Of a stretch of DNA of 64,000 bases, positions 1-64,000 are shown in pieces. How positions within the stretch are numbered: the first letter of the stretch is position 1; the number at the start of each line of letters is the position of its first letter. This stretch comes from a candidate division FCPU426 bacterium (lineage in GTDB: Bacteria; Oederibacteriota; Muellerivitia; Muellerivitales; Muellerivitaceae). A program made the translations under genes and the position numbers. Below the pieces are notes generated by a model, which was not told where the DNA came from, did no database searches, and was given only the letters and a program-made list of their open reading frames with translations. Location of the stretch: contig PLZG01000093.1 in NCBI GenBank assembly GCA_003152075.1, forward strand, positions 15,445 to 79,444, given 5' to 3'.

Positions 1-270
1 ATAATACTCGTCCTCGTGCATGGTCAAGACCACAACCGCCAAGTGGGGCCGGTCCTTGAAGACCTCCACGGCCACGCGGGGCCCGGGAATATCAGGAAGG
101 CTGATATCCAGCAAAAGCACGTCCAGGGGCATTTGGGCGGCGGCCTTGATGGTTTCCAGGCCCGTGCCCGTTTCCCCAACGACGATAATATCAGTTTCCT
201 TCTCAAGCAAAACCTTAAGGCCGCTGCGAAACACGGCGTGGTCGTCGGCGATCAGGACGCGGATAGACAT
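1..270 (-). CDS. NarL/FixJ-family response regulator, receiver domain only (C-terminal HTH lies beyond the window start; partial)
   Basis: Reverse translation from the ATG at 268-270 reads MSIRVLIADDHAVFRSGLKVLLEKETDIIVVGETGTGLETIKAAAQMPLDVLLLDISLPDIPGPRVAVEV..., a typical REC domain with acidic pocket. It sits immediately downstream of, and overlaps the stop of, the HisKA_3 kinase, which is the classic NarXL-type pairing. It runs off the window edge, so no ORF was called in the track. Confidence 0.7.
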   Translation of the reverse strand, partial: MSIRVLIADDHAVFRSGLKVLLEKETDIIVVGETGTGLETIKAAAQMPLDVLLLDISLPDIPGPRVAVEVFKDRPHLAVVVLTMHEDEYY

Positions 271-1850
271 GAACCCACCTCCTGTACCAGGGGTATTTGA
301 ATTCTTACCACCGTTCCCTTCCCGGGTTCGGACTCCACGATGCAGGTTCCACCCACCAACCCGGCCCGTTCCTTCATTCCGGTGATCCCTAGGAAATGGA
401 ATCCGCCTTGGTTGACGCCGGCCGTGTTGAAACCACGGCCGTTGTCCTCAACTAAAAGCGTCATGTTGTCCGGCTGGTAAATGATGACGATGCTGGCCCG
501 GGTGGCGGTCGCGTGTCTCACGACGTTGGTGACGGCTTCCTGGGCAATACGGTAAAAGGTGGTTTCCACCTGTCCTGGAAGCCTGGGGCGCCCGGGCGGC
601 CCCAGGTACTGATAGTCGATGCTGACCCCCGATTGCAGTGACATTTCCTCCGCGTAGCGGGCCAGCGCCGAATCCAGCCCGTAGTCGTCCAAGATGGAGG
701 GCCGCATGTTCCAAGCCAACCGGCGCACCTGATCGATCAGTTCCCGGAGTTTCCCTTCCAAGAGCTGGCACCGGCTTCGGGGTTTCGACCTATAAAGGCA
801 ATCCGATTGGAGGTTCAGAAGGATTGCCGAGAGGGATTGGCCCATTTGATCATGAAGTTCCCGGGAAATGCTCCGGCGTTCCTCCTCCTGAGCCCGAACG
901 ATTTTGTCCAATAAAGAAAGGCGACTTTTTTCCTTCTCCAGAATTTCCTGTCGGTACTTTTGAAGATTGGCGGTCATTTGGTTGAATGTGGCGGCCAAGC
1001 GCCCGATTTCGTCCTCATAAAACACTTCCGCTTTGGCGGATAATTCCCCCTCACTCACCGTTTGGGCGGCCTTGTCCAATAAATGGATGGGATAGGTCAA
1101 GAAGTGCGCCAGAACCCAAGCCAAGCCTGTTCCCACTACCGCGCAAAAAAGAAGAATCCAAATAACGGAACGACTCAAAACAGATAATTCCCCCACCACC
1201 GTTTGGTTCGCGAGCGCCAATTCTACTTGGCCCCCCCGGCTTCCCAGAATGGGATAGACCGCGTCGAACAAAAGACCTCCTTGAGTAGGGAAAACCCGCA
1301 GGAGACCCCCTTGCCCGACGGTAACAGAATCGGTCCCGCGAAGGTTTTCCGGAAAGGACTCGTTGAAGGTATCGCCTGCCACCCGGCCCTTTGAATTCCT
1401 GACCACGATATACCGAAGATCGGGGAAGATTTTCAAATAACGGGCTAACAGCTGGTCGAGGGACGACCGGGAGTCCATCGAAGGGGTTCGTTCCAGTTGG
1501 AGGGAAAGGGAATGGGCCAATTCAAGAGTCCGTTGTTCGAGGTTACGGTGAAGGATACGGGCCGTGATGGTTTGAGTTTGCCAAAGGGTTACTGTCCCGA
1601 ATAAAACTGCCACAAGGACCCCGATCCCCAATACCTTCCAAAAAATGGGGACGGACAAAAGCCTGCGAAAAAATCGATGCATTGGGCGGCTTTTACCGGA
1701 AGGAATGAAAAACGCGGTTAGGCGGGCCAAATCTGGAAAAAAAGCTTTGGTGCCGACCGGAAAATCGGATGCCGATAACTTCACTGGTGGGGCGGATGGT
1801 TTCATTTTCACCGGCTTTTTTGGTATTCGGTAAGCGAATGATTCATGCAA
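252..1850 (-). CDS. Sensor histidine kinase (2 TM, periplasmic sensor, HAMP, HisKA_3, HATPase_c)
   Basis: The translation contains ELHDQMGQSLSAILLNLQ (HisKA_3 H-box) and N/G1/G2 ATPase boxes (EAVTNVVRHA, DNGRGF, GLGITGMKERAGLVGG). Hydrophobic segments flank a periplasmic domain of about 150 aa. The true start may be the internal Met MHRFFRR at about 1682. Confidence 0.8.
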   Translation of the reverse strand: MHESFAYRIPKKPVKMKPSAPPVKLSASDFPVGTKAFFPDLARLTAFFIPSGKSRPMHRFFRRLLSVPIFWKVLGIGVLVAVLFGTVTLWQTQTITARILHRNLEQRTLELAHSLSLQLERTPSMDSRSSLDQLLARYLKIFPDLRYIVVRNSKGRVAGDTFNESFPENLRGTDSVTVGQGGLLRVFPTQGGLLFDAVYPILGSRGGQVELALANQTVVGELSVLSRSVIWILLFCAVVGTGLAWVLAHFLTYPIHLLDKAAQTVSEGELSAKAEVFYEDEIGRLAATFNQMTANLQKYRQEILEKEKSRLSLLDKIVRAQEEERRSISRELHDQMGQSLSAILLNLQSDCLYRSKPRSRCQLLEGKLRELIDQVRRLAWNMRPSILDDYGLDSALARYAEEMSLQSGVSIDYQYLGPPGRPRLPGQVETTFYRIAQEAVTNVVRHATATRASIVIIYQPDNMTLLVEDNGRGFNTAGVNQGGFHFLGITGMKERAGLVGGTCIVESEPGKGTVVRIQIPLVQEVGSCLSAS

Positions 1851-1984
1851 AATCGCATTTCGAGAAGTTCCGTGGGCATGACGTCATCCGGAAACCGGGT
1901 AGTTCCCACTGGCAATTTTCCGAGGCCTTTTTTCATATATAACGAGCCTTGCAGCTATAGGAAACCACAATTCCCCGGCTGTTA

Positions 1985-2002
1985 TTATGACAAGGATCAT
2001 AA
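1985..2002. promoter_or_regulatory. CRP/FNR-type palindrome TTATGAC-aagg-ATCATAA about 215 bp upstream of the cyc2-like gene
   Basis: Near-perfect inverted repeat with 5-N4-5 architecture (TGAC-N4-ATCA core). It is closely related to the site upstream of the cox operon (TTATGAG-ataa-ATCATAA). Confidence 0.35.
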
Positions 2003-2218
2003 AAAGATTTTGACCAATGAAAAGAGGGCGTTTTCGAGTGGGGGCGAGGTGATTTTTGATCCCTCCGTATTTTTTACTGATCCTCCCGTCATTAAATCGG
2101 CATTTCCCACGGACGAATTCTTTTTTCTACGTAAGTAAAATCCTCCTGAAATTGCGAAAAGCTTCTCAACTGAGCGGATCGCATATTTTGTCGAAGAAAT
2201 CTTGGGAGGAGAGAATCG

Positions 2219-3487
2219 ATGATGAAAACCCTGAAGTGGCTGGCCTTAGGAATCGTTTTAACTCTGTTTTGTTCGCAGGGGGCAATGGCCGTACCGATGT
2301 TCGCGAGGATGTACAGTTACAATTGCACCATGTGCCACGATCCGGGTTATGGCCAATTGAATAAGTTCGGGTACAATTTCCGCGCGGCCGGTTACCGAAT
2401 CCCCGCTGACATAGGGAAGGACATGAACGGCGGGAAGTTCGACATGACCAATTACATCGCCGCCCGATATTCCGCCGGTGGCAGCCTTAAAACCACTTCT
2501 AACGCCAATGGTGCTCCCACACCCGACAACGCCAGTTTCACCTTGGGGGGTGCCAGCATCTTTCTCGGAGGGGGAATCAGCAAGAATTTTTTCTCCTACA
2601 GTGAATTGGGCTTGGGAAACGGAACCAACATTTTCTCGGGAACAGCCCCCAATTTAAACAACGCTAAGATTGGATTTGTCACCGGAAGCGAAAACCAATT
2701 CTTTACGGTGAGAATCGGTAAATTCGGCGCCGATGGTTTCGGCGGATCGGACAGAGGTCCAGTGGGAAACTCGACCATCTCTTCTGCGATAAAGCCCACC
2801 GGAACCGGCTTGGAGTTGGGATATACCTACCAGGATACCCGAATCACGTTGGGTTTCTTTGACGGGATTCAAAATCCTCAAGTCACCGGTCTCGTGACTA
2901 GCAATTCAAAAGCGGTTACTTCCAGCAGCGTCCAAGGCCCCACCGCCGACTCCAATAACTCGAAGGACATCCAGCTGTTCGTCAATCAATTCATCGGTGA
3001 TGACGGGCTGGCTGTGAACGCAGTTTATTACAATGGGTTCAACGCCTCGGTTGGCGCGACCGCCGCGGCGGGCGGAACCGGTGACGCGGTTGGCCAAGAG
3101 TACTTCAACACGGCCATCTTCATCTCTTCTCCCATCGTTAAGAAGCTGGGCATCAAGGTAGGCGCGGAAATGGGCGCGACCAATATAGGAATTTTCCCAA
3201 CCACCGGAATTGTCGGCCCCACTAACGGCGGCTTTTTCGGCGAATTGGATTACGCGATGGACGACCTTACCCCCTTGGTCTTCCGTTACGACTATACAAC
3301 AACCGACTTCAACACTTTGTACACGGACACGCAGAAATTCACCCTGGGTGCCCTTTTACCCTTCGTCGAACAGGTTTACATGAACCCAACCTTCGCTTTG
3401 ACGATGAACAACGCCGGGTTAGTCAACGGTGCAGATGCTTACAACAACATCTATACGTTTACTGATTCATTAGCCGTATTCTTTTAA
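2219..3487 (+). CDS. cyc2: Cyc2-like fused monohaem c-type cytochrome / outer-membrane beta-barrel porin
   Basis: Signal peptide (MMKTLKWLALGIVLTLFCSQGAMA). A single CxxCH (CTMCH) lies within 20 aa of the mature N-terminus. The remaining ~380 aa is G/T/N/Y/F-rich with alternating amphipathic strands and ends in an aromatic residue (..AVFF), which is typical of beta-barrel OMPs. The N-terminal motif is paralogous to ORF 47633..49012. Acidithiobacillus Cyc2 and Leptospirillum Cyt572 have this architecture. Confidence 0.6.
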   Translation: MMKTLKWLALGIVLTLFCSQGAMAVPMFARMYSYNCTMCHDPGYGQLNKFGYNFRAAGYRIPADIGKDMNGGKFDMTNYIAARYSAGGSLKTTSNANGAPTPDNASFTLGGASIFLGGGISKNFFSYSELGLGNGTNIFSGTAPNLNNAKIGFVTGSENQFFTVRIGKFGADGFGGSDRGPVGNSTISSAIKPTGTGLELGYTYQDTRITLGFFDGIQNPQVTGLVTSNSKAVTSSSVQGPTADSNNSKDIQLFVNQFIGDDGLAVNAVYYNGFNASVGATAAAGGTGDAVGQEYFNTAIFISSPIVKKLGIKVGAEMGATNIGIFPTTGIVGPTNGGFFGELDYAMDDLTPLVFRYDYTTTDFNTLYTDTQKFTLGALLPFVEQVYMNPTFALTMNNAGLVNGADAYNNIYTFTDSLAVFF

Positions 3488-3564
3488 GAAGAGGGCATAC
3501 GGTGAGCCACTATAAAAGTGGCCCACTAAAAAATCTTAGATTCAAACTAACCAAGGAGTCGTTT

Positions 3565-3957
3565 ATGAAAAATCATCTCAGAGAACATGCAGGATTCGCC
3601 GCGATATTCTTTTCGCTGGCCCTATTCCTCCTGGCCTTTTCTGTGGCCCGGAGCGAGGATTTGGCCGCCGGCAAGAAAATCTTCGAGGGAAAATGTGCCC
3701 AATGCCATGGCAAGGACGCCAAGGGCGTGGTCAAAATGGCCAAGGTTCTAAAAGTGGAACCTGTGCTGATTGACCTTACCCGTGACGAGGCGGTCAAGCT
3801 ATCCAATGCGGACAAGGTAAAAACCGTAACCGAAGGCAATAAAAAGATGCCGAAATACAAAGGAAAACTCACAGATGAACAGATTGGACAGGTAGTCCAA
3901 TATCTGGAATCATTGCAAGGGGCTGGAAAAAAAACTAATAAAACAAAAGCTCGATAA
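3565..3957 (+). CDS. Periplasmic monohaem class-I cytochrome c (paralogue 1 of 3)
   Basis: RBS AAGGAG precedes the ATG at 3565. Signal peptide is followed by CAQCHGKDAKG (CxxCH) and a downstream Met ligand (KKMPKY). It is about 60% identical to ORF 4247..4603. An intrinsic terminator follows. Confidence 0.85.
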   Translation: MKNHLREHAGFAAIFFSLALFLLAFSVARSEDLAAGKKIFEGKCAQCHGKDAKGVVKMAKVLKVEPVLIDLTRDEAVKLSNADKVKTVTEGNKKMPKYKGKLTDEQIGQVVQYLESLQGAGKKTNKTKAR

Positions 3958-4016
3958 GGGCGGAGAAAAGAAAAAATAATAGGGGTTCACTCATCTCTCT
4001 CCTTAAAGCTTCACGA

Positions 4017-4048
4017 AAAGGGTCGGCCCCAAACCGGCCCTTTTCTTA
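4017..4048 (+). terminator. Rho-independent terminator after cytochrome c paralogue 1
   Basis: aaaaGGGTCGGCCCCaaaCCGGCCCttttctt: a GC hairpin followed by a T-run. Confidence 0.6.
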
Positions 4049-4246
4049 ATCGGGAGGTCATTTTTAGCAAGTATTCCAACAGGAGCGGATCACCCCAAGG
4101 CCAGGAAAAAGGGGTTTTGTTTAGTGTCAAGGAAAAGGCGGAGATTTAATTCCACTTTTTCTTAGGTTAAATGGGCAGAGTCTTGAAAATCCATGGGCAT
4201 CAAGCGATGATGACCCAGATTTTGAAAAGACAAACAGGGAGGACTT

Positions 4247-4603
4247 ATGCGCTGGTTTTTATTACTGGTTGGCGGCTTGATTCTTATTGCAGGAAACAAT
4301 GTTTGGGGCGCGGAAACCGCTGATCCCGGCAAGAAGCTTTTCGAGTCCAAGTGCGCCCAGTGTCACGGGAAAGACGCAAAAGGCCAACCCAAGATGGCAC
4401 CCGTCCTCATGGTAGAGCCGGCATTGATCGACTTAACGAGGGCCGACGCAGCCAAACTTTCCTTTGCCGAAAAAGTCAAAATTGTGACCAACGGGAAAAA
4501 TAAAATGTTGAAGTTCAAGAAAAAACTGACGGACGAACAGATTCAACAAGTGGTTAAATACGTGGAATCACTTCAAGGAGTTAGTGCCGGAAAGAAAAAA
4601 TAA
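4247..4603 (+). CDS. Periplasmic monohaem cytochrome c (paralogue 2)
   Basis: Signal peptide, CAQCHGKDAKG, Met ligand (NKMLKF). RBS GGGAGG sits upstream and a terminator downstream. Confidence 0.85.
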   Translation: MRWFLLLVGGLILIAGNNVWGAETADPGKKLFESKCAQCHGKDAKGQPKMAPVLMVEPALIDLTRADAAKLSFAEKVKIVTNGKNKMLKFKKKLTDEQIQQVVKYVESLQGVSAGKKK

Positions 4604-4633
4604 TTTTTTCGCCAACCTCTTTCCATCCAACAG

Positions 4634-4666
4634 AAAGACCGGTCCCGGACCGGCTTTTTGTTTTTA
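4634..4666 (+). terminator. Rho-independent terminator after cytochrome c paralogue 2
   Basis: GACCGGTCCcGGACCGGC hairpin followed by TTTTTGTTTTT. Confidence 0.6.
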
Positions 4667-4836
4667 GCCAACCGTTTAAAATATTGTTTAGTTCGTCGTT
4701 TATATGTGCTGCGTCATATTGAACATCTGGTGGACATTTTAAAATTTCTTAACTTAGGCGGGGTTTCGACCCGTTTGATTTTAAACACAACGAGCGGAAA
4801 ATTTTATTCTGTTCGGCCATTATCAAGGAGGTTCGC

Positions 4837-5229
4837 GTGATGAATTTCAGGATAAAACACGCTTGTGTTTTTTCAGTTTTCACTCTCTTGTCTTTTTTAA
4901 TCCCCGCCCTTTCCCGGGCTCAGGGAAGCAACATGGAGTTTGGAAAAAAATATTTCGATGGGAAATGCGCCCGTTGCCATGGAAAAGACGGGGCAGGAAA
5001 CCCCAAGATGACCCAATTATTAAATACCGATTTGAAAAAAATAAATCTTCATCGAGACGAGATCCGCCATATGTCTGTCATCCAAATCGAGGCGATAATC
5101 GACAGCGGCAAGCATCGGATGCCGAAATACGGTGGAAAATTAACGGATTCACAAATCCATGATATAGCCTCCTACGTTAAATTTTTGATCAGAAACGAAG
5201 CCAAGAAGGAAGAAAAGACATCTAACTAA
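4837..5229 (+). CDS. Periplasmic monohaem cytochrome c (paralogue 3, more divergent)
   Basis: Signal peptide, CARCHGKDGAG, Met ligand (HRMPKY). It has its own AT-rich promoter region and RBS AAGGAGG. It is followed after 10 bp by the Rieske gene, so it is probably co-transcribed with the bc complex. Confidence 0.8.
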   Translation: MMNFRIKHACVFSVFTLLSFLIPALSRAQGSNMEFGKKYFDGKCARCHGKDGAGNPKMTQLLNTDLKKINLHRDEIRHMSVIQIEAIIDSGKHRMPKYGGKLTDSQIHDIASYVKFLIRNEAKKEEKTSN

Positions 5230-5239
5230 GGAGAGATTA

Positions 5240-5743
5240 ATGTGCCCGTCCGATAATAAACCGAATCAACCCGAAAACCCCCAACGCCGGACGTTTCTCA
5301 TCGCCCTCATCACGGCTATGGGTGGATTCATCAGCTTTGTTTTGGGCGGTTCCGGCCTTTTTTATTTCCTCTCCCCCGCCTGGCGGAGCAAAAAGGAAGA
5401 TTGGGTGGAAGTAGGTCCGGTGGACAGCGTAAAAGAGGGCGACCCGGTTAAACTGGATTACGTCAAACGCAAGATGGACGGCTGGAATGTTATCGAGAGC
5501 CCCAGTTCCGTATGGGTAGTCCAACAAAAAGGAGAGTGGGTTGCCTATGACCCCCACTGCACCCATTTGGGCTGTCCTTACCGCTGGGATGCTTCCAAAC
5601 AGGCTTTTCTCTGCCCCTGTCACGGTGGGGTTTTCACTAAAGATGGCAATGTAGTCTCCGGGCCCCCTCCCAAACCCCTGAATCGCTTCCCCGTGAAGGT
5701 CGAGGGCGGGACCATTTACGTCCTGCCGGAGGGGATCGCCTAA
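5240..5743 (+). CDS. Rieske [2Fe-2S] iron-sulfur subunit of a cytochrome bc/b6f-type complex
   Basis: N-terminal TM anchor. Rieske boxes CTHLGCP and CPCHGGVF. RBS AAGGAGAG. The stop overlaps the start of the cytochrome b gene (ATGA). Confidence 0.85.
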   Translation: MCPSDNKPNQPENPQRRTFLIALITAMGGFISFVLGGSGLFYFLSPAWRSKKEDWVEVGPVDSVKEGDPVKLDYVKRKMDGWNVIESPSSVWVVQQKGEWVAYDPHCTHLGCPYRWDASKQAFLCPCHGGVFTKDGNVVSGPPPKPLNRFPVKVEGGTIYVLPEGIA

Positions 5744-7374
5744 TGAAAACTATTCTCGATTGGCTCGACGAACGCACCGGCTGGCGCAAAATCAAGGAAG
5801 TCATCCTGGACCGGCATATCCCCAAGGGTGTGGACTGGCGTTACACCCTAGGAAGCGTCACTCTTTTCTTCTTCGTTCTACAAGTAGTCACCGGCATCCT
5901 TTTGGCCATGCATTACTCCCCCTCCCCCGATCATGCCTATGACTCGGTAAAGTACCTTTCGAAGGAAGTCCCAATGGGGGGCTTCTTGAGGAGTTTACAC
6001 AAATGGGGCGCCACAGGAATGGTGGTGACGGTGTTCCTGCATATGCTTCGGGTGTTTTTCATGGGGGCCTATAAGTATCCCCGGGAAGTCACATGGCTCT
6101 CCGGAATCCTTCTCTTTTTCTTTGTGATCGGTTTTGGGTTTACCGGTTATCTTCTCCCCTGGGACCAGAAAGCCTATTGGGCCACCACCGTGGGCGCCCA
6201 TATGGTGGAACAAGTTCCTTATTTTGGCGCTGGCCTGGCGAAAATCATGAAAGGCGGCCAGGATTTGGGCGCCGTCACCTTGGCGCGGTTTTATGCCATC
6301 CACGTGCTGGTTTTCCCCGCCTTGACTCTCCTCTTCATGGTTATCCATCTTTTCCTGGTGGTTTGGCACGGAATCTCCGCTCCACCGGAGCGCGAAACTC
6401 CTTCGACCGATCGCAGGGATCCGAACTGGAAAACCCGCCTTCAGGCCCGCTACCTGGAACTCAAGTCCCAGGGAAAATCTTTCTGGCCCTATATCATCTT
6501 TAAGGACACCGTGGCGGTTACCTTGGTCTTCCTCATTGTCCTAGGCGTAGCCCTGTGGAAAGGTGCGGAGCTGGAGGATTTGGCCAACCCCACCGACACT
6601 ACCTATAACCCCCGGCCCGAGTGGTATTTCCTTTCGGTATTCCAATTGCTGAAATATTTCCCCGGCAAACTGGAAGCTTTCGCCATCGTCCTGTTGCCGC
6701 TGATTGTCGTCACACTATTGTTCGCCCTCCCCTTCCTGGATAAAGGGCCCCGGAGGCACCCGGCCGACCGCAAATGGCTGGTGGCGGCCGGTTGGATGGC
6801 CGTATTGGGTTTAATCGTTTTGACAGTCCAAGGCGCCTACACGCCCTTGACCAATCCCGTCGGCGAAAAAAACCCAATGGTCATGGAAGGAAAGCGTCTT
6901 TACGGAGACCTCCACTGCGAGTATTGCCACACCTTGCACGGCCACGGAGGAACAGTTGGCCCGGTCCTGGATGAAGTCGGCATACGCCGCAACCAGGATT
7001 GGCTGGCCAACCACTTCCGAAACCCCAAAAAAGTAACGCCTGGAACCAAGATGCCCAACTTCAATCTTTTGGATGGCGAGGTGGAATCCCTGGTGGCTTA
7101 CATGAGCACCTTGGGGGCGGGAACATTCACGGCGAAGGCCCCAGGGCTCTTCGAGGAAAACTGCGCTACCTGTCATAAATTCCATGGGGTAGGCGAGGAA
7201 ATCGCTACCGATTTGACCCATATCGCGGGAGTTCGGGACGCCGATTACATCGCGGCTTATATCAAGGATCCTATCAAGTTGAATCCCGATGCCGCCATGC
7301 AGGGCTTTTCCGACCAATTGACCGCGGACCAGATTAAGGACTTGGCCAATTACCTGTACCAGCAGGGTAAATAA
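5743..7374 (+). CDS. Cytochrome b (b6 plus subunit-IV-like) with fused C-terminal dihaem cytochrome c domain
   Basis: Eight predicted TM helices with paired His ligands in helices B/D (..HYSP.., ..LHMLRVFF.., ..HVLVFPAL.., ..HLFLVVWHG). The C-terminal ~170 aa carries two CxxCH motifs (CEYCH, CATCH). This domain is paralogous to the stand-alone dihaem cytochrome 49136..49798. Confidence 0.85.
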   Translation: MKTILDWLDERTGWRKIKEVILDRHIPKGVDWRYTLGSVTLFFFVLQVVTGILLAMHYSPSPDHAYDSVKYLSKEVPMGGFLRSLHKWGATGMVVTVFLHMLRVFFMGAYKYPREVTWLSGILLFFFVIGFGFTGYLLPWDQKAYWATTVGAHMVEQVPYFGAGLAKIMKGGQDLGAVTLARFYAIHVLVFPALTLLFMVIHLFLVVWHGISAPPERETPSTDRRDPNWKTRLQARYLELKSQGKSFWPYIIFKDTVAVTLVFLIVLGVALWKGAELEDLANPTDTTYNPRPEWYFLSVFQLLKYFPGKLEAFAIVLLPLIVVTLLFALPFLDKGPRRHPADRKWLVAAGWMAVLGLIVLTVQGAYTPLTNPVGEKNPMVMEGKRLYGDLHCEYCHTLHGHGGTVGPVLDEVGIRRNQDWLANHFRNPKKVTPGTKMPNFNLLDGEVESLVAYMSTLGAGTFTAKAPGLFEENCATCHKFHGVGEEIATDLTHIAGVRDADYIAAYIKDPIKLNPDAAMQGFSDQLTADQIKDLANYLYQQGK

Positions 7375-7429
7375 ACCAGGCCGTTTTCAAAATTCAGCCC
7401 AAGAGATTAAATTGCCTTACAATGGGCTT

Positions 7430-8014
7430 ATGGGAAAACACCTTACCATCTTTTTGCTTGGCGCGGCCTTCATGGCCTGTATCCCACTTTCCTCTTTCGC
7501 CGGCCAGGGTGGCGACCCCGTCACCCTAACCTTCCAGGAAAAACAGGGACATTTCGATATCATTGGCCATTTTAGTGTCCAAGCCGATTCAAAAGTGGTT
7601 TGGGATACCCTTACCGATTTTGAAAATTATCCCCATTTCTCACATGAGTTGAAAAAAGTAAACGTAACCAATCCGTCCCCAAATCATCTAACCGCGGAAG
7701 AAATGGCGGAAAGCGGAGTGTTGTTTTTTACTCAAAAGGTTTATTTCACTTTAGACATCCATTTGGAACCTGAAAAATCTATCCTTTCGAAGGACACAGG
7801 CCATAAAAGTTTCGTTTCCTACCAAAGCGAATGGAATCTCGAACCCGGCAATGGCAGAAAAACCATGGAATTGACTTATCATTTATTAGCGGAAGGGCAC
7901 TTCGGTGGACCCGCCTTCATGGTCAACGACACTTTCAAAGGTGGCATCAAGAACTTCCTGGAATCCATGCGCAAGGAAATCCTGCGGCGTCAGGAGAATA
8001 AATTTCAGAAATAG
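7430..8014 (+). CDS. Secreted SRPBCC (polyketide-cyclase/Bet v1-like) superfamily protein, hypothetical
   Basis: Signal peptide; mixed alpha/beta ~170 aa mature domain. Clear paralogue of 57293..57943 (shared ..W..LTD[FY].[NH][FY]..F.. core). Fold assignment is tentative. Confidence 0.45.
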   Translation: MGKHLTIFLLGAAFMACIPLSSFAGQGGDPVTLTFQEKQGHFDIIGHFSVQADSKVVWDTLTDFENYPHFSHELKKVNVTNPSPNHLTAEEMAESGVLFFTQKVYFTLDIHLEPEKSILSKDTGHKSFVSYQSEWNLEPGNGRKTMELTYHLLAEGHFGGPAFMVNDTFKGGIKNFLESMRKEILRRQENKFQK

Positions 8015-8066
8015 TTATTCTGGAGTTTTAATTTTATTCCACGATTTTGATTTCGGGATTTTCATT

Positions 8067-8249
8067 TCACGAAAAAATACGGATGACCCTTTTCGAATCA
8101 GGTCCCTCCCCCATGTATTTCCTGATTGTCGACCACGCAATGGCCCAAGCCCGCTTCCGGGCATAACCTTTCTTCTCATAAGTCTGTTCGATATGTTCCG
8201 CCATACGGTGCTGTTTCGGAGTGTATCTCGCCTTGCTTTTCGTTGTCAT
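8067..8249 (-). CDS. Small basic hypothetical protein (60 aa)
   Basis: ORF only. No recognisable motif; Lys/Arg-rich. Confidence 0.3.
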   Translation of the reverse strand: MTTKSKARYTPKQHRMAEHIEQTYEKKGYARKRAWAIAWSTIRKYMGEGPDSKRVIRIFS

Positions 8250-8434
8250 TTTCCCTCCTGAAAAACAGGGGATTCTCTTAATTTATTATCCCTTTTGAAC
8301 TAAAAGCTCATTATGAGTTGAGTCATAAAAAAGACCTCGGCCCTGCCCTATGATGAAAATGAACGGAAGAAAGATTGGATTCGAAACGAATTGAAATCGC
8401 TTGCAGCCTTCCGGATTTTTTCAACAAGGAGCAC

Positions 8435-8941
8435 AACATGACCCTGTCACAGCCCAAAAGCCTTTTGGAATTGAACGAGATTCACCGCGAAATTGAGGAT
8501 ATGTTTTATTGGCACCAAGCTGCCCTGTTGAAGGCCGACTTTACCGCCGCAAAAAATCTCTTGAAGGAGTATGAAGAAGTCGTCCTCAACCACATGAAAG
8601 AGGAGGAGGATATCTTACTTCCTCTCTACCGGGAGCGCGCCGGCAATATCCGGGGAGGGGACGCCGATATTTTTGTGCTGGAGCATAAAAAAATCTTGGA
8701 ATGGTTGGGCCGGTTGAAATTACGCCTCTCACGTTTAAACCCACCCAACGTGGACACGAAAAACCTGATCGCCCTGCTGGACGACGAAGCCCATTTTAAG
8801 AAATTCATCGAACACCATACGTTACGGGAGAATCGGATTTTTTATCCCGAGATTGAAAGAATTGTAAACGAAAAAGAGAAGGGTTATCTTTTGCGGCTTT
8901 TAACTTTCTCCCCGGAGGAAAAACCGCCCACCAAAGCATGA
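8435..8941 (+). CDS. Hemerythrin HHE cation-binding domain protein
   Basis: Spaced His/Glu ligand pattern (H..E, HxxxE, FIEHH..E) typical of hemerythrin-like O2/NO-binding domains. The start was moved to the Met 6 nt after RBS AAGGAG. Confidence 0.6.
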   Translation, partial: NMTLSQPKSLLELNEIHREIEDMFYWHQAALLKADFTAAKNLLKEYEEVVLNHMKEEEDILLPLYRERAGNIRGGDADIFVLEHKKILEWLGRLKLRLSRLNPPNVDTKNLIALLDDEAHFKKFIEHHTLRENRIFYPEIERIVNEKEKGYLLRLLTFSPEEKPPTKA

Positions 8942-9010
8942 AAAGCGCCTCTTCCCCCGGTCCCATTTCCTCTTTCGGCTCTCGGGACATAGAATGGGAA
9001 GGGAGGGTTT

Positions 9011-9802
9011 ATGAAAAAGTCTTATTTCTTCGCCCTAGTCGGCCTGGCCCTCGGGGCCGGCGCCCCCGTTGGTGCCTTTTTATTGCGGTGCGTCACCCCT
9101 ACTTTTCCTTTTTCCCTTTTCTACCGTCAGGAGATGGTGGAACATGGTTTCTTTTACATCTATATGCTGGTGGGCACTTGCCTGGTTTTCTCCATTTTCG
9201 GTTTTTTCATCGGTCGCAGCGAGGATTTGCTTATCCACAAGGACGTAATTCTATCCAAAGAGGTATTGACCGATCCCTTGACGGGCCTGGGCAACCACCG
9301 TTTTCTCCACGATACCTTCAAAGTCGAATTCCGCCGGCATGTCACCAGCCGCCAGCCTATTTCCTGCCTAATGTTGGACCTGGATCACTTCAAAGTAATC
9401 AATGACACCTACGGCCATCCCTTCGGTGATTATGTGCTGAAACAATTCGCCGGTCTGGTGAAAAGATCCATTCGGGTGGACGACGTGGCGGCCAGGTACG
9501 GCGGCGAGGAATTCTTATGTATCCTGCCCAATTGCGACCAGGACCAGGCCAGGACGGTGGCGGAAAGGATTCGCCGGGAGACGGAAAGACATTCCTTTTC
9601 CCATGGAGGGAAGAAGGTGAAAGTGACCGTCAGTCTTGGCGCCGTTACCAGTTACGAGAGCTCGGGGTTGAATTACCGCCAGCTCATCGCCTTGTCAGAC
9701 CAGGCCCTCTACGAGGCAAAGAAAAAAGGCCGAAACCAGGTGGTTCAAACAACCCTTCAGATGATGAAAAAATACGCGAGGCGTAAATCTTCAAAAAGCT
9801 GA
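9011..9802 (+). CDS. Membrane-anchored GGDEF diguanylate cyclase
   Basis: Two N-terminal TM helices. GGDEF domain with active-site RYGGEEF and an upstream I-site-like RxxD. Confidence 0.8.
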   Translation: MKKSYFFALVGLALGAGAPVGAFLLRCVTPTFPFSLFYRQEMVEHGFFYIYMLVGTCLVFSIFGFFIGRSEDLLIHKDVILSKEVLTDPLTGLGNHRFLHDTFKVEFRRHVTSRQPISCLMLDLDHFKVINDTYGHPFGDYVLKQFAGLVKRSIRVDDVAARYGGEEFLCILPNCDQDQARTVAERIRRETERHSFSHGGKKVKVTVSLGAVTSYESSGLNYRQLIALSDQALYEAKKKGRNQVVQTTLQMMKKYARRKSSKS

Positions 9803-11071
9803 GGCCAGCCGGTTCCGGACATCGGAAAGGATCGCTTCCACGTTCAAGGATTGGAAGCACCCCCCCGCGTCACAAACCTTGGCCATCTTATGCATGCAGG
9901 TGATGTTCCGGCAGGAACTTTCGGATTGATGGACACGGGCCCAGGCCTTTTGCTCGGCCTCCAGGAAATCCCACCGGAACGAATCATAGCCCGACAACCG
10001 GGGTGGGGTTGCCCCAAAAACCCCTAGAACGGAGGTCCGGTTTCGAAAGGCGCGCTTTCCCATTCGGTCTTTTTTCCATGCCGCGGCCAAATGAAGGGGT
10101 CCCGTATCGCCGGAAATGAAAACATCACTTCGGTCGATGAGTGCCGCGTAGGCGTCAAGGGACAAAGACGAGGGCACCAAAACAACTCGGTCCCGCTTCC
10201 ACAATGGAATTGTAAACAGAAGTCTTTCAGCCAACTCCTTATCCGCCCTCGCTTCGCCCAGCCAGACACGGCAAGGCAACTTCACCAAGCGGTTCAATAT
10301 TTCCGCCTGGTACTGAAAGGGTATTTGGGTAAAGGGCGAGGCCGTTTCAGGGTTGAGGAAAACTACGGGCTCACTTCCCTGTCGGAATCTTTCCTCAAAC
10401 CGGCGCGCCTCCTCGGTGGCTTCCGGAGAAAGGATCAAACAAGGGCCCTCGAAGACGCGGGATCTTCGGACAGGAAAAAAAGGATGCAAAATATCATATA
10501 TGAACCTGTGGGCCTGGTAAGAAATATGATTTAGAGTGTTTCCTTTCCACTCGTTGCGGGCGAAGGCAGATGTTTGGGTCATGATATTAAATACCTTTTC
10601 AGGTTCCGGAAACTGATCGGTTTTTATAAACGGACAAAGGTTGAATATAGCGTCATATTTGGTCGACACTTCCATGACGCTTAAGATATCACGCTCGTTA
10701 GGAAATTGGCCGCCCGTGAAGGCAGGCAAAAGCTTTGAAACGTCTTGGTGCCCCTCCAACAAACAGGCAACAGATTTTTTTACCATGTAATCGATCTGCG
10801 CTTCCGGAAAAAAATCCCGGATGGCCGACACCGCTGTCTGCGCGAGTACCGCGTCGCCGATATGGATGTCCGAAATGACGAGAATGTTTTTGAAGTCCAA
10901 AAGCCGCTTTATTTTCCGGTAGTTCCATTCCCGGAAAAAGTTCACCAGAAACTGGTTTCCCAAAAGGGGATAAAAAAAACCGTCCATCGCCTTCGCCCCT
11001 GCCTTGGGAAACAAACGCGTAACCCCACTGGTAAACTTAAAAAATCCTTCAAAAAACCGGTCAGATTCCAT
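9791..11071 (-). CDS. Glycosyltransferase family 9 (ADP-heptose:LPS heptosyltransferase-like) with Cys-containing C-terminal extension
   Basis: N-terminal ILVISDIHIGDAVLAQTAV and C-terminal SGDTGPLHLAAA motifs match the GT9 fold. The start is set at the internal Met so that it does not overlap the desaturase. Confidence 0.5.
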   Translation of the reverse strand: MESDRFFEGFFKFTSGVTRLFPKAGAKAMDGFFYPLLGNQFLVNFFREWNYRKIKRLLDFKNILVISDIHIGDAVLAQTAVSAIRDFFPEAQIDYMVKKSVACLLEGHQDVSKLLPAFTGGQFPNERDILSVMEVSTKYDAIFNLCPFIKTDQFPEPEKVFNIMTQTSAFARNEWKGNTLNHISYQAHRFIYDILHPFFPVRRSRVFEGPCLILSPEATEEARRFEERFRQGSEPVVFLNPETASPFTQIPFQYQAEILNRLVKLPCRVWLGEARADKELAERLLFTIPLWKRDRVVLVPSSLSLDAYAALIDRSDVFISGDTGPLHLAAAWKKDRMGKRAFRNRTSVLGVFGATPPRLSGYDSFRWDFLEAEQKAWARVHQSESSCRNITCMHKMAKVCDAGGCFQSLNVEAILSDVRNRLASAF

Positions 11072-12002
11072 CAGTCCCTCCGCGGCTTGCCGATTCAAGC
11101 GCTTCCGGGGAAATCGTTTGAATGTCCCAAACAATTCCCAACCAGGACAAGAATTTCAATAAATAATGTGAGCCATCCACCTCCCACCAATAGATGCCCT
11201 GTGGCTCGGCGTAAGGGAAGCGGTGATGGTTGTTGTGCCAGCCCTCCCCCATTGTGATGAGCGCCAGGATAAAACTGTTCTTGCTGTAATCGTTGGTCCT
11301 GAACCTTTGACGGCCGACCATATGAGTCAAGGAATTGATGAGGAATGTCCCGTGATAAAGCAGAACGGTGCTGGTGAAGAAACCCCATGCGATCATTTGA
11401 ATGCCGTTGGTATGAAGGCCGGGAGCGTATAGCCGAAGCACCTCGCCGAACCCAAAGATGGCCGCGGCCAGGAGGAATGGAGCCAAACCATAATGCTTGT
11501 TCAGCCAGCGCAATTCGGGATAGACGGCCAAATCCTTCACGCTTTCCTCCCTTGTGGCCTGGTATTTTTGACAAACCACCCAACCCATATGGGCCCACCA
11601 AAAGCCCCTAAGAATAGGGGAATGGATGTCATCCTTCGTGTCGGAGTATTTATGATGATGCCGGTGGTGGGCGGCCCACCAAAGGATTCCCTTCTGGCCA
11701 CTGGAGGAAGCCCAAAGGGCCAGGACGAGTTGAAAAAACCGGCTGGTTTTGAAACTGCGATGGGAAAAATAGCGGTGGTACCCAGCGGTCACGGCGAACA
11801 TGCGAAAAAAATACATGAAAAAGCACATGGCAAGGGCTGTCCAGCTAAAACCCGTCAAAAAAGCGAACAGGCCCGCCAAGTGAACTAGGAAAAAGCCAGC
11901 GCTTTTGACCCAGTCTATCTTTTCATCTTGGGCCATACCGTGAATCCGTTCCAAAGCTGGTGGGCCAATCGGTTCCCTTTTATTCTCGGCCTTTAAAAGC
12001 AC
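11061..12002 (-). CDS. Membrane acyl-CoA (stearoyl-CoA-type) delta-9 fatty acid desaturase
   Basis: Three His boxes HRYFSH, HHRHHHKYSDT and HNNHH in a 4-TM protein, the hallmark of delta-9 acyl-CoA desaturases. Confidence 0.85.
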   Translation of the reverse strand: MLLKAENKREPIGPPALERIHGMAQDEKIDWVKSAGFFLVHLAGLFAFLTGFSWTALAMCFFMYFFRMFAVTAGYHRYFSHRSFKTSRFFQLVLALWASSSGQKGILWWAAHHRHHHKYSDTKDDIHSPILRGFWWAHMGWVVCQKYQATREESVKDLAVYPELRWLNKHYGLAPFLLAAAIFGFGEVLRLYAPGLHTNGIQMIAWGFFTSTVLLYHGTFLINSLTHMVGRQRFRTNDYSKNSFILALITMGEGWHNNHHRFPYAEPQGIYWWEVDGSHYLLKFLSWLGIVWDIQTISPEALESASRGGTDGI

Positions 12003-12003
12003 G

Positions 12004-12837
12004 TTATTCCTTCTCCGCCAAAAAAAACCGGGCTAGATCAAAATCGAGGAACTTTTGTTTGAATTCCCCCATCTCGGCCATCTTGGCAAAAGACTTTCGG
12101 AGGATATATTCGGGGTCCATTCCTACCTGATCCCCATAAGGTTTCAAGTTACGAACTTCACGCACGGCCAATTTCACGAATAATTTCCACCAGGCTTTCA
12201 GTATCCACGTCTTTACCGGCCCGCAATGGTCCATCAAGGTCTGGATGCCTAGCTTGGTACCGGCGATGTGGCGGGATTCGTCCTTCAACTGCCAACGGAT
12301 CATTTCTTTTCCAGTGGGGTCGATGGCGGGGAGCTCCAGGGTCTTCTGGAAAATGGCGCCGGCCATGGTCTCCGTGAAAAAAGTTCCTAAAATCCATCGT
12401 TCCACCGGCATGGGCCCTGTGGTGGCCAGCCAAACCAACGGATCAAAAACCTTTTGCTTGGAGGGAGGCGAGTTGAGCTTGTTCAAATAGCGCCGGAAGA
12501 CAAACAGATGCTTGGCCTCGTCACTGCACTGGGTGGAATAATAGGTCACCATCTCAGGATTCTTGAACAAATGGGCGGCCTTGTTCATGAGGCGTTGGAT
12601 GATCTCCAGTCCTTGCCATTCCCCCTCGTAAAAATAATGTAGGATGTTGATCCAACCCTCCCTCACTTGGCCCAGTTCGATAGGCAGGTTCCAATTAATG
12701 GCCCCTTCCGGGTCCCAGTTAGCGGCGAAAGCCATGCGTGAAAGCCCGTCCCAAGTTTTGGCGCTGGCCTTTTCCAGCTCGTCATTGTTGTCTTTAGTTT
12801 TACTCGGCGCTACTTTTGCCTTTGGGGCTATCATCAC
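12004..12837 (-). CDS. Ferritin-like diiron-carboxylate protein of unknown function
   Basis: Two E...ExxH half-sites (..EGEWQGLE..CSDEAKH.. and ..TETMAG..DESRHIAG..). The stop abuts the desaturase start, so the two are probably co-transcribed. Confidence 0.5.
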   Translation of the reverse strand: MMIAPKAKVAPSKTKDNNDELEKASAKTWDGLSRMAFAANWDPEGAINWNLPIELGQVREGWINILHYFYEGEWQGLEIIQRLMNKAAHLFKNPEMVTYYSTQCSDEAKHLFVFRRYLNKLNSPPSKQKVFDPLVWLATTGPMPVERWILGTFFTETMAGAIFQKTLELPAIDPTGKEMIRWQLKDESRHIAGTKLGIQTLMDHCGPVKTWILKAWWKLFVKLAVREVRNLKPYGDQVGMDPEYILRKSFAKMAEMGEFKQKFLDFDLARFFLAEKE

Positions 12838-12924
12838 GACTCCTTTTTAATAGTTAATGGGCAGCTATGGCGCCACCCTTTTAGAAATTCAGACCGAACA
12901 AAATTATTTTTCTTTGTTGGTTTT

Positions 12925-13224
12925 TCAAAAAACCCGCGGGAAATAAACTTTTACATGGGCGACGTCGGGCATCAACAGGATCACCATAATGGCGAACAGA
13001 ACCAAGGGGAAGACGAAGATGATAATCACCACGGGCCCCTCCATTCGAAGACCCATATATTGGGCGACCACCAGTCCCGCCAGGACGAAAGCGACCCCAA
13101 AAATCACTAGGTTGTTCCACAAGGCCGGAAGGTGAAGTAACGCCTTTTCGACCGAGAAAAGCGCCAGGATAACCAAAAGGGTAAAAACCATCCCATGCTT
13201 CATGGAGACGGTTTTCGATTCCAT
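12925..13224 (-). CDS. Cytochrome c oxidase subunit IV (prokaryotic COX4 family), paralogue 2
   Basis: Three-TM small protein, paralogous to 14312..14614 (shared ..LHLP...NN..IF..AFV.AGLV..QYM.L..EG.. pattern). It is the last gene of the cox operon. Confidence 0.6.
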   Translation of the reverse strand: MESKTVSMKHGMVFTLLVILALFSVEKALLHLPALWNNLVIFGVAFVLAGLVVAQYMGLRMEGPVVIIIFVFPLVLFAIMVILLMPDVAHVKVYFPRVF

Positions 13225-13451
13225 TTTCCATCCTTTTAAAGCTGGTTTTAAAGGGCCTCTCCACCCCCAGGTTGAGGCCAAGCAACCACAGTATAAAAAC
13301 AGGGGAATAGGCCCAATATGACGCGGCTCATATAAGGGGGAACGGCAAATTTCACATTTAAGGGTTTTCGGGGGAAAGGCGGAACTAAAAGGAAAGAACG
13401 AGGATCGGCGAAAGAGAATTTTCAGGGTGGACGGGGTTTAAAAAATCTGGG

Positions 13452-13691
13452 TTATTCCTGATCCGACGGTAAATGACGGCGGACCCACCAGATCAAAGTT
13501 CCCGCCAAGACAAAAGGAACAGGCAAGAGAAACGCGACTGCCCACTGCAAACCATGCTTATAAGGTGTGGAATCCACGCACAAGGGACAAGCCCCCGCCA
13601 CCTTTGGCAGCAACAGCGCGATCATCCCTAAAGCGGGAAGGAGAGCGAGTTTAATTTTCCCGGTTTTTTTCAATTCAATCGTTGTTTTCAT
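13452..13691 (-). CDS. Small two-TM membrane protein with CPLC motif (possible Cu/haem assembly factor), hypothetical
   Basis: 79 aa. TM, CPLCVD, TM. Embedded between coxC2 and coxD2. Confidence 0.4.
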   Translation of the reverse strand: MKTTIELKKTGKIKLALLPALGMIALLLPKVAGACPLCVDSTPYKHGLQWAVAFLLPVPFVLAGTLIWWVRRHLPSDQE

Positions 13692-13707
13692 CAGATTCCA
13701 ATTTTCC

Positions 13708-14310
13708 TTAAATTAAATAGACCAAAAAGAAAAGAATGGGCCAAAGGCCGACCACGAAAAACCAATACATCCGGCAAAGCTCCACTCCCAGCGTGTTTTG
13801 GGCACTGTACTTCTCCTTCCATGCCTTATTCAAGACCCAAAGCAAGGCGATAAGGCCGCCCGTCACATGGACCGCGTGGATTCCCACCAGGCAATAGAAA
13901 AAACCGCCGAAGATGCTGGCGTGGACGGTGAGCCCGAAATGAAGAAGGCGGACCCATTCCGCCCCTTGGACAGCCAGGAAGATAAATCCCAAAACCGCCG
14001 TGGCTGTCAACAACCCCTTGAACAATTGGCTATTGGAGGCCTTGAGGGGTTTGAGGGCCAGAAAAAACGTGAGCCCGCTTAAAAGAAGGATCAATGTGTT
14101 CGCGGAGGTGACTTCCAGGGGGAGGCGAGGTTGGCCCGGTGGGGGCCAGGGCACGGGGCTGAAACGGAACATCACAAAGGAACTGATGAGCCCTGAGAAG
14201 AACATGATTTCGGCGATGATAAATAGGATGATTCCAAGCCTGGCTGGTTCCATGCGGCGATCGGAGGCTGGCCCGGCGGAAGGCCCCGAGCCGGAAACCG
14301 GCCCGTCCAT
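13708..14310 (-). CDS. Cytochrome c oxidase subunit III, paralogue 2
   Basis: Five or more TM segments. Subunit III signatures (..FF..GIHAVHVT.GLIALL..). The start was moved to an internal Met to avoid overlapping the upstream coxD. Confidence 0.75.
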   Translation of the reverse strand: MDGPVSGSGPSAGPASDRRMEPARLGIILFIIAEIMFFSGLISSFVMFRFSPVPWPPPGQPRLPLEVTSANTLILLLSGLTFFLALKPLKASNSQLFKGLLTATAVLGFIFLAVQGAEWVRLLHFGLTVHASIFGGFFYCLVGIHAVHVTGGLIALLWVLNKAWKEKYSAQNTLGVELCRMYWFFVVGLWPILFFLVYLI

Positions 14311-14311
14311 A

Positions 14312-14614
14312 TTAGAAGAACCTTCGAAGGAAATTGATCGAGAAGTGACAGACGTCGGGAATAAACAAGACAAGAAGGATGCCGAACAAGATGAAGGGGA
14401 TGATCATAATCCAATAGATGAGTTTTCCCTCCGATTTCAGGTCCATGTACTGGAAAAAGACCAGCCCAGCCATCACGAAGGCAATTGCGAAGATAGCAAC
14501 GTTGTTGGTCACGATGGGCAAATGGAGGAAAGTCACCCCTACCGCCGAAAGAGCCATCACCACAAGCACTGAAAATATCATCGTATGGTTATTGGAAGCC
14601 GTGGTTGAGTTCAT
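14312..14614 (-). CDS. Cytochrome c oxidase subunit IV, paralogue 1
   Basis: Three-TM 100-aa protein, paralogous to 12925..13224. Confidence 0.65.
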   Translation of the reverse strand: MNSTTASNNHTMIFSVLVVMALSAVGVTFLHLPIVTNNVAIFAIAFVMAGLVFFQYMDLKSEGKLIYWIMIIPFILFGILLVLFIPDVCHFSINFLRRFF

Positions 14615-14629
14615 TGATTCCTCCTGGGG

Positions 14630-15256
14630 TTAAGCTAAAAGATAAAGCATCGGGAACAGGAAAATCCAGACTACTTCAACGAAAGACCAGTAAATACCCG
14701 TAATGGCCACCCGGCCTTTCCAATTCCCCATCGATCCCGTTAAAGCCCTATTCAAGAGCAGGCCCAGAGCAACCAATCCACCCAGAATGTGGGTAGCGTG
14801 GATTCCTGTCATCAGGAAATAAAAGGACCAGAAACCACCGCTAGTGGGAAATTCACCATGAGCGAACTCAGCTGTGTACTCGAAAGCCTTAACGCCTAGA
14901 AAAAGCACACCCATGGCCATGGTCAGGACTAGGTACTTCTTGACGTTATCGTTGTTTTCCGCCCCTGCCGCACCAGAGGCTTTCATCATGAAAAAATTGC
15001 TGACGAGAAGAACCAACGAGTTAAGAGTGCCGGCGACCAGGTTCAGGTGTCGAGCCTCTTCGGACCACTCGGGATGAATCATGCGCATGAGGATGAAGGA
15101 ACCAAAGAGCCCCGCGAAAAGGACAATTTCGGAGGCGATCAGTGCCCAAATACCCAGCCGGCCCGCGGTCAATCCCGCCGGCGCCGAATTGTAACCTTCA
15201 GGACCCTCATTCTCGGGATAGTGGGGTGTCAATGGCAGGTTGGCGCTTTTATCCAT
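14630..15256 (-). CDS. Cytochrome c oxidase subunit III, paralogue 1
   Basis: Subunit III signatures (..FFMTGIHATHILGGLVAL..). Start set at MDKSANLP (ATG 15254-15256), just after the coxA stop. Confidence 0.8.
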   Translation of the reverse strand: MDKSANLPLTPHYPENEGPEGYNSAPAGLTAGRLGIWALIASEIVLFAGLFGSFILMRMIHPEWSEEARHLNLVAGTLNSLVLLVSNFFMMKASGAAGAENNDNVKKYLVLTMAMGVLFLGVKAFEYTAEFAHGEFPTSGGFWSFYFLMTGIHATHILGGLVALGLLLNRALTGSMGNWKGRVAITGIYWSFVEVVWIFLFPMLYLLA

Positions 15257-16943
15257 GGACCGTTTCTCCTTTGATGTTACTAGCTTGGGAATGCCAATCC
15301 TCGGATTCCCCGGGCTTGCTGTACTCGTAAGGACCACTCGTCACCACCGGAAGAACCGGTCCCCAGTTGCCATGGGGCGGGGGCGAATCGGCAAGCCATT
15401 CCAGGGTGTTGGATTGGTAGGGATTTTTCCCCGCTTTCGGACCGTGGTTCATGCTGAGGACGAGGTTCCAAAGGAAGACGGATTGCGAGGCAATCAGTGA
15501 AATGGCGCAAATCGTGGCGAATATATTCCAATTGGCGAACTGGTGGTACTGGGGATAAAAGGACGGATCAGCTATACGGCGGATCATGCCGCCGATACCC
15601 ACCCTGAATAAAGGCCAGAATGTGCCGTTGAAGAAGATGAAAGTAAGCGCCAAGTGCAACAGGCCCAGCTTCTCGTTGAGCTTGCGGCCGTACATCTTGG
15701 GGAACCAATAGTAAACCGCCGAAAAGCCCCCGAAGAAAACCGAGGGGAATAGGGTGTAGTGGAAGTGAGCCACCACGAAATAGGTGCCATGAAGGTAGAT
15801 ATCGACGGAGGCCGAACCCAAGAAGATGCCGGTCAATCCCCCGACCAGGAAGGTGGCAAGGAACCCTAGCATCCAAAGCATGGGCACCTCCAGGCGGATG
15901 GACCCGTGCCGAAGAGTGGCTAACATACAGAAAATGATGATGGCGAAGGGAATTGAAATGAGGATAGTGGTGATCGAGAAGGGCGTGGCCAGGATCGGGT
16001 TCAAGCCCGACAGGAACATATGATGGGCCCAAACGATGAAGCTCAGAAGGATGGCAGAAACCGTGCTCCACAGGATGAGTTTATAGCCAAAAATGGGCTT
16101 GCGGGTGAAGGTGGCCATTATGTCCAACCCCATCCCCAGGGCCGGGAAGAAAAGTACGTAAACCTCCGGATGGCCGAAGAACCAGAAAAGATGTTCCCAC
16201 AACATCGGCTCACCACCTTTGGCGGGCAGGAAGAAACCGGTGCCGAACATGTTGTCCATGATGAGCATAAAATCGCCAGCGATGAGCGGTCCCACCGAGA
16301 AAAAGAAAGTTACGGCGGAGGCTAGGAGAAACCAAACAGTCATGGGAATACGGGAATAGGTCATGCCCTTCGCGCGAAGGGTAATGGCCGTAACCAGGTA
16401 GTTCAAGCCGCCCAGGCTCGAGGAGAAAAAGGCCATAGCAAGAGCAAGCAGCCACAGGCACGCCCCCCACTTGACACCGGCGAATTCGGAGCTGGCGGAC
16501 AAGGGCGGATAACCTACCCAGCCTCCGGCCACCGGACCGCCCGGGACGAAAAAGGATGCAACCAATAACACGGCTCCGGCGAAAGTTAACCAGAAAGAAG
16601 CCATGTTCAGCTTCGGAAAAGCCATATCCCGCGCACCGATCATCAAGGGAATAAAAAAATTGGAGGGAAATGCCGACAAGAAAGGCATTCCCACGAAGAA
16701 GATCATAATGGTACCGTGCAAGGTGATGATGGCGTTGAACTTGTCCGGCGAAACCAGCCCAAAGAAAGGCGCCGGGACGTTGGGAAATGCCACTTCCCAA
16801 CGGATCAGGTAGGCCATGAACCCGCCCAAACAGGCCATGATAGTGGAGAGCAAAAGAAACTGCTTGCCGATCATCTTATGGTCGGTCGAAAAAATATAGT
16901 GGCTGATGAAACTCTGCTTGTGTTCGTGGGCGTCTTGGCTCAT
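15249..16943 (-). CDS. ctaD: Cytochrome c oxidase subunit I (haem-copper oxidase, A-family)
   Basis: 564 aa, 12 TM. Conserved WFFGHPEVY, the HH pair and other haem a / CuB ligand motifs. The start overlaps the coxB stop (ATGA). Confidence 0.95.
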   Translation of the reverse strand: MSQDAHEHKQSFISHYIFSTDHKMIGKQFLLLSTIMACLGGFMAYLIRWEVAFPNVPAPFFGLVSPDKFNAIITLHGTIMIFFVGMPFLSAFPSNFFIPLMIGARDMAFPKLNMASFWLTFAGAVLLVASFFVPGGPVAGGWVGYPPLSASSEFAGVKWGACLWLLALAMAFFSSSLGGLNYLVTAITLRAKGMTYSRIPMTVWFLLASAVTFFFSVGPLIAGDFMLIMDNMFGTGFFLPAKGGEPMLWEHLFWFFGHPEVYVLFFPALGMGLDIMATFTRKPIFGYKLILWSTVSAILLSFIVWAHHMFLSGLNPILATPFSITTILISIPFAIIIFCMLATLRHGSIRLEVPMLWMLGFLATFLVGGLTGIFLGSASVDIYLHGTYFVVAHFHYTLFPSVFFGGFSAVYYWFPKMYGRKLNEKLGLLHLALTFIFFNGTFWPLFRVGIGGMIRRIADPSFYPQYHQFANWNIFATICAISLIASQSVFLWNLVLSMNHGPKAGKNPYQSNTLEWLADSPPPHGNWGPVLPVVTSGPYEYSKPGESEDWHSQASNIKGETVHG

Positions 16944-17626
16944 TGGGCTCCTCCATGTTCTTCTTTATCTTTTGCGGCAAGCCAATCATCAAAAGTTTTT
17001 TGGTCGTCCACCTGCAAAACTCCTGTCATACGGGTATGGCCGAAACCACAGATTTCGTCGCAAACCAAATGAAAAGTTCCCACTTGGTTTGTGTCAAACC
17101 AGCCATTGATCAGCCGAAGGGGCATGACATCCTGCTTCAAGCGCACCTCGGGCAGGAAAAAATCATGAATGACATCCAGGGAAGTCATGATGATGTGGAT
17201 TTTCTTACCGACCGGCACATGCAATTCGCGGTAGGAGGAAATCGCCGCAGGAGTATCGAACTTACCATCCTTATCGGGATAAAAGAAAGTCCAGTCAAAC
17301 TGCTTGGCTTGCACCTTTACCGTAATATCACAGGGCGGCAGGTCTTCTTTAACATCAGCCCAAGTCTTGCCTCCCCGGAAGTCGAGGAACAGATCAATTC
17401 CCAGGATGATGACGGAAAAAACGATGATCCATTGGATTTGGACCCAAGTATCACCCGTCTCATACTTAGCGGTTGTCCCCTTCTTTTGGCGGTATCTGAC
17501 CACCAAGAAAACAAGATAACCTTCCATTACAACGAAGAAGAACCCAGTGATGTAATAAATCAGTTTTAGCATATTGTCGATATCAGGAGCGAATGACGAG
17601 AGTGACAGGGGCAGGGCATCAAGCAT
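16940..17626 (-). CDS. ctaC: Cytochrome c oxidase subunit II (CuA, no fused cytochrome c)
   Basis: Two N-terminal TM helices. Cupredoxin domain with CuA motif H...CDEICGFGHTRM (C-x3-C-G-x2-H-x2-M). First gene of the operon coxB-coxA-coxC-coxD-coxC'-orf-coxD'. Confidence 0.9.
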   Translation of the reverse strand: MLDALPLSLSSFAPDIDNMLKLIYYITGFFFVVMEGYLVFLVVRYRQKKGTTAKYETGDTWVQIQWIIVFSVIILGIDLFLDFRGGKTWADVKEDLPPCDITVKVQAKQFDWTFFYPDKDGKFDTPAAISSYRELHVPVGKKIHIIMTSLDVIHDFFLPEVRLKQDVMPLRLINGWFDTNQVGTFHLVCDEICGFGHTRMTGVLQVDDQKTFDDWLAAKDKEEHGGAQ

Positions 17627-17774
17627 GGAAAATTTCCTTTCAATGTTTTAAAAGAACGGAAAAGGGGCCCGGACCCGCAGGCCATTCAGCAGTAGGTGTC
17701 GAAATCACTCGAAGCCTTGATAGCCTCGATTCGTTTTAAGGCAGCGGAAAGCCGGGCTCAGAAACCGGGGTATT

Positions 17775-17792
17775 TTATGAGATAAATCATAA
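17775..17792. promoter_or_regulatory. CRP/FNR-type palindrome TTATGAG-ataa-ATCATAA upstream of the cox operon
   Basis: Inverted repeat about 150 bp upstream of the coxB start in an AT-rich promoter region. Same architecture as the sites at 1985 and 43213. Confidence 0.35.
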
Positions 17793-18026
17793 AAGAACCA
17801 TAATAAAAAATAATCCCCGCCAACCAATAATTGGTTCGGTTTATTTATCGCGGAGAGTTAAGTCACATCTTTCTTGGCCTTTTAAGGGCAATATAAAGTT
17901 GTTGATCACCCGAAGGATGGTCAAGAACAACTATTAAATTTATAAAGGAATTTGATGATTAGGTGGTTCGGCTCCCGGCCAGGAATCTTTCAGGGCCGCT
18001 TTAGCGAAAAACCAAAGCCTGCCGAA

Positions 18027-19478
18027 TTAAGCGAGGCCCGGCGCTGGAAAGCTCAGGGTATTTAAAAGGTAGTTTATGACATCCGCCGCGGAATAGGAAA
18101 GCTTGCTTCCTTTAAGAAAGGAAACGATCCGGGCCAAGTCATCGCCTGAAGTGACGAGGGGTTTTTCCAAGTAGCCGTTTTTTTGAGCTTGGGCCAATTT
18201 AATGCTCGCCATAAGCCCATTGCAAACGCATTTACGTCCTATGGTATCCTCCAACTTGCCTTCCTTTTGTAGATAGGACTCCACAGGCTCACCGGGGCAG
18301 CGGTAACCCACCGAACCGCCTTTTCTTTTAAAAGCGGTGCGCAGGTAACCTAAATCGCAAAGGCGTGGCCGGTCTTTATATTCCTGTGATTCGGACTGGG
18401 TGCCCTCCAAGCGCACGACCTTAAAGGGAAAGCCGGTGGGCGAGGCCACGGGGTCGGTGAAAACCTCTTCTCTTCCCCTGAGAGCTTTGGCGAAAACCCT
18501 TCGCTTGATCCGGTCCATCAGTCCAGATTCCTCGCAATAAGCAAACACGGTTCCTACTTGGATTCCCGTCGCGCCTTCGGCAAGCGCTTCTTTTAGTTTA
18601 TTTGGATCGGCATAGGAACCCGCAAGCCAGAAAGGCAATCCTAATTTCCGGAAAGCCGCCGTATCCACCTTATCTTTGGGGCCATAAACCGGCTCCCCTT
18701 TTTCATTAACGTGAAGCGGGCCTCTTGGCGGGGCATTGTGCCCTCCGGCGGTGGGGCCCTCGATGACGAACCCGTCCACGTGCCCAGCGGATTTTCGGGC
18801 CAGCGTGATCGCCAAAACTTCGGAAGAAACAATGGCGATGAACTTGGGGCGCCGCAAGGGGGGCAAGGTTTTTTCCAGGATATCCCTTGGATTAAAAGTC
18901 ATTTGAAAATCGTCCTCCGGCGCGGCTCCATGGACATTGAGCTTCAGCGAGACCTTCTGGTGCAACACCAGATGATCCAGTACCGAGGGAATGGCGCGGG
19001 GAATACCGGCTCCCATGAGGACATAATCAACCCCCGCCAACAGGGCACCGTAAAACGAAGGAAGGGTGGGAAGCTGGATTTTCTCCAGGTAATTGATCCC
19101 TACCAGCCCATCGTTTCCTTCTTTGGCAAGGAAAACCTCCACGAAATTAGCGGCAACGGTCAGTTCCAAAAGTTCCCGTGGTGGGTTCAAGGAAAACATG
19201 GGCGGATTCTTGAAGGGGATTTGTGAGGCTTTTCCACCGGGAATGTAGTAACGGTCTAAAATTCTCCCAACAATGGACGGATCGGGAAAATGCTCTAGGG
19301 CCCGCCGGACGGAGCCATCCAAGTCTCCCGCTTGTAGGCGCCGGGACATGACATTGTCCAGCGCTGTTCCCGAAACGACTCCCAATTGCCCTGTTTGGGC
19401 GACAGCCTTAGCCAGCTTCCAATTGGAAACGGCCACTCCCATTCCACCCTGTATGATGACGGGTTCGATCATATTCAC
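18027..19478 (-). CDS. Nitronate monooxygenase (NMO/2-nitropropane dioxygenase, FabK-like) family flavoprotein, long form
   Basis: N-terminal IIQGGMGVAVSNWKLAKAV (TIM-barrel FMN motif). 483 aa. Paralogous to 40735..42210. Confidence 0.75.
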   Translation of the reverse strand: MNMIEPVIIQGGMGVAVSNWKLAKAVAQTGQLGVVSGTALDNVMSRRLQAGDLDGSVRRALEHFPDPSIVGRILDRYYIPGGKASQIPFKNPPMFSLNPPRELLELTVAANFVEVFLAKEGNDGLVGINYLEKIQLPTLPSFYGALLAGVDYVLMGAGIPRAIPSVLDHLVLHQKVSLKLNVHGAAPEDDFQMTFNPRDILEKTLPPLRRPKFIAIVSSEVLAITLARKSAGHVDGFVIEGPTAGGHNAPPRGPLHVNEKGEPVYGPKDKVDTAAFRKLGLPFWLAGSYADPNKLKEALAEGATGIQVGTVFAYCEESGLMDRIKRRVFAKALRGREEVFTDPVASPTGFPFKVVRLEGTQSESQEYKDRPRLCDLGYLRTAFKRKGGSVGYRCPGEPVESYLQKEGKLEDTIGRKCVCNGLMASIKLAQAQKNGYLEKPLVTSGDDLARIVSFLKGSKLSYSAADVINYLLNTLSFPAPGLA

Positions 19479-19534
19479 TTCCCCTTGAACTGATAAATTG
19501 CTTTAACGTTACCATTTTTAAACTTCGTCCCTCT

Positions 19535-19548
19535 ATGATCCACATCAT
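19535..19548. promoter_or_regulatory. FNR-box-like palindrome ATGAT-ccac-ATCAT upstream of the nitronate-monooxygenase-family gene
   Basis: TGAT-N4-ATCA core about 70 bp upstream of the start at 19478. Confidence 0.35.
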
Positions 19549-19677
19549 GTTGGACTCGCAATCAACCAGGAGGGTTGTGGTGGAACCCCCCCGGGTAAGG
19601 CTGTGGATTTCAAATCGACGACTTTAAAACCCGGTAGTGGGACAATTTGGTCGTCCAATGATTAGGACCTTAAATCA

Positions 19678-19824
19678 CCCCTCACCCTACCCTCTCCCGC
19701 AAGGGACGAGGGTGTTTAGAAAAGGCCTTTTCTAGATTCCCCTCTCCCTTTGCGTCGTGGTTTTGATGGGTACATAGGGGTTATTCCCTATGAGTGCTTT
19801 TGGGGAGAGGGTAGGGTGAGGGGG
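19678..19824. repeat. 147-bp intergenic element with perfect 21-bp terminal inverted repeats (CCCCTCACCCTACCCTCTCCC) and nested internal palindromes
   Basis: Left end at 19678-19698; the reverse complement sits at 19803-19824. There is an internal 18-bp perfect palindrome TAGAAAAGGCCTTTTCTA (19717-19734). A GGGTAGGGTGAGGGG motif is shared with 27927-27941. Confidence 0.6.
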
Positions 19825-19854
19825 AAACAAAAATCATTCAAATTGACCCACTGC

Positions 19855-20523
19855 CTAAAACCCGTATCCCATCCCCACATGGCCATGTAACGCCAAATTG
19901 GTGACTTCCGAATAACCCCCGGCCGTAGGCGCCCACCAGGCCCAACCCGCCGTGGCCGCAACTTCCAAGACGACAAATAGGTTTGGGTTAAGAGGAAGGT
20001 TCTTACCAACCGCTCCCTGGATCCCGATCCCTGAAACGTAATAGCCCGCGTCAAAAAGTCCACCATGGTCCGAATCCTGGACTTGGCCCCTTATGATGGA
20101 TTGGGGGTGGGTGACAATGGGTCCTATTCCCAAGTGAAAAACGAGTTCCGCCCTTTTCCATGCGTGTCCAAGAAAAAAATAGTTAAACCCATGACACATC
20201 TCCAAATCCTGAATTTCCGCCGTTGTATTGGAAAGGTAAAGCTTGTGATGGATATGCTGGATTTCCCACGCCTCATCGCCATTCCAAAGCCCAACCCTCC
20301 AAGAGTAATAAGGGGCCTCGTCACCAAAGGGATTGGTGTCGTAATTAGCCGTTAATTGAAGGTCGGGCTGTCCGGATTGATGGACTGTAAGGCCGGTCGG
20401 AAAGTTAAAGGCGGTTCCTGTCATCAGCTCAACCGAAACGGTTTGGGCCTCGGCGGCGATTCCTCCTCCAAGCGCCAATGCCCCTAAGACGAAAATAACG
20501 ATTTTGAGTTTGTTAAAAAGCAA
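19855..20523 (-). CDS. Outer-membrane beta-barrel protein (OmpA-like 8-strand barrel?), hypothetical
   Basis: Probable TTG start giving signal peptide LFNKLKIVIFVLGALALGGGIAAEAQ. The mature part has alternating aromatic/glycine strands and ends ..GMGYGF. Confidence 0.45.
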   Translation of the reverse strand: MLFNKLKIVIFVLGALALGGGIAAEAQTVSVELMTGTAFNFPTGLTVHQSGQPDLQLTANYDTNPFGDEAPYYSWRVGLWNGDEAWEIQHIHHKLYLSNTTAEIQDLEMCHGFNYFFLGHAWKRAELVFHLGIGPIVTHPQSIIRGQVQDSDHGGLFDAGYYVSGIGIQGAVGKNLPLNPNLFVVLEVAATAGWAWWAPTAGGYSEVTNLALHGHVGMGYGF

Positions 20524-20542
20524 TGGATTCCCCTTTACAATT

Positions 20543-20731
20543 TTATTTTTCGGGCCAGGGTGTGTTCTTATCCCTCCCGCTTTCCCGCGATGGATTGGAA
20601 AGGCTTTCCTCGTCGTCGGCAAAACGAACTTTTCCCCGTAGGACGCACCCTTTCATTCCGGGGACACAATCCCTGTTTGCCCTTTGGCAAAAATAATCCC
20701 CCGTTTGATAGGGGCATGACCAACTGGACAT
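20543..20731 (-). CDS. Small Cys4 protein (62 aa), paralogue A
   Basis: WSCPYQTGDYFCQRANRDCVPGMKGCVLRGKVRF: a C-x8-C-x6-C-x5-C core conserved with 53834..54043 (WSCRYQSGESYCDRVRVGCIPGMLGCALRGKVRF). Divergent from the Crp/Fnr gene. Confidence 0.45.
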   Translation of the reverse strand: MSSWSCPYQTGDYFCQRANRDCVPGMKGCVLRGKVRFADDEESLSNPSRESGRDKNTPWPEK

Positions 20732-20805
20732 GGATTCCGTTCCTTAAGCGCGGGCTTTTAAGTCACCCGACAGTGACATTCTTGAGCGAATCGGTTTCGG
20801 CCTAT

Positions 20806-21486
20806 ATGATGGGCATCATGAACAAGATCGATGCCCTGAGAAAAACGGAGATGTTCGGCTCCCTTTCGGGCGAGGAATTAAAAGTTGTCGCCAAATCCTG
20901 TGTGGAAAAACCCTTGAAAAAGGGCGAAACACTCTTTTGCGCGGGGGACGAGGCCCGGGGCCTTTACGTGATCGCGAAAGGTTCCTTGCGGGCTTTCCGG
21001 ACAAACGAGGACGGCCGGGAACAAGTCATCCACGTGGAGCGGGCCGGCACCACCATGGCCGAGGTCCCCGTTTTCGATGACCGGCCCTATCCCTCCACGG
21101 TGGTGGCGGAGGAGGACAGCGACGTCCTTTTCATTTCAAAAGCGGACGTGAAACGGCTATGCCTCCAACACCCGGCCATCGCCTTGTCGGCTTTGAAACT
21201 CCTGGCAGCTCGCCTCAGAAAAACGGCTGCCCTGGTTGAATCACTCTCCCTTCGTGAAGTCGACCAACGCCTGGCTGCTTTCCTCCTCCAGGAATTCAAG
21301 GAAAAGCGTTTGAAAAAACTCCAACTGCCGACCAATTCGGACATCGCAACCCGCCTAGGCTCGGTTCGGGAAGTGGTTTCCCGCGCCTTCGCCAAACTGG
21401 AATCCGAAAAACTGATCTCGGTCGACAAGCACCGCAACGCCGAACTGTTGAACGAGAAAGGTCTAGGCAGTTACTCCGGAAGTTGA
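20806..21486 (+). CDS. Crp/Fnr-family transcriptional regulator (no N-terminal Fe-S Cys cluster; Dnr/NnrR-like)
   Basis: cNMP-binding beta-roll (..GETLFCAGDEARGLYVIAKGSLRAF..) and C-terminal HTH (..TNSDIATRLGSVREVVSRAFAKL..). The start was chosen at MMGIMNK because the upstream GTG-initiated extension of the track ORF overlaps gene 20543..20731. Confidence 0.85.
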   Translation: MMGIMNKIDALRKTEMFGSLSGEELKVVAKSCVEKPLKKGETLFCAGDEARGLYVIAKGSLRAFRTNEDGREQVIHVERAGTTMAEVPVFDDRPYPSTVVAEEDSDVLFISKADVKRLCLQHPAIALSALKLLAARLRKTAALVESLSLREVDQRLAAFLLQEFKEKRLKKLQLPTNSDIATRLGSVREVVSRAFAKLESEKLISVDKHRNAELLNEKGLGSYSGS

Positions 21487-22206
21487 CCTTTCCCCAGCCA
21501 ATTTTTCCGCCATCGGAAAAAGTACGTTGTTTTCCAAATGGATGTGGTGATGCAGGTCCTCTTCCAGTTCAATGAAAGCCTGGTAAAAAGACCGGAAAGT
21601 GACGCAAGCGTCATCGGGCGGTGTAAAGTTCCCTGTCAATCGGCGCGCTTCCCTCAATTGTTCCCCTACCGTCTCGTGGTCAGCCATGAGAACAGCCCGG
21701 GGCCCCGCTTGGAATCCCTCAAAGGGGAAGAAAAGGCCTTCGTCACCTTCACCTTTTACCGATTTCTCCAAGGCCAAAAGATAGGGGAAGGCGATCTGTT
21801 CTTCTTTTAACATGTGGTGTTCCAATTCGTCGGCCATTTGGATGAAAACCTTTCGAACCGCCAAGAGGTCAGGATGGTTTTGTCCGTGAACCCGGGCCAC
21901 CTTTTCGGACAGTTTGTCGAGTAGGGCCAATTGCTTGCGGGTATAAACATGATGTTTTTCCAGAAGAAACTCCACCAACTCGGAAAGTTTTCGCTCGCTC
22001 CAGTCTTGTTCTCTCGAAGGGGATACAGGAAGACTCTCCAAGGAACGGACCACCTTTTCCACCGAAGCCCCCGCCTTGTCGCAAGCGTCCTTTAACGTCT
22101 TATTCCCCCCACAGCAGTAATCGATTTTCAAGCCTTCGAACAAAGGAATGGCGGACGGGTACTGAATCACGATACTGGCCACTGTTTGGTTGACTTCAGC
22201 TTTCAT
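21463..22206 (-). CDS. ytfE: Iron-sulfur cluster repair di-iron protein (RIC / YtfE / ScdA family)
   Basis: N-terminal ScdA_N motif (..FEGLKIDYCCGG..) followed by a hemerythrin-like di-iron domain (H..E/HxxxE ligands). Paralogous to 50710..51444. Convergent with the Crp/Fnr gene. Confidence 0.8.
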   Translation of the reverse strand: MKAEVNQTVASIVIQYPSAIPLFEGLKIDYCCGGNKTLKDACDKAGASVEKVVRSLESLPVSPSREQDWSERKLSELVEFLLEKHHVYTRKQLALLDKLSEKVARVHGQNHPDLLAVRKVFIQMADELEHHMLKEEQIAFPYLLALEKSVKGEGDEGLFFPFEGFQAGPRAVLMADHETVGEQLREARRLTGNFTPPDDACVTFRSFYQAFIELEEDLHHHIHLENNVLFPMAEKLAGERSTSGVTA

Positions 22207-22268
22207 AAAAGCCTCCTAAGGGATTTCTTTAGCTGGTTTCAGCTTATGAGGAAGGGCCAGGGAATGCC

Positions 22269-22282
22269 GTGACTTAAGTCAC
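22269..22282. promoter_or_regulatory. Perfect 14-bp palindrome GTGAC-ttaa-GTCAC about 65 bp upstream of ytfE-like gene A
   Basis: 5-N4-5 inverted repeat. The same TGAC-N4-GTCA core recurs upstream of RIC paralogue B (51520), pirin (55372) and the cupredoxin operon (43213). Confidence 0.45.
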
Positions 22283-22565
22283 CTTTCAGGTGATTGTCCC
22301 AACCTTCTAAGGGCGGGTCATTTGACAAAGGAAAGAACGCCCCACTATCCTTCATAAGGGGTAAAATCGAGTCAATTTCAGGAAATGATTTGTCCACGAC
22401 GGGGACCGTCGTGGACAGTTGACTGTTGAGACAGCCGCTCGGTTTTACCAGATTTAGAAAAAACCGTCCTGGTCCTTTCTCAAAATTTTATTAAACCCCA
22501 AAAACTGGCCTCTTGGAATCGTGATAAGCTATTGCCGTATTGGCTTTCCAATCACCCGTCCATCC

Positions 22566-24125
22566 ATGGGGAATATTTTGAAGAATCTAACGATCGTATT
22601 AGGGGCTCTTTTCCTCCTGGATTCCGCGCCCAGTGTGGTTCTTTCCCAATCCTGTTGCGTAGACCGTAATTCCATCATCAACACCTTCGCAGGAACAGGA
22701 GTCAGCGGTTATACGGGGGATGGGGGGCCCGCCACTTCAGCCACCTTGGGCCAGGTTTTCGGCGTTTGCTCGGACGCGGTAGGAAACGTCTATATCTGCG
22801 TCAGCGACCCGGGAAACTCGGTCATCCGCAAAGTTTCCATCTCGGGCATCATCACCACCTACGCCGGAAACGGGACCGCCGGTTATTCGGGGGATGGGGG
22901 GCCCGCGACCTTGGCCCAGATGAACCGGCCCAGCCACGCGGCTCTGGACGCCGCGGGAAACCTTTACGTCACCGAATTCCAAAATAATGTCGTTCGAAAA
23001 ATCACCCCGGGTGGGATCATCAGCACCTTCGCCGGAACGGGCACCGCCGGTTACAGCGGGGACGGCGGTCCCGCCAACCTGGCTACCTTGAACGAACCCT
23101 TCGGCGTGACGGTGGATTTTTCGGGAAACGTCATTGTCGCCGATACCTGGAACAGTGTGCTGCGCAAAATCAACATTTCAGGAATCATCAGTACCATTGC
23201 CGGAAATGGGACCGTTGGTTATTCCGGGGATGGAGGTCCCGCCACTTCGGCGTTGATTGGTTTCCCAGAGGCCGTATCGGTGGATCCCTACACGGGGGCC
23301 ATTTATTTCTTCGACGACGGCTATGGAAGGATCCGCATGATCGATACCTGCGGCATCATTACGACGGTGGCGGGAAACGGGGCGCTCGGGGGGACCGGTA
23401 ATGGCGGGCCCGCGACCTTGGCCGAGTTGGATGACGTCCATGGATTTGCTTTTTGCGGGAACAACATTTATTTCAATGACCTCAACAATGGTCTCCGGGA
23501 AATCGATAACTGTGGCATCGTCCATCTTCTCGCGGGACCGAGCAGCAGTACGGGTGACGGGGGGCCGGTGACTCTGGCTGCCGTCAATTTTCCCGTGGGA
23601 TTGACCACGGATGGGCAGGGAAATCTCTATGTGGGGGAACAGGGCGGTTATCGAGTGCGTAAAATCAGTTATGACTGTTCACCCACGCCCACCCCTGCCT
23701 GCAATACCCCGACCCCAGCTTGCACAGTACCTCCGACGTCCACCTTCACCTTCACGCCGACCGCCACTTTCACCCCAACCCCGACATTTACGGCAACCTC
23801 AACCCCCACCATCACCAACACCCCGACCGTGACTTTTACCCCGACCCCTCTTTGTGCCGTCCAGGTTTGGCCTGATCCTTATAATCCAAATTACGCGAAT
23901 GGTGGATTTCTCAAAGTGGATTGCCTGCCGCCGCGGGCCGTAGTTTCCCTCTATACAGTTTCAGGGGAATTGGTCCGAATCCTGTACGAAAATGGCGGGC
24001 TGGCGCAATGGGATGGCCACAACCAATCGAGCGCCTGGGTTTCCCCGGGCATTTACTATTACGTGATCCAGCAAGACACCCGGGTTTTGGGAACGGGGAA
24101 GTTCCTCGTGATTAACAACCGCTGA
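22566..24125 (+). CDS. Secreted NHL-repeat beta-propeller protein with Pro/Thr-rich linker and T9SS-type (Por_Secre_tail / FlgD-Ig-like) C-terminal domain
   Basis: At least eight tandem repeats of AGxGxxGYSGDGGPAT...N.P.GV..D..GN.Y..D..N..IRKI (NHL). A (TPTP/TFTP)n linker. The C-terminal 85 aa reads VWPDPYNPNYANGGFLKV....VVSLYTVSGELV....GLAQWDGHNQSSAWVSPGIYYYVIQ...LGTGKFLV, matching the T9SS C-terminal sorting-domain pattern. Confidence 0.7.
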   Translation: MGNILKNLTIVLGALFLLDSAPSVVLSQSCCVDRNSIINTFAGTGVSGYTGDGGPATSATLGQVFGVCSDAVGNVYICVSDPGNSVIRKVSISGIITTYAGNGTAGYSGDGGPATLAQMNRPSHAALDAAGNLYVTEFQNNVVRKITPGGIISTFAGTGTAGYSGDGGPANLATLNEPFGVTVDFSGNVIVADTWNSVLRKINISGIISTIAGNGTVGYSGDGGPATSALIGFPEAVSVDPYTGAIYFFDDGYGRIRMIDTCGIITTVAGNGALGGTGNGGPATLAELDDVHGFAFCGNNIYFNDLNNGLREIDNCGIVHLLAGPSSSTGDGGPVTLAAVNFPVGLTTDGQGNLYVGEQGGYRVRKISYDCSPTPTPACNTPTPACTVPPTSTFTFTPTATFTPTPTFTATSTPTITNTPTVTFTPTPLCAVQVWPDPYNPNYANGGFLKVDCLPPRAVVSLYTVSGELVRILYENGGLAQWDGHNQSSAWVSPGIYYYVIQQDTRVLGTGKFLVINNR

Positions 24126-24218
24126 GGTGTGGAAAAAGCGACGAATGAAAATACTTGTCCACGACGGGGACCCACATTGGACAAAGGCGGAAACGAGAAA
24201 GAAGCCGGTGTAGCTTCC

Positions 24219-27200
24219 TTAACCTTTTTCTATCACTGAGGGCGGGGCGGTTTGGGCCACGGCGGCAACGCCCGCGGTAAAGGCTTTGGGGTCCAGCTTG
24301 GAGAGGTACTGGTAATAGTTCCACCGTTGTTGGGCCTCAGCCTGGGCCTGCTCGAAATACTTTTGGGCCTCCTCGGGCTTGGTTAATGTGAGCGATTTGA
24401 AACGGTTTTCCTGCATTTCGTATTCCTTCACCGAAATCTTCAGGGGGCCCGAATCAACCGTAAGGGGATTAACCCCAACTGCCATCTTTTCTGGGTTATA
24501 TCGATAGAGAACCCACTGGCCCGAATCCACGGCGCCTTTCTGTTGTTTAAGGCCATTCACCAAATCATACCCGTGGGCAATGCAATGGGAATAGGCGATC
24601 ACGATGGAAGGTCCGTCGAAAGCTTCCGCCTCCCTCAGGGCCTTAAGGACTTGGCCGTCGTTGGCGCCCAAAGCTACCCGGGCCACATAAACATTGCCAT
24701 AGGTCATGGCCATGAGCCCCAAGTCCTTTTTAGCCTGGGCCTTTCCCCCGGCGGCGAATTTGGCTACCGCTCCCTTGGGGGTTGACTTGGAAGCCTGTCC
24801 CCCCGTGTTTGAATAGACCTCCGTGTCCAGCACCAGGATATTCACATTGCGCCCGGTAGAAATCACATGGTCCAACCCGCCATAGCCGATGTCGTAAGCC
24901 CATCCGTCGCCGCCCATGATCCAAACCGATTTTTTTACCAGGTTGTCGGCAAGGCGAAGCAGCTCCATCGCCTCGGGCTTAGGAATCCCCTTGAGAATTT
25001 CCTTCAACTGGGAAACCCGGGCCCTCTGGGCCTCGATGTCCGCGTCTGTCTTTTGAACGGCCTTTAGGAGTGATTCCACCAATTCCTTCCCCACTTCCTT
25101 TTCCAGCCGATTCAGGAGAGAGGTCGCGGTCTTTGTCTGGTGGTCCAGGGAAATTCGGAAACCCAACCCAAACTCGGCGTTGTCCTCGAAAAGGGAGTTG
25201 CACCAGGTGGGTCCCCTTCCCTGCCCGTTCACGGCCCAGGGGGTGGTGGGCAGGTTGCCGCCATAGATAGAGGAACAACCCGTGGCGTTGGCCACCAGCA
25301 TTCGGTCCCCGAATAACTGGGAGACTATCTTGATGTAGGGCGTCTCACCGCAACCAGCGCAGGCCCCAGAAAACTCGAAGAGGGGCTGTTGGAACTGTTG
25401 TTGGCTAAGCATGTCCAGGTTGATCTTGGACCGGTCCACCTCAGGCAGGGTCAGGAAGAAATCCCAATTCTTGATTTCCTTCTCCACCAAAGAAGCCTGG
25501 ACCTTCATGTTGACGGCCTTATGGGTGGAATCGGTCTTGGATTTAACCGGGCAGACGTCCACGCAAAGCGCGCATCCCGTGCAATCCTCCGGGGCCACCT
25601 GCAGGGTATAGTTCATGCCCTTCCAATCCCGATGCTTGGCCACGGCCGTCTTGAAGCTCTCTGGAGCCTGGGCCAAAAGGGAGGGTTCGTAAACTTTGGG
25701 ACGAATGACGGCGTGGGGGCAGACCGCCACGCACTTGTTGCATTGGATGCAGATTTGCTCGTCCCAAACGGGAATCTCCAGGGCGATGTCGCGCTTCTCG
25801 AAATGGGCTGTTGCCGTGGGATAGGTGCCATCCTCAGGGAAAGCCGAGACGGGCAAGCTGTCACCCTCGCCCCGGATGATGGCAGCCACAACCTTTTGCA
25901 CGAAACTGGGGGCGTTGTCTGGAACGGCTTTGCGGAAAGGCGTGACGCCCGCTTTGCGGCCTGCCAGGCTGACCTCGTGAAGATGGGCCAGGGTGGTGTC
26001 CACGGCCTGGAGGTTGGCGTTAACAATTTTTTCTCCCTTGCGCTTGTAAGTCTTCTCGATGGATTTCTTGATGGCCTTGATGGCCTCTTCCCGGGGCAGA
26101 ACCCCCGACAGGGCGAAATAACAGACCTGCATGATGGTATTGATCCGGTTCCCCATACCCGCCTGCTTGGCCACCGTATCGGCGTCGATCACGAAGAACT
26201 TGGCCTTTTTGGCCAACAGGTGTCCCTGGACAATTTGGGGCAGGGATTCCCAAACCGCTTCAAAGGGAGAGGCACTGTTCAAAAGAAAGGACCCGCCCGG
26301 CTGCAAATCCTTGAGCATATCGATGCGGTTGAGAAACACGGGCTGGTGGCAGGCTACGAAGTCTGCCTGCTGAACCAGGTAGGTGGAGCGGATGGATTTT
26401 GGACCGAACCTCAGATGGGAGGTGGTCATAGAGCCGGATTTTTTCGAGTCATACACGAAAAATCCCTGGGCCCACAGATCGGTGTTCTCGCCGATGATCT
26501 TGATGGTGTTTTTGTTGGCGCCCACCGTGCCGTCCGAACCCAGACCGAAGAAGAGGGCCCGTTTCACTTCCGGTGGCTCGATCGAAAGATGTTCGTCGTA
26601 GGGCAGGCTGGTGTGGGTTACGTCGTCATTGATCCCCAGGGTGAAGTGGCCTTTCAGGGACTTCTCTTTGAGATGATCGAAGAGTCCCAGGACCATGGCC
26701 GGAGTAAATTCCTTTGAGGAAAGGCCGTACCGGCCCCCGATAATGCGGGGCATGGACTTCATCGGGGCTTTGCCCGCCGTGATGGTTTCGCTTAAGGCCG
26801 TCAGGACATCCAAGTAAAGGGGCTCACCCATGCTTCCCGATTCCTTGGTGCGGTCCAGCACGGCGATGGATTTCACGCCCAGCGGCAGGGCCGAGACGAA
26901 ACTCAAGGCGTCAAAGGGCCGGTAAAGCCGCACCTTCAGCAAACCCACCTTTTCGCCCTCAGCCTGAAGATAATCCACCGTCTCATGGGCCGTCTCCGCG
27001 CCCGATCCCATCATGACAATCACCCGCTCGGCGTCAGGGGCTCCGTGGTACTCATAAATTTTATAGGCCCGCCCGGTCAACCGGGCGAATTGGTCCATGG
27101 CCTTTTGGATGATGCCGGGAACTGCCAGGTAAAAGGAATTGGCCCTCTCCCGGCCCTGGAAAAAAACGTCCGGGTTCTGGGTGGAACCGCGAAGGACGGG

Positions 27201-27839
27201 GTGGTCCGGATTCATCGCCCTTAAGCGGGAGGGAGCTGTTCTTTCTGGACCCACCATGGCCTGTAGAACCTCATCTCCAATAAGCTTCACTTTTGTTACT
27301 TCGTGGGAAGTGCGAAAACCATCGAAGAAATGGATGAAAGGAAGGCGTGACTCCAGGGTGGCGGCCTGGGCGATCAGCGCGAAGTCCCCGGCCTCCTGGC
27401 CTGAATTGGAACAAAGCATGCCGAATCCCGTGCCCCGGCAGGCCATGACATCGCTATGGTCGCCAAAAATGGAAAGGGCCTGGTAGGCCAGGGACCGGGC
27501 CGTGACGTGGAAAACCGCGGGGGTCAACTCGGCGGCAATCTTGAAAAGGTTTGGGATCATCAGGAGCAGGCCCTGGGAAGCCGTAAAGGTGGTGGTAAAG
27601 GCCCCGGTTTGAAGGGCCCCATGGGCGGCGCCCGCCGCGCCTCCCTCGGATTGCATTTCCATGATCGTCGGGACAACGCCCCAAAAGTTCAAACGGCCCC
27701 CGGCGGCCCATTCATCGCAATATTCCGCCATGCCCGAGGAAGGGGTGATAGGATAGATGGATATCACTTCGTTCAAGCGGTAAGCCACATTGGCCACAGC
27801 CTCGTTTCCATCGATCGTCGTGAATAAGGAATCCTCCAT
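24219..27839 (-). CDS. nifJ: Pyruvate:ferredoxin (flavodoxin) oxidoreductase, single-polypeptide form
   Basis: About 1200 aa. Two ferredoxin-type CxxCxxCxxxCP motifs (CIQCNKCVAVCPHAV, CTGCALCVDVCPVKS). C-terminal TPP-binding GGDGWAYDIG. RBS AGGAGA sits before the Met at 27839, and the start was trimmed from the track ORF accordingly. Confidence 0.95.
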   Translation of the reverse strand: MEDSLFTTIDGNEAVANVAYRLNEVISIYPITPSSGMAEYCDEWAAGGRLNFWGVVPTIMEMQSEGGAAGAAHGALQTGAFTTTFTASQGLLLMIPNLFKIAAELTPAVFHVTARSLAYQALSIFGDHSDVMACRGTGFGMLCSNSGQEAGDFALIAQAATLESRLPFIHFFDGFRTSHEVTKVKLIGDEVLQAMVGPERTAPSRLRAMNPDHPVLRGSTQNPDVFFQGRERANSFYLAVPGIIQKAMDQFARLTGRAYKIYEYHGAPDAERVIVMMGSGAETAHETVDYLQAEGEKVGLLKVRLYRPFDALSFVSALPLGVKSIAVLDRTKESGSMGEPLYLDVLTALSETITAGKAPMKSMPRIIGGRYGLSSKEFTPAMVLGLFDHLKEKSLKGHFTLGINDDVTHTSLPYDEHLSIEPPEVKRALFFGLGSDGTVGANKNTIKIIGENTDLWAQGFFVYDSKKSGSMTTSHLRFGPKSIRSTYLVQQADFVACHQPVFLNRIDMLKDLQPGGSFLLNSASPFEAVWESLPQIVQGHLLAKKAKFFVIDADTVAKQAGMGNRINTIMQVCYFALSGVLPREEAIKAIKKSIEKTYKRKGEKIVNANLQAVDTTLAHLHEVSLAGRKAGVTPFRKAVPDNAPSFVQKVVAAIIRGEGDSLPVSAFPEDGTYPTATAHFEKRDIALEIPVWDEQICIQCNKCVAVCPHAVIRPKVYEPSLLAQAPESFKTAVAKHRDWKGMNYTLQVAPEDCTGCALCVDVCPVKSKTDSTHKAVNMKVQASLVEKEIKNWDFFLTLPEVDRSKINLDMLSQQQFQQPLFEFSGACAGCGETPYIKIVSQLFGDRMLVANATGCSSIYGGNLPTTPWAVNGQGRGPTWCNSLFEDNAEFGLGFRISLDHQTKTATSLLNRLEKEVGKELVESLLKAVQKTDADIEAQRARVSQLKEILKGIPKPEAMELLRLADNLVKKSVWIMGGDGWAYDIGYGGLDHVISTGRNVNILVLDTEVYSNTGGQASKSTPKGAVAKFAAGGKAQAKKDLGLMAMTYGNVYVARVALGANDGQVLKALREAEAFDGPSIVIAYSHCIAHGYDLVNGLKQQKGAVDSGQWVLYRYNPEKMAVGVNPLTVDSGPLKISVKEYEMQENRFKSLTLTKPEEAQKYFEQAQAEAQQRWNYYQYLSKLDPKAFTAGVAAVAQTAPPSVIEKG

Positions 27840-27884
27840 GAACTCTCCTAAAAATAAACCCTCGCCCATTGGCCTTGGTTTTGC

Positions 27885-28000
27885 GGGTACACAGGGGATT
27901 TTCCCTGTGAGAGCCGTTGGGGCGATGGGTAGGGTGAGGGGTGTGACTTCTCGCTATTTCCACCCTCATACCATCCTTCTCCCGTCAAGGGAGAAGGTGA
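27885..28000. repeat. Three consecutive hairpins, including a copy of the GGGTAGGGTGAGGGG repeat family
   Basis: Perfect hairpins CACAGGGGAtttTCCCTGTG (27889-27908) and CTTCTCCCgtcaAGGGAGAAG (27976-27996). Between them GGGTAGGGTGAGGGG ... CCACCCTCATACCATCC can pair imperfectly. The segment is related to both ends of the 19678-19824 element. It lies between the hppA 3' end and the PFOR promoter. Confidence 0.5.
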
Positions 28001-28009
28001 AAACACCAA

Positions 28010-30343
28010 TCAATAACTTTCCGCTTCCTTGCCCAACCTGGCCGAAACAGGCTTCTTGCTTTGACGGTAGCTCCAGATGAGGGCCGCGACCAATAAAACC
28101 ACTATCGACCAACCGACCATTCCCAAAGTTGGATACTGCACCACAATGGGCGCGATGATGACCGAGATCAGGTTGACCACTTTGATCATGGGGTTCAAGG
28201 CTGGACCGGCCGTATCCTTCAAGGGATCCCCTACCGTATCGCCCACCACGCTGGCTTTGTGACGGTCCGAGCCCTTGCCGGTATTACGGGCCGGGTTTCT
28301 CGCCTCATCCTCGATAGCTTTCTTGGCATTGTCCCAGGCCCCGCCCGCGTTTGACATGAAGACCGCTAAAAGCTGGCCGGACAAGATGACGCCCGCCAGG
28401 AATCCGCCTAGGGCTTCCACCTGCAGGAGTAACCCCACCAAAATAGGGGTCAACACACCGAGCAATGCCATGCTGATCAACTCATGCTGGGCCGCGTAGG
28501 TACAAATGGTAACCACATGGTGATAATTGGGCTTCACCTTGCGGGTGAGAACTCCCGCTTTAAACTGTTTACGGACCTCATCCACGATCAAGGCCGCCGC
28601 CCGGCCAACGGCTTTAAGGGCAAAAGCGGAAAAGAGCCAGGGCAGTCCCCCGCCGATGAGCATCCCGATCAAAACCTGCGGATTGGAAACCCGAATACCG
28701 ATCGACACCAATTGTTCCGAGAGGGGCACCTTCATCATTTCCTGGACCGCGCTGACGTTCACGATAAAAGAACCGAAAAGCGCAACCGCCGCGATGACGG
28801 CCGACCCGATGGCCACCCCCTTGGTAACGGCCTTGGTGGAATTGCCTGCCTGATCTAAACCCGTCAAGACCTTGCGGGCTTCCACGGTGACCTTGTCCTT
28901 GCGGTCGCCCCAGGCCATTTCGCCGATGCCGCTGGCGTTATCCGAGATGGGCCCGAAGGAATCCATGGCCACGTTATCGCCGGTGAGGGTCAACATGCCG
29001 ATACCGGTGAGGGCCACACCATATAAGATATAAGTTAGGCGTTCGGCCGCCAGCATTCCCGGGATGGTACCAAAGATGGCCACCGAAACCATGAGGGTGA
29101 CGGCGATAAGGATAATGGCCCAAAAGGTGGATTCAAAACCCACCGACAACCCCGTAATAATTGTCGTCGCCGCTCCGGTATGGGTGGCATCCTTGATCTC
29201 GTTGACCGGGCCCCGCTCCACCTCGGTGAAATAGCTGGTCAGGAAGAAAAGACCAACAGCCAAAGCCACACCCAGGGCGGTCGCCAGCACCGGCCTCCAC
29301 CAGCCGAAGGGCACACTTTGAAGATAGAAGTAGCCAATCAAGCCAAAAAAGAAGACCGAGTTCACGGCGGATATCAGGAAGCCCCGAAGGATAGGGATCA
29401 TGGCGTTGCCCTTGTCCGAGGGACTCGCCTTGACCAAATAGGTTCCTAAAATGGAGGACATGACGCCTACGGCCCGCACCATCAGGGGGAATACCACCCA
29501 CTCCATGCGGCCCGTCAACTGATACAGCGCCAGCCCCAAGATCAATCCTGAAACAATGGTCACCTCATAAGACTCAAAAATATCAGCCGCCATACCGGCG
29601 CAGTCTCCCACATTGTCCCCCACCAGGTCGGCGATAACCGCTGGGTTTCTTGGATCGTCCTCGGGTATACCCGCCTCGATTTTACCCACCAAGTCCGCCC
29701 CAACGTCAGCGGCCTTCGTATAGATACCCCCGCCCACCCTCATGAAAAGGGCAATCAGCGTGCCGCCGAACCCAAAACCCAAAAGCGCGTCAGGGGCCGC
29801 CACTCCCAAAACCATGAAAATAACCGTGCCGCCCAAGAGGCCCAAACCATCGGTGAGCATTCCCGTGAAGGTCCCAGCCCGATAGGCGATGCGCAACGCT
29901 CCGGGAAAGCCTTTGCGGGAAGCCTCGGCCACCCGGACGTTGGCCTGCACCGCCATGCGCATACCCAACTGGCCCACCGCCAGGGAAAAGCCGGCGCCTA
30001 GGAGGAAAGCGAAGGCGCGGGCCAGTCCGATATAAAGCCGGATGTCCTCGGGACTCAAATGGGGAAAACGTAAGAGGGCGTCCTTGGAGGGGGGAACGAT
30101 ATAGACGGAATAAAAAAGGGCAAAAGTTAAGAGGACCATCAAGGGGAGGATGCTTTTCAATTGGCGGCTCAAATAAGCCTTTGCTCCCTCCTCGATAGCC
30201 GCCCAGACTTTCCGCATATCCCCGTCACCCGTGGGTTCCAAAAGAACGTGGCTTCGAAGGTAATAGGCGTAGGCAAGGCCTAAGAGGGAAACCCCCAGGA
30301 TGATCCAAAGGGAGTACTGCTCGAGAAGTGTAAGGCCTTGCAT
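28010..30343 (-). CDS. hppA: Membrane-bound proton (or sodium)-translocating pyrophosphatase
   Basis: 777 aa, about 16 TM. Conserved [20 protein letters not shown] and [11 protein letters not shown] motifs of V-type H+-PPases. Confidence 0.95.
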
Positions 30344-30476
30344 GGAACCGCTCCTTAAAGTAATGATATGAGGCAGAGTCCAGTCGCGAATTTATGGTAC
30401 GGTTTTTCGTTGCCTCATTCTCAAGACAATGGAGAAAGGCGAGCATGACGGCAATCATATTGTTAGCAGGTTGTTG

Positions 30477-30503
30477 AAAAAGTCCGAGAAACGGACTTTT
30501 TCC
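30477..30503. terminator. Bidirectional intrinsic terminator between radical SAM gene and hppA
   Basis: aaaaaGTCCGagaaaCGGACttttt: a GC stem flanked by an A-run and a T-run. Two further hairpins lie at 30510-30552 and 30571-30601. Confidence 0.5.
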
Positions 30504-30656
30504 CATTTACGAACGAGCCACGGATAAAAAATCCAGTTTTAGCGGCTCGTTCTATCCCATGGCTGTCGACAAGGAGCTGAAAAAAATTTCAGCTCCTTGT
30601 TAAGAAGATTCGGTTCTTAAGCGGTGATCCTATTTCACTTAGAAAATCTTTATGGA

Positions 30657-32291
30657 TTAATGAATCGGCGTTGGGCTTAAGAAAGGAAACAAGGCTGGCG
30701 TTTGGCTGAGACGGTGGCGCGGATCCCCTTCCTTTTCTAAGACTGACATCTCATTATCCAACCGATCCAAGACAAAATCCCGGAACGTCCCGAAGTGAAG
30801 ATAAAGGGCCATCAGGGAAACGGCGTTCCGCAAGGCCCGGGGATTCCGGAACAGACAGGTGATCAGCACTTTCCAGAATTGAACCCGGGTTTCTTTGGCC
30901 ATACCAAGTTTAAGAATTAAGCGGTAGAGTGAACGAATATCCCGCAAATGATGGCGCAACGGAATTTTTAACCGTTTTTTGGAGCAGTCCTGCATCAGAG
31001 CCAACCGCAAGACCCTTCCAAAATATTTCTCAGGAAGCAGTGCTTCCTTCACGACCCGCCGGAAATCCTTGAGGATGTTGAACCTGGGCCGTAGGGTGGT
31101 GAAGTTCAACCCCGCAACGCATTGGCAGGCGGTTTTATCAGGTGGGACTTCGAAATCCGCGTCCAATCTGCCTTCCCTTTCAAGCCGCCGGGTGAGCTGG
31201 GTTTTAGGGAGCGCGAAAAGAAGGCCCACCATGTTGACGGGTATGGAAGTGGCTTCGATATTGTCCAGGATGGCCTGGGCCACATCGCCCTTTTCCCCGT
31301 CGAACCCCATGATGTAGCCGGCGTTCACGATCATGCCGTGCCGCATGATCTTGTGGATACTGCCGGCGATGGACCGGTGGGTGTTCTGCCTTTTCTGGGT
31401 GGCCTTCAGGGTCTCCTCGTCCGGGTTCTCGATACCTACAAACAACCAGTTGAACCCCGCCTCCTGCATGAGGTTCATCAACTCCTCGTCGTCGGCCAGG
31501 TTCATGGAGGCCTCGGTGCTGAACTCAAAGGGCCAGTCGTGGTCCTTGAGCCACTGGATGATCTGGGGCAATAGAAGTTTCACTTCTTTTTTATTGCCGA
31601 TGAAATTGTCGTCCACGATGTCAATATGTCCCCGGTAGCCCAGGTCATAAAGGTTTTGAAGTTCGGCCATGACTTGATGGGCGGGTTTGCCCCGGGGAAC
31701 CCGGCCGAAAAGCTCAATGATGTCGCAGAACTCGCACATAAAGGGACATCCCCGGTTCCATTGAATGCCGACGTGCAAATAGTTATCGAACTTGAGCAGG
31801 TCGAATCGCGGCGTGGGACTCTCAGCCATGGCGGCCCTTGTTTCCCCCGCTTTGTAAAGATGCTGGGCTTCACCCTTGGCAAAATCGCTGAGGAACTGGG
31901 GCATGGTCACTTCGGCCTCGCCGAGAATCAGATAGTCGGCTTTGTCGTAAAGATGGGGGCTGGAAGTGGCGTCCGGGCCACCCACAACAACGGTCTTTCC
32001 TTGTGAATGAAAATAGTCAATGAGATGCAAATGGTCCGGCTGTTGGGCGATCATCCCTCCCAGGAATATCATGTCGGCCCATTCCACGTCCCGGCCGTCC
32101 AGTTCCTCGGCGTTAAGGTCGGCCAGCCTGACTTCCCATTCGGGCGGAAGCATGGCGGCAACGGTTATAAGGCCCAGGGGGGCGGCCGGATATTTGGCTC
32201 CCACCACCTCGCAGGTGGCCCGGTAATTCCAGAAGGATTGGGAAGTGAAATGGGGATAAACAAACAAGCATCGGGGCGGACTTCTCATCAT
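30657..32291 (-). CDS. Class B (B12-binding) radical SAM protein with DUF4070-like C-terminal region
   Basis: N-terminal cobalamin-binding Rossmann region. CxxxCxxC radical SAM motif (CPFMCEFC). The length is typical of HpnP/BchE-like methyltransferases, but the specific function cannot be assigned. Confidence 0.75.
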   Translation of the reverse strand: MMRSPPRCLFVYPHFTSQSFWNYRATCEVVGAKYPAAPLGLITVAAMLPPEWEVRLADLNAEELDGRDVEWADMIFLGGMIAQQPDHLHLIDYFHSQGKTVVVGGPDATSSPHLYDKADYLILGEAEVTMPQFLSDFAKGEAQHLYKAGETRAAMAESPTPRFDLLKFDNYLHVGIQWNRGCPFMCEFCDIIELFGRVPRGKPAHQVMAELQNLYDLGYRGHIDIVDDNFIGNKKEVKLLLPQIIQWLKDHDWPFEFSTEASMNLADDEELMNLMQEAGFNWLFVGIENPDEETLKATQKRQNTHRSIAGSIHKIMRHGMIVNAGYIMGFDGEKGDVAQAILDNIEATSIPVNMVGLLFALPKTQLTRRLEREGRLDADFEVPPDKTACQCVAGLNFTTLRPRFNILKDFRRVVKEALLPEKYFGRVLRLALMQDCSKKRLKIPLRHHLRDIRSLYRLILKLGMAKETRVQFWKVLITCLFRNPRALRNAVSLMALYLHFGTFRDFVLDRLDNEMSVLEKEGDPRHRLSQTPALFPFLSPTPIH

Positions 32292-32425
32292 AACGTTTCC
32301 TTTCAAATCTCGGGCATAACTTTGGAAAAACACAATGTCCGCGGATATTGAAACACGATCGGACGATCATCGAACATGATATGAATCACTTACGCTATTT
32401 TGCACAGGGTGGGGCGGTCGGAATT

Positions 32426-33088
32426 TCAGGCTTTTTCCGGTAACACGTAAACCAATATAGCGAAATAATGAAAAAGACTTCCCGCCAGGACGAACAGGTG
32501 CCAAATAGCGTGGCTGTAATAAAACCTTTCCCGGTGGTAAAAGACAGTTCCGAAGGTGTAACTGATTCCCCCTAAAACCAGCAGGACCATTCCCCCCAAT
32601 GGAAGGTTTGCCACGAGGGGCTTGAAAGCCAACAGCGCCATCCAACCCAGCCCGATATAGAGAAAGGTGGAAAATATCCGGTGGCGTCCGGTAAAAAATA
32701 ATTTGTAAACAATTCCAAGTATCCCCAGTCCCCATACCACACCAAAGAGGGACCATCCCCAGGGGCCCCTTAAAGTCACCAGAGTAAAGGGGGTATAGGT
32801 TCCCGCAATGAGAAGGAAAATAGCCGAATGGTCCAGAGTCTCAAAAAACCGCTTGGCCCCAGGCGACCGGAAACTGTGGTAAAGGGTGGCAATCAAATAC
32901 AGAAAAAAAAGCGTCCCACCGTAAACGCTGAAACTGACAATGTGCCAGGCATTCCCTTTGAGGCAGGCCAGGACGATCAACAAGGCAGTTCCAACCCCCA
33001 CCAAGACCGCACCCGCGCCCGCCGTTAAGCGATTAGCCATCTCCTGCTTGCGTGTATATATGTGAGTAAAAGCAGTCGCGGTCGTCAT
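32426..33088 (-). CDS. Hemolysin III / PAQR family 7-TM membrane protein
   Basis: Seven TM helices. HSAIFLLIAGTYTPF and C-terminal HxxxH (..HAIWHLFV..) motifs of the HlyIII/YqfA family. Confidence 0.8.
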   Translation of the reverse strand: MTTATAFTHIYTRKQEMANRLTAGAGAVLVGVGTALLIVLACLKGNAWHIVSFSVYGGTLFFLYLIATLYHSFRSPGAKRFFETLDHSAIFLLIAGTYTPFTLVTLRGPWGWSLFGVVWGLGILGIVYKLFFTGRHRIFSTFLYIGLGWMALLAFKPLVANLPLGGMVLLVLGGISYTFGTVFYHRERFYYSHAIWHLFVLAGSLFHYFAILVYVLPEKA

Positions 33089-33103
33089 GAGTGGTTTTTA
33101 TCC

Positions 33104-34471
33104 TTATTCCTTCGGGGTTAGCCGGACAATAACGCCCGACTTATAGGGCGTGATCGTGTGCTTATTGGGGATGGAGGCATAGTTGGTCCAGACGTTGCCC
33201 TTCCCGTCAAAGACCATGGTTCGGGTATAAGCTCCGGCCCTGGGGAGACGGAAAACAGTGAATTTGTAGGTCTTAGGATCGATGCGGTAAAGACTGTCCG
33301 AACCACAGCCGGTGGCCCAAAGATTGCCAGTGAACCGGTCTCGGCGGATGCAATAAACGTAATCCCCCGGAATGGGCAATGGCAGCTGTTTCACTATTTT
33401 CTTTTGATGGGTGTCGTAGAGGGTAATTTCACCCGAGCCCAATTGGGGAATCCAAAGGCGATCCTCCTCGTCAATGGCCAAACGTTTGGGACCGGCCCAG
33501 GGTTCGAAGATGTCGAGCAATTCGGATTTGCCGGTCTGGGGGTCCAACCAACCCAGGCGGTTGCCGTGGGTTTCGGTAAACCAAATCAACCCGGTTGAAT
33601 CAGCCACAGCCGCGTAGGTATGGACGGCAGCCTCCTCCATCCCCTCCCGGTGCTGAACCGGGAAAACCGTGACCTTTCCGGTTTTGGGGTTGGTTCGGCA
33701 GAGGATTTCCTTATTAAAGTGCGTGGTCCAGAAGCATCCGTCCTTGTCGTGGTAAATGAACCGGTTTTTATCCAACACGAAATACTGGACGCTTCCCCCC
33801 TTGGGATATCCGGAAAAAATCTTAAAGGTTTTTTTTGCGGGGTCAAACCGCGCGACCTTTTCGGCTTTGGTCAGGCAGATCCAAAGCATTCCTTCCTCAT
33901 CCACGTCAATGGCGTGGGCTCCGGCAGGTTTGCCCTTGGCCACACCGGCAGGTATGGGGTATTGCTCAATGGCCCCCGTTTCGGGGTCTATTCCGTAGAG
34001 AATATTGCCGAAGTAATCGGCAATCCAGGCCCTTCCCCCAGCCAGGGCCATGTCATGGTAAAAACCCTCGAAGGCGCCCAAGGGATATTCCTTAATATCC
34101 GCCTTGGCGGTGTGGATTCGAAAACCCTCCTCAGGAAGCTTGGAATGTTCCCCCAACCAATTGGGTAATTCCATGTCGTAGTTGAAGGGGATTAGTTTCA
34201 GTTCCAAATCATCGTCGAGTTTTTTCATCTTTAGATAGGCTTGGTTCCAAGCCTCGGCAGTCGGGGCATAGGCCGCGGGAAGGCCCAAGGGGTGGCAGGC
34301 GGTACAACAGACCACCACTTTACGCCTCATTTCGGTGTTAGGAATACTGGCGATCCAGTCACAGGAACGGGGAATTTCTCTCATGCCACAGCCGGATGTA
34401 AACAGGAATAAGAGGCTTATCAACCCCAATAATCCAACTCCGCCTCGCCCCAACCGCTGTCCCTGGATCAA
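33104..34471 (-). CDS. Lipoprotein with N-terminal monohaem cytochrome c motif fused to a Vgb/NHL-like beta-propeller
   Basis: Signal peptide with lipobox (LFLFTSGC). CxxCH (CTACH) about 30 aa into the mature protein. The remaining ~380 aa has repeated ..G.IW.T.....L.R.DP.TG.. blades resembling virginiamycin-B-lyase / streptogramin-lyase-type propellers. Confidence 0.55.
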   Translation of the reverse strand: MIQGQRLGRGGVGLLGLISLLFLFTSGCGMREIPRSCDWIASIPNTEMRRKVVVCCTACHPLGLPAAYAPTAEAWNQAYLKMKKLDDDLELKLIPFNYDMELPNWLGEHSKLPEEGFRIHTAKADIKEYPLGAFEGFYHDMALAGGRAWIADYFGNILYGIDPETGAIEQYPIPAGVAKGKPAGAHAIDVDEEGMLWICLTKAEKVARFDPAKKTFKIFSGYPKGGSVQYFVLDKNRFIYHDKDGCFWTTHFNKEILCRTNPKTGKVTVFPVQHREGMEEAAVHTYAAVADSTGLIWFTETHGNRLGWLDPQTGKSELLDIFEPWAGPKRLAIDEEDRLWIPQLGSGEITLYDTHQKKIVKQLPLPIPGDYVYCIRRDRFTGNLWATGCGSDSLYRIDPKTYKFTVFRLPRAGAYTRTMVFDGKGNVWTNYASIPNKHTITPYKSGVIVRLTPKE

Positions 34472-34728
34472 AAAAGCCTCCTGTTTGCGGGCCGCAAAAA
34501 TAAATTAAGCTTCAAAGCGGCCCTGCGACCCCTAAAATTCCGCAGGAATTTGGGGATTACTTTGAATGTTTTCGGAAAAAGCCCAACGCGGTTGGACTTT
34601 TTCAATTTACAAATAGACCCCCCAGGCTGATATACATCATATTTCTCGGGAGCCATTTAACCTTTAATACGGCAGGGTTAATTGTCCTTGGAAGGGGACG
34701 GGCCCACAATCAACCCCGGGGGTGGAAA

Positions 34729-35235
34729 ATGATCACTTGGTTCCAGGAAGCATTGAGGAAAAGTCACACCAGCATTTGTTTGCTGAGGAAGGGCAACAAG
34801 GTCTTCTATCAAAATTCAGTTTGTAAAAAACTTTGTGGGAATTTTTCAGGAAAGGATTGCCCCCAAACTTGCGTCTCCTCTTGCGAGAAAAGTCTGGGAC
34901 GGCCCTTGGGCGAGGATGGCATCGAACACTTCTCCAACAACAAGGTCGGCAACGAGTTTTTTGACGCTCTTTTCTTCAATGCTCTTCCCTATCGAATGGT
35001 CCTTTTGTATCCTCTTCAGCAAAAATACGACGCTTGGCTCAAACGGTTCAAAGACAAGAACCTAAGCCGGAGGGAATTGGAAATCGCGAACCTTTGCATT
35101 CAGGGATTCACCAACTCCCGGATTATCAAAAGACTTTCGATTTCAAAAGCCACGTTGAAAACCCACTTGAACAACATCTACAAAAAAATGCCCGAGGCCC
35201 GTTCTGAATCCTGGCGCAGGTATACAGCGGCCTGA
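34729..35235 (+). CDS. LuxR/GerE-family transcriptional regulator with Cys-rich N-terminal domain
   Basis: C-terminal HTH (..LSRRELEIANLCIQGFTNSRIIKRLSISKATLKTHLNNIYKKM..). N-terminal C-x14-C-x3-C-x7-C-x3-C-x3-C cluster (CLL..CKKLCGNFSGKDCPQTCVSSC). Confidence 0.65.
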   Translation: MITWFQEALRKSHTSICLLRKGNKVFYQNSVCKKLCGNFSGKDCPQTCVSSCEKSLGRPLGEDGIEHFSNNKVGNEFFDALFFNALPYRMVLLYPLQQKYDAWLKRFKDKNLSRRELEIANLCIQGFTNSRIIKRLSISKATLKTHLNNIYKKMPEARSESWRRYTAA

Positions 35236-35259
35236 CAGCGAAAAATTAAGGGAGGTTGT

Positions 35260-36303
35260 TTGAAAGAGACCGTAATCACCGTGCTACCCATGGCCACGGC
35301 CAAAAGGATTGTGCAAGACCTGTTCAAGCCGAATCCGCTCCTCTATTGGTCGGATTTTTTATTCTTCGACCTTTTGGGTTGGGCCGCTTTCATCTTAGCC
35401 GTAAGGGCGAATAACTTTTCCCCTTTACAGTTGTCCGCCTTGATCGTGGCGGGCTTTGCCTTCTATCGGTCCGTCCTTTTCGTGCATGAGTTGTCCCATT
35501 TTAAAAAGGGGACGTTCCGGCTTTTCCATTTCGTTTGGAACCTCCTTTGTGGTTTCCCGCTCACGATTCCATCTTTTATTTACATAGGAGTCCACACCGA
35601 GCATCACAAACAGTCGGTTTATGGGACGAAGGACGATCCCGAGTATTTCGCCTTCGCTTTGGCGAAGCCCTACCGGATTCCCCTCTTCCCCCTGACCATG
35701 TTGGTGGCACCCGCTTTCTTTCTCCTCCGGTTCCTGATCCTGACCCCGCTCTCCTATGTTTTCTATCCCCTCCGTAAGCCCCTATGGGTTTTTGCTTCCC
35801 ACCTAGCGGCGGGAGGCACTTACCGGCGGCCCCTACCCAACCCAAAGGAAAAATGGGAAGCTGCCATCCAGGAATTCATGACTTTCGCCTACCTGGCCAC
35901 TGCTTTCACTTTGATGGTGAAGGGAATCCTTCCCTGGAAGGTGCTGGGCGTTTGGTACTTCATGGCTGGATTCATATTGGTCTTCAACTCCCTGAGAAGC
36001 CTTGCCGCCCATTGCGACAGGAACCCCCCCGACCATGTGATGACTTTCGAAGAGCAAATCCGGGATTCCACCGATATTCCCGGCAATCCCCTCACCACGC
36101 CCCTTTGGGCTCCGGTGGGACTTCGGTTCCATGCAACCCATCACCTGTTCACCGGTATTCCTTATCATTCCCTTGGCGAGGCCCATCGGAGGTTGATGCG
36201 GGAGCTTCCCAAAAACAGCGTCTATTCCCAGACCTTCCGTAAAAGTTTATGGAGTGCCGTGGGTCAATTGTGGAAGGAAGCCAGCCTAAACAGCGTGAAA
36301 TAA
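35260..36303 (+). CDS. Membrane fatty-acid desaturase / hydroxylase family di-iron enzyme
   Basis: His boxes HELSH, HTEHH and HATHH with 4-6 TM helices. Distinct from the delta-9 enzyme at 11061. Confidence 0.75.
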   Translation: MKETVITVLPMATAKRIVQDLFKPNPLLYWSDFLFFDLLGWAAFILAVRANNFSPLQLSALIVAGFAFYRSVLFVHELSHFKKGTFRLFHFVWNLLCGFPLTIPSFIYIGVHTEHHKQSVYGTKDDPEYFAFALAKPYRIPLFPLTMLVAPAFFLLRFLILTPLSYVFYPLRKPLWVFASHLAAGGTYRRPLPNPKEKWEAAIQEFMTFAYLATAFTLMVKGILPWKVLGVWYFMAGFILVFNSLRSLAAHCDRNPPDHVMTFEEQIRDSTDIPGNPLTTPLWAPVGLRFHATHHLFTGIPYHSLGEAHRRLMRELPKNSVYSQTFRKSLWSAVGQLWKEASLNSVK

Positions 36304-36316
36304 ACTTCGGTTGTTT

Positions 36317-37231
36317 TCAGCCTTTGAAGAACCGGCTCGCCTCATCCAGTTCCTCGACTTGGGCTTGTGCCAAACGCCAGCCCATCGCGCCAGCGTTTTC
36401 CCTTACCTGGGCGGCCGTCTTGGCGCCGGGTATGGGAAGTGCCCCCTTGCATAAGAGCCAGTTCAGGGCGACCTGATTCACCGTTTTTCCACCGTGGGTC
36501 GCCCCCAATGCATTAAGTTTCCCGACCAGGGTTTGGATTCGACCCAATTGGCCGAAGTAAAAAAGCCGCCGGGGACCCGAAGGCGGATTTTGGGGCGAGT
36601 ACTTACCCGAAAGCATTCCCATCCCCAAGGGGCTGTAGGCAATGAAGCGCACATTGGTTTTTTTACATTCTTCCAATAGGCCATTCAGCTCATTCTTACG
36701 GCGAACCAAACTGTATTGCATTTGGTTGGAGGCCAGGGGCACACCGTGGGCCGCTAAAGCCTCCTGGGCCCGCAACATCTGTCCTCGGGTGAAATTGGAA
36801 ACGCCCACTTCCTTCGCTAACCCTTCCTTGACCGCTTCGGCCATGGGCTCCATCCAGGACTTAACGGTACGAGGAGGGCTTGCCCAGTGCATCTGATATA
36901 GGTCCACGGATTTCAAACCCAGGCGGGTCAGGCTGGCCTTCAAGGCTTTCAACAATTGGGACGTGGAAACCCGCCAGGGATAGGGCGCGAACTTAGTGGC
37001 AACGTAACTTTTCTTGGGCTTTATCTCCTTGAGAAATTGGCCCAGAAAGCTTTCCGATTCGCCCTCGCCGTAAACTTCCGCCGTGTCAAACAGTTGGATG
37101 CCCGAATCCAAGGCCGCCCGGAAGGTTTCCCTCAGATCCTGGTCGTTGTAACCTTTGCCGTACCCCCAAACCTGGCCCTTGCCCCATGCCCAGGTGCCAA
37201 GTCCCATCTCACATTCGGTTAAAAAGCTCAT
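36317..37231 (-). CDS. Aldo/keto reductase
   Basis: AKR (beta/alpha)8 signature (..GTWAWG.., ..FDTAEVYG.., ..LDLYQMHW.., C-terminal ..GAMGW..). Paralogous to 56262..57248. Confidence 0.9.
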   Translation of the reverse strand: MSFLTECEMGLGTWAWGKGQVWGYGKGYNDQDLRETFRAALDSGIQLFDTAEVYGEGESESFLGQFLKEIKPKKSYVATKFAPYPWRVSTSQLLKALKASLTRLGLKSVDLYQMHWASPPRTVKSWMEPMAEAVKEGLAKEVGVSNFTRGQMLRAQEALAAHGVPLASNQMQYSLVRRKNELNGLLEECKKTNVRFIAYSPLGMGMLSGKYSPQNPPSGPRRLFYFGQLGRIQTLVGKLNALGATHGGKTVNQVALNWLLCKGALPIPGAKTAAQVRENAGAMGWRLAQAQVEELDEASRFFKG

Positions 37232-37277
37232 GACAGTTCCTTTCGCAATTCATTACTTATAAAAAATCTGTCTTTGT

Positions 37278-37441
37278 GTTGTCATTGCGAGGAACGAATT
37301 TTGTGACGAAGCAACCCCAGTTCACGGCTTGTTTTCGTCTTAAAAGGAACAGGCAGACGAACTTCAAAGTCGTATTAATACCCAAAAACTGTGGTTGCTT
37401 CGTCGCTGAAACTAAGGAATGACGCTCTTCGCAATGACAAC
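37278..37441. repeat. Low-GC (~42%) 164-bp element with ~40-bp imperfect terminal inverted repeats and internal hairpin (MITE-like or structured RNA)
   Basis: Left arm GTTGTCATTGCGA...GACGAAGCAACC (37278-37316). Right arm GGTTGCTTCGTC...TCGCAATGACAAC (37393-37441). Internal hairpin CGTCTtaaaaggaacaggcAGACG. The GC content is well below that of the flanking genes. Confidence 0.5.
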
Positions 37442-37492
37442 TTCCGACATTCACTATATATCATTTCTCTATTCGAAATTTAATGCGCCGAA

Positions 37493-38542
37493 TCATAAAG
37501 GAGGCTCTTCCGCTTGAGCCTTTAAGAATGACCTAATGGTATCTAAATATAGGGCGGTGGAAATCGCCAGGGGAATCAGAAAAAAAACAAGCCGGTAGAT
37601 CAGGGCCGCCACCAGGGTTTTCTCAAAACTCACTCCCATGTTCTTGAAGGTAAGAGCTACCAAGGACTCGCTGACTCCCAGCCCGGCGGGCACCGGATTG
37701 ACATTGGACGAAAGAAACATCACCGCGAAACCCACCAGCAGAAGACCCAGGGGCAAGTCCACCCCCACGGCGTGAAAACAGAAATAAAAGGTCAAAGGCA
37801 TCAGGCACCAATCCAGGGCAATCCAGAAAAAGACCAGCAGGAGATAAACCCGGCCCTTATGCAAAAGGGCCACGGTGGTTTCCAACTTAGCGCGGATTAT
37901 CACCAATCCCCGGGGGTCCTTTTTCCTACGCAGAATTTTATGACTGATCCAATGGCTCGTGCGAAGGATTTGGCGCAAAACCCAGCGGCGAAAGGCGCGG
38001 TGGAGAAAGATCATCATCATCGCCCCCATGACAACCAAAAGCCCCGCCATAAAAACCAAGACCAAGGCTTGTTTTGGTCCGCCTGTGAATTCGGGGTGTC
38101 CATGAAGATAAAACAGGGCCCCAAAGCAGACGCAGGACAGTACCAGGTTGAAAATCATGTTTTGGGCCAGCGACAGCGGAATCGTGACCGAAAAGGGAAC
38201 TTTTTCATGTTTGAGGAGGAAAGCCCGGTTCGCGATACTGGACATGCCGCCGGAAGAAACGATGATGTTGATCGTGTCGGAGATGAACATGATGGAAAAA
38301 AATTTAGGGAAGGGGACCCGGTAGGGTGTCATTTTAAAAAGCGCGTTAAAGGAGAGCGCGGAGGCCAAATAGGCACCCACGGTGGAAAAGAGCGCGAAAG
38401 CCAAGGGGCCGATGGCCAAATGGCGAAAGACGTCCTTGAGCTTGGAAAAGTCGCTCGTGAGGGCAGTGGCCAAGGCCAACACCATAAGGCCCGCCACGAT
38501 CAGGAAAACAACCATGAGTGATTTAGGTTTGGATGGATTCAC
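37493..38542 (-). CDS. UPF0104 (lysylphosphatidylglycerol-synthase TM-region-like / flippase-like) integral membrane protein
   Basis: Eight TM helices. The N-terminal region matches the family pattern by eye. The gene is flanked by ~50-bp direct repeats (37449-37500 and 38736-38790). Confidence 0.55.
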   Translation of the reverse strand: MNPSKPKSLMVVFLIVAGLMVLALATALTSDFSKLKDVFRHLAIGPLAFALFSTVGAYLASALSFNALFKMTPYRVPFPKFFSIMFISDTINIIVSSGGMSSIANRAFLLKHEKVPFSVTIPLSLAQNMIFNLVLSCVCFGALFYLHGHPEFTGGPKQALVLVFMAGLLVVMGAMMMIFLHRAFRRWVLRQILRTSHWISHKILRRKKDPRGLVIIRAKLETTVALLHKGRVYLLLVFFWIALDWCLMPLTFYFCFHAVGVDLPLGLLLVGFAVMFLSSNVNPVPAGLGVSESLVALTFKNMGVSFEKTLVAALIYRLVFFLIPLAISTALYLDTIRSFLKAQAEEPPL

Positions 38543-38636
38543 AAAACTTTCTTTGGGAAACCGGGTTTTATCCCAGCCTTAGCCGGGAAAGACAAACTGT
38601 AACCTCTGAAAACTCATCAATCCGTGTTTTTTGCGG

Positions 38637-38716
38637 TTGTAGGAGCGGGATTCATCCCGCCCGGCCTTTGTTTTCATTCGTTTCCGCCTCGGACGCGATA
38701 AATCGCGCCCCTACAA
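38637..38716. other. Structured palindromic element (outer stem TTGTAGG/CCTACAA enclosing two hairpins) in a divergent promoter region
   Basis: Hairpins GCGGGAttcaTCCCGC (38645-38660) and GCGCGATaaATCGCGC (38694-38709), enclosed by a 7-bp outer stem. It lies between the divergent genes 38542(-) and 38817(+). Confidence 0.4.
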
Positions 38717-38816
38717 AAACCAGTTATTCAGAAGTTACAAACTATATCATTTCCCTATTCGGCCCTAAGTGACCCGGATCATAAAACCCTATGTTATTCC
38801 ACCCTAGTATCACCCG

Positions 38817-39761
38817 ATGAAATCCAACCACCTAAAATTCAAAAAATTTATCCTTGGATTGGACATCGGCGGGACCAAATGCGCGGTCGTCCTGGGCGAT
38901 AAAAAGATGAGGATTTACGACCGACTTTCCTTTTCCACCCGACCCCAAAGGGGTTGGAAACGGATATGGAAACAATTGTTCGCATCCATCGATGAAATCA
39001 TCCTCCGCAACCACCTCAAGCCTGCTTCTATTTACAAAGCGGGCATCAGCTGCGGCGGTCCCTTGGATAGCCGCCGGGGGCTCATCCTCTCACCACCGAA
39101 CCTACCGGGTTGGGATAAAGTCCCTATCGTCAAAATGCTCCAAAAGAAGCTCCACTGCCCTGTCCGTCTCGAAAACGACGCTAACGCTTGCGCGGTAGCG
39201 GAGTGGAAATTTGGGGCGGGCCGGGGATGCCGCAACCTCGTTTTTCTCACCTTTGGCACGGGCTTGGGCGCGGGCCTTATCCTCAATGGCCGTCTTTACC
39301 GTGGCGCCAATGACATGGCGGGTGAAGCCGGTCATATCCGCCTGGCGATGGACGGGCCGATGGGTTATGGGAAAAAAGGATCTTTCGAGGGTTTCTGCAG
39401 CGGGGGCGGCATTGCCCGTATGGCTAAAAGGGATGGGGGCCAGACCATTTCGGCCAAAGAACTTTTCGAAGCCGCAAGCAGGGGAGATAAAGTTTCGCGC
39501 CGAATCCTCGAGAAAAGCGTTGGTTACCTGGGACTAGGCCTATCCATCCTCATAGACCTCTTAAATCCAGAACGGATCATCTTGGGCGGTATCTATTACA
39601 GGAACGAGAAATTTTTCCGCTCGGCTGCCCTTAAAGTTATCCGACAGGAGGCCCTTGCTCGCTCCCGGTCCGTTTGCCAGATTCTTCCTTCGGGCCTGGG
39701 CGAGAAAATAGGCGACATCGCTAGCCTTTCGGTCGCGCTCATGGATGAGCTGGATGTTTAA
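38817..39761 (+). CDS. ROK-family sugar kinase (glucokinase / N-acetylglucosamine kinase-like)
   Basis: N-terminal LGLDIGGTKCAVVLG phosphate-1 motif. ROK signature region with CGGPLD and a Cys/His zinc motif (..GH..C..G..C..G..). Confidence 0.85.
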   Translation: MKSNHLKFKKFILGLDIGGTKCAVVLGDKKMRIYDRLSFSTRPQRGWKRIWKQLFASIDEIILRNHLKPASIYKAGISCGGPLDSRRGLILSPPNLPGWDKVPIVKMLQKKLHCPVRLENDANACAVAEWKFGAGRGCRNLVFLTFGTGLGAGLILNGRLYRGANDMAGEAGHIRLAMDGPMGYGKKGSFEGFCSGGGIARMAKRDGGQTISAKELFEAASRGDKVSRRILEKSVGYLGLGLSILIDLLNPERIILGGIYYRNEKFFRSAALKVIRQEALARSRSVCQILPSGLGEKIGDIASLSVALMDELDV

Positions 39762-39805
39762 TTAAAAATATCCACAATCTAGCCCGCCCAACTCAGAATC
39801 TTCTG

Positions 39806-40723
39806 TTAGAAAGTTTGCTCGATTTGGAAAATAACCAAAGCTGGCCCAGAAAAATCCGACCGACCGTTCAAGGTGCCATTCAGGGAAAGGCGTGTTTGTT
39901 TGGCCACCCAGTAATTGATCCCAGCTCCCAATAGCTGATAATTTTGCGAAGCACCCATCAGCCCCAACTCACCCCAAGCCAAGGGCTCCAGATCCCCGGA
40001 CCGGTAAGAGGTCTGAACCAAATAAGCGTTCTTGCCCAAGGGAGCCCATATCCCTTCCGCCCGGGCATCAAAACCTCCCGAGGAATAACGGGCATGGGCG
40101 CCAAACCAACTTTGATAGGTGATGAACCCGGTGGTGTTTCCCGTCCCTCCATAATAAGAACCACCAATCAACCATTCACCCGTTTTCCATTCTAACCGGG
40201 TGGAGATATCCTTGAAGTTGTCATTGTCTTTCAAGACATTTGGCCCGGCGCCTTGGATTACATCGGCCAAAACCGTGAAATCGCCAAAAACTTTTTTAAC
40301 CTTGAAGCCCATGTCCCAGGGATTGCCTGGAAAGGCGAACTTATCCATCTTGGCGTAATCCACCCGCTTCAACTGGTCAGGAAAAAGGACGCGGTCGTCG
40401 CCAAAGGCAAACTTAAATTGTCCTCCCGTGAGCGTCCAATCGTTACCCAAGTCCCTTTGGACAAAAGCATCTAATAAAGTGAAATTGGTGTTGGTGCCCA
40501 GAACCGGCATGACCAAAACTTTCGTTTGTGGATCGACGAGGGCGGTCGCTTTTAACCGGACATAATGGAAGGTCTGGTCCCATTTATTATCCGAGACCTG
40601 GTTCCAAAATTGGAGCAATCCACTCCATTTCACCGCGGGGATGAACGTTTCTTCGGCCACCGGGGCGGCGTCTTTTCCCTCCGCAGACCTCAGCGCCAAT
40701 ACCGACAGGATGAACAAGACAAT
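39806..40723 (-). CDS. Outer-membrane porin-like beta-barrel protein, hypothetical (start codon uncertain)
   Basis: Signal-peptide-like RLKIRKRWIVLFILSVLALRSAEG, then an amphipathic strand pattern ending ..VIFQIEQTF. The track ORF's 5' extension to 40936 overlaps the upstream nitronate-monooxygenase-like gene. No canonical ATG/GTG is present in frame near the signal peptide. Confidence 0.4.
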   Translation of the reverse strand: MVLFILSVLALRSAEGKDAAPVAEETFIPAVKWSGLLQFWNQVSDNKWDQTFHYVRLKATALVDPQTKVLVMPVLGTNTNFTLLDAFVQRDLGNDWTLTGGQFKFAFGDDRVLFPDQLKRVDYAKMDKFAFPGNPWDMGFKVKKVFGDFTVLADVIQGAGPNVLKDNDNFKDISTRLEWKTGEWLIGGSYYGGTGNTTGFITYQSWFGAHARYSSGGFDARAEGIWAPLGKNAYLVQTSYRSGDLEPLAWGELGLMGASQNYQLLGAGINYWVAKQTRLSLNGTLNGRSDFSGPALVIFQIEQTF

Positions 40724-40734
40724 CCATCGTTTTC

Positions 40735-42210
40735 TTATTTTGAGCCTAACCCCGCCGGGAATGCCCCCAAAAGATATTGAATGACATCCGCCGCGGAGTA
40801 CGAACTTTTGCCGCCCTTTAGAAACAAGGCGATTCGAGGCAGGTCGTCGCCTGAAGTAACCAGGGACTTTTCCGTATATCCACCCTTTTGTTCCTGTTCC
40901 AATCCCACAGCGGCCACCAGGCCGTTGCAAATGCATTTCTTCCCCTTTGTCTCTTCCTCTTTCCCTTCTTTTTGGAGGAAAACCTCCAAGGGTTCACCGC
41001 CACAACGATAACCTACCGAACCGTCTTTTCTTTTAAAGGTGGTCCTTAACAATCCCAGGTCGCAGGTGCGGGGTCGCGCCTGATATTCCTCCGCCTCGGA
41101 CAGGGTTCCTTCGAGTTGGGCCACCTTGAAGGGAAAACCCGTGGGCGAAGCGAGCGGGTCGGTAAATACCTCCGCGTGACCAGCCAAGGCCGCCTTAAAC
41201 GCTTTCTGTTTGACGCTGTCGGTAAAACCAGATTCCTCGCAATAAGCGAAGATGGTTCCCACCTGAACACCCGTCGCGCCCTGAGCCAGGGCCTCTTTTA
41301 ATTTATGGGGTTCGCCATATTGGCCGGCCAGCCAGAAAGGCAGTCCCAACTCACGGAAGGCGCCCAAATCCACCTCGTCCTTGGGGCCGTAAATCGGTTC
41401 GCCCTTTTCATTCAACTGTTGAGGACCCCGGGGTGGGGCGTTATGGCCCCCCGCAGTGGGAGCTTCGATGACGAATCCGTCCACGTGGCCGGAGGCTTTT
41501 TTAGCCAAGTTGACCGCCAAAATTTCCGATGAAACAATGGCAAGGAATTTGGGCCTTTTTAATTTAAAGGGACTTGGATTGAGAATGCTGAGCGGATTAA
41601 AGGATGTGTGGAAATCATCCTCCGAGGCGGCTCCGCGCACGTTGAGTTTGAGCGAAACTTCCTCATGTAAGGCGAGCTTGTCGAGGATCGCGGGGATGGC
41701 CCGTGGGATGCCCGCCCCCATGAGAACGTAATCTACCCCCGCCAGGAGAGCCCCATAAATGGAAGGCAAGGTGGGAAGCTGGATCTTTTCCAAATAGTTG
41801 ATCCCCACCAGGCCAGGGTGGCCTTCCTTGGCCAGGTACACCTCAACGAAATTGGCCGCCACCGTCAGTTCTAAAAGCTCCTGGGGAGGATTGGTCGAGT
41901 ACATCGTCACACTCTTAAAGGGGACACCCTTGGGCTTGCCGCCCGGGATGAAATAACGGTTTAAAATTCGTTGGGCGATATCGGGATTGGGGAAATGGGC
42001 CAGCGCCCGCCGCATATGGCCTTCCGGGTCCCCCTGTTGAAGGCGCCTGGCCAGTATGGTTTCCAGTATGGTTCCCGATACCACGCCCAATTGCCCTGCG
42101 AGGGATACGGCCCGGGCCAGCCTCCAATTGGAAACCGCGATTCCCATGCCTCCTTGAATAATTACCGGTTCAGTCATCCCACACTCCTTGTTTTTTTCGG
42201 GGCATTCCAC
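40735..42210 (-). CDS. Nitronate monooxygenase family flavoprotein, long form (paralogue 2)
   Basis: 491 aa. N-terminal MTEPVIIQGGMGIAVSNWRLARAV. Collinear similarity to 18027..19478 over the full length. Confidence 0.75.
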   Translation of the reverse strand: MECPEKNKECGMTEPVIIQGGMGIAVSNWRLARAVSLAGQLGVVSGTILETILARRLQQGDPEGHMRRALAHFPNPDIAQRILNRYFIPGGKPKGVPFKSVTMYSTNPPQELLELTVAANFVEVYLAKEGHPGLVGINYLEKIQLPTLPSIYGALLAGVDYVLMGAGIPRAIPAILDKLALHEEVSLKLNVRGAASEDDFHTSFNPLSILNPSPFKLKRPKFLAIVSSEILAVNLAKKASGHVDGFVIEAPTAGGHNAPPRGPQQLNEKGEPIYGPKDEVDLGAFRELGLPFWLAGQYGEPHKLKEALAQGATGVQVGTIFAYCEESGFTDSVKQKAFKAALAGHAEVFTDPLASPTGFPFKVAQLEGTLSEAEEYQARPRTCDLGLLRTTFKRKDGSVGYRCGGEPLEVFLQKEGKEEETKGKKCICNGLVAAVGLEQEQKGGYTEKSLVTSGDDLPRIALFLKGGKSSYSAADVIQYLLGAFPAGLGSK

Positions 42211-42407
42211 CCCCTCGGTCGATACTGATTGATCGTATTAAATGTACCAACAAGGAAAGATGTTCCCGGTCATATTCAATCCAAGTCATGGCATTTCCAC
42301 CCGAGGGGTTGATGGCGGCCCTTTTTCCCTTCAACAACAATGTTGCGCGCGGCAAATGCCGCTCATAGGATTCGTCTTCCAACCAAAACTTCCCCAGGGA
42401 CTCCACC

Positions 42408-43025
42408 ATGGCTTCCTTTCCGAAAATCCGTTTCCTCACCACCTGGTTCGTCAACCTCTATTGGCGCACGAAAGTTTATGGAATTGAAAACATCCCCCCG
42501 ACCGGGCCCTTCGTTGTCGTGGCCAACCATGCCAGCATTCTCGACCCCTATTTAATTGATTGGGCCAGCAAGGAAAGGGAACTTTACTTTTTGGCCAAGG
42601 AAGAACTCTTTCGAAACCCCTTCATTGGTTATTTCTTGGCCCAATGCAATGCCATTCCGGTCAGGAGGGGTGTTATCGACGAGGCGGCCATTAACAAATT
42701 TCATGAAATTCTAGGCAGTGGTAAACCTATGGGTATTTTCCCAGAGGGAACAAGGACCTTAACCGGTGAAATCCAGCAGGGGAAAAAAGGCGCCGGAATG
42801 CTGGTTTATAACGCCGGAGTGCCGGTCTTGGCGGCCTACATCGCGGGTACCTTCGAGTGTTTTCCCAAGGGAAAAACCTGGCCCCGGCCCGGCAAAACAT
42901 CCATCACTTTTGGTCCGGTCATTCCAATGGAGGATCTTTACGGGGAAAAAGCGGAGAAAGCCACTTACCGAAAAATCACCGACCGGTTAATGGAAAATAT
43001 TGCCCGGCTCCGGCCGAAAGTCTGA
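42408..43025 (+). CDS. plsC: 1-acyl-sn-glycerol-3-phosphate acyltransferase
   Basis: HX4D motif (VANHASILDP) and FPEGTR motif of lysophospholipid acyltransferases. Confidence 0.85.
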   Translation: MASFPKIRFLTTWFVNLYWRTKVYGIENIPPTGPFVVVANHASILDPYLIDWASKERELYFLAKEELFRNPFIGYFLAQCNAIPVRRGVIDEAAINKFHEILGSGKPMGIFPEGTRTLTGEIQQGKKGAGMLVYNAGVPVLAAYIAGTFECFPKGKTWPRPGKTSITFGPVIPMEDLYGEKAEKATYRKITDRLMENIARLRPKV

Positions 43026-43089
43026 CGGACACCATCAAAGTTGCTTGGCTTTGTCCGTCCCACCCCGCTATGGCGTCCACGCCATAGCG
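43024..43089 (+). terminator. Two hairpins downstream of plsC, including the perfect palindrome CGCTATGGCG-tcca-CGCCATAGCG
   Basis: GACGGACAC...GTCCGTC (43024-43059) and the 10-bp perfect stem at 43066-43089. No strong T-run, so this is a weak terminator or a protein-binding site. Confidence 0.35.
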
Positions 43090-43212
43090 CCCAAACCCCA
43101 TTTCTGTTTTCCTCCCCCTTCTTCCATTCCCAAAAATGCTTTTTCAAAGCTTTTTTCATTGGCACTTCCCTTGCTTTAACCAATGACGACTGTCCAAAGA
43201 CCCCGCGCCTTG

Positions 43213-43232
43213 TATATGACATCTGTCATATA
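43213..43232. promoter_or_regulatory. Perfect 20-bp palindrome TATATGAC-atct-GTCATATA about 67 bp upstream of the cupredoxin operon
   Basis: 8-N4-8 inverted repeat with TGAC-N4-GTCA core. It is the best-conserved instance of the motif found upstream of both RIC genes and pirin. Confidence 0.5.
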
Positions 43233-43298
43233 GAGATAAATGAAGCGGGGATATCTTTCTGGCAGCCGAACTCAGTTTTTAATAAAAGGAGATTTCCA

Positions 43299-43997
43299 AT
43301 GAAGCTTAAAAAAAGTTTAATAAAAGCCGGAAGCAAAAAAACTCTTCGGACTTTATTCGGCGAGCTGTCCATCGGATTGGGGCTGAGCCTCTTCCTGGCC
43401 TCTTTCGCTTTCGCTGGGGAAGGTGCCACAGTATCCGGAAACATCCAAGTGAAGAAAGCCTACGTGGAAACCACCGGGGCCAAGAGCGACAAGGACGTGG
43501 TGGTTTACCTGGTGTCGGCTGAGAAAGGCGCTTCAGCGGCCCCCGTCGAACACGCCAAAATGAACCAAAAAAACCTCGTTTTCGTACCTCACGTTCTGGC
43601 AGTTCAAAAGGGCACCACCGTCGATTTCCTCAACGAGGACGCCGTCAACCATAACGTCTCTTCCCCCGCCGCCTGCTGTTCCTTCGACCTGGGCCAATGG
43701 GGCAAGGGAGTGACAAAAAGCTATAAGTTCGACTCGACGGGCGTGGCTCCCCTCCTTTGCAGCCTGCATCCAGAAATGGCCGCCTCGGTAGTGGTTGTCG
43801 ACACCCCCTATTACACGACGGCCTCCCTTATCACCAACAACGCGGAAAAAAAGCAATCGGCCAAGTACTCCATCAAGGGCGTTCCAGCGGGTGATTACAC
43901 CTTGAAGGTATGGAATGGCAAGTTGGTAGCCGCCGATCAAAAGGTGACCGTCACCGCGACCGGCGCCAAGGCTGATATCGACATCCACAAGAAGTAA
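43299..43997 (+). CDS. Periplasmic type-1 (blue) copper cupredoxin with C-terminal carboxypeptidase-regulatory-like (Ig-like) domain
   Basis: RBS AAAGGAG 7 nt before the ATG. Signal peptide. T1Cu ligand set: His (..NEDAVNHNV..) then C-x2-H-x2-M (CSLHPEM, amicyanin/pseudoazurin-like spacing). The C-terminus has a GDYTLKVWNG beta-sandwich motif. Confidence 0.6.
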   Translation: MKLKKSLIKAGSKKTLRTLFGELSIGLGLSLFLASFAFAGEGATVSGNIQVKKAYVETTGAKSDKDVVVYLVSAEKGASAAPVEHAKMNQKNLVFVPHVLAVQKGTTVDFLNEDAVNHNVSSPAACCSFDLGQWGKGVTKSYKFDSTGVAPLLCSLHPEMAASVVVVDTPYYTTASLITNNAEKKQSAKYSIKGVPAGDYTLKVWNGKLVAADQKVTVTATGAKADIDIHKK

Positions 43998-44024
43998 TCG
44001 GGAAAACCGTAAAGGAGAGCGGCC

Positions 44025-44564
44025 ATGGACTTCACGAATAAAGGCAAATGGATTTCGGCGGTGCTGGTGGTGGTGGCAGGGCTGACCCTGCCGGCCTTCA
44101 CCACGCCGGCCGCTCCCAAACCCGAGCGCCGCGACTTCAGCATCGTGGCCCGCAAGTACGCCTACGACCCCCCGATCATCAAGGTCAACCAGGGGGACGA
44201 GGTGCACGTAAAATTCGCTTCTCGGGACGTGACCCACGGATTTTTCATGGAAGGCTACGATGTCGAAGCCCTTTCCGAGGCCGGCAAATCCACCATCCTC
44301 TTCCGGCACCCTTCGATGACGGGTAACTTCACCCCCGCCGACGAGATCATCTTCACTGCCGATAAGCGCGGTAAATTTCGTTATCGCTGTTCCATGACTT
44401 GCGGCTATATGCACCCCTTCATGTTGGGAGTAATGATCGTGCAGCCCAATTCCCTTTTCGGCCAGGCCCTGGGGCTCATGACCGGAATCCTGCTGGCTGG
44501 CTTCATCCTGGTTTGGCCCGCGGGTAAGATCACCCCGAAAGCGCCGGAAGGAGCCCGCTCATGA
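44025..44564 (+). CDS. Membrane-anchored stand-alone CuA-type cupredoxin (COX2-like copper centre, no haem)
   Basis: N-terminal TM. Cupredoxin domain with His (VTHGF) and CSMTCGYMHPFM, which matches the binuclear CuA signature C-x3-C-G-x2-H-x2-M exactly. C-terminal TM. The stop overlaps the next start (ATGA). Confidence 0.55.
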   Translation: MDFTNKGKWISAVLVVVAGLTLPAFTTPAAPKPERRDFSIVARKYAYDPPIIKVNQGDEVHVKFASRDVTHGFFMEGYDVEALSEAGKSTILFRHPSMTGNFTPADEIIFTADKRGKFRYRCSMTCGYMHPFMLGVMIVQPNSLFGQALGLMTGILLAGFILVWPAGKITPKAPEGARS

Positions 44565-45028
44565 CCCGCAAACTTGAGGAACTCTCCCCTAAGGAAATGC
44601 TGGCCCTGGCCATTTCCATCGAGCAGTCCAACCAAAAGGCCCTGCATAACTTCTCCGAGATGTTCAACGGATATGACGATCAGGTTTCCAAGAATTTCGC
44701 GGAAATGTCCGTGGAGGAAGGCCGCCACGAGCAGATCTTACTGGAAAAATTCAAGAACATGTTCAAGGGGCCTGTTCCGGAAATAAGTAACTTCGACGTT
44801 GAGGAAGTGGTTGAAGCCATTGACTTTGACGACTCCGAGCACTTGATCTTCGACAGCTTGAAGGCCAAGCAAGTTTACCAATTGGCTTACGAGGCCGAAA
44901 AAAGGGCCAAGAGTTTTTACGAGAAGGCCATGAAAACCGTGAAAAACAAGGAATTGGCAGTGCTATTCAAGGAACTGGCCGCAATGGAAGGCGATCACGC
45001 GAATTGGCTGGAAAACAAAATCAAGTAG
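44561..45028 (+). CDS. Rubrerythrin/ferritin-like diiron protein (cytoplasmic)
   Basis: Two E...ExxH half-sites (..IEQ..EEGRH.. and ..EAEKRAK..EGDH..) in a ~150-aa four-helix-bundle-sized protein. No signal peptide. Confidence 0.6.
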   Translation: MTRKLEELSPKEMLALAISIEQSNQKALHNFSEMFNGYDDQVSKNFAEMSVEEGRHEQILLEKFKNMFKGPVPEISNFDVEEVVEAIDFDDSEHLIFDSLKAKQVYQLAYEAEKRAKSFYEKAMKTVKNKELAVLFKELAAMEGDHANWLENKIK

Positions 45029-45038
45029 GAGTGAAACC

Positions 45039-46568
45039 ATGAGTGAAGCCATCAACCCCAATCTAACTCCCCAATCCGTTCCAAGCCCGGTTCCCATACC
45101 CGCTGTCGTCCGGTCGGCCCCAACGCCGCTGACCCCTCCACCCGCCCGAGAGGGTTGGCGCATTGACCTTTTAAAGATGTTCCCCTTGCTCAAGTGGGTG
45201 GTGAAACAACGCTGGTTCCAGTTCGTGGTAATCCTTCCCAACCTATTCCTTTTCCTGGTCTTCTTGGCCGCCGGAATTTGGGGCACCCCGGTGGGCAACC
45301 GTAATATCTTGATCGTCTTCGTTTGGATTTTTTGGTGGTTCCTCCTCATCAGTGCCATGGTGCCCTTCCTTTCTCGCATTTGGTGCACCGTTTGTCCCTT
45401 CCCCTTCTTTGGAGAATGGATCCAACGTGGTTCCCTAACCACCCCCAAAATGGCCACTCCCGGCGCCAAAGGCACCAAGATTGGTATCAATCGCTATTTC
45501 GGTCTGAACCTGCGGTGGCCCAAGGCTCTTTCCAATATTTGGATGCAGAACATCGGTTTCCTCGGCCTTTGCACCTTCAGCGCCTTTTATCTCACCCGGC
45601 CCATCGTCAGCGTGATCGTCCTGGGCAGCTTGATCGTGGTGGCTACCGTGCTCCACGTGATTTATCGCCAAAGGGCCTTCTGCAATTACGTCTGTCCTGT
45701 CAGCGGTTTCTTAAGCCTTTATGCCATGAGTTCCATGACCGAGGTTCGTTCCAAGGATGCCGATGTCTGCCTGAAGTGCCACGACAAGAGCTGTCTGGTG
45801 GGAAGCGAGAGGGGTTGGGGATGTCCCTGGTTCAACTTCCCCAGCAAGATGGAACGAAATAACTATTGCGGCATGTGCATGGAATGCATTAAGTCCTGTC
45901 CCCATGACAACATGACTGTGAATCTGCGGCCCTTCGCCGCCGACACCAAACTCAAAGGCTACGATGAGGCCTGGAAGGCCTTTATCATGCTGGCCCTAGC
46001 CCTGGCCTACAGCGTCATTTACCTGGGCCCTTGGGCTTTTTTCAAAAACCTGGCCAACTACACCGAAAGCGGTGTGGGTCTTCCCGCCTTTATCGGCTAC
46101 GCCCTGGCCCTTTGGGCATTGCCTATGGTAATCATTCCGAGCATCTTCTCGGCATTCCACTGGATCGCGCGCAAGGTTGCTGGAGCCGAGCCGAAACCTT
46201 GGAAAGAATCTTTCCTACTCATGGCCTATCCCCTGGTTCCGCTGGGACTCTTGGCTTGGATCGCCTTCAGCGTACCCCTCATCTTTATCAACGGCAGCTA
46301 CATCCTGGTCACCATGTCCGATCCCTTTGGCTGGGGCTGGGACCTTTTCCATACAGCTCACACGGCCTGGTCGCCCGTCGTGCCTCAGTTGATGCCCACC
46401 ATCCAGGTCTTCATTATGGCCCTGGGGCTGATCCTCACCTTGAAATCGACTTTCAAACAAGCCGGGAAGGTTTATGAGGACGCCAAAGCCAAGGTGCGGT
46501 TCGCCGCCCCCATGGCGATTTTTTACACCGCCATCGTGCTGTTATTCATCCAGCTTTACGTGAACTGA
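45039..46568 (+). CDS. NapH/MauN/CcoG/NosR-C-like polytopic membrane protein with two [4Fe-4S] ferredoxin motifs
   Basis: Two membrane CxxCP motifs (IWCTVCPFP, FCNYVCPVSG), the hallmark of the NapH family. A soluble loop carries CLKCHDKSC...CPW and CGMCMECIKSCP cluster-binding motifs. About 10 TM helices. Pro-rich N-terminus. Confidence 0.65.
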   Translation: MSEAINPNLTPQSVPSPVPIPAVVRSAPTPLTPPPAREGWRIDLLKMFPLLKWVVKQRWFQFVVILPNLFLFLVFLAAGIWGTPVGNRNILIVFVWIFWWFLLISAMVPFLSRIWCTVCPFPFFGEWIQRGSLTTPKMATPGAKGTKIGINRYFGLNLRWPKALSNIWMQNIGFLGLCTFSAFYLTRPIVSVIVLGSLIVVATVLHVIYRQRAFCNYVCPVSGFLSLYAMSSMTEVRSKDADVCLKCHDKSCLVGSERGWGCPWFNFPSKMERNNYCGMCMECIKSCPHDNMTVNLRPFAADTKLKGYDEAWKAFIMLALALAYSVIYLGPWAFFKNLANYTESGVGLPAFIGYALALWALPMVIIPSIFSAFHWIARKVAGAEPKPWKESFLLMAYPLVPLGLLAWIAFSVPLIFINGSYILVTMSDPFGWGWDLFHTAHTAWSPVVPQLMPTIQVFIMALGLILTLKSTFKQAGKVYEDAKAKVRFAAPMAIFYTAIVLLFIQLYVN

Positions 46569-46583
46569 AAAGGGAGGATCAAC

Positions 46584-47552
46584 ATGAAATTCAGGGAAAT
46601 TATCTCCAGCGTCCTCGCGGTAGTGGCCGTGGTCGGGGCCTTCGCCATCCCCTTTGCTTACCAGAAGCAAAGAATGACCAGTGACCATAATGTGCGGACA
46701 ATCACCTTGACCGGTTTGGCCCCGCAAGGCATTTGGACCCAGGATGAGGTTAACGGCGGCAACTATTGGAAAGCCCATTTCAAACCCGCCGAGCTCAACC
46801 TTAAGGCGGGCGAACAGATCCGTCTGATCCTTCGCAGTGCCGACGTAGTCCACCGCTTTTACATGCCCCAATTGGGAATCGGCCCTATTGAGCTTGTTCC
46901 CGGCCATACCGAGGTGGTCAATTTCAAAGCCGACAAGGAGGGAATCTATCCTTACTACTGTACAGCTGTCTGCGGAGATTGCCATTTCCACATGCTAAAC
47001 ATGAGGGGATTGGTTGCCATCGGGAAAGAGATCGACACCAAAACCGCCCCCATCATCAATGAGCCTCTTTGCATGGTGAATATTACTTCGGACCTGCCTT
47101 CCTTCACGGACATCACCCAAAAGGGACATTTCCTGTTCCAAACCAGGGGTTGCGTCACTTGCCACGGGGTCGATGGCGCGGGAGGAATCCCCAACTTCAA
47201 TTACGTACGTGGTACCGTTCCGGCTTTGAACACCTTGGCCTCCAAGATGTCCCTGGGTAGCAAGGATGAAGTGGAGGCCTTTACTAAAGCCCTGGAAATA
47301 AAAGAAGGGCCCGCGAAGGACAAACCCGAACCAGGGCTCTCCAATTGGCCGCTTTCTTTCGCCCAGTATCAGTCGGTTGTAAAAACCATTGAGGGTGGCA
47401 GTCCGCCCTTGAAGGCTGACCCGAATGGGCCCGAACCTCCCCTTTTTATGCCGAGCTGGAAGGAAAACCTCGACCACGAACAGATCAATTCGATAATCGC
47501 CTTTCTTATCTCAGAGCAGAAGTTCGAGGAACACACGGGCTGGGGAAACTAG
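46584..47552 (+). CDS. Cytochrome oxidase subunit II-like CuA protein with fused C-terminal monohaem cytochrome c (caa3-type subunit II architecture, orphan)
   Basis: Single N-terminal TM. CuA signature H(RFYMP)...CTAVCGDCHFHM. C-terminal CVTCH plus Met ligand (LFMPSW). No subunit I gene is adjacent. Confidence 0.7.
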   Translation: MKFREIISSVLAVVAVVGAFAIPFAYQKQRMTSDHNVRTITLTGLAPQGIWTQDEVNGGNYWKAHFKPAELNLKAGEQIRLILRSADVVHRFYMPQLGIGPIELVPGHTEVVNFKADKEGIYPYYCTAVCGDCHFHMLNMRGLVAIGKEIDTKTAPIINEPLCMVNITSDLPSFTDITQKGHFLFQTRGCVTCHGVDGAGGIPNFNYVRGTVPALNTLASKMSLGSKDEVEAFTKALEIKEGPAKDKPEPGLSNWPLSFAQYQSVVKTIEGGSPPLKADPNGPEPPLFMPSWKENLDHEQINSIIAFLISEQKFEEHTGWGN

Positions 47553-47632
47553 TAGAATCTCGTCGGTAACCGGGCGCGGGTGGCGCGCTAATTAAAGCTG
47601 AACAGTAAATTTGTAACCTTGGGAGGGTGTAA

Positions 47633-49012
47633 ATGAGTAATCGTTCAATAAAAGCGATCCTGATCGGGATTTTAGGATGTATTGGTTTGATTGTCTGCGC
47701 GGCTCCCGCCCAGGCATTGCCAACCTTTGCCCGGCAGACAGGCATGTCCTGCGCGGCCTGCCACACGGTTTATCCCGAACTGACGACTTACGGGAGAACC
47801 TTCAAGCTCAACGGCTACACCACCAACAATTCCGATTCACTCAAGGACGGTGCGGATGAGACGGGGTACCGGTTGAATATCAGCAACACTCCCCCGATCG
47901 CGGCCATGCTTCAGGTTGCCGACGTATTTACCCATGCTCCTCAAACAGGCGGTTTAGTGGCCGCCAACTCGGATAACAACGGCACTTTGGAGTTTCCCAG
48001 TCAGTTCAGTCTTTTCTACGCGGGAGCCATCTCCCCGAAGATGGGGGCCTTCGTCCAGTTTACTTACGACTCTGGCTCAGGCTCTTTTGGCATGGACAAT
48101 ACGGACATCCGTATTGCCGACCGTTTTCAAGTGGCCAACACCGATCTGGTCTTGGGCTTAACCCTCAATAACAATCCCACCGTACAGGATATTTTTAACA
48201 ACATTCCGGCTTGGGGCTTCCCCTATGCGACAGGCAAATCGGCCATTACTCCCGCAACCGCCAGCATGATCGAGAGTCTGGGTGGTAGTGTCGGAGGATT
48301 GGGTCTTTACGCCTTTTGGAACCAGCTTTTATACGCTGAAATTTCAGCATACCGCACGGCTCCCCAAGGCATGGAAGCCGTGGGTGCCCCAGACATCCAG
48401 GGTTACGCTCCTTATTGGAGGGTGGCTTTGACCAAGGATTTCGAGACCAATTCCTTTGAAATCGGCGCTTTCGGGATGAACGCTAATACTTATCCAAACA
48501 GCGGGGATCCCACTCTGTTCACTCAAAATAATGTGGACGATATTGGGGTAGACGGTCAGTTCCAGTTCGTGGGCAAGGAACATCAATTGACGGTCAAAGG
48601 AAGTTGCATTTGGGAAAACCAGAAATTGGGCTATTCCAGTCCTGTAACGGTTATCGACCCCAGCGGACCGACGACCACCATCAGCTCAGTCGCGGCCAAT
48701 GCTACCGACACCTTCACGACCGCCAAGGCGGATATCACCTATTATTACGACCGTAAAGTCGGGGCAACGGTGGGCTATTTCACCAACTATGGTTCCGGCG
48801 ACACGGGCCTTTATTCCACCGCCAGCGGAACACCCGATAGCGCCGGCTGGGTGATCGAGGTGAATTACGTGCCTTGGTATAACACGAAATTCTCCTTGCA
48901 ATACACTATGTACGATAAGTTCAACGGTTCCGTGAATAATTACGATACCGTCCCTGGCCGTAACGCTTCGGATAACAACACCCTAATGGCAATGGCTTGG
49001 TTGATGTACTAA
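47633..49012 (+). CDS. cyc2: Cyc2-like fused monohaem cytochrome / outer-membrane beta-barrel porin (paralogue 2)
   Basis: Signal peptide. CxxCH (CAACH) within ~15 aa of the mature N-terminus. The N-terminal motif LPTFARQTGMSCAACH..TYGRTFKLNGY parallels VPMFARMYSYNCTMCH..KFGYNFRAAGY of the gene at 2219. The ~400-aa G/T/N/Y-rich barrel ends ..AWLMY. Confidence 0.6.
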   Translation: MSNRSIKAILIGILGCIGLIVCAAPAQALPTFARQTGMSCAACHTVYPELTTYGRTFKLNGYTTNNSDSLKDGADETGYRLNISNTPPIAAMLQVADVFTHAPQTGGLVAANSDNNGTLEFPSQFSLFYAGAISPKMGAFVQFTYDSGSGSFGMDNTDIRIADRFQVANTDLVLGLTLNNNPTVQDIFNNIPAWGFPYATGKSAITPATASMIESLGGSVGGLGLYAFWNQLLYAEISAYRTAPQGMEAVGAPDIQGYAPYWRVALTKDFETNSFEIGAFGMNANTYPNSGDPTLFTQNNVDDIGVDGQFQFVGKEHQLTVKGSCIWENQKLGYSSPVTVIDPSGPTTTISSVAANATDTFTTAKADITYYYDRKVGATVGYFTNYGSGDTGLYSTASGTPDSAGWVIEVNYVPWYNTKFSLQYTMYDKFNGSVNNYDTVPGRNASDNNTLMAMAWLMY

Positions 49013-49037
49013 TCTCTCTTTCAATTTTTCAGGAGAG

Positions 49038-49072
49038 AAGGCCGGGTTCCATTGGAATCCGGCCTTTTTTAT
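49038..49072 (+). terminator. Rho-independent terminator after cyc2-like paralogue 2
   Basis: AAGGCCGGGTTCCattgGGAATCCGGCCTTTTTT. Confidence 0.65.
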
Positions 49073-49135
49073 TATGACCGCTATCATCTTTTCCCTTACC
49101 TTTCAGACTAAAATGGATCTATCAGGGAGAGTTCA

Positions 49136-49798
49136 ATGGCACTAAACAAGATGACTGTCCCAAATGAAAAAAAGCGGTTCTTCACACCCTTATTAATAGA
49201 ATGGCTGGGGGCCTTGGTTTTATTCTCCTTACTCGCCCCTTCCTTAGCCTTGCCCCCGGCCCAAACTACCCCGGTAAATTCAGTCCACAAAAAAGACCCC
49301 CTTGTCTTGAAAGGCAAACAGCTTTACGCCGACTTGAGGTGCTTTTACTGCCACAAACTCAAGGGTCGGGGTGGTACGGTCGGCCCAGCCCTGGACAACG
49401 TGGGTTTCAGGCGCACCCAGGAATGGATGGCCCACCACTTCCGTGATCCCAAGGAAGTCTCTCAGGGAACCAAAATGATCAACCTCAAGCTGAAAGACAG
49501 CCAGGTTCAGGCCCTGGTGGCTTACATGAATAGCCTGGGAGGCTATACCTTCACCCCCCAAGCTCCGGATCTTTATAAAGCTAACTGTGCCGCTTGTCAT
49601 TCCCTCAACGGCGAGAGCGCGAATGCCACCGACTTGTCCAAGGAAGGAAAATTCCGGGATGTGGACTTCCTCATGGATTACATCCGGGATCCCGCCAACG
49701 TGAACTCGGAGGCCAAAATGATAAAATTTGAGGGTGTTTTGACCGAAGCCCAAATCAAGGATATCGCCGCTTACCTTTACAAGCAGAGCCGCAAATAA
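49136..49798 (+). CDS. Periplasmic dihaem cytochrome c (c4-like)
   Basis: Signal peptide; CFYCH and CAACH. About 45% identical over its length to the C-terminal domain of the cytochrome b at 5743..7374 (shared ..KGRGGTVGPALDNVGFRRTQEWMAHHFRDPKEVSQGTKM..). Confidence 0.8.
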   Translation: MALNKMTVPNEKKRFFTPLLIEWLGALVLFSLLAPSLALPPAQTTPVNSVHKKDPLVLKGKQLYADLRCFYCHKLKGRGGTVGPALDNVGFRRTQEWMAHHFRDPKEVSQGTKMINLKLKDSQVQALVAYMNSLGGYTFTPQAPDLYKANCAACHSLNGESANATDLSKEGKFRDVDFLMDYIRDPANVNSEAKMIKFEGVLTEAQIKDIAAYLYKQSRK

Positions 49799-49974
49799 AG
49801 GCGGTTTTCAATCCGCTAAATGATCTGGATCATATTCCCCTTTTCCGCGAAACATTAGGATACAACCTGTATTGCAGTTCGGGACCAAAACCCCGAGCTT
49901 GAACGGCGGAAAAGTATCAAATAAAAAAGGAGGCGGTCTTAACCAAAGTTAAAATCGACTCTGTTGGAATTTGG

Positions 49975-50015
49975 AAAACAAGGCCGGACCTGGCAAGGCT
50001 CCGGCCTTTTCTTTT
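49975..50015. terminator. Bidirectional intrinsic terminator
   Basis: aaaacaAGGCCGGAcctggcaaggcTCCGGCCttttctttt, flanked by an A-run upstream and a T-run downstream. Confidence 0.6.
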
Positions 50016-50121
50016 AAGGAGCCTTTCTTTTACTTTTATACCTTTTGGGAAGCCTTGGAATTTTTCAATATTTGAATCACTTCCCAATCACTGACCGGTC
50101 GGAAGTCCTCGAAGAATTCCC

Positions 50122-50700
50122 CTACCGCGCCGAAGTTGGATTCAACCCTGAGGACGGCCACCTCATCGGCTTCCTTGTGGAGGGATCCATGGCTTCCGGG
50201 GGTGCCACAGCGGCGACCACTACCACCTTCAGGGGCCCTTTTCGGCGAACCTCCCGGATAGCCGCCATCATGGTGGAAGCCGTGGCGATCCCGTCATCCA
50301 CCAGGATGACGATTCTCTTATCGACGCGCGACTTGGCGCCTAACCCGTAAAGCTTGCGTTTCTCCTTCAAGGCCTTTACCTGCCGCTGGATTTCGGTTTG
50401 TATCTTTTCCTCGGGATAACCCATTGAACGGGCATAGTGTCCCTCGTAATATTCACCGCTCTCGTTCACCGCTCCCAGGGCCAACTCAAGATTGCCGGGC
50501 GCGCCCACCTTGTGCACCAGGACCACATCCAGCTCCCCCTTCAGCTCGTCAGCGATAATCCTCCCTATGGGAACGGCCCCGTGGGGAATGGCCAGCACCA
50601 GTGGGTTTTCCCCCTTGTAGTCCACCAGCCTGCCAGCCAGCAATTGGGCCGCTTCCTCACGGTTTTTAAAAAAAGGTTTTTCCCAAGCGAAATGGTCCAC
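50122..50700 (-). CDS. Phosphoribosyltransferase-domain protein
   Basis: PRPP-binding motif VILVDDGIATASTM in a ~190-aa protein. Confidence 0.7.
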   Translation of the reverse strand: MDHFAWEKPFFKNREEAAQLLAGRLVDYKGENPLVLAIPHGAVPIGRIIADELKGELDVVLVHKVGAPGNLELALGAVNESGEYYEGHYARSMGYPEEKIQTEIQRQVKALKEKRKLYGLGAKSRVDKRIVILVDDGIATASTMMAAIREVRRKGPLKVVVVAAVAPPEAMDPSTRKPMRWPSSGLNPTSAR

Positions 50701-50709
50701 AGCATCCTC

Positions 50710-51444
50710 CTAATCTAAAAAACCCATCTGATTGGCCCGCTTCAAGAGAATGTTATTCTCCAAGTGGAGATGTTGAATGTTGTCTTTTTCCAGTTCCAGG
50801 AGGGCATCATAAAGGGGCTGGAGCATCATCCGCCTGGATTCGGGCGCGCGAAAATGGTCGGTGAGCCGGTCGATTTCCTTCCATTCCCTGTCCGTCATTC
50901 CATGCTCCCACTCCAACACGCGCAAGGGATGGTTGAAGGAGTCGTATTTACTGAAAGTTTGGGGAAGGGGCCGGTCGTGCAGAAGGCACTGTTCTGCTTC
51001 AATTAAGTAAGGAAAGACCACCTCTTCTTCGCGCCTCAAGTGGTTCTCCATTTCATCGGCCATAGTGTTGAAAAGACTATGGATGGTGGCTAGTTCGGGG
51101 GGCGGCCCCCCGGGACCCGTAACCACCTTATACATCAGACCTTTGACACGCCTCATTTGGGACCGAGCGTAGGTGTGGTGTTTCTTGAGGATGTAACCGA
51201 TCAGCTCAGCTAGTGGTTCCTGTCGCCAGTCCCGCTCCTTATACCATTCCTTTGGGGCAGGCTCGATTTTTTCCAGGGCCTCGGTAACCTCCTCCAATGG
51301 GATGCCGACGTAATAACAAGCGTCTTTCAAAGTCCGACCGCCCTCACAGCAATAGTCGATCCCGAATTTCTCGAATAGGGGGATGGACTCCTTCATTTCC
51401 ACCGCAATTTCAGCGACGCTTTGGGATGGATTAATCTTCGCCAT
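50710..51444 (-). CDS. ytfE: Iron-sulfur cluster repair di-iron protein (RIC/YtfE family), paralogue B
   Basis: N-terminal ..FEKFGIDYCCEGG.. ScdA_N motif plus a hemerythrin-like domain. Collinear with 21463..22206. Confidence 0.8.
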   Translation of the reverse strand: MAKINPSQSVAEIAVEMKESIPLFEKFGIDYCCEGGRTLKDACYYVGIPLEEVTEALEKIEPAPKEWYKERDWRQEPLAELIGYILKKHHTYARSQMRRVKGLMYKVVTGPGGPPPELATIHSLFNTMADEMENHLRREEEVVFPYLIEAEQCLLHDRPLPQTFSKYDSFNHPLRVLEWEHGMTDREWKEIDRLTDHFRAPESRRMMLQPLYDALLELEKDNIQHLHLENNILLKRANQMGFLD

Positions 51445-51519
51445 TTTGTGCCCCCGATGGTGGATTTGATTTTCTCTCTCTTGGAGTTTTTTTCACATGA
51501 CATGGATCACATTCAACTT

Positions 51520-51533
51520 ATGACTTTGGTCAT
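51520..51533. promoter_or_regulatory. Palindrome ATGAC-tttg-GTCAT about 80 bp upstream of RIC paralogue B
   Basis: TGAC-N4-GTCA core. Same architecture and distance as the site upstream of RIC paralogue A. Confidence 0.4.
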
Positions 51534-51611
51534 AAGTACTTAACCACCCACGCCGTAAACTTAAATAACGTTCCTCCGGACTATAAAGGATGAGCGAAAA
51601 AGGGGAATAAT

Positions 51612-51989
51612 ATGAAACACCATAAAAAAATTTTAGTGGGAACTGTCGTGTTGGGCATCTTTTCTTTGTCCATGTGGGCTTTTGAAAACAACAACACTCA
51701 ACTACAAAAGGATGTCGAAACCAAGGTGGCCGACCTTCACCAGGTTTACAACCAGTTCTCCGGGGATCGCAGGGATATGGCCGCGGCCCAAGAAAACTTG
51801 AAATCACCCACACTCACCCTTGACCAAAGGCAGGCCCTTCGGGAAAAGATCGATAAAGACCGGGATGTCATCCAGGCGGAAAGCTCGACCATTCTGGGGG
51901 ACATTAGTTATCTTCAAAACAATTGGGGGGTCTTAACCCAGGCGGAAAAGGATTTTGTGGGTCAGGTGCAAAAGGACCTGCAAACCTAA
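51612..51989 (+). CDS. Periplasmic LTXXQ-motif protein (Spy/CpxP/ZraP-like chaperone family), hypothetical
   Basis: Signal peptide. Predicted all-helical. LTLDQRQALREK matches the LTxxQ motif of the CpxP/Spy family. Confidence 0.45.
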   Translation: MKHHKKILVGTVVLGIFSLSMWAFENNNTQLQKDVETKVADLHQVYNQFSGDRRDMAAAQENLKSPTLTLDQRQALREKIDKDRDVIQAESSTILGDISYLQNNWGVLTQAEKDFVGQVQKDLQT

Positions 51990-52111
51990 CCGAGGGGCAA
52001 AGGTAACCAAAAGTTAACGTTCAAAAAAACCAGTTTCCTTCCCTTGATATCCGTCCCCTCTTTTCACATGATGTGCCCCTATTCAAGCAATCCAAAAACA
52101 AGGGGTTCACG

Positions 52112-52966
52112 ATGATCCTGGTGATTGGCGGCACGGGAAAAGTTGGAATTGAAGTAGTCAAACAACTCGCGGAAAAGAAAGTGAACGCCCGGATTTTGGT
52201 TCGCAACGCCCAAAAGGAAGCCGAGATCAAAAAACTGGGTTTTGAGACGGCCTTGGGCGACGTCACCCAAATCGGCACTATCGAGCCGGCCTTGAAGGGC
52301 GTGAACAAACTTTTCCTCCTTACCCTCGCCAGCCCCCAGCAGTCATCTCAGGAAATCGCCATCATGGACGCGGCCAAGAAGTCGGGGGTAAAGCAGGTGG
52401 TTCTGGTTTCAGCAATGGGCGTTAACTCCGCTTCCCCTCTCACCTTGGCCCGCAACCATGGCCAGAGCGAGGACTACCTGAAAAAATCCGGTCTCTCCTG
52501 GACCATCCTCCAGCCCCATTCCTTCATGCAGAACATCCTGAACCAGGCTGGGGCCATTAAAAGCCAAGGCGCGATTTACGGCAATTTCAAGGACGGCAAG
52601 ATCGCCATGGTGGATGTCCGGGATATCGCGGCTGTAGCCGTGACAGCACTGACCGAACCGGGCCACGAGGGAAAAACCTACGTCATCACCGGGGGCGAAG
52701 CGGTCACTTACACACAGGTGGCGGACAAGCTTTCGGCGGTCGCGGGCAAAAAAGTGAATTACGTGGACGTTCCCTCCGCCGGACTCGTTCAATCCATGAC
52801 TTCCATGGGCTTGCCCGATTGGCTGGCGAGCGACCTAGCCAAACTGGGCGAGGTCTTCGCGGCTGGCCATGGCGCCGCAACAACGGAAGTGGTGGAAAAG
52901 GTAGCGAAGAAAAAGCCCGTGACGGTGGACCAGTTCCTGAAGGATAATGCCTCAGCTTTTAAATAA
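52112..52966 (+). CDS. NmrA-like / atypical SDR NAD(P)-binding protein
   Basis: N-terminal Rossmann motif MILVIGGTGKVG. ~285 aa with the NmrA-family layout. The start was trimmed from the track ORF. Confidence 0.75.
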   Translation: MILVIGGTGKVGIEVVKQLAEKKVNARILVRNAQKEAEIKKLGFETALGDVTQIGTIEPALKGVNKLFLLTLASPQQSSQEIAIMDAAKKSGVKQVVLVSAMGVNSASPLTLARNHGQSEDYLKKSGLSWTILQPHSFMQNILNQAGAIKSQGAIYGNFKDGKIAMVDVRDIAAVAVTALTEPGHEGKTYVITGGEAVTYTQVADKLSAVAGKKVNYVDVPSAGLVQSMTSMGLPDWLASDLAKLGEVFAAGHGAATTEVVEKVAKKKPVTVDQFLKDNASAFK

Positions 52967-52977
52967 GGAGGGTAGGC

Positions 52978-53703
52978 ATGAAAAAGTTCTCAGGAATTTT
53001 GTGTTTAGTCTGTCTTTCCGCCATCGGTTTCGTCGCGACCGCGTACGCACAAGTCAATGTCGGGGTCCGGATCGGAGCCAATGGTGGCCTTGACGCCTTT
53101 CACGTGGCCATCGGGGATTATTTCAAGGTGTCCGACCAACAGGTGGAAACTTGCCAGGACAGCAATATCTCCGATGAGGATCAACCGGTGGTTTTTTTCA
53201 TGGCCCAGCGGGCCAACGTTCCCCCCGAATCGGTAATTCTGCTCCGTTCCCGCGGGTGGAGCTGGATGCAAATCGCCCTTCACTTCCGCCTCAATCCCCG
53301 CATTTTCTATACCCCCGGCACTTACGAGGGGACGCCCTATGAGAACGGCCACAGGGCCTTTCACGGAAGGGGCCGGATCCGGCTTTCCGACGCGGACATC
53401 GTCAATTTCGTTAACTTGAAATTCGCGTCCGAGCATTATGGGCATGACCCGCGGGAAATCGCCCAGATGCGGGCCCAAGGCCGGAGCTTCCGTGAAATCC
53501 ACGACGGCTTCGCTCAAAAAGAGGAAAGGATCGAGTGGGACGCCAAGGAAGAACCTCGCCACCGGGATAACAGGAGAATGAGACAGGATGACCGGCCTCA
53601 CCCGGACCAAAATGGGCGGAATAGGGATAATAATGGGGATCAAAACGGAAGGGGCGGGAACGACCACAAAGACCGTAACGACCGGCATGACGACAACCAA
53701 TAA
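52978..53703 (+). CDS. Secreted hypothetical protein with highly charged R/D/N/H-rich low-complexity C-terminal tail
   Basis: Classic signal peptide (MKKFSGILCLVCLSAIGFVATAYAQ). The tail reads RDNRRMRQDDRPHPDQNGRNRDNNGDQNGRGGNDHKDRNDRHDDNQ. The antisense ORF of similar length lacks any such features. Confidence 0.5.
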   Translation: MKKFSGILCLVCLSAIGFVATAYAQVNVGVRIGANGGLDAFHVAIGDYFKVSDQQVETCQDSNISDEDQPVVFFMAQRANVPPESVILLRSRGWSWMQIALHFRLNPRIFYTPGTYEGTPYENGHRAFHGRGRIRLSDADIVNFVNLKFASEHYGHDPREIAQMRAQGRSFREIHDGFAQKEERIEWDAKEEPRHRDNRRMRQDDRPHPDQNGRNRDNNGDQNGRGGNDHKDRNDRHDDNQ

Positions 53704-53742
53704 ACAAACTCAAGCCTAACCACACCAAGCCGATTAAAACAC

Positions 53743-53778
53743 AAAAGCCGGGAATCTTTGGTTCCCGGCTTTTTCATT
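53743..53778 (+). terminator. Rho-independent terminator
   Basis: aaaaGCCGGGAAtctttgGTTCCCGGCttttt. Confidence 0.65.
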
Positions 53779-53833
53779 TAATCCAAGCCTTGCGATGAAA
53801 CGATGACAGGGTGTGCTTTTGAGTTTCCGTGGA

Positions 53834-54043
53834 CTAAACCTGGCTTTTCCTGGCCCGCCGGGGACTGTCCTTTTTCCCCCCCCAATCCGACGGCGGGACT
53901 AGTTTTCCTTCTTCATCATAGGTAAAGCGCACTTTCCCGCGCAGGGCGCACCCTAACATGCCGGGGATACAACCCACTCTCACCCTATCGCAATAGGATT
54001 CCCCACTTTGATAACGGCAAGACCATCCGGGCATGAATCCCAC
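53834..54043 (-). CDS. Small Cys4 protein (69 aa), paralogue B (GTG start)
   Basis: WSCRYQSGESYCDRVRVGCIPGMLGCALRGKVRF core, about 60% identical to ORF 20543..20731 over 34 aa. Preceded by a long structured leader. Confidence 0.45.
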   Translation of the reverse strand: MGFMPGWSCRYQSGESYCDRVRVGCIPGMLGCALRGKVRFTYDEEGKLVPPSDWGGKKDSPRRARKSQV

Positions 54044-54080
54044 TCCTTGTCAGTTGAAGGTGGATATTGTAAAAGGGCTT

Positions 54081-54116
54081 AAAAAAAGCCCCGGACCGCT
54101 TGGTTCCGGGGCTTCC
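54081..54116 (-). terminator. Intrinsic terminator (minus strand) located 40 nt upstream of the small Cys4 ORF start
   Basis: On the minus strand: GAAGCCCCGGAAccaagcGGTCCGGGGCTTTTTTTAAG. It either ends a long pirin 3' UTR or an sRNA, or acts as an attenuator in the leader of the Cys4 ORF. Confidence 0.55.
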
Positions 54117-54326
54117 AGCAACATCTTCAGCAAGATTCATTGATGGTTATGGGCCTTTGCCCAGCGTCATTGAAACGCAACCCTTGAACCTTTCCAACGA
54201 TTGTACCGACCAACCTCCTACTAACATCTGAAGGACCCGACCTTCGGGGCCTCACCAACAACAACTCAGCAACAAACATCAACAACCTAACTGAACTCAC
54301 CGGCTTCGCCAGGCTGGATTCCTTGA

Positions 54327-54470
54327 CGGTTCGGGACCGCAGTCCCCGCAACACCCTTAAGGGCGCTTCAACCGGAACCCTTACCAGTTCCACCGCTCTC
54401 GACGGCCGTGTTCCTCATCGGTTTGGGACCTCAGTCCCCGCTGCACCTCTAAGGTGCCTTGATTTGGAAC
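54327..54470. repeat. Two ~52-bp imperfect direct repeats (about 80% identical), each containing a GGGAC-N4-GTCCC hairpin, in a 530-bp noncoding region
   Basis: R1 is at 54327-54378 and R2 at 54419-54470 (cggtTYgggaccKcagtccccgcWRcacc.YtaaggK.cc...). An AAC-rich tract lies at 54255-54292. No plausible ORF on either strand. Confidence 0.45.
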
Positions 54471-54577
54471 AGTTCCTACGGTTCTATTAATACAACTCTT
54501 TTTAATAAAACTTTATGATTTGAATCAGGTTGGTTTTTTTAAGGTAATTCATGCTGGGATGCTTTTTTACCCCGATT

Positions 54578-55279
54578 TTATCCAGGCAGGTCAAAGTAAA
54601 GAAAGTGGGAATCCTTCTCAGCTAGAACGTTAAAGGAGTTTTCCTCCCAAATGGCAAGTCCGTCACCTTCGGAAAGCTTCTGGTCGCCGACCTTCAATTC
54701 GCCGCTGGCCAATTGAATCCAGCCTTTGCGATCCCAATGCAGGGTCAGGTCCAGCTTCGTCCCGGCCGTGGGCCGAGCCAAGTATAAATTAGCGTCCTGA
54801 TTGAGGGTAATGGACCCTTCCCGACCGTCCTTGGAGGCCGCCAGAAAGAGATTTCCTGTAGCTAATTCCTTCGAAAAATCCTTTTGTGCGTAGCCGGGCT
54901 TCAGACCGTCCTCCGCCGGCATGATCCAAATCTGAAAAAAGTGCGTTTCCTGGTCCTTCAAGTGGTTATGCTCCGAATGCCTTACCCCCGTTCCGGCGCT
55001 CATGCGCTGTACTTCCCCAGGCAAAATGGTTGATGCCGTTCCCATGGAATCCTTGTGATCCAGGGCCCCGTTTAAGACGTAAGAGATGATTTCCATGTCC
55101 CGATGACCGTGGGTGGGGAAGCCCGTCCCCCCCTGGATACGGTCCTCATTGATCACCCGCAAATCGCCGAATCCCATTTCGGTTTTGTCAAAGTACTCGC
55201 CAAATGAAAAGGTATGCCGGGACTTGAGCCATCCCATGTCGGTCAAACCGCGTTTGTCGGACTGCCTGAGTGTCATCAT
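54578..55279 (-). CDS. Pirin-family bicupin protein
   Basis: N-terminal cupin metal site ..GFPTHGHRDMEIISYVLNGALDHKDSMG.. (HxH...E...H). Both cupin domains are present. Start set at MMTLRQ. Confidence 0.85.
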   Translation of the reverse strand: MMTLRQSDKRGLTDMGWLKSRHTFSFGEYFDKTEMGFGDLRVINEDRIQGGTGFPTHGHRDMEIISYVLNGALDHKDSMGTASTILPGEVQRMSAGTGVRHSEHNHLKDQETHFFQIWIMPAEDGLKPGYAQKDFSKELATGNLFLAASKDGREGSITLNQDANLYLARPTAGTKLDLTLHWDRKGWIQLASGELKVGDQKLSEGDGLAIWEENSFNVLAEKDSHFLYFDLPG

Positions 55280-55371
55280 ATCGGTCTCCTTTGGCCCTAG
55301 GATTAAGGAGCAGGCCACCCTATTGCAAGCCCTGGAACAGAATGAAGGCGATGATAAATAATGACCTCCCC

Positions 55372-55385
55372 ATGACAGCCGTCAT
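55372..55385. promoter_or_regulatory. Palindrome ATGAC-agcc-GTCAT about 90 bp upstream of pirin
   Basis: TGAC-N4-GTCA core. An extra half-site ATGAC lies 11 nt upstream. Confidence 0.4.
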
Positions 55386-55498
55386 AGAGCCAATGCCTTC
55401 CCTAAAGCAATATAAACCTAAGGCTCTTGGAGTACCTTGAATAGGGGCATAAGGTTTCCTAGATTCCCCTTAACAAGTACCTACACAGGAGGTGGGCC

Positions 55499-55684
55499 AT
55501 GACGAATACAATCGAAACCGCAACCACTGTCCTTTTTGACGACAAAAGTGCCGTCGAGGCCTTTATCAAGAATGGCTGGCTGAAGAAGGTCGCAGACGGG
55601 AAGAAACCGGATGAATTCTTGTGCCGTTACACCCCCAAAGGGATGGAATTCCGTAGGATCATCAGCCGCTTCGAAGCTAACTAA
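55499..55684 (+). CDS. Small hypothetical protein (61 aa)
   Basis: ORF with a plausible RBS (ACAGGAGG) 7 nt before the ATG. No recognisable motif. Confidence 0.35.
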   Translation: MTNTIETATTVLFDDKSAVEAFIKNGWLKKVADGKKPDEFLCRYTPKGMEFRRIISRFEAN

Positions 55685-55727
55685 TCACAAAGTAATTCAC
55701 ATTTTAGTATTTACTATTCCACGGTGA

Positions 55728-55811
55728 CCATTTTCGCCATCATTTCCACATAGCCGGCACCTGCCACGCGGAACCTCGACGGGATATGGTTGATCTCCGC
55801 CTAATCATTGA
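55728..55811 (-). pseudogene. 3'-terminal remnant (~28 codons) of an aldo/keto reductase paralogue
   Basis: The minus-strand translation EINHIPSRFRVAGAGYVEMMAKMVTVE* aligns with the C-terminus of the AKR at 56262 (EITHILSKFRVAGNRYSEAMAKMVSAE*). DNA identity is about 75% over ~85 bp. It begins immediately after the DoxX stop. Confidence 0.5.
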
Positions 55812-55814
55812 AGT

Positions 55815-56237
55815 TTACCCGCGTTTGCGTCCGACCAGCGCGTCCAAACTCCAATCACCGGCTCCCTGCGCGGCCATAAACAGGAAAATGAAACAAAAAA
55901 GGACCGCGGGCTCGCCGCGGTTCAGGATGGGCCAAGCGCCATGCGGCGCGTGAAACTGCCAATAGGCCACCGCCATCTCACCGGACAAGATAAATGCGAC
56001 GGGTCGGGTGAAGAGGCCCAGTATGATCAAAGCCCCACCAAAGGTTTCGAGCATGCCGCCAATCCAGAGTTGGGACATAAAAGGCATTGCCGTATTCCCC
56101 ATTCCACCGAACCACCCGAACAACTTAATCGTCCCCACTTGAAAGAACATCCATCCCGGCACGACTCGAAGCAAAAAGTAGGATACCTGCAAGGCCCTTT
56201 TCCTGTTCATCCACAGCCTCCCGTATTTAGTATCCAT
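55815..56237 (-). CDS. DoxX-family membrane protein
   Basis: Four-TM ~140-aa protein with the DoxX pattern (..LLRVVPGWMFFQVGTIKLFGWFGG..). Confidence 0.75.
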   Translation of the reverse strand: MDTKYGRLWMNRKRALQVSYFLLRVVPGWMFFQVGTIKLFGWFGGMGNTAMPFMSQLWIGGMLETFGGALIILGLFTRPVAFILSGEMAVAYWQFHAPHGAWPILNRGEPAVLFCFIFLFMAAQGAGDWSLDALVGRKRG

Positions 56238-56261
56238 AGCAAGACTTCCAACAAAGATAAT

Positions 56262-57248
<987 letters not shown>

Positions 57249-57292
57249 AAGAGACCTCCGCCTTAAGAACTAATTATTGGTGTGAGGAAATA

Positions 57293-57943
57293 CTAACGAG
57301 CAGCCAACCCACTTGCTTGAACCATGGAACCGACCGGCTCTTTTTTCCCCCGTGGGACAGCAGCCCGAATTTTCGCTTCTCGACGCTCAATTTCCTTTTT
57401 CATCTCGACCATCAGGTCTTCCGAGCTCTGGCGGAAAAGGTCCGCTGTAACGAAATGGGGCGTGCGGAGGTTCTTCTGCGCCTCAAGGTCATAGGTGATT
57501 TTCATGGTTTTCGCGGTGGGGTCGGGTTGGATTTTCCAAACCCCCTGGTAAACCTGGAAGTGCTTTTGGCTGACTTCCCGGAGGGAAAGGACGCTCAAGG
57601 GTTCCTCATGGACCTTTAAAAGCCCTTTGACTTCCTCCCGGATGAAAAGAAACCCTCCCCCCACAGTCTGTTCCACCAGAAGGTCGTTGCCATCCTGCTG
57701 GCGGACATGGCAGTTCATATTGGAGATGAATTTCGAGAAATGGTTGTAATCGGTCAAAACGTTCCAGGCGGTTTGTTGGTCCGAGTCTACGGCGAAGGTT
57801 CCATTGAAGTTATATTGGTCGCCTTCCTGGCGAAAGGTGAATTGGACCTTGTCGCGGGGATGGCTAATTCCGTTGGATGGAAGGGCCATTAACCCGGCGA
57901 GGAAAAAAACGGCCAACAATGAGTTGAAAAAATATTTTTTCAC
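57293..57943 (-). CDS. Secreted SRPBCC-like protein, paralogue of 7430..8014
   Basis: Signal peptide. Shared core with 7430..8014 (..F.GTFAVDSDQQTAWNVLTDYNHFSKFISN..). Confidence 0.45.
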   Translation of the reverse strand: MKKYFFNSLLAVFFLAGLMALPSNGISHPRDKVQFTFRQEGDQYNFNGTFAVDSDQQTAWNVLTDYNHFSKFISNMNCHVRQQDGNDLLVEQTVGGGFLFIREEVKGLLKVHEEPLSVLSLREVSQKHFQVYQGVWKIQPDPTAKTMKITYDLEAQKNLRTPHFVTADLFRQSSEDLMVEMKKEIERREAKIRAAVPRGKKEPVGSMVQASGLAAR

Positions 57944-57992
57944 GTATTTAGTTTAAGCCTCGTTCTTGCCCAAATCCAGGTCCGAACTCCCT

Positions 57993-58688
57993 TTAATATC
58001 GCTGTTTCTTTTTGGAAAATAGGCGTGTCAAAAACCCCAAAATGAAACTTCTAAAAAAAGCGCCTAAACCAACAAGAACTATCCCCGCAAGAATCAGGTA
58101 AAGCGCCGTTGGGCCCAACCAAGCTTGCAGAAGCAGCCACTTCTTCCCGAAAAAATAACCGATCAGGATATAACTGCAGGAATAAACCACCGAACCCGTG
58201 AGATCGTAAAAAAGAAAGACCCGCCAGGGCATTTTCGCCATGCCCGCCAATAAATTCGCCAGGATGGGCGGAAGCAGGGCGATGAACCGCGCGATAAAGA
58301 CCGCCTTGGGACCATGGCGTTTGAAAAAGCCTTCAACCCTTCCCACCCTTTCGGGCGTGAGATGGAGCCATCGGATTTTCTTCAACCCGCTATTGCCCAA
58401 CCGCCTCCCCAGCCAAAAAGCCACAATGCCGCCCAGGAAACAGGCCGCCGTCCCTGCGATCATGGGTGGCCACAACGAAAACCCGTGTTTTCCTAGGATG
58501 AATCCCGCCGCTAAAAGGGTCGTGTCACCCGGCAGGGGAATCCCAATGTTGTTCAAAAACTCGATGAGAAAGACGAGCACATACCCGTAATGGGGGAAAT
58601 GAGGCAGTAAAGAATGGAGCCATTGGACCATAGTCCCCCCAGGATAAGCCCATCGGCGGTTAAAAACATGACCAGAGTCATAAGTCAT
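57993..58688 (-). CDS. DedA / SNARE-associated-domain family membrane protein
   Basis: ..FLIEFLNNIGIPLPGDTTLLAAGFILGKHG.. re-entrant loop motif typical of DedA. Confidence 0.8.
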   Translation of the reverse strand: MTYDSGHVFNRRWAYPGGTMVQWLHSLLPHFPHYGYVLVFLIEFLNNIGIPLPGDTTLLAAGFILGKHGFSLWPPMIAGTAACFLGGIVAFWLGRRLGNSGLKKIRWLHLTPERVGRVEGFFKRHGPKAVFIARFIALLPPILANLLAGMAKMPWRVFLFYDLTGSVVYSCSYILIGYFFGKKWLLLQAWLGPTALYLILAGIVLVGLGAFFRSFILGFLTRLFSKKKQRY

Positions 58689-58696
58689 CCCTGGGC

Positions 58697-61414
58697 TTGA
58701 ACCTATCCTCGCTTTCGGGGAAGATCGTTCCGGAAACGCGGGTCCAATCTATGCCATTTTTAAAAAACCATTTTTACCGTCTGCTCCAACCGGAAAGGCC
58801 GAAGGGCGAAACCGTCAAGGCTCAGGCGGCCGCTTCCCTCGCCTCCTTGTTGGAAATGGCCAAGGCCGACACCCCCACGCTGCTCAAGCAGCTGCACAGC
58901 TCCCCGGAAGGCCTTACCGAAAGCCAGGCCCGCCATCGACTCACGCTGCACGGGCCCAACCTTGTCGTGCACGAAAAACCCGACTCCTGGTACCAGCAGC
59001 TATTTCGTAATTTCCGCACCCCCTTCACCTTGCTTTTGGGTGTCCTTTCCCTTATTTCTTTTCTCACCCACGATGTCGCGGGAGGGACAGTAATCACCGC
59101 AATGGCCCTTATCAGCGTGACCCTCGGCTTTTTCCAGGAATACCGCTCCAGCCAGGCCGCCGAAAAACTCAAGGCCATGGTGACCAACCGGGCCACGGTC
59201 ATGCGCCGCAAAGAGGGTGCCCCACCTGAATATCTTGAGGAACCCATGCAGAACCTGGTGCCGGGCGACATCCTCCACCTGGCCGCCGGGGACATGGTTC
59301 CCGCCGACCTTCGCCTGCTTTCGGCCAAGGACCTTTTCGTGAGCCAAGCGGCCCTCACGGGAGAATCCCTGCCCGTGGAAAAATTAGCGGTCCCACCCGA
59401 ATCCGCAGCCGCCAATCCCTTGGAGATGCCCATTCTATGCTTCATGGGAAGCAACGTCTTGAGCGGCACCGCCACCGCCGTGGTACTGCGCACCGGCGCG
59501 GGAACTTACCTGGGCACATTGGCCGAAACCGTGGTGGGCCGCAGGGTCCTGACTTCATTCGAGCAGGGAGTAAACCGCTTCACCCTGCTCATGTTGTACT
59601 TCATGCTGGTAATGGTTCCCCTTGTCTTCCTGATCAACGGTTTGCTCAAGCATAACTGGTTCGAGGCCTTCATGTTCGCCATCGCGGTGGCGGTAGGGCT
59701 GACCCCCGAGATGCTCCCCATGATCGTGACCGTCAACCTGGCAAAAGGGGCCCTCATGATGTCCCGCAAGAAGGTCATCGTGAAGCGCCTCAATTCCATA
59801 CAGAACTTCGGCGCCATGGACGTTCTTTGCACGGACAAGACCGGTACCCTGACCCAGAACAAGGTGGCCCTGCTGAAATACGAGGACGCGCACGGCTCCA
59901 AGAGCCCCAAAACCCTGGAGTATGCCTACCTGAATAGCTTTTACCAGACCGGCTTGAAGAACCTCCTGGACGTAGCGGTTCTAGCCTTCGCGGACTTGGA
60001 AAAAACCTTGAAACCCCAAGCCAACTACAAGAAAGTCGATGAGATCCCATTTGATTTCGTCCGGCGGCGCATGTCGGTGGTGGTGGAGGAGGAAGGTAAA
60101 AGGGACCTCCTTATCTGCAAGGGAGCCCAGGAAGAGATTTTCAGCGCCTGTGACCAGGTGGAAATTGACGGTGCCCGGACACCCCTGAACGAGGAAACGA
60201 GAAAGGGCCTCACGGGGGTGCTGGAGAATTTGAACGGGGATGGACTACGGGTCATCGCCGTGGCTTATAAGGAAATGCCCACCGACCACGCCGGATATTC
60301 GGTAAAGGACGAATGTAACCTGGTTTTATTGGGATACCTGGCGTTCCTAGACCCGCCGAAGGAAAGCACCAAGCAGGCCGTGGCTCTTTTGAAGGATCAC
60401 GGTGTGACCGTAAAAGTCCTGACCGGGGACAACGATACGGTAACCCGGATGGTTTGCAACCAGGTAGGCATCAGCACGGAAAAAATATTATTGGGCGGGC
60501 AAATCGAAACCATGAGCGACGGGGACCTGGCCGGGGCCGTCGAGGGCTGTCACGTGTTCGCCAAGCTTTCCCCCTCTCAAAAAGAACGTATTATCAAAGC
60601 CCTGCACCAGAAAAATCACGTAGTGGGCTTTTTGGGCGACGGTATCAACGACGCCCCGGCCCTTCGGTCCGCCGACGTGGGCATCTCGGTGGATAACGCC
60701 GTAGACATCGCCAAGGAATCTGCCGATATCATCCTGCTGGAACAAAGCCTGCTGGTGCTGGCAGACGGAGTGCTGGAAGGCCGCAAGGTTTTCGGCAATA
60801 TCATCAAATACATCAAGATGGGCGCAAGTTCCAACTTCGGCAACATGTTCTCAGTGCTGGGGGCCAGCGCCATGCTGCCTTTCCTGCCTATGAAGCCGGT
60901 ACAGATCCTCATCCAGAACCTTTTATACGATATCTCCCAAACCGCCATTCCCCTGGACCGGGTGGACGATGAATACCTGGCCCTTCCCCGCAAATGGGAG
61001 ATCGCCGATATCGCGCGCTTCATGCTTTTCATCGGCCCCATCAGCTCTATTTTCGATTACACCACCTTCGCTTTGATGTGGTTTTTTTTCCACGCTAACA
61101 ACCCCAATCACCAGGGACTGTTCCAGTCCGGCTGGTTCGTGGAGGGGCTCCTGACCCAGACTCTCATCGTCCACGTGATACGGACCAACAAGATTCCTTT
61201 CATTCAAAGCATGGCGGCTCCGGCCCTGGTATTAACCACCCTGTGTGTCATGGCCATAGGAATCTATATCCCCTTCTCCCCCCTGGCTTCCCATGTTGGC
61301 TTCTCGCGCCTGCCCCTTTCCTATTTCGGCTATCTCGCCCTGACCCTATTGAGTTACTGCGTCTTGACCCAGCTGATGAAGGCCTGGTTTATTAAGAAAT
61401 TCGGAATTAAATAA
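58697..61414 (+). CDS. mgtA: Magnesium-importing P-type ATPase (MgtA/MgtB type)
   Basis: P-type motifs CTDKTGTLT, TGES, GDGINDAPAL. Ten TM helices. N-terminal ..SPEGLTESQARHRLTLHGPN.. is typical of MgtA. The true start may be an internal Met (58751 or 58856), because the annotated start lies 8 bp from the divergent DedA gene. Confidence 0.9.
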   Translation: MNLSSLSGKIVPETRVQSMPFLKNHFYRLLQPERPKGETVKAQAAASLASLLEMAKADTPTLLKQLHSSPEGLTESQARHRLTLHGPNLVVHEKPDSWYQQLFRNFRTPFTLLLGVLSLISFLTHDVAGGTVITAMALISVTLGFFQEYRSSQAAEKLKAMVTNRATVMRRKEGAPPEYLEEPMQNLVPGDILHLAAGDMVPADLRLLSAKDLFVSQAALTGESLPVEKLAVPPESAAANPLEMPILCFMGSNVLSGTATAVVLRTGAGTYLGTLAETVVGRRVLTSFEQGVNRFTLLMLYFMLVMVPLVFLINGLLKHNWFEAFMFAIAVAVGLTPEMLPMIVTVNLAKGALMMSRKKVIVKRLNSIQNFGAMDVLCTDKTGTLTQNKVALLKYEDAHGSKSPKTLEYAYLNSFYQTGLKNLLDVAVLAFADLEKTLKPQANYKKVDEIPFDFVRRRMSVVVEEEGKRDLLICKGAQEEIFSACDQVEIDGARTPLNEETRKGLTGVLENLNGDGLRVIAVAYKEMPTDHAGYSVKDECNLVLLGYLAFLDPPKESTKQAVALLKDHGVTVKVLTGDNDTVTRMVCNQVGISTEKILLGGQIETMSDGDLAGAVEGCHVFAKLSPSQKERIIKALHQKNHVVGFLGDGINDAPALRSADVGISVDNAVDIAKESADIILLEQSLLVLADGVLEGRKVFGNIIKYIKMGASSNFGNMFSVLGASAMLPFLPMKPVQILIQNLLYDISQTAIPLDRVDDEYLALPRKWEIADIARFMLFIGPISSIFDYTTFALMWFFFHANNPNHQGLFQSGWFVEGLLTQTLIVHVIRTNKIPFIQSMAAPALVLTTLCVMAIGIYIPFSPLASHVGFSRLPLSYFGYLALTLLSYCVLTQLMKAWFIKKFGIK

Positions 61415-61439
61415 GGGAAGGGATTTCTCTTTTCGGAGA

Positions 61440-63299
61440 CTAGGGATCGTAAGGCTCGAAGTCGGGAGTACCTTCCGGCTCCCACCGTTCAGGGGATTTC
61501 CAAAGGGCCGATAGCATCAGTTCCCGCATCAGGAAAAGTTCCCGGGGCAATCGGTCATACAGCTTCTCGAAGTGGGATTCCTGGGAAAGCAATTCGGCCT
61601 TCCATTCCTCCCGGTGCACTTGTGTCATTTCCGAAAAATGGGCCGGTGTCACCGATTCCAGCCCCTTCCAATCCATATCCTCGTAGCGGGGCGTCCAGCC
61701 AACTGGGCTTTCGATGGCGAAGGCCCGGCCATGCACCCGGGCCAGAATCCACTTCAGAACCCGGGCGTTCTGGCTAAAACCGGGCCAGAGGTATTTCTTG
61801 TCCGCGCTTTTCCGGAACCAGTTCACCCCGAAAATGCGGGGGGGGTTCTTGAGCCGCCGCCCGATTTCCAGCCAATGCTTAAAATAGTCCCCCATGTGGT
61901 AACCGCAGAAGGGCAACATGGCGAAGGGATCACGCCGCACCTGCCCCACCGCCCCCTCCGCCGCCGCAGTGGTTTCCGAGCCCAAGGTGGCGGCCAGGAA
62001 AACCCCAAAGTTCCAGTTGAAGGCCTGGTACACAAGTGGTACGGTTGTGGGACGCCTTCCCCCGAAAATGAAAGCGCTAATAGGCACTCCAGCCGGGTTT
62101 TCCGCGTTGGCGTCCAAGCTGGGAACCTGGGACAGGGGAGCGGTGAAGCGGGCATTTGCGTGAGCGGCAGGTCGGCCCGAGGTGGGCGTCCAATCCTTTC
62201 CCTGCCAGTCGGTGAGCTTTTGGGGTGGAATGGCTGTCATGCCTTCCCACCAGACGTCTCCCTCAATGGTCAGGGCTACGTTAGTAAAAATGGTGTTTTG
62301 CCTGATCGCCGCCATGGCGTTGGGATTGGTTTCCTCGGAAGTGCCCGGCGCAACGCCGAAGAGTCCCGCTTCCGGGTTAATGGCGTAAAGCCGCCCGTCC
62401 TCACTGGGTTTTAACCAAGCGATGTCGTCTCCCAAGGTGGTCAGTTTGAGGCCTTCCAGGCCTGCCGGGGCGGACATCATGGCGAAGTTAGTCTTCCCGC
62501 ATTGGCTGGGGAAGGCCGCGCAGACGTAGGTTTTGGCCATGTCAGGCCCCTCGGCCCCCAGAATCAGCATGTGTTCCGCCAGCCATCCCTCATCCCGGCC
62601 CTGCACTGAGGCGATACGAAGGGCGAAGCACTTCTTCCCCAACAAGGCATTCCCGCCATAGCCGCTTCCGTAGGACCAGATAGCCCTCTCCTCGGGGAAA
62701 TGCACGATGTACCTATCCTTCGGATTGCAGGGCCAGGAGCCGTCCTTCTCGCCCGGCACCAGGGGCTTCCCCACCGAATGGAGGCATTTGACGAAATCGC
62801 CATGGCCCAGGACTTCCCAGGCCCGGCGCCCCATCCGTGTCATGATCCTCATGCTGGCGGTGACATAGGGGGAGTCGGTAAGCTCGATGCCGATCTTGGA
62901 AAGGGGCGACCCCAAGGGGCCCATAGAGAAGGCGACCACGAAAAGCTTCCGCCCTGTCATACAACCGGTAAAAAGTTTTTCCAGTTTTCCCTTCATTTCC
63001 GTCGGGCTCATCCAGTTGTTGGTGGGTCCCGCCTCTTCCCTCCGGGTACTACAGATAAAGGTGCGTTCCTCGGTACGGGCAACATCCTGGGGGTCCGACA
63101 GGGCCAGGTAGCTTCCAGGGCGCAACCGGGGGTTCAACTTACGCAGCATTCCCGATTCCACCATTTGGGCGCAAAGGCTTTCGTATTCCTCTTGCGACCC
63201 GTCGCACCAATGGATGTCCTCGGCGTCGCACATTTTGGCGACCTCGTGAACCCAGTCGATGGCGGGCTGGTGAGTAACGAAGGCGGGTATCTTTTTCAT
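61440..63299 (-). CDS. pckG: Phosphoenolpyruvate carboxykinase (GTP)
   Basis: 619 aa. Conserved PEPCK-GTP kinase-1a/P-loop regions (..[31 protein letters not shown].., ..[13 protein letters not shown]..) and the C-terminal nucleotide-binding region. Confidence 0.95.
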
Positions 63300-63376
63300 C
63301 AGCGAACTCCTTGATGATTTCTTCCATCACGGTACCTTTTGAACCAAGGTGTCCATATGAGGATAGTCATAGAAAC

Positions 63377-64000
63377 CTATTCGTACCGGAGGGCCAGGAT
63401 AGGGCTTAGCTTGGAGGCCTTAATGGCCGGCCAGAGACCGAAAGCGATTCCAACAAAAGCCGAGAAAAGTGAGGATAGAATCACGGAAAAGGGCGTGATG
63501 ATGGTCTGCCATCCGGCGAAGAAAGAAATGGCAAGGGAAACGCCCCAACCCATCAGGATTCCCGCCAGTCCCCCCATCAGGCTAATCGTCATGGCTTCGA
63601 TCAGGAATTGGGAAAGGATGTCCAGTCGCCGTGCTCCGATAGCCTTGCGCAGGCCGATTTCCTTGGTCCGTTCCGTTACCGAGACCAGCATGATGTTCAT
63701 GATACCGATGCCGCCCACCAGGAGGGAAATGGCCGCCACCGAGCCCAGAAGCAGGGTCATGAGCCGGGTTATGCTGTTGAAGGTGGCCTGGATGTCGGCC
63801 ATGTTGCGCACCATGTAGGCGTTCTCGTTGCCCTGGGTGTTGGGGACACGCATTTGCTTCCTCATGAAGGCCTGCACCGAGTTCGTCACCAGGTCGGTGT
63901 CGCCGGGGTCCTCCACCTCGATGTCCACCATGTTCACATACTCACGGCCGAAGAGCCGGTACATGGCGGTGGTGACGGGCACGATAATCCGGTCATCCCG
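63377..64000 (-). CDS. ABC transporter permease, FtsX/MacB-LolE family (C-terminal 4-TM domain; N-terminus beyond window end)
   Basis: FtsX-domain pattern ..TERTKEIGLRKAIGARRLDILSQFLIEAM... The ORF is open to the window edge, so it is partial. Confidence 0.75.
   Translation of the reverse strand, partial: RDDRIIVPVTTAMYRLFGREYVNMVDIEVEDPGDTDLVTNSVQAFMRKQMRVPNTQGNENAYMVRNMADIQATFNSITRLMTLLLGSVAAISLLVGGIGIMNIMLVSVTERTKEIGLRKAIGARRLDILSQFLIEAMTISLMGGLAGILMGWGVSLAISFFAGWQTIITPFSVILSSLFSAFVGIAFGLWPAIKASKLSPILALRYE

Follow-up and report, generated by a model that had tools for sequence, protein, structure and literature searches.

Which regulator, or regulators, own a palindrome that recurs upstream of iron-oxidation, oxidase and NO-repair genes is the question raised by the 64,000-nt stretch of DNA analysed here (the window; contig PLZG01000093.1, positions 15,445-79,444 of the forward strand, assembly GCA_003152075.1), which derives from a candidate division FCPU426 bacterium (Oederibacteriota; Muellerivitia; Muellerivitales; Muellerivitaceae). 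A preliminary description had assigned seven such sites to the one Crp/Fnr regulator encoded in the window, here named REG1. Our analysis is comparative throughout, with regulator-box pairings predicted from sequence, and builds on four kinds of observation: the excess of boxes, the geometry of their promoters, their conservation at orthologous genes and the joint occurrence of each box class with its regulator. We consider it rather probable that two paralogous regulators govern two overlapping Crp/Fnr regulons through boxes centred at approximately -41.5, class G boxes belonging to REG1 and class A boxes to a second regulator, REG2.

All seven palindromes described were found at their positions with the letters exactly as written, and two that had been presented as imperfect (1985 and 17775) are perfect matches to the conserved core, yTATGAy-N4-rTCATAr, i.e. 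ATGA-N6-TCAT. When every combination of 4-mer, N0-10 gap and reverse complement was scanned without bias over the whole window, this core ranked first with 14 copies vs ≈0.8 expected; the shuffle expectation was 0.67 (maximum 2), an excess of approximately 20-fold. Similarly, TGAY-N4-RTCA occurs 18 times vs 2.5 ± 1.6 in dinucleotide shuffles, and ATGAC-N4-GTCAT with at most one mismatch 10 times vs 0.9 expected. The core is far from equally frequent in coding DNA, since 12 of the 14 copies are non-coding while only 12.6% of the window is (binomial P for at least 12/14 = 1e-9); the matches at 6700 and 28158 lie deep within coding sequence and look like chance. Approximately 12 further intergenic boxes had been missed (8313, 13318, 30445, 32376, 34627, 38769, 49074, 49820, 51497, 54515, 58668 and 63357), as had one at 20806 that overlaps the REG1 start codon, giving a total of approximately 20 boxes preceding some 17 transcription units. 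Their spacers vary, and the boxes are therefore not copies of one repeat. Where distances of 65-220 bp had been reported, the measured range from box centre to start codon is 39-225 nt and mostly 55-110 nt. The palindrome is thus a real, strongly enriched promoter element.

Of 63 oriented box-gene pairs, 24 have a TAnnnT hexamer that begins 29.5 nt from the centre of the box, compared with approximately one at other offsets. In independent metagenome loci the same spacing was seen for 29/66 class A boxes and 11/20 class G or hybrid boxes, vs 0/18 for control TTGA/CTGA dyads. This spacing corresponds to the class II (-41.5) arrangement of Crp/Fnr activators, and a -10 hexamer at a fixed distance supports the earlier view of the palindromes as Crp/Fnr-type sites. 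Towards their presumed genes, boxes 1987 (Cyc2-like1), 17777 (cox) and 55372 (pirin) have no -10 at 29.5 nt.

Relatives keep boxes upstream of orthologous genes although the intergenic sequence has otherwise diverged, and this applies to the cupredoxin/Cyc2 operon, cox, nitronate-monooxygenase-like (NMO) and ytfE-B sites listed previously as well as to radical-SAM and desaturase genes. Specifically, the class A box at 43216-43229, within the perfect palindrome TATATGAC-atct-GTCATATA, is centred 73 nt upstream of cupredoxinA (ATG 43296) and, with TATCTT at 43252-43257 (29.5 nt), marks the predicted promoter of an operon (43296-49012, + strand; Pfam) for cupredoxinA, cupredoxinB, rubrerythrin, a polytopic Fer4_5 protein, a COX2-like/cytochrome c protein and Cyc2-like2. 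The gene order is identical in L017, L018 and L019, and the orthologous operon is preceded by a box in L019 (-73), L018 (-229), L037 (-204) and L017 (-263, G-type). Cyc2-like2 (47633-49012) carries the Cyc2 sequence signature (PMC8406198), and AF2 models it as a 16-strand barrel with matches to porins. The class A box ATGAC-aagg-ATCAT (1987-2000) separates a HisKA_3 kinase gene from Cyc2-like1, whose ATG is 225 nt away, and lacks a -10 at 29.5 nt on both sides; among the related loci compared, no Cyc2-like1 orthologue was found. For the cox operon (13708-17626, - strand), the class A box ATGAG-ataa-ATCAT (17777-17790) is positioned 157 nt upstream of COX2, and boxes are present in L013 (-106) and near COX3 in L036, while none was found at the L025 cox operon. 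Moreover, a class A box (49074-49087) with TAAAAT at 28.5 nt lies 55 nt upstream of a di-haem cytochrome c gene (49136-49798).

Among the other class A boxes, ATGAT-ccac-ATCAT (19535-19548), with an extended -10 (TGgTAACGT) at 30.5 nt, precedes NMO-like gene 1 (18027-19478, - strand) by 69 nt. Two more (51497-51510 and 51520-51533) separate ytfE-B/PRTase (- strand) from hyp125/NmrA/hyp241 (+ strand), the former with GAAAAT towards ytfE-B and the latter with TAAACT at 29.5 nt towards hyp125; in L009 a class A box is found 62 nt ahead of the orthologous ytfE/PRTase operon. The box at 8313-8326 (-10 TATGAT) precedes hemerythrin (8375-8941) and GGDEF (9011-9802) genes, whose orthologues have an upstream box in L023, L036, L044, L050 and L055, and that at 13318-13331 (-10 TATACT) precedes orf134 (12881-13285, - strand), with AurF-like and desaturase genes after it. 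A hybrid box, ATGAT-atga-ATCAC (32376-32389), is located 91 nt upstream of a B12/radical-SAM gene (30657-32291, - strand), the L013 orthologue of which also has a box upstream. Finally, CTGAT-atac-ATCAT (34627-34640) lies 95 nt upstream of a gene for a Cys-rich GerE/LuxR solo (34729-35235), followed by a fatty-acid desaturase gene, and has its equivalent at -96 in L019.

REG1 (20818-21486, + strand; 222 aa from ATG 20818; Pfam cNMP_binding and HTH_Crp_2) is a Crp/Fnr protein and, as described before, has no FNR cysteine cluster; the earlier start at 20806 adds MMGI to the protein. In the profile scores checked it falls below every curated subfamily cut-off, and its best PDB matches are Thermus CRP (4EV0, 1.4e-18), FNR (3.6e-14) and DNR (2.3e-13). 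The recognition helix, GSVREVVSRAF, is of the R-E-x-x-S-R type (RETVSR in Thermus CRP), carries the CRP-type Arg180 in V-R-E-V-V-S-R and does not vary among orthologues with identities as low as 60%. Convergent with REG1, as noted previously, is ytfE-A (21463-22206, - strand; ScdA_N and Hemerythrin), which encodes an RIC/YtfE di-iron Fe-S repair protein (TIGR03652 score 228.5, cut-off 204.7). The predicted REG1 site GTGAC-TTAA-GTCAC (22269-22282), whose centre precedes ytfE-A by 69 nt and which has a -10-like TAAGCT at 29.5 nt in the direction of that gene, is the sole G/C-flanked box in the window and its only representative of class G, (T)GTGAC-TTAA-GTCAC(A).

This arrangement is retained in relatives: a REG1 orthologue adjoins ytfE in 10/10 related loci sequenced on both sides, from two phyla, and REG1 orthologues in various relatives are also found near qNorB, a NirK-like Cu-oxidase gene and nosZ. 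The ytfE/REG1 intergenic region contains a box in 11 loci of two phyla (FCPU426-like and Acidobacteria), of class G in eight and A-flanked in two, its distance to the ytfE ATG being 57-69 nt in eight loci and 141 nt in L011; class G boxes at 57-69 nt are present in L002, L013, L015, L016, L019 and L025, and a class G box adjoins REG1 in L005. The same box type precedes qNorB, DUF2249, NirK-like and hemerythrin genes in relatives. REG1 orthologues are accompanied by G-flanked boxes in which the TTAA spacer is conserved, the boxes near REG1 in L002 and L011 are exclusively G-type, and in REG1-only Acidobacteria loci, where the REG1 helix is identical, the regulators have a single G-type box, with no A-flanked dyad in 102 kb. 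The published correlation of CRP-type Arg180 with G next to TGA (PMC1274295) and the HcpR1 box, TGTGA-N6-TCACA (PMC5701242), agree with the predicted pairing of REG1 with class G. REG1 is probably a Dnr/HcpR1-like regulator without a cysteine cluster that responds to NO or denitrification, as suggested by the neighbouring genes it keeps, and within the window it probably owns only the predicted ytfE-A site.

REG2 is a second Crp/Fnr gene (219 aa; L021:1229-1888) on the same contig, approximately 6 kb beyond the left end of the window. Its recognition helix, V-E-T-C-I-R, is FNR-like (Val180/Glu181/Arg185) but has Ile where FNR has Ser212, and V-E-T-[C/S]-I-R is invariant in REG2 homologues. Four cysteines (C72, C83, C84 and C93), 100% conserved in 120 homologues, sit inside the beta-roll pocket, and REG2 is a candidate Fe-S redox or O2 sensor. 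In the AF2 model the cysteine loop is of low confidence and gives no basis for any cofactor.

Class A (yTATGAy-N4-rTCATAr) comprises approximately 18 boxes in the window, including six of the seven sites first described, which are A-flanked with random spacers. REG2 has a class A box 41 nt from its ATG, with TAGGAT at 29.5 nt, and such a box precedes 8/8 REG2 orthologues of at least 75% identity for which the upstream region is available, as well as many with 43-67% identity. In 369 kb around REG2 orthologues the A-flanked class is enriched 10-20-fold (79 A-flanked, 7 G-flanked, 4 C-flanked and 14 T-flanked dyads), a co-occurrence confounded by phylogeny because the lineages with a REG2 locus probably also carry REG1. 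G half-sites number 14/22 at REG1-proximal boxes vs 1/38 at REG2-proximal boxes (Fisher 2e-7), and the AT content of the spacers differs between the two sets (P = 3e-4). Both regulators are present in L025, each beside its own box class, and in L013 one intergenic region combines both classes, the box facing cox being of class A and the one facing the NirK-like gene of class G. The classes are not sharply separated, as hybrid G/A boxes exist (38769, 32376 and 51497 in the window; L021 2043).

From these sequence features class A boxes are most probably REG2-bound. Because class A tracks REG2 and is absent from REG1-only Acidobacteria loci, six of the seven sites probably belong to another factor than first proposed, with REG2 nearby and class A enriched around it. 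The idea that iron-oxidation, oxidase and NO-repair genes are co-regulated survives in that Crp/Fnr control appears to link them, though probably through two paralogues and not one.

We infer as follows which protein pairs with which class, in which direction the genes are regulated and what the two proteins sense. The palindromes would be sites for dimeric Crp/Fnr-family activators at approximately -41.5 of sigma-70-type promoters (class II activation). REG1 would bind class G boxes at its own promoter in relatives and at ytfE, qNorB, NirK-like, DUF2249 and hemerythrin genes, whereas REG2 would bind class A and appears to activate its own leaderless promoter. REG2 is predicted to control a broad regulon, in which the cupredoxin/Cyc2 operon, cox and c-type cytochromes are joined by hemerythrin-GGDEF, O2-dependent desaturases, radical-SAM enzymes, H+-PPase, PEPCK, the NMO-like gene and ytfE-B, the second RIC paralogue. 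REG1 and REG2 also look cross-wired, resembling FNR/ANR-DNR cascades, with a G/A hybrid box upstream of REG2 and the class A box ATGAT-gggc-ATCAT (20806-20819) overlapping the start codon region of REG1, where a box would be expected to serve repression or cross-regulation; L011 has the same arrangement (ATGATggccGTCAT).

The main alternative, to which we give a clearly smaller chance, is that REG1 alone, as an NO- or O2-responsive Dnr/NnrR-like protein, binds every box by tolerating a purine next to TGA (RTGAY-N4-RTCAY) and so co-regulates the iron-oxidation, oxidase and NO-repair genes. Indeed, neither the window nor ≈300 kb of REG1-centred related loci contains another Crp/Fnr gene, the core TGAy-N4-rTCA and the -41.5 geometry are common to both classes, and class A boxes cluster near REG1 in several relatives. 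Between ytfE and REG1, moreover, the box has A flanks in L009 and L004, where the REG1 helix is identical, and one G and one A half in L013, L005, L015 and L016. However, A at ±7 and T at ±8 are positively conserved in class A and not merely tolerated, and Arg180, the G-flanked boxes linked to REG1 and the lack of class A in the Acidobacteria loci argue against REG1 as owner of all seven sites, as do the flank and spacer statistics and a nearby paralogue with a different helix and, in many genomes, class A at its own promoter.

Improbable in our view is ownership of some or all boxes by a non-Crp/Fnr regulator, either the GerE/LuxR solo or a NarL-type response regulator (L021:7399-8052, paired with the HisKA_3 kinase, 252-1850), binding 5-N4-5 palindromes in the manner of DosR, NreC and ComA. 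The DosR box, GGGAC-TTTA-GTCCC, resembles class G, the Cys-rich GerE solo is conserved (window, L013 and L019) with a box at -95/-96 of its own promoter, and box 1987 separates the kinase/response-regulator operon from Cyc2-like1. Against this, a TGA-N6-TCA core exactly at -41.5 is a hallmark of Crp/Fnr class II promoters, no tie of GerE orthologues to the boxes was seen other than as targets, and in many genomes, Acidobacteria loci without a GerE gene within 10 kb among them, each class is found close to a Crp/Fnr gene. That the palindromes are non-regulatory (chance composition, a short dispersed repeat or restriction-modification-related sites) is effectively refuted by their excess over shuffles, non-coding bias, variable spacers, fixed distance to the -10 hexamer and persistence upstream of orthologues, with nothing but the two chance-like coding matches in its favour.

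Further class A boxes lie 108 nt upstream of the H+-pyrophosphatase gene (box 30445-30458, GAGAAT at 29.5 nt; gene 28010-30343, - strand), 64 nt upstream of PEPCK (box 63357-63370, -10 TACCGT; gene 61440-63299, - strand) and between a VTT-domain gene (- strand) and a P-type ATPase gene (+ strand; box 58668-58681, -10 TATCCT towards the ATPase), a P-ATPase in L009 having a box 71 nt upstream. The hybrid GTGAC-ccgg-ATCAT (38769-38782), between ROK (38817, + strand) and LPG_synthase_TM (38542, - strand), has TAnnnT at 29.5 nt towards both genes, and the LPG_TM orthologue in L067 has kept a box. The class A box ATGAC-agcc-GTCAT (55372-55385) is positioned 60 nt upstream of pirin (54578-55318, - strand), with CAATAT pointing to a called 61-aa gene (55499-55684, + strand), and ATGAT-ttga-ATCAG (54515-54528) lies downstream of pirin. 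Finally, the class A box at 49820-49833 has TAGGAT at 29.5 nt pointing rightwards, where no gene is annotated, and may drive an antisense or small transcript.

Palindromes of the form TGAY-N4-RTCA occur 18 times in the window, against 2.5 +/- 1.6 in dinucleotide-preserving shuffles. Each of the seven palindromes listed in the preliminary description was recovered in both sequence and position, but about a dozen more intergenic boxes had been overlooked. In an unbiased enumeration of every combination of a 4-mer, a gap of N0-10 and its reverse complement in the window, ATGA-N6-TCAT came out as the top non-coding dyad (14 copies, 12 of them non-coding, approximately 0.8 expected) and TATG-N8-CATA ranked second; the shuffle expectation for ATGA-N6-TCAT was 0.67 and no shuffle contained more than two. 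Since 12.6% of the window is non-coding according to the curated gene map, the location of 12 of the 14 copies in this fraction corresponds to a binomial P of 1e-9, which speaks against the motif being as frequent inside coding regions, a possibility raised in the preliminary description. The consensus is yTATGAy-N4-rTCATAr (A-flanked, here referred to as class A), and the sites at 1985 and 17775, previously reported as imperfect, are therefore perfect matches to the actual core. Two matches, at 6700 and 28158, are deep within coding sequence and look like chance occurrences. The palindrome is a real and well-supported feature, and a variant of a well-known kind of system.

Each box was oriented towards its neighbouring gene(s) and -10-like hexamers were searched for. 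In 24 of the 63 box-gene pairs a TAnnnT hexamer begins at precisely 29.5 nt from the centre of the box, compared to about one pair at any other offset. The spacing was replicated in loci independent of the window (29/66 class A and 11/20 G-type boxes), where none of 18 control CTGA/TTGA dyads had it. In the window it is present upstream of the genes for hemerythrin (box 8313), orf134 (13318), ytfE-A (22269), ROK and LPG_TM (38769, in both directions), the cupredoxin/Cyc2 operon (43216, with TATCTT at 43252-43257), hyp125-NmrA (51520), the P-ATPase (58668) and PEPCK (63357), and of one unannotated target (49820). Near-matches were found for H+-PPase, GerE, ytfE-B, NMO1 (30.5 nt) and a di-haem cytochrome c (28.5 nt), and the boxes at 1987 (Cyc2-like1), 17777 (cox), 32376 and 55372 (pirin) have no 29.5-nt geometry. 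With 29.5 nt to the -10 hexamer a site is centred at -41.5, the position from which dimeric CRP and FNR activate class II promoters. The boxes with this spacing are hence predicted to mark class II Crp/Fnr-dependent promoters, in which, as in E. coli, the site replaces the -35 element; the transcription start sites are here placed from the -10 hexamers, and the half-site flank is A or G, unlike the T of E. coli FNR promoters.

The gene map (Pfam and NCBIfam scans of the window) has a HisKA_3 kinase gene divergent from Cyc2-like1 (2219-3487), the first of two Cyc2-like genes. Cyc2-like1 heads a run on the plus strand (2219-7374) that continues with three mono-haem c-type cytochromes, a Rieske protein and a cytochrome b/di-haem cytochrome c fusion, and that looks like a dedicated bc-type module. 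This run is followed by a hemerythrin-GGDEF pair, AurF-like and desaturase genes and an aa3-type cox operon, and then by an NMO-like gene, the regulator gene REG1 convergent with ytfE-A, PFOR, H+-PPase and a B12/radical-SAM gene. Further right are a Cys-rich GerE solo with a desaturase, a ROK kinase and a second NMO-like gene (both NMO-like paralogues, 18027-19478 and 40735-42210, are on the minus strand and encode ~480 aa), and an operon with the order cupredoxin, cupredoxin, rubrerythrin, Fer4_5, COX2/cytochrome c and Cyc2-like2. The right end carries genes for a di-haem cytochrome c, ytfE-B with PRTase, NmrA, pirin, a P-type ATPase and PEPCK.

Cyc2 proteins are defined by a signal peptide, a single CXXCH that is preceded by AXPXFAR[Q/K][T/Y] and followed by PXL at +4, a length of at least 365 aa and a 16-strand barrel (Keffer et al. 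2021, PMC8406198). Cyc2-like2 (47633-49012, 459 aa) has ALPTFARQT, a single CAACH and PEL at +4 (CAACH-TVY-PEL), and its AF2 model has 16 long strands (pTM 0.80) with OmpF/OprP-type porins as structural matches; judged by sequence and model, it is a predicted fused cytochrome-porin in agreement with all published Cyc2 criteria (PMC8406198). Cyc2-like1 (422 aa) has a single CTMCH but deviates in AVPMFARMY, with M replacing Q/K, and in having no PXL at +4, and we name it Cyc2-like only. It is 36% identical to Cyc2-like2 over 50 N-terminal residues, and no orthologue was detected in any fetched locus. Membership in the RIC/YtfE family was judged on ScdA_N and hemerythrin domains together with a TIGR03652 score of at least 204.7: ytfE-A scores 228.5, and ytfE-B, with both domains present, scores 175.4 and is thus considered a divergent paralogue.

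REG1 (20818-21486) carries PF00027 (4e-24), PF13545 (4e-12) and PF00325 (9e-5) and is by these domains a predicted member of the Crp/Fnr superfamily, with a cNMP-binding beta-roll and a Crp-type winged HTH. FNR proper is recognised by an N-terminal Cys cluster (E. coli C20, C23 and C29) plus C122 and by a score of at least 228 with the NCBIfam Fnr model (NF008365). REG1 scores 59.8 and has three scattered cysteines only and no N-terminal extension, in keeping with the earlier remark that it lacks the FNR cluster, and it reaches no threshold among the curated NCBIfam subfamilies. The recognition helix, GSVREVVSRAF, does not vary among its orthologues (60-82% identity) from FCPU426-like and Acidobacteria contigs, and a 'candidate division FCPU426' MAG encodes a 70% identical REG1-type regulator; a scan of genome contigs gave five loci (FCPU426 and Acidobacteria), too few for statistics. 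A role as cAMP receptor was rejected, on a weak by-eye alignment in which Pro, in a conserved FDDRPYPST loop, stands where CRP has its phosphate-binding Arg82.

ytfE adjoins REG1 in each of the ten loci that extend to both sides of the gene, and other neighbours in various loci are qNorB, NirK-like Cu-oxidase, DUF2249, hemerythrin and NMO-like genes and nosZ clusters. The ytfE/REG1 intergenic region always has one box, with the ytfE ATG 57-69 nt away in eight loci and 141 nt away in the related locus L011. The boxes are cgTGACTCAAGTCAct, cgTGACTTAAATCAca, cgTGACCTAAGTCAtg, tgTGACTTAAGTCAtc (Acidobacteria), taGTGACttgaGTCACgg and ccGTGACCTAAGTCACcc, with ctaTGACnnnAGTCGtag as the Terriglobales variant, and the ytfE-A box of the window, GTGACTTAAGTCAC, is a member of this class (G-flanked, class G). 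Boxes of the same type are present ahead of qNorB (-71 and -69), DUF2249 (-72), NirK-like and hemerythrin genes, and nosZ near REG1 orthologues has no box of its own; the full TGTGA half-site is found in L002 (norB), L015, L016 and L011. Because this footprint has been kept from Acidobacteria to FCPU426, we take it as good evidence that REG1 would bind the ytfE/REG1-type box. There is likewise good evidence for REG1 as a putative Dnr/NnrR/HcpR1-type regulator of NO-related genes, the signal being judged from the regulon alone.

The comparison of REG1 with Dnr/NnrR drawn previously holds for the missing Cys cluster and the company of ytfE, qNorB, NirK-like and nosZ genes, but not for the Arg180 helix and the box. 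DNR recognises TTGAT-N4-ATCAA and NnrR TTGCG-N4-CGCAA (PMC1274295), whereas REG1 has the helix V-R-E-V-V-S-R and adjoining boxes of the form (T)GTGAC-TTAA-GTCAC(A). HcpR1 has Arg180/Glu181 and a TGTGA-N6-TCACA box, and HcpR2 is an Fe-S protein (PMC1274295; Cadby 2017, PMC5701242); REG1, with R-E in its helix and GTGA-N6-TCAC boxes, agrees with the HcpR1 type in these respects, and no hcp gene, i.e. no HcpR1-type hcp/frdX control, was detected in the window or the REG1 loci.

The boxes close to REG1 are G-flanked, often with full TGTGA, and have kept a yTAA spacer, and the abundant boxes have A in the flank, a T before it and spacers of random sequence. Arg180 co-varies with G at the flank position (wTGTGA vs wyTTGA; Rodionov et al. 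2005, PMC1274295), a rule that HcpR1 of Desulfovibrio fits (PMC5701242) and that Thermus CRP (RETVSR helix), the best PDB match of REG1, also obeys; REG1 itself carries the CRP-type Arg180-Glu181. Acidobacteria loci with the identical REG1 helix have no A-type box in 102 kb and a single G-type box only. As the helix is invariant, differences among REG1 orthologues were rejected as explanation of the two classes.

No second Crp/Fnr gene was detected by tblastn near REG1, in the window and 16 REG1-centred loci. Such a gene, REG2, is present on the source contig extended past the left end of the window (L021; coordinates are window coordinates + 7782), at 1229-1888 on the minus strand, i.e. ~6 kb left of window position 1, and encodes 219 aa. 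In FNR, Ser212 is the residue reading the outer T of TTGAT; the REG2 helix, T-V-E-T-C-I-R, is FNR-like in Val180/Glu181/Arg185 and has Ile at the Ser212 position. The REG2 promoter has a class A box, aatATGATatggATCATact (L021 1923-1936), with its centre 41 nt from the ATG and TAGGAT at 29.5 nt, so that REG2 would be expected to activate its own transcription and to have a leaderless mRNA. A box is likewise placed at -41 in L022, L026 and L030.

A metagenome scan returned 80 REG2-related loci; homologues in soil and peat metagenomes number more than 270. Class A boxes are present within 200 nt upstream in 8/8 REG2 orthologues with at least 75% identity and upstream sequence, and also upstream of many with 43-67% identity. 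Over 369 kb around REG2 orthologues (at least 43% identity) 79 dyads are A-, 7 G-, 4 C- and 14 T-flanked. G half-sites are found at 14 of 22 REG1-proximal vs 1 of 38 REG2-proximal boxes (Fisher 2e-7), and the spacers at REG1 boxes are richer in AT (P = 3e-4). On L025 both regulator genes lie on one contig, each beside its own box class, and a single intergenic region of L013 has a class A box towards cox and a class G box towards the NirK-like gene. The preliminary description had attributed all seven palindromes to REG1; our data suggest that six of these are probably targets of REG2, so that the proposed mechanism was right in kind, Crp/Fnr control, and probably wrong in its regulator for the six.

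Ownership of every box by REG1 is nevertheless retained as an unlikely alternative, since the classes overlap (L009 and L004 have an A-flanked box between ytfE and REG1, and some boxes are hybrids), the co-occurrence of class A with REG2 is confounded by phylogeny, and the assignment is based on sequence comparison. On the same grounds we keep, as a far more improbable case, an owner outside the Crp family, for example the Cys-rich GerE solo or a NarL-type response regulator. Fur, Rex, NsrR and LexA-type boxes were set aside as unlikely for their spacing or half-sites.

Hybrid boxes, with one G-type and one A-type half-site, were seen at 38769, 32376 and 51497 in the window, at L021 2043, and in L022 and L030. 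Three contigs have kept the one further upstream of REG2, which in L022 and L030 lies at about -158 from this gene. They could be shared targets of REG1 and REG2 or, speculatively, mixed-dimer sites.

Among 120 REG2 homologues with at least 59% identity, every one has C72, C83, C84 and C93, C85 is present in 72%, and the recognition helix is invariant. In an alignment to Thermus CRP these cysteines occupy the place of the cyclic-nucleotide phosphate-binding cassette. The four invariant cysteines suggest that REG2 may hold an Fe-S or metal centre and hence sense O2, redox state or NO. The AF2 model is of moderate confidence (pLDDT 81.5), and its cysteine loop is of low confidence and uninformative. 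REG2 scores 40.9 with NF008365, below 228, its cysteines are not at FNR positions and none of the curated families covers it; we found no description of a similar cysteine arrangement in a Crp/Fnr sensor domain. Searches of the accessible literature, including CRP/FNR surveys, brought up the HcpR motif TTGAC-N4-GTCAA and the ANR box only, and no A-flanked box. A possible, still tentative reading, taken as a whole, is that REG2 founds an undescribed Crp/Fnr subfamily, widespread in soil and peat metagenomes, with a four-cysteine metal or Fe-S sensor in the former cyclic-nucleotide pocket and a helix (Ile for FNR Ser212) that would read TATGA and not TTGAT, acting as a global O2/redox switch that would induce an operon for extracellular Fe(II) oxidation of the Cyc2 type in FCPU426, in a cascade with the Arg180-type NO regulator REG1. 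A REG2 homologue in L049 (60% identity) has the helix TTVESSIRTM, and its 20-kb locus has no A-flanked and three T-flanked (TTGA-N6-TCAA) dyads, a hint from one locus only that the flanking base may be set by helix positions 183/184.

In other genomes, orthologues of the window genes again have boxes in front of them: for the cupredoxin/Cyc2 operon in L019 (-73, a distance identical to that in the window), L018 (-229), L037 (-204) and, G-type, L017 (-263); for cox in L013 and L036, with none in L025; for ytfE-B/PRTase in L009; for the B12/radical-SAM gene in L013; for desaturases in L013, L036 and L067; for hemerythrin and GGDEF genes in L023, L036, L044, L050 and L055; for GerE in L019; and for LPG_TM in L067. 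The two RIC paralogues are split, ytfE-A having a class G box and ytfE-B class A boxes. This recurrence supports, at the level of comparative genomics, the original idea that iron-oxidation and oxidase genes would share Crp/Fnr-type control with NO-repair genes.

The FNR/ANR-DNR system of Pseudomonas and FnrP-NNR of Paracoccus combine an Fe-S, O2-sensing global regulator with an NO-responsive paralogue for nir/nor/nos that lacks the Cys cluster. The predicted system is similar in having two Crp/Fnr paralogues, related 14-bp boxes and putative activation from about -41.5, and, as in FNR/ANR-DNR, a four-Cys paralogue (REG2) with a broad respiratory and metabolic regulon, a Cys-cluster-free one (REG1) beside ytfE, norB, nirK and nosZ, and signs of cross-regulation between them. 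It differs in its boxes (TATGAy-N4-rTCATA and TGTGAC-TTAA-GTCACA, not TTGAT-N4-ATCAA), which apparently separate REG1 and REG2 by the base next to TGA, a single box serving both ANR and DNR; in the REG2 cysteines, placed in the beta-roll and not, as in FNR, in an N-terminal cluster plus C122; and in Arg180 of REG1, which DNR lacks. DNR is activated in an NO-dependent manner by haem binding. With HcpR1/HcpR2 of Desulfovibrio the system shares a Crp/Fnr paralogue pair, nitrosative stress and a predicted HcpR1-type box for REG1, but the predicted REG1 targets are ytfE, nor, nir and nos with hcp lacking, the phyla are unrelated, and REG2 has a predicted regulon that is global and respiratory, and a different box. 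FixK controls the phototrophic Fe(II)-oxidation operon pioABC of Rhodopseudomonas palustris TIE-1 (PMC3050613), and for Cyc2 the regulation described to date, in Acidithiobacillus, is by RegBA (PMC5506826). Crp/Fnr-family control of outer-membrane Fe(II)-oxidation genes, responsive to oxygen status in the case of FixK, is predicted here as well and would be a further case beyond FixK-pioABC, although a Cyc2-type fused cytochrome-porin in a cupredoxin operon replaces PioAB and regulator subfamily and box differ.

These data provide a testable regulatory map for an FCPU426-like candidate phylum without cultured member, with a predicted co-response of Cyc2-type iron oxidation, cytochromes and oxidase, O2-dependent and O2-sensitive enzymes and two RIC paralogues, and a predicted split between paralogous Crp/Fnr regulators whose boxes differ by one flanking base. 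They also illustrate how limited a regulon reading from a single window is, the likely owner of most sites being 6 kb outside.

In L009, L011, L018 and L019 NMO-like genes form a conserved module with DUF2249, a COX1-faint 446-aa protein, FeS_assembly_P, hemerythrin and YtfE; the NMO-like/DUF2249 module of the relatives lies downstream of REG1-type boxes and is an uncharacterised NO-associated gene set. The GerE/LuxR solo (34729-35235, plus strand, 168 aa) has a Cys-rich N-terminus (C17, C32, C36, C44, C48 and C52) and could be a metal or redox sensor; its promoter has a box at 34627, and the gene is conserved beside the same cluster in L013 and L019. ytfE-A and REG1 are convergent in the window genome and divergent in every relative examined, and an isolated half-box upstream of REG1, TTAAGTCAC (~20757-20768), appears to be a remnant of the box of an ancestral, divergent ytfE-REG1 pair. 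A class A box overlaps the REG1 start codon region (window 20806-20819; L011 10001-10014), the true start probably being the ATG at 20818 as in most orthologues, and from such a position the class A regulator may repress or cross-regulate REG1. Finally, the class A box at 49820-49833, with TAGGAT at 29.5 nt, points into the convergent PRTase/ytfE-B operon at its 3' end, a place without a called gene, and may drive an antisense or small RNA.

Follow-up and report, generated by a model that had tools for sequence, protein, structure and literature searches.

A predicted Cyc2-like haem-porin gene clustered with cytochrome c and Rieske/cytochrome b genes in a candidate division FCPU426 bacterium

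In the genome of this uncultured soil or peat bacterium, genes for an outer-membrane-type haem-porin, for three small cytochromes c and for the two parts of a Rieske/cytochrome b complex lie in one row, raising the question of whether they form a single route for electrons between the quinone pool and the cell's surroundings and, if so, with which substrate and in which direction. We analyzed them within a window of 64,000 nucleotides, meaning the whole stretch of DNA at its full length (Table 1). The six open reading frames of the initial annotation were all recovered at the positions it had given, and their component identities were confirmed by Pfam, NCBIfam and motifs.

Table 1. Coordinates, strands and supporting evidence for features of the window
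Feature	Position	Strand	Evidence or detail
Sensor histidine kinase (HAMP, HisKA_3, HATPase_c)	252..1850	-	Pfam and NCBIfam matches
Cyc2-like fused monohaem cytochrome-porin (predicted)	2219..3487	+	422 aa; motif, alignment, AF2 model, Foldseek, hhalign
Monohaem class-I cytochrome c, copy 1	3565..3957	+	Pfam Cytochrome_CBB3 1.6e-13
Terminator-like hairpin 3' of copy 1	4015..4045	+	12-bp stem between A-tract and U-tract; -20 kcal/mol, z -2.5
Monohaem class-I cytochrome c, copy 2	4247..4603	+	Pfam 1.9e-14
Terminator-like hairpin 3' of copy 2, then UUUUUGUUUUU	4629..4662	+	-18.9 kcal/mol, z -4.0
Monohaem class-I cytochrome c, copy 3	4837..5229	+	Pfam 2.8e-12
Rieske [2Fe-2S] subunit	5240..5743	+	Pfam Rieske 4.9e-15
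Cytochrome b6-like + subunit IV-like + C-terminal dihaem cytochrome c	5743..7374	+	543 aa; Pfam, motifs
Secreted SRPBCC/START-fold protein (Polyketide_cyc)	7412..8014	+	Pfam 7.7e-14
A-family (aa3-type) cytochrome c oxidase operon	12925..17626	-	Pfam COX1 1e-132, COX2, COX3 twice
Second locus, electron-transfer genes	43041..49798	+	Sequence matches
Canonical Cyc2	47633..49012	+	ALPTFARQT..CAACH..PEL
Membrane-anchored dihaem cytochrome c	49136..49798	+	Paralogue of fusion c-domain

Components of the locus

The product of the haem-porin gene, which has no Pfam or NCBIfam match, opens with a signal peptide (to AMA) followed by VPMFARMY, five residues and CTMCH, its single CxxCH (residue 36), and ends in Phe. 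It had been allowed that the haem site might vary among orthologues or that a barrel prediction might fail, and neither was the case. CxxCH is invariant in all homologues: P26, F28, A29, R30, C36, C39 and H40 are unchanged in 29 of them, and there is exactly one CxxCH per protein in all 41 motif-bearing matches. The AF2 model (pLDDT 74, pTM 0.73), which is of moderate confidence and weakest in its cytochrome part, has 16 beta strands; with it Foldseek retrieved 16-strand porins, including OprP (2o4v) and OprO (4rjw), whose type it fits and which are the structures given as nearest to Cyc2 (Keffer et al. 2021, PMC8406198). Profile-profile alignment (hhalign) of its family with the canonical-motif Cyc2 family gave a probability of 98.8% (E 7.5e-17, 354 columns). 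Motif, single haem site, porin model and profile match together support the assignment of the product as a probable fused cytochrome-porin homologous to the Cyc2 family. We infer that haem is incorporated into this predicted haem-porin, and assign the components of the locus to their presumed cellular locations in the same manner. Its sequence places the protein on a divergent branch within the Cyc2 superfamily: it misses the strict published motif at one position, reading FARMY (Met for Gln/Lys) where the motif has FAR[Q/K][T/Y], and the PxL after the haem site is replaced by G/A-x-L, displaced by one residue; the close clade is one 50% cluster among ~3,700 related clusters.

All three small cytochromes c match Cytochrome_CBB3/Cytochrom_C (E 1e-12 to 1e-14). 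Copy 1 likely starts at ATG 3565 behind AAGGAG (the mechanical ORF begins at GTG 3502) and carries a CxxCH at residue 44 and a conserved Met; it is 77% identical to the single cytochrome c of one relative (L001), with a common start MKNHLRE, and is the orthologue of the single copy kept in relatives. Copy 2 is a lineage-specific paralogue of copy 1: the identity of about 60% reported earlier for this pair is borne out (61% measured; 58-61% at the protein level, 62.5% in DNA). The description of the set as recently duplicated does not hold, given that low DNA identity and the position of copy 3, which is 34-39% identical to copies 1 and 2 (39% to copy 1) and in a tree falls outside all of their orthologues.

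Each copy had also been credited with its own promoter and terminator. Strong terminator-like hairpins do follow copies 1 and 2 (0/200 shuffles of the second fold as well, and a scan also picked it up), but 10 bp separate copy 3 from the Rieske gene, with which it is probably co-transcribed, and promoter-like matches are at chance level (7 found vs 6.5 ± 3.1 expected), leaving the separate promoters unsupported. The SRPBCC gene begins 37 nt past cytochrome b, across a gap that holds no hairpin and does not fold. Hairpins and gene spacings suggest three likely transcription units: the Cyc2-like gene with copy 1; copy 2; and copy 3 with the Rieske, cytochrome b-c and SRPBCC genes.

The Rieske subunit has a twin-arginine signal (RRTFL), one membrane anchor and CTHLGC and CPCHG boxes, and its best NCBIfam matches are b6f and bc1 Rieske subunits. 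Its partner matches Cytochrome_B (1.2e-50), Cytochrom_B_C (4e-11) and two cytochrome c domains, with haem b ligands H86, H100, H187 and H202, PEWY at 292 and haem c sites CEYCH at 392 and CATCH at 474; residue 35 is Thr, so that the haem ci cysteine is missing. Curated NCBIfam models all score under their cut-offs on this complex. The fusion had been called uncommon, a judgement overturned by the presence of the same architecture in at least 120 clusters at 90% identity. The free-standing paralogue of its c-domain proposed at 49136 is confirmed, with 49% identity over 202 aa.

Gene linkage and genomic surroundings

The order Cyc2-like gene, cytochrome c, Rieske, cytochrome b-c was found in all seven close relatives with enough flanking sequence and in 23 of the 53 informative loci, mostly on one strand, and recurs in FCPU426-related genomes, Ignavibacteriota/Bacteroidota and Acidobacteriota. 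Orthologues of the fusion with 79-89% identity adjoin Cyc2-like genes in L001-L006 and L012. Because this order is conserved across several phyla, the link of the Cyc2-like gene to the small cytochromes c and the Rieske/cytochrome b complex looks specific. Close homologues of the fusion have other outer-membrane conduits as neighbours, either canonical Cyc2 or MtrB/PioB porin-cytochromes. We sampled nine further members of the fusion family: a Cyc2-type gene adjoined three of them, an MtrB/PioB porin together with an MtrA-like cytochrome two, and a porin-like protein between multihaem cytochromes one. That MtrAB-type conduits and the haem-porin share a position next to fusion homologues suggests that both serve equivalently at the outer end of the path. 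By their record titles, the relatives come from metagenomes of peat, bog and soil.

Histidine kinase, hemerythrin and GGDEF genes occupy the flanks of the locus. The kinase gene is transcribed divergently from the Cyc2-like gene, and a 60% identical kinase adjoins a Cyc2-like gene in L007; it is a candidate regulator of the locus. At the other end, SRPBCC homologues (33-43%) lie beside the module in four relatives (L001, L002, L004 and L006).

The A-type oxidase operon that had been placed 5 kb away encodes an A-family haem-copper oxidase with an intact CuA site, at a distance of 5.5 kb. It comprises CoxII, CoxI, two CoxIII-like genes, a small ORF and a subunit IV-like gene, with CtaD/CoxB as best NCBIfam matches, and the CuA site of CoxII is complete (ligands H...CDEICGFGHTRM). 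This oxidase is a probable acceptor for the cytochrome c pool of the locus, to which it would be functionally linked. In microaerophilic neutrophilic iron oxidisers the usual oxidase is not known to be of the A family, a point against iron oxidation here.

The claim of two Cyc2-like genes within 64 kb likewise stands. The second lies in a locus that also holds two cupredoxins, a rubrerythrin, a NapH-like Fe-S membrane protein and a CoxII-like cupredoxin fused to cytochrome c, and its product is 32-41% identical over the full length to Ralstonia, Paraburkholderia, Acidiphilium and A. ferrooxidans plasmid genes. In L012 the homologues of this second locus begin 2.8 kb downstream of the cytochrome b gene; thus both loci are contiguous there.

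Electron flow and its direction

As we read it, the locus is sufficient on its own to carry electrons between the cell's surroundings and quinone in the membrane, most likely for Fe(II) oxidation, and we hold this reading with about as much confidence as doubt. The predicted 16-strand haem-porin would exchange electrons with soluble extracellular redox species, secreted monohaem His/Met class-I cytochromes c (one conserved, two extra in this genome) would act as periplasmic carriers, and the two-polypeptide Rieske/cytochrome b6-dihaem c complex would join them to quinone. Fe(II) would reduce the outer-membrane haem, and the cytochrome c pool would split the electrons two ways: to the nearby CuA-containing aa3-type oxidase, for energy, and through the bc complex, run in reverse ('uphill') at the cost of proton-motive force, to give reduced quinone and NAD(P)H. 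Iron as substrate and the inward direction are proposed by analogy, the sequence itself fixing neither: the oxidase is complete in its CuA site, every biochemically tested Cyc2-family protein oxidises Fe(II) (PMC8406198), and the accepted iron-oxidiser model runs from Cyc2 to a periplasmic cytochrome c and on to an oxidase or bc1 (PMC5566968, PMC8790237). The Met after FAR and the displaced G/A-x-L count against iron oxidation. No carbon-fixation genes were found in the 64-kb window, which therefore lends no support to lithoautotrophy.

The same chain might instead run outward, from quinol through the Rieske/cytochrome b-c complex, cytochromes c and haem-porin to an acceptor outside the cell when oxygen is lacking, for example humic quinones or Fe(III) in soluble or chelated form; we rate this as a serious but rather unlikely possibility. 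Forward is the thermodynamically normal direction of a bc complex, and anaerobic A. ferrooxidans has been proposed to reduce Fe(III) in this way, from the quinone pool through bc1, cytochrome c and rusticyanin to Cyc2 (PMC8790237). The MtrB/PioB-type porin-cytochromes and multihaem cytochromes that adjoin fusion homologues are bidirectional in other organisms, Fe(III) and humics are common acceptors in the habitats of the relatives, and the lack of autotrophy genes in the window also fits. However, the chain is made up entirely of a Rieske centre and of monohaem class-I cytochromes with His/Met ligation. Such carriers are usually of high potential, where known metal reducers use multihaem chains of low potential, and outward flow would accordingly be limited to high-potential acceptors. 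The proximity of a CuA cytochrome c oxidase further argues against it, as does the fact that all tested Cyc2-family proteins were assayed as Fe(II) oxidases (PMC8406198).

Alternatively, the Rieske/cytochrome b-c complex and small cytochromes c could be an ordinary complex III with its carriers, feeding the aa3 oxidase, with the Cyc2-like neighbour tapping the pool and no dedicated 'uphill' role. A CuA oxidase needs a quinol:cytochrome c oxidoreductase, no other was seen in the 64 kb, the fusion architecture is widespread, and one sampled member (L067) shows no outer-membrane partner. We nonetheless consider this improbable: the order with the Cyc2-like gene is kept across at least three phyla, and the bc complex of close relatives retains an outer-membrane conduit as neighbour even as the conduit type changes. 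A second Rieske/cytochrome b elsewhere in the relative L065, next to a bd-like oxidase, tells against it too and weakens the caveat of the initial annotation that the complex might be merely housekeeping.

It is quite improbable that the haem-porin acts on some other redox substrate, outside the cell or in the periplasm (for example Mn(II), sulfur species, reduced humics or an electrode-like mineral surface), or is a porin with a sensing or protective haem. Its divergent branch, of which the close clade falls entirely into one 50% cluster, the motif altered beside the haem, the kinase, hemerythrin and GGDEF genes on the flanks and the warning of Keffer et al. (PMC8406198) that what divergent Cyc2 homologues do is uncertain would all agree with this, but there is no positive evidence for another substrate, and the close genetic association with cytochromes c and a respiratory complex points to bulk electron flow rather than sensing.

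Comparison with known systems

Like A. ferrooxidans Cyc2, Mariprofundus Cyc2 PV-1 and Leptospirillum Cyt572, the haem-porin has a signal peptide, one N-terminal CxxCH with the PxFAR core five residues ahead of it, a size of ~420 aa and a predicted 16-strand barrel resembling OprP and OprO, the cytochrome part being well conserved and the barrel sequence poorly. It differs in its residues around the haem, for which a filter on the published motif would drop it, and in its genetic linkage to a bc complex, which characterised members lack.

The inner-membrane complex was compared, partly through NCBIfam match lists, with b6f, Firmicute/heliobacterial b6c, actinobacterial QcrC and epsilonproteobacterial c1. 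It has in common with b6-type Rieske/cytochrome b complexes the haem b ligand spacing (H-x13-H at 86/100, H-x14-H at 187/202), PEWY and the Rieske boxes, and its dihaem c would be the electron exit as in QcrC and the epsilonproteobacterial c1. Here, however, a single polypeptide comprises cytochrome b6, subunit IV and the dihaem c, and Thr35 stands in place of the haem ci-binding cysteine of b6f-type complexes.

MtrAB/MtoAB/PioAB conduits occupy the same genomic place beside close homologues of the fusion (L063, L066) but are non-homologous: in them the porin, of the 26-strand type, and the cytochrome, which is multihaem, are separate proteins instead of a single monohaem fusion. The locus had been thought to mirror the arrangement in acidophilic iron oxidisers, yet A. 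ferrooxidans keeps cyc2 in the rus operon with oxidase and rusticyanin, and bc1 with a dihaem c4 in a separate pet operon, and in Leptospirillum the corresponding genes are unclustered (PMC10654088). What is shared with A. ferrooxidans rus/petI is the types of component: an outer-membrane monohaem cytochrome, soluble c-type carriers, a CuA aa3 oxidase, a bc complex and also cupredoxins, which are here in the second locus. In the present genome the Cyc2-like gene clusters with the bc complex and the oxidase lies apart, the carriers are monohaem class-I cytochromes, and cytochrome b is b6-like and fused to dihaem c. The same logic is seen in the Gallionellaceae KS mto operon followed by Cytc1-Cytc2-Cytbc (He et al. 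2017, PMC5566968), where an outer-membrane conduit is succeeded by a pair of small periplasmic cytochromes c and by a b-type cytochrome of the inner membrane that carries a fused dihaem c; there the outer part is decahaem MtoA with the MtoB porin and the inner protein contains a cytochrome b561 domain but lacks a Rieske partner, whereas the inner part encoded by the locus described here is a genuine Rieske/cytochrome b6 complex in which PEWY and the four His ligands are present.

Gene content of the locus

The ORF list placed all six same-strand genes proposed in the initial annotation where it had put them, namely a Cyc2-like gene (the haem-porin, or first copy), three small monohaem cytochromes c (copies 1, 2 and 3), a Rieske gene and a cytochrome b gene with a fused dihaem c. 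The other genes it had named were also present (table): a second haem-porin gene (the second copy); beside this a free-standing dihaem c paralogue, which shares 49% identity with the final 200 residues of the cytochrome b fusion, last membrane helix included; and a nearby oxidase operon, which is of the A-family haem-copper type and lies on the strand opposite to the locus. Oxidase subunit II carries the complete CuA pattern H...CDEICGFGHTRM, which marks the enzyme as one that oxidises cytochrome c rather than quinol.

Positions of features in the window and, where a locus is named, in the loci of relatives
Feature	Sequence	Position	Strand	Size	Matches or content
Haem-porin (first copy)	window	2219-3487	+	422 aa	no Pfam or NCBIfam match
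Class-I cytochrome c, copy 1	window	3502/3565-3957	+		Pfam Cytochrome_CBB3/Cytochrom_C, E 1e-12 to 1e-14 over the three copies
Class-I cytochrome c, copy 2	window	4247-4603	+		as copy 1
Class-I cytochrome c, copy 3	window	4837-5229	+		as copy 1
Rieske protein	window	5240-5743	+		Pfam Rieske 4.9e-15
Cytochrome b fusion	window	5743-7374	+	543 aa	Pfam Cytochrome_B 1.2e-50, Cytochrom_B_C 4e-11, two cytochrome c domains
SRPBCC/START-fold gene	window	7412-8014			Polyketide_cyc
Hemerythrin-domain gene	window	8375-8941
AurF-like diiron gene	window	12004-12837	-		ferritin-like
A-family haem-copper oxidase operon	window	12925-17626	-
NMO-like gene	window	18027-19478	-	~485 aa	nitronate-monooxygenase-like domain
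Crp/FNR-type regulator	window	20560-21486
Hemerythrin-domain gene	window	21463-22206
Pyruvate:ferredoxin oxidoreductase	window	24219-27869	-
Membrane H+-pyrophosphatase	window	28010-30343	-
NMO-like gene	window	40735-42210	-	~485 aa	nitronate-monooxygenase-like domain
Second locus	window	43041-49798	+		two cupredoxins, rubrerythrin, NapH-like Fe-S membrane protein, CoxII-like cupredoxin-cytochrome c, canonical Cyc2, dihaem c
Rubrerythrin	window	44561-45028
CoxII-like protein	window	46584-47552
Second haem-porin gene (second copy)	window	47633-49012	+
Dihaem c paralogue	window	49136-49798
Hemerythrin-domain gene	window	50710-51444
SRPBCC/START-fold gene	window	57293-57943			Polyketide_cyc
GTP-dependent PEP carboxykinase	window	61440-63299	-
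Second-locus homologues	L012	17468-21252			two cupredoxins, rubrerythrin, NapH-like, CoxII-like cupredoxin-cytochrome c
Nine-CxxCH cytochrome	L024	13493-14767		~424 aa
Nine-CxxCH cytochrome	L041	6293-7567		~424 aa
Nine-CxxCH cytochrome	L061	5100-6368		~424 aa
Conduit modules	L063	1-6557			MtrB/PioB porin, MtrA-like, NrfD/4Fe-4S
Second Rieske/cytochrome b	L065	14278-17311			no c fusion
Conduit modules	L066	903-5385 and 11374-14498			MtrB/PioB porin, MtrA-like, NrfD/4Fe-4S

Several further genes of the window deserve mention in their own right. The SRPBCC gene that follows the cytochrome b gene, one of two in the window, begins with a hydrophobic segment of signal-peptide type, is kept beside the Cyc2-like/bc module in four relatives (L001, L002, L004 and L006), and may encode a lipid- or quinone-binding accessory. 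In L005 and L012 the Cyc2-like gene has a neighbour 83-86% identical to the AurF-like diiron gene of the window. Hemerythrin domains occur in three genes, of which two are of the ScdA/RIC iron-centre-repair type; with the Crp/FNR-type regulator and rubrerythrin, these suggest an organism that lives where oxic and anoxic zones meet and is exposed to iron or oxidative stress. The two NMO-like genes are paralogues, one close to each cytochrome locus, and the window further holds pyruvate:ferredoxin oxidoreductase, a membrane H+-pyrophosphatase and a PEP carboxykinase. Rfam recognised no RNA families in the window.

The two haem-porins and the Cyc2 superfamily

Cyc2 has been delimited by a signal peptide, one CxxCH, at least 365 residues and a 16-strand porin (Keffer et al. 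2021, PMC8406198), with the motif AxPxFAR[Q/K][T/Y] five residues before the haem site and PxL four after it; [Q/K][T/Y] directly after FAR served as a hard filter for the published tree (PMC8406198). The second copy, ALPTFARQT-GMS-CAACH-TVY-PEL, has every one of these sequence features, and the same holds for each of its 112 motif-bearing homologues (PxL at +4 in 112 of 112). Across 93-96% of its length it matches, at 32-41% identity, genes of Ralstonia, Caballeronia, Paraburkholderia, Ideonella, Acidiphilium and an A. ferrooxidans plasmid; Burkholderia and Ralstonia are genera rich in Cyc2 homologues (PMC8406198).

The first copy agrees with this description in its architecture and departs from it in two motif positions. 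Its N-terminus, read directly without a predictor, is of signal type (hydrophobic residues 7-28, ending AMA) and leads into VPMFARMYSYN-CTMCH, while the C-terminus reads ...LAVFF; the AxPxFAR core and its spacing are present (A-V-P-M-F-A-R, MYSYN, CTMCH), as are the length (422 aa), the single N-terminal CxxCH and a predicted 16-strand barrel of OprP/OprO type. After FAR stands Met-Tyr in place of [Q/K][T/Y], with Met in 31 of 41 close homologues, and the downstream CH-DPGY-GQL gives G-x-L, one residue off PxL (G-x-L in 28 close homologues, A-x-L in 3). Distant members of the family, from Ignavibacteriota and other groups, have Lys after FAR (Lys-Tyr), and eight of them have PxL at +4.

Two observations had been named in advance as fatal to the Cyc2-like reading, loss of the haem motif in orthologues and failure of the barrel prediction, and neither was made. 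CTMCH, at residue 36, is the sole CxxCH of the haem-porin, all 41 motif-bearing homologues are likewise single-site, and in an alignment of 29 homologues the motif is kept throughout, with P26, F28, A29, R30, C36, C39 and H40 invariant. An AlphaFold2 model built from that alignment (pLDDT 74, pTM 0.73) has 16 beta strands behind a short helical N-terminal part, and a Foldseek search of the PDB with this model returned general and specific porins with 16 strands (E 1e-9 to 1e-11), among them OprP (2o4v) and OprO (4rjw), the structures that Keffer et al. found closest to Cyc2 (PMC8406198).

The two copies are about 20% identical, with significant pairwise similarity at the N-terminus only, and the first copy matched the Ralstonia gene found with the second copy likewise at the N-terminus only (E 3e-4). 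Accepted Cyc2 clusters are themselves 17-23% identical to one another (PMC8406198), a range that contains the value for the window pair, and comparison of the two family profiles by hhalign gave 98.8% probability (E 7.5e-17) over 354 columns. Because of this profile homology and the motif differences, we place the first copy, by its sequence, on a divergent branch within the Cyc2 superfamily; the Cyc2-like identity originally given to it stands in that broader sense and not as strict Cyc2, whose published motif filter it does not pass.

A word-indexed search of 5.8 billion proteins yielded only 46 relatives of the haem-porin, and when 1.84 billion representatives were scanned in full with an HMM, 3,736 related clusters came up, a single 50% cluster among them comprising the entire close clade. 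The closest relatives (70-73% identity) come from soil or co-assembly MAGs; MAGs labelled 'candidate division FCPU426', one of them from a bog, are 59-62% identical in the haem-porin and 79-82% in cytochrome b. By these similarities the window would belong to an FCPU426-related lineage; a Leptospirillum or Nitrospirota source, suggested by Cyt572 and the fused cytochrome b, was rejected, since FCPU426 genomes are the nearest named ones. Cluster-member names for ten family representatives were 'hypothetical protein' only, and a profile search of PDB sequences found no solved structure for the family. Since the close clade fails the published filter at one residue, motif-based surveys would miss it.

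Conserved linkage to a Rieske/cytochrome b-dihaem c complex

The Rieske protein has the cluster-binding boxes CTHLGC (residue 107) and CPCHG (125), a twin-arginine signal (RRTFL at 16) and one membrane anchor, and the cytochrome b part of the fusion has H86, H100, H187 and H202 as ligands, with b6-type spacings of 13 and 14 residues, and the quinol-oxidation motif PEWY at 292; judged by these residues, the pair would be a complex of bc1/b6f type. The C-terminal extension adds CEYCH (392) and CATCH (474), and behind each site lies a candidate Met ligand. We rejected a b6f-like complex carrying haem ci, as residue 35, which we take to match the haem ci Cys of b6f, is Thr (RYTLG). The curated NCBIfam models for cytochrome b6, QcrB and ExtP all scored the fusion below their cut-offs. 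It had been called uncommon, a view that does not survive 7,399 matches. Among the best 120 of these, which extend down to 43% identity, nearly all have the same Pfam domain set and measure 530-590 aa; the labels of their records include Deltaproteobacteria, Elusimicrobia and Binataceae.

To survey linkage, we compared the window proteins by tblastn with the 61 genome loci in which a haem-porin relative is encoded. All seven close relatives whose flanks were long enough (L001-L006, L012) have the genes in the order haem-porin, cytochrome c, Rieske, cytochrome b-c, and this order returns in Ignavibacteriota/Bacteroidota MAGs (L008-L011, L013, L022, L059), where reading of the ORFs showed a monohaem cytochrome of 115-125 aa between haem-porin and Rieske/cytochrome b. 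The order is inverted in Blastocatellia-type Acidobacteriota (L045, L049, L057), and in other Acidobacteriota (L024, L041, L061) the cytochrome b behind the Cyc2-like gene lacks the c fusion and is followed by a nine-CxxCH cytochrome. Rieske and cytochrome b both lay within 6 kb of the haem-porin in 23 of the 53 loci with flanks of at least 4 kb, on the same strand in 21 of those 23, and a small cytochrome c was detectable within 3 kb in 27 of the 61. With one to a few such complexes per several-megabase genome, chance adjacency would be around a percent, a figure that is our own estimate and not a computed control. The specific link between haem-porin and bc complex that was originally put forward thus holds on better evidence than it first had, the recurrence of the order across several phyla.

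Sampling in the reverse direction, we took nine more cytochrome b-c fusions of this family and inspected their neighbourhoods. In L064 and L065, whose cytochromes b are 80% and 74% identical, a canonical-motif Cyc2 and a cytochrome c stand immediately upstream; in L068 (57%) a Cyc2-like gene with the variant IPAWANKY does so. An MtrB/PioB porin and an MtrA-like multihaem cytochrome lay within 3-6 kb in L063 (74%) and L066 (51%); L070 has multihaem cytochromes either side of a porin-like protein, L071 a multihaem cytochrome, and L069 a porin-like barrel without haem, and no outer-membrane partner was visible in the sampled neighbourhood of L067. As a separate observation, the modules beside the cytochrome b-dihaem c complex in L063 and L066 also include NrfD/4Fe-4S proteins. 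In close relatives the bc complex keeps an outer-membrane conduit as its neighbour even where the type of conduit differs.

The initial annotation had allowed that the bc complex might be the only one of its genome and merely housekeeping. Against this speaks, though not decisively for the window genome, at least one relative, L065, where a second Rieske/cytochrome b adjoins a bd-like oxidase gene, so that the conduit-linked complex is not the sole one there. These neighbourhoods hint that some bc complexes may form a subclass given over to electron exchange with the cell exterior, the outer-membrane partner being interchangeable. A fuller version, which we put forward tentatively and would not call probable, is that the Rieske/b6-dihaem c of this clade is a specialised 'extracellular-electron' complex III whose partner can be swapped (divergent Cyc2-like, canonical Cyc2 or MtrB/PioB-type porin-cytochrome) and which, with one small cytochrome c, forms a portable module spread over FCPU426-related, Ignavibacteriota/Bacteroidota, Acidobacteriota and delta-proteobacterial lineages. 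Were this true, iron cycling would have gone unrecognised in the uncultured FCPU426 and in many lineages of soil and peat, and current marker-gene screens would be overlooking a motif-divergent Cyc2-like clade.

Each of the three small cytochromes has one CxxCH and an N-terminal hydrophobic segment, and C65, C68, H69 and M116 are invariant in their alignment, features that match class-I monohaem cytochromes (secreted, ~100 aa, N-terminal CxxCH, distal Met). Copies 1 and 2, for which about 60% identity had been given, share 61%, while copies 1 and 3 share 39%. Among the seven relatives, one cytochrome c lies between haem-porin and Rieske gene in the close relatives and two in L012. Copy 1 is the orthologue of the relatives' single gene (77% to L001, with identical N-terminus), copy 2 is a paralogue (58%), and copy 3 (34-36%) falls outside this entire group in the tree and may have been recruited from elsewhere. 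The recent duplication first proposed is not borne out: genes 1 and 2 share 62.5% DNA identity, and a repeat search found no duplicated flanks, only 72% similarity confined to coding regions, which disfavours a recent tandem event. The expansion is specific to the window genome and is not recent.

A promoter and terminator of its own had also been ascribed to each cytochrome gene. As the terminator scan of the window was not above chance overall (15 against 11.3 +/- 3.3 expected), two hairpins were folded individually; these, each with a U-run, follow copy 1 (-20 kcal/mol) and copy 2 (-18.9 kcal/mol, z -4.0), which upholds terminators for these two and not for copy 3, whose stop lies 10 bp before the Rieske gene. 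A sigma-70 scan gave 7 sites against 6.5 +/- 3.1 expected by chance and was rejected as evidence for separate promoters. Between cytochrome b and the adjoining SRPBCC gene there are 37 nt with no hairpin. The likely transcription units are haem-porin with copy 1; copy 2 alone; and copy 3 with Rieske, cytochrome b-c and SRPBCC protein.

The second locus is joined to the first in L012, where homologues of its genes start 2.8 kb past cytochrome b, so that two loci 40 kb apart in the window form one block there; the two are probably one functional unit. Its CoxII-like protein contains CTAVCGDCHFHM, with CuA-type Cys/His/Met spacing, Ala in place of the usual Glu, and a CxxCH (CGDCH) within the same stretch; this site may bind copper, haem or both, and a C-terminal cytochrome c domain (CVTCH) follows.

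Direction of electron flow and comparison with known systems

Taken together, the products of the locus would make up a complete path between the outer-membrane haem, soluble cytochromes c of high-potential type and the Rieske/cytochrome b-c complex at the quinone pool, and the nearby CuA oxidase could draw on the same cytochrome c pool. That the path consists of nothing but a Rieske protein and His/Met monohaem cytochromes suggests a high-potential chain. Such a chain would suit Fe(II) oxidation, or else the reduction of acceptors restricted to those of high potential, for instance soluble Fe(III) when the pH is low. The direction of flow is not fixed by sequence, and the same chain might run outward: the same proteins have been proposed to operate outward in anaerobic A. 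ferrooxidans (PMC8790237), the conduit types found beside the relatives' complexes work in either direction in other organisms, and no carbon-fixation or autotrophy markers, including RuBisCO and ATP-citrate lyase, were found among the ORFs of the 64-kb window. We favour Fe(II) oxidation, with flow that would be split downhill and uphill, because it fits the model in which Cyc2 passes electrons to a periplasmic cytochrome c and thence to an oxidase or in reverse through bc1/ACIII (PMC5566968; PMC8790237), and because all Cyc2-family proteins tested to date are Fe(II) oxidases (PMC8406198).

Cyc2 is the main genetic marker for iron-oxidising bacteria in genomes and metagenomes, and the electron route from it to the inner membrane has so far been a model drawn from genes scattered in the organisms studied. 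Here the whole proposed route, from haem-porin through soluble cytochrome c to a quinone-linked bc complex, lies in one cluster conserved in several phyla, which yields concrete candidate partner proteins for Cyc2-type oxidases and a first physiological lead for the uncultured FCPU426, common in peat and soil. A literature search found no paper joining FCPU426 with Cyc2 or describing Cyc2-bc synteny, which is not proof of novelty.

Among known systems, A. ferrooxidans has a component list like that of the locus, but a different arrangement, with cyc2 in the rus operon beside the oxidase and the bc1 genes in a separate pet operon (PMC10654088). The second locus resembles the rus operon in make-up, but without the catalytic oxidase subunit I. 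In Leptospirillum, again unlike the locus, the corresponding genes are unclustered (PMC10654088). The nearest described analogue in logic is Gallionellaceae KS, whose mto operon is followed by genes for a pair of small cytochromes c and for a fusion of b561 with a dihaem c (PMC5566968), although its inner protein is not a Rieske/b6 complex.

Follow-up and report, generated by a model that had tools for sequence, protein, structure and literature searches.

The window analysed here, a stretch of 64,000 nucleotides, carries two short minus-strand reading frames whose products share four cysteines and a common core. What kind of protein do these genes encode, and does it belong with the nitric oxide (NO) and low-oxygen functions of the genes around it? 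A first-pass annotation had described the two frames as a pair of paralogues, here copy A and copy B. Both are present, and the core it had proposed, WSC.YQ.G..[FY]C.R....C[IV]PGM.GC.LRGKVRF, matches both exactly. The cysteine spacing it gave was right for the first two intervals (C-x8-C-x6-C), but the last interval reads x6 in the sequence and not x5, so that the full pattern is C-x8-C-x6-C-x6-C.

In copy A the cysteines occupy residues 6, 15, 22 and 29, and a tail begins at about residue 38. Copy B had been read as a 69-aa protein; its open reading frame (53834-54043) stands, but the stated length does not, as the ATG at 54034 is most probably the start and gives a 66-aa product (MPGWSC...). 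This ATG is preferred because it is preceded by AAGGAG-N8, mirroring the AAGGAA-N8-ATG arrangement of copy A. The 66-aa form is also the exact protein present in public collections, while copy A has no gene call in the public collection. The two proteins align without gaps by BLASTP, with 29 identities over 58 residues (50%, E 1e-20), and a six-frame motif scan of the window revealed no third copy.

Whether the likeness between the copies reflects coding conservation or a duplicated non-coding segment had been left to synonymous-site analysis. Copies A and B, compared over their first 40 codons, agree at 80%, 75% and 57% of codon positions 1, 2 and 3 respectively, with pS 0.50 and pN 0.23. Comparison of copy A with its orthologues on other contigs gives pN values of 0.07-0.22 and pS values of 0.63-0.92, with synonymous sites near saturation. 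Because pN is low while pS is near saturation against the orthologues, the A/B likeness is attributed to coding conservation, and these comparisons indicate that copies A and B are real protein-coding paralogues under purifying selection. An orthologue of copy B with 80% protein identity was found at loci L096/L097; a second protein search with copy B as query returned its own cluster alone.

Table 1. Features of the window that bear on the two Cys4 genes (RBS, ribosome-binding site).
Feature	Position	Strand	Basis or remark
221-aa protein downstream of copy A; signal peptide, C-terminal Phe	19855..20520	-	ORF
Copy A, Cys4 mini-protein gene, 62 aa	20543..20731	-	ORF list, homologues, purifying selection
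Shine-Dalgarno AAGGAA of copy A, 8 nt 5' of ATG	20740..20745	-	sequence; copy B alike
Palindrome GTCAC-N6-GTGAC	20762-20777	.	sequence
Crp/Fnr-family regulator, divergent from copy A	20803..21486	+	Pfam cNMP_binding + HTH_Crp_2
FNR-type box ATGATGGGCATCAT, centre 81.5 nt upstream of copy A ATG	20806-20819	.	motif scan
RIC/YtfE-type di-iron Fe-S repair protein 1 (RIC1)	21463..22206	-	Pfam ScdA_N + Hemerythrin; TIGR03652
FNR-type box GTGACTTAAGTCAC of RIC1	22269-22282		motif scan
RIC-like protein 2 (RIC2)	50710..51444	-	Pfam ScdA_N + Hemerythrin
Two FNR-type boxes of RIC2	51497-51510 and 51520-51533		motif scan
Terminator 3' of copy B	53743-53773	-	sequence
Copy B, Cys4 mini-protein gene, 66 aa (probable start)	53834..54034	-	alternative GTG start 54043
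RBS AAGGAG of copy B	54043-54048	-	sequence
Conserved structured RNA, ~400 nt, three modules	54081..54481	-	covariation among homologues
Intrinsic terminator of structured RNA, 45 nt before copy B ATG	54081-54113	-	sequence
-10 element TATTAA, 22 nt after box CTGATTCAAATCAT	54488-54493	-	sequence
FNR-type box CTGATTCAAATCAT of structured RNA	54515-54528	-	sequence

Absence of homologues with the cysteine pattern outside this genome would have counted against the finding; the family proved to be widespread, with that pattern kept. A word-indexed search returned 13 close homologues of copy A (61-96 aa), and a full profile search run at E <= 0.001 across 1.84 billion cluster representatives defined a Cys4 family of 326 clusters at 50% identity, with sizes of 46-133 aa in all 150 matches listed. 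The PGMKGCVL subtype alone has confirmed loci in at least 451 species genomes, as determined by a scan that took one genome per species and the PGMKGCVL subset as query. The closest relatives of copies A and B come from candidate division FCPU426. Further carriers belong to the Omnitrophota, Acidobacteriota, Nitrospirota, Nitrospinota, Myxococcota (Anaeromyxobacter) and the Alpha-, Beta- and Gammaproteobacteria, the proteobacterial ones including Magnetospirillum, Sulfuritalea, Dechloromonas, Azospira, Gallionella and Competibacter. All named members are labelled "hypothetical protein", MSR1_04530 of Magnetospirillum gryphiswaldense MSR-1 included, and a literature search for the motif and locus tags of the family found neither.

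Family members share the motif M-S-x-W-x-C-P-[HY]-x(5-7)-C-x(6-7)-C-x-P-G-x-x-G-C-[VI]-L, and a disordered tail rich in K, R, E and P comes after it. The four cysteines are the sole invariant residues in an alignment of 128 sequences, where P24, G28 and L31 are each conserved in at least 90%. A spacing of C-x7-9-C-x6-7-C-x6-C is found in 153 of 163 members, and the first cysteine lies at residue 4-7 in 132 of 160. The conserved core is confined to the N-terminal 35-38 residues, with C-P and C-x-P-G-x-x-G-C as its signatures; the C-terminal 25-40 residues form a variable, disordered tail rich in K, R, E, P and A (33% K+R+E). The family has no signal peptide and no hydrophobic N-terminal segment. 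The Cys4 protein is not expected to be secreted, because it lacks a signal peptide and is found fused to a cytoplasmic DUF2249 domain (described below), and the sequences indicate that the family consists of cytoplasmic mini-proteins.

That neither protein belongs to a known family, as the first-pass annotation had it, is borne out by Pfam, NCBIfam and the PDB (protein family sets scanned: Pfam-A 2025 and NCBIfam 20.0). The best Pfam match of copies A and B is Fn1_2 at 18.2 bits, against a cut-off of 27 bits, and NCBIfam gives no match for either. When 128 family members were compared with Pfam, no family matched more than six of them and no match had an E value better than 0.02; a proteobacterial member and a fused member run against NCBIfam gave no match. 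A PDB sequence-profile search produced chance matches alone (ShKT, E 0.09), and tblastn against plasmids produced none. AlphaFold2 modelled the 38-aa core with a pLDDT of 65, for which Foldseek returned 0 matches in the PDB. Specific candidates fared no better. The CxxC and CPxCG knuckles of zinc-ribbon and rubredoxin type are absent from the family, as is the ferredoxin-type CxxCxxCxxxCP motif, with no Fer4 family match at E <= 1. The Whib profile likewise has no match at E <= 1, and its cysteine spacing and motifs differ, while the DUF2249 profile (PF10006) finds no match in copies A and B.

The genomic setting offers a view of the process in which these proteins may take part. Each copy had been noted to lie near a RIC/ytfE-like gene, and the distances are 0.7 kb for copy A and 2.4 kb for copy B. 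RIC1 scores 228.5 bits on TIGR03652 (cut-off 204.7), whereas RIC2 scores 175 bits and falls under the cut-off. The Crp/Fnr gene from which copy A was said to diverge is likewise there, recognised by its cyclic-nucleotide-binding and helix-turn-helix domains, with RIC1 just past it. Downstream of copy A follow the gene for the 221-aa protein, an NMO-family gene and a COX2-COX1-COX3 operon. The 221-aa protein belongs to no Pfam or NCBIfam family and looks like an outer-membrane protein. It was rejected as a conserved partner of copy A, as three related loci (L001, L092 and L093) have downstream a different, polytopic membrane protein, which shows no homology to the 221-aa protein and is absent from the window. 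Copy B sits between a pirin gene and an unknown convergent gene.

Six contigs from close relatives each contain an island in which the small gene is accompanied by Crp/Fnr and by RIC or single-domain hemerythrins. Individual islands add DUF2249, qNorB, a NirK-like multicopper protein, FeS_assembly_P or a COX operon; another addition in relatives is a block of radical SAM, HlyIII and B12-radical SAM genes, which is also present in the window at 30657-34471. Farther afield, in about 70 genomes, the small gene has varied immediate neighbours, among which hemerythrin is the commonest Pfam family (9 of 140 neighbours), and in most Proteobacteria the neighbours of the small gene are similarly mixed (histidine kinases, YjdM, MCPs). 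Of 86 loci, 21, from at least three phyla, have a hemerythrin or DUF2249 gene no more than 6 kb away. These comprise most close-clade loci, four from Omnitrophota and six others whose annotation is Sulfuritalea, Sterolibacterium, Rhodocyclales or unclassified Betaproteobacteria.

A disordered linker joins the Cys4 module to a complete DUF2249 domain in Omnitrophota. One such fusion (P0097) scores 92 bits on the DUF2249 profile, and among the proteins tested the fusions alone match it. An AlphaFold2 model of the fusion has a pLDDT of about 80 for the DUF2249 part and 67-75 for the Cys4 part behind the disordered linker; Foldseek with this model yielded non-significant TusA/SirA-like matches alone, and the resemblance of the DUF2249 model to TusA/SirA is weak. 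Two other apparent fusions, P0022 (the small protein with half of a DrsE_2 domain) and P0052 (the small protein with a C-terminal RIC fragment), are probably chimeric gene calls and were discarded. Haloarchaeal denitrification induces DUF2249, which also has links to hemerythrins and heme-copper oxidases and occurs fused to an Fe-S carrier NTPase (PMC11218638), while the Thermus proteins DrpA and DrpB (DUF2249) affect nitrate respiration (PMC6282519). A look for a conserved neighbourhood with crp/fnr or ytfE in related genomes had been proposed as a check; the association with NO and low-oxygen stress genes recurs, both in the Crp/Fnr plus RIC/hemerythrin/DUF2249 islands of relatives and in the DUF2249 fusions.

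The window also contains a recurrent regulatory element. The pattern RTGAY-N4-RTCAY, which includes the TGA-N6-TCA core of FNR/FixK/DNR boxes, occurs at 14 exact sites against 0.49 expected, a number reached by none of 100 shuffles (maximum 3). Eleven of the 14 boxes precede a gene start by 41-144 nt, and a twelfth precedes the start of a P-type ATPase gene by 22.5 nt. The genes behind boxes are those for NMO, copy A, RIC1, an H+-pyrophosphatase, the B12-radical SAM protein, a ROK protein, cytochrome c, RIC2 (two sites), pirin and the P-type ATPase. Copy A, with one of these enriched TGA-N6-TCA-core boxes upstream of it, has the sequence mark of a member of an FNR/DNR-type regulon. The adjacent Crp/Fnr protein is a candidate reader of these boxes. 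Its recognition helix reads REVVSR and it is without an N-terminal cysteine cluster; we take REVVSR to be the E--SR recognition-helix signature, and the missing cluster to be that of the FNR type. NCBIfam gives it sub-threshold matches alone (FtrB, CRP, Fnr, FixK), and its relatives in the PDB include FNR and DNR.

The box of copy A overlaps the start-codon region of the divergent crp/fnr gene. An AAGAAT sequence starts 29.5 nt from the box centre, a spacing equal to that at the promoter of the small RNA (sRNA) described below, and with this promoter geometry the box would be spaced for class-II activation. As the box overlaps the crp start-codon region, it is equally possible that it serves crp autoregulation instead of, or besides, activation of copy A. 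The first-pass annotation had singled out the palindrome GTCAC-N6-GTGAC in the promoter region. This palindrome exists, but it is not a recurrent operator: the window has no second match even when one mismatch is tolerated, at least one match arises in 61 of 100 shuffles, and the palindrome was rejected as a regulon motif on account of this uniqueness and chance level. The recurrent element is instead the RTGAY-N4-RTCAY box at 20806-20819. The palindrome would span about -6 to +10 of the putative class-II promoter, and might act as a 5' hairpin or as a secondary operator.

The 45 nt that separate the sRNA terminator from the RBS of copy B contain no box; the nearest is the one at 54515-54528, upstream of the RNA, which it would drive. 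A B-type relative (L089) has a box centred at -79.5. Among relatives in general, the small gene has a box 50-94 nt before it in L008, L009, L061, L065 and L089, and in L095 with one mismatch; a box precedes the first gene of the operon that contains the small gene in L093, L004/L013, L011/L012, L092 (norB) and L090 (NirK-like). In only 8 of about 85 loci does the small gene have a box in the 300 nt before it, and most proteobacterial members are without one. Because of this count and the heterogeneous proteobacterial neighbours, the link of the Cys4 family to an NO/hypoxia regulon is lineage-specific.

Copy B had further been described as preceded by a structured leader of about 500 bp. The structured sequence is real, with about 500 nt of it, non-coding, between pirin and copy B; its assignment as a leader is not upheld, and an independent RNA gene with its own box and terminator takes its place. 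In each of the three RNA modules a closing stem is combined with two hairpins, one variable and one invariant (GGGAC-N4-GUCCC), the latter with AAACC after it. Relative to L096/L097 the RNA is about 95% identical (a by-eye estimate from the alignment) versus 80% for the small protein, and conservation falls in the spacer between the RNA terminator and the RBS of copy B. A metagenome scan with the repeated GGGGACUGNGGUCCCNAACC motif found four further RNA homologues (L098, L101, L103 and L108), all of which have a terminator and unrelated downstream genes; three of them (L098, L103 and L108) have the box-to--10 spacing seen in the window. Of the 103 pairs predicted in the consensus fold, 21 show compensatory changes, in an alignment of only five sequences. 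Paired cells amount to 92%, compared with 36-58% after sliding the partners, and 0 of 500 shuffles reach the observed level of covariation.

Since the RNA with its own terminator is found before unrelated genes elsewhere, a riboswitch leader of copy B was rejected as the main reading. Rfam 15 gave no match at gathering threshold; the best, CsrC, reached 16 bits against a threshold of 61 bits (E 0.014), GGA motifs are not clearly enriched, and a CsrB/CsrC-like sponge was rejected also. The element's own box (which would lie at about -40.5 of the predicted RNA start), its -10 element, terminator and covarying fold, and the homologues found without the small gene, together argue that the RNA is a stand-alone sRNA gene under an FNR-type box. 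Transcripts of copy B may arise by read-through of the sRNA terminator or from a weak promoter.

What, then, might the Cys4 protein do? The reading we favour is a tentative one, in which we have somewhat less than even confidence: an Fe or Fe-S mini-protein of the low-oxygen/NO regulon, accessory to hemerythrin/RIC and DUF2249 proteins. The invariant cysteines suggest that the site may bind a metal. Fe or Fe-S appears somewhat more likely than structural Zn, because the family has no CxxC zinc knuckles and its genomic partners are iron-centre proteins. According to the proposed mechanism, the four cysteines of the N-terminal core would hold one metal centre, an Fe or an Fe-S cluster. At low oxygen or in the presence of NO, a DNR/FNR-like Crp-family regulator would read the RTGAY-N4-RTCAY boxes and switch on copy A by class-II activation via the box at -81.5 from the ATG, in a regulon that would also take in the two RIC genes, NMO, the heme-copper oxidase operon and the structured sRNA. 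Copy B, 45 nt behind the sRNA terminator, would perhaps rely on read-through. The Cys4 protein would then help hemerythrin/RIC and DUF2249 proteins to protect, repair, supply or sense iron and Fe-S centres, possibly as a small Fe/Fe-S carrier, an acceptor or an NO/O2-labile adaptor.

The basic, disordered tail suits nucleic-acid or ribosome binding at least as well as it suits a role with iron, and it leads to the strongest rival, in which four cysteines carry a structural Zn, the tail binds nucleic acid, the ribosome or Crp/Fnr, and the protein acts as a regulatory adaptor or anti-regulator. At about this protein size, Cys4 sites commonly hold Zn. The K/R-rich disordered tail, the presence of a Crp/Fnr gene 0-3.5 kb away in all six close-clade islands, and proteobacterial neighbours that are often signalling proteins (histidine kinases, MCPs, GGDEF proteins) are all consistent with such an adaptor. 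The site nevertheless lacks the CxxC or CPxCG knuckles of zinc ribbons and rubredoxins, no zinc-finger family matches consistently, and neither the DUF2249 fusion partner nor the hemerythrin and RIC neighbours are DNA-binding proteins. We regard the Zn adaptor as doubtful, though deserving of serious consideration.

Radical-SAM genes raise a different prospect, namely a RiPP precursor whose cysteines are cross-linked by nearby radical-SAM enzymes, of the SCIFF/ranthipeptide or sactipeptide type. A B12-binding radical SAM gene (DUF4070) and a second radical SAM gene adjoin or lie near the small gene in L001, L092 and L093, the window holds such a set about 10 kb away (30657-34471), and SCIFF-type peptides are likewise encoded by short Cys-rich reading frames with radical-SAM genes, as in these three related loci, beside them. 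The layout of the Cys4 proteins is, however, the reverse of leader and core: the cysteine region is N-terminal (residues 1-38) and conserved, whereas the C-terminus is variable. Nor is the radical-SAM linkage family-wide, as Radical_SAM, the family matched by an L001 neighbour, is outside the 25 most frequent Pfam families among 140 neighbours in about 70 genomes. No transporter or protease gene is linked, and the radical-SAM/HlyIII/desaturase set looks like a lipid-modification cluster with a box of its own. A RiPP precursor is accordingly judged very improbable.

Still more improbable is a secreted disulfide-rich mini-protein, similar to a toxin or protease inhibitor: the sub-threshold resemblance to Fn1_2, the ShKT peptide and Prot_inhib_II that hints at it falls far under the thresholds, and it is opposed by the lack of a signal peptide, a first cysteine at residue 5-6 of the primary product in most members, and fusion of the module to a cytoplasmic DUF2249 domain. 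Spurious reading frames that owe their likeness to a duplicated non-coding or RNA element, a reading invited by the shortness of both ORFs and the missing public gene call for copy A, have next to no probability in view of the lower identity at third codon positions, the low pN relative to pS against orthologues, the RBS conserved at both copies, and a frame and four cysteines kept in hundreds of homologues.

The favoured iron-centre reading can be set against known systems. WhiB-like (Wbl) proteins of Actinobacteria carry an NO- and O2-sensitive [4Fe-4S] cluster, act as adaptors in stress regulation, and are defined by C-x(14-22)-C-x2-C-x5-C and a G[VI]WGG turn. Like the Cys4 proteins they are small and cytoplasmic, with four invariant cysteines and a basic C-terminal region, and they offer the closest functional analogy if the Cys4 protein is an Fe-S sensor or adaptor. 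No sequence relationship between the two was detected, however; the cysteine spacing differs, the Cys4 family occurs outside Actinobacteria, and its members are shorter (46-133 aa with a core of about 38 aa). Rubredoxin, desulforedoxin and zinc-ribbon mini-proteins are similar in having about 40-60 residues and four cysteines expected on one metal ion, and are often co-regulated with oxidative or nitrosative stress genes. Rubredoxins and zinc ribbons use paired CxxC or CPxCG knuckles and desulforedoxin a CC pair, whereas the Cys4 family has single cysteines 6-9 residues apart and neither a Pfam nor a fold match.

DUF2249 proteins (DrpA/DrpB of Thermus thermophilus and those induced in haloarchaeal denitrification) share with the Cys4 family a genomic setting of hemerythrin/RIC, heme-copper oxidase/NOR and nitrite reductase clusters, but copies A and B have no DUF2249 domain. 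The RIC/YtfE/ScdA proteins have in common with copies A and B the putative regulon, the neighbourhood and the proposed process, which would be iron-centre maintenance under NO; they are unrelated in sequence and size, with about 220-250 aa and ScdA_N plus hemerythrin domains. The Cys4 family thus falls outside all the families compared, because each of their testable defining features is lacking in it, and its sequence marks it as a family not described before, of the known general kind of small Cys-rich metalloproteins.

A bolder proposal is that the Cys4 family represents a new class of NO/O2-labile Fe or Fe-S mini-proteins (carrier, acceptor or sensor-adaptor) working with RIC/hemerythrin and DUF2249 proteins in microaerophilic or denitrifying bacteria. 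We consider this unlikely; were it true, it would give a first functional handle on DUF2249, and the undescribed three-module sRNA beside copy B would belong to the same response. If the Cys4 protein does bind Fe or Fe-S and cooperate with RIC and DUF2249 proteins, it would be a missing component of iron-centre repair or sensing in nitrosative stress and denitrification. Mini-proteins are under-annotated, copy A itself being a case in point, and the Cys4 family is a candidate new metal-binding stress protein present in several phyla. These hypotheses are directly testable because its carriers include the genetically tractable Magnetospirillum gryphiswaldense MSR-1. For the uncultured candidate phylum that is host to the window, the FNR-type regulon and the new structured sRNA provide entry points to gene regulation.

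The RNA encoded upstream of copy B, one of the window's two four-Cys (Cys4) mini-protein genes, was taken in the first-pass annotation to be a ~500-bp structured leader. The structure itself is borne out, with compensatory changes seen in 21 of 103 predicted pairs. The RNA contains three repeated modules, all of which have an invariant hairpin (GGGAC-N4-GUCCC) with AAACC 3' of it, and has no family match in Rfam. At the sequence level it carries an FNR-type box at approximately -40.5 relative to the inferred RNA start and the -10 hexamer TATTAA, together with a strong terminator. The leader role was given up, as the genes found 3' of the RNA in other contigs are unrelated. Hence, the ~400-nt RNA is a predicted stand-alone sRNA rather than a copy B leader. 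The gene convergent with copy B encodes a secreted protein of no known family, with a low-complexity, D/R/N/H-rich C-terminal tail, and is kept adjoining copy B at L087 and L088.

Copy A, the paralogue of copy B, appears to have been overlooked by gene callers. Its exact protein was not found in a collection of 15 billion proteins, and copy B of the same genome is present there. A mechanical 255-aa ORF overlapping copy A corresponds to an over-extended version of the gene located 3' of it. The 221-aa product of this gene has no family in Pfam or NCBIfam, and looks like an outer-membrane protein given its signal peptide (MLFNKLKIVIFVLGALALGGGIAAEA) and C-terminal Phe.

In three related contigs (L001, L092 and L093), the small gene is directly followed, a few nt apart or overlapping, by a gene for a polytopic membrane protein. 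This protein is conserved among the three (70-75% identity), has no Pfam family and is without counterpart in the window. The small gene in these contigs also adjoins the counterpart of a radical-SAM/HlyIII block, which in the window lies 10 kb off with its own box at 32376. By its synteny, the 455-aa ORF of this block is probably the second radical SAM, and the gene set as a whole may serve in lipid modification. The heme-copper oxidase operon of the window is syntenic with L001 and L093, its COX1 scoring 562 bits on CtaD, under the 671-bit cut-off.

In Omnitrophota (L014, L015, L017 and L027), the Cys4 module and a full DUF2249 domain are found in single proteins of 121-125 aa. The stability of this fusion within the phylum is seen from a 35-sequence cluster.

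Location of features (window positions unless a contig is named)
Feature	Position	Strand	Remark
COX2-COX1-COX3(-COX3) operon	13708-17626	-	downstream of NMO
221-aa protein gene	19855-20520	-	3' of copy A
Copy A	20543-20731	-	
B12-binding radical SAM (DUF4070), HlyIII, 455-aa ORF	30657-34471	-	
Secreted protein, 241 aa	52978-53703	+	convergent with copy B
Conserved structured RNA with promoter elements	54081-54528	-	homologues L096, L097, L098, L101, L103, L108
Polytopic membrane protein, 223-243 aa	L001 8197-8913; L092 7196-7867; L093 7173-7904		
FNR/DNR-type boxes, 14 nt each	1987, 19535, 20806, 22269, 30445, 32376, 38769, 43216, 49074, 49820, 51497, 51520, 55372, 58668		

Boxes of the form RTGAY-N4-RTCAY occur 14 times in the window, against 0.49 expected. 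They sit 5' of both RIC/YtfE-type genes (RIC1 and RIC2), NMO, the H+-pyrophosphatase and the B12-radical SAM, as well as a ROK gene and the cytochrome c, pirin and P-type ATPase genes. In related contigs, the identical box type is located 5' of norB and NirK-like genes. The 14 FNR/DNR-type boxes point to a large predicted regulon.
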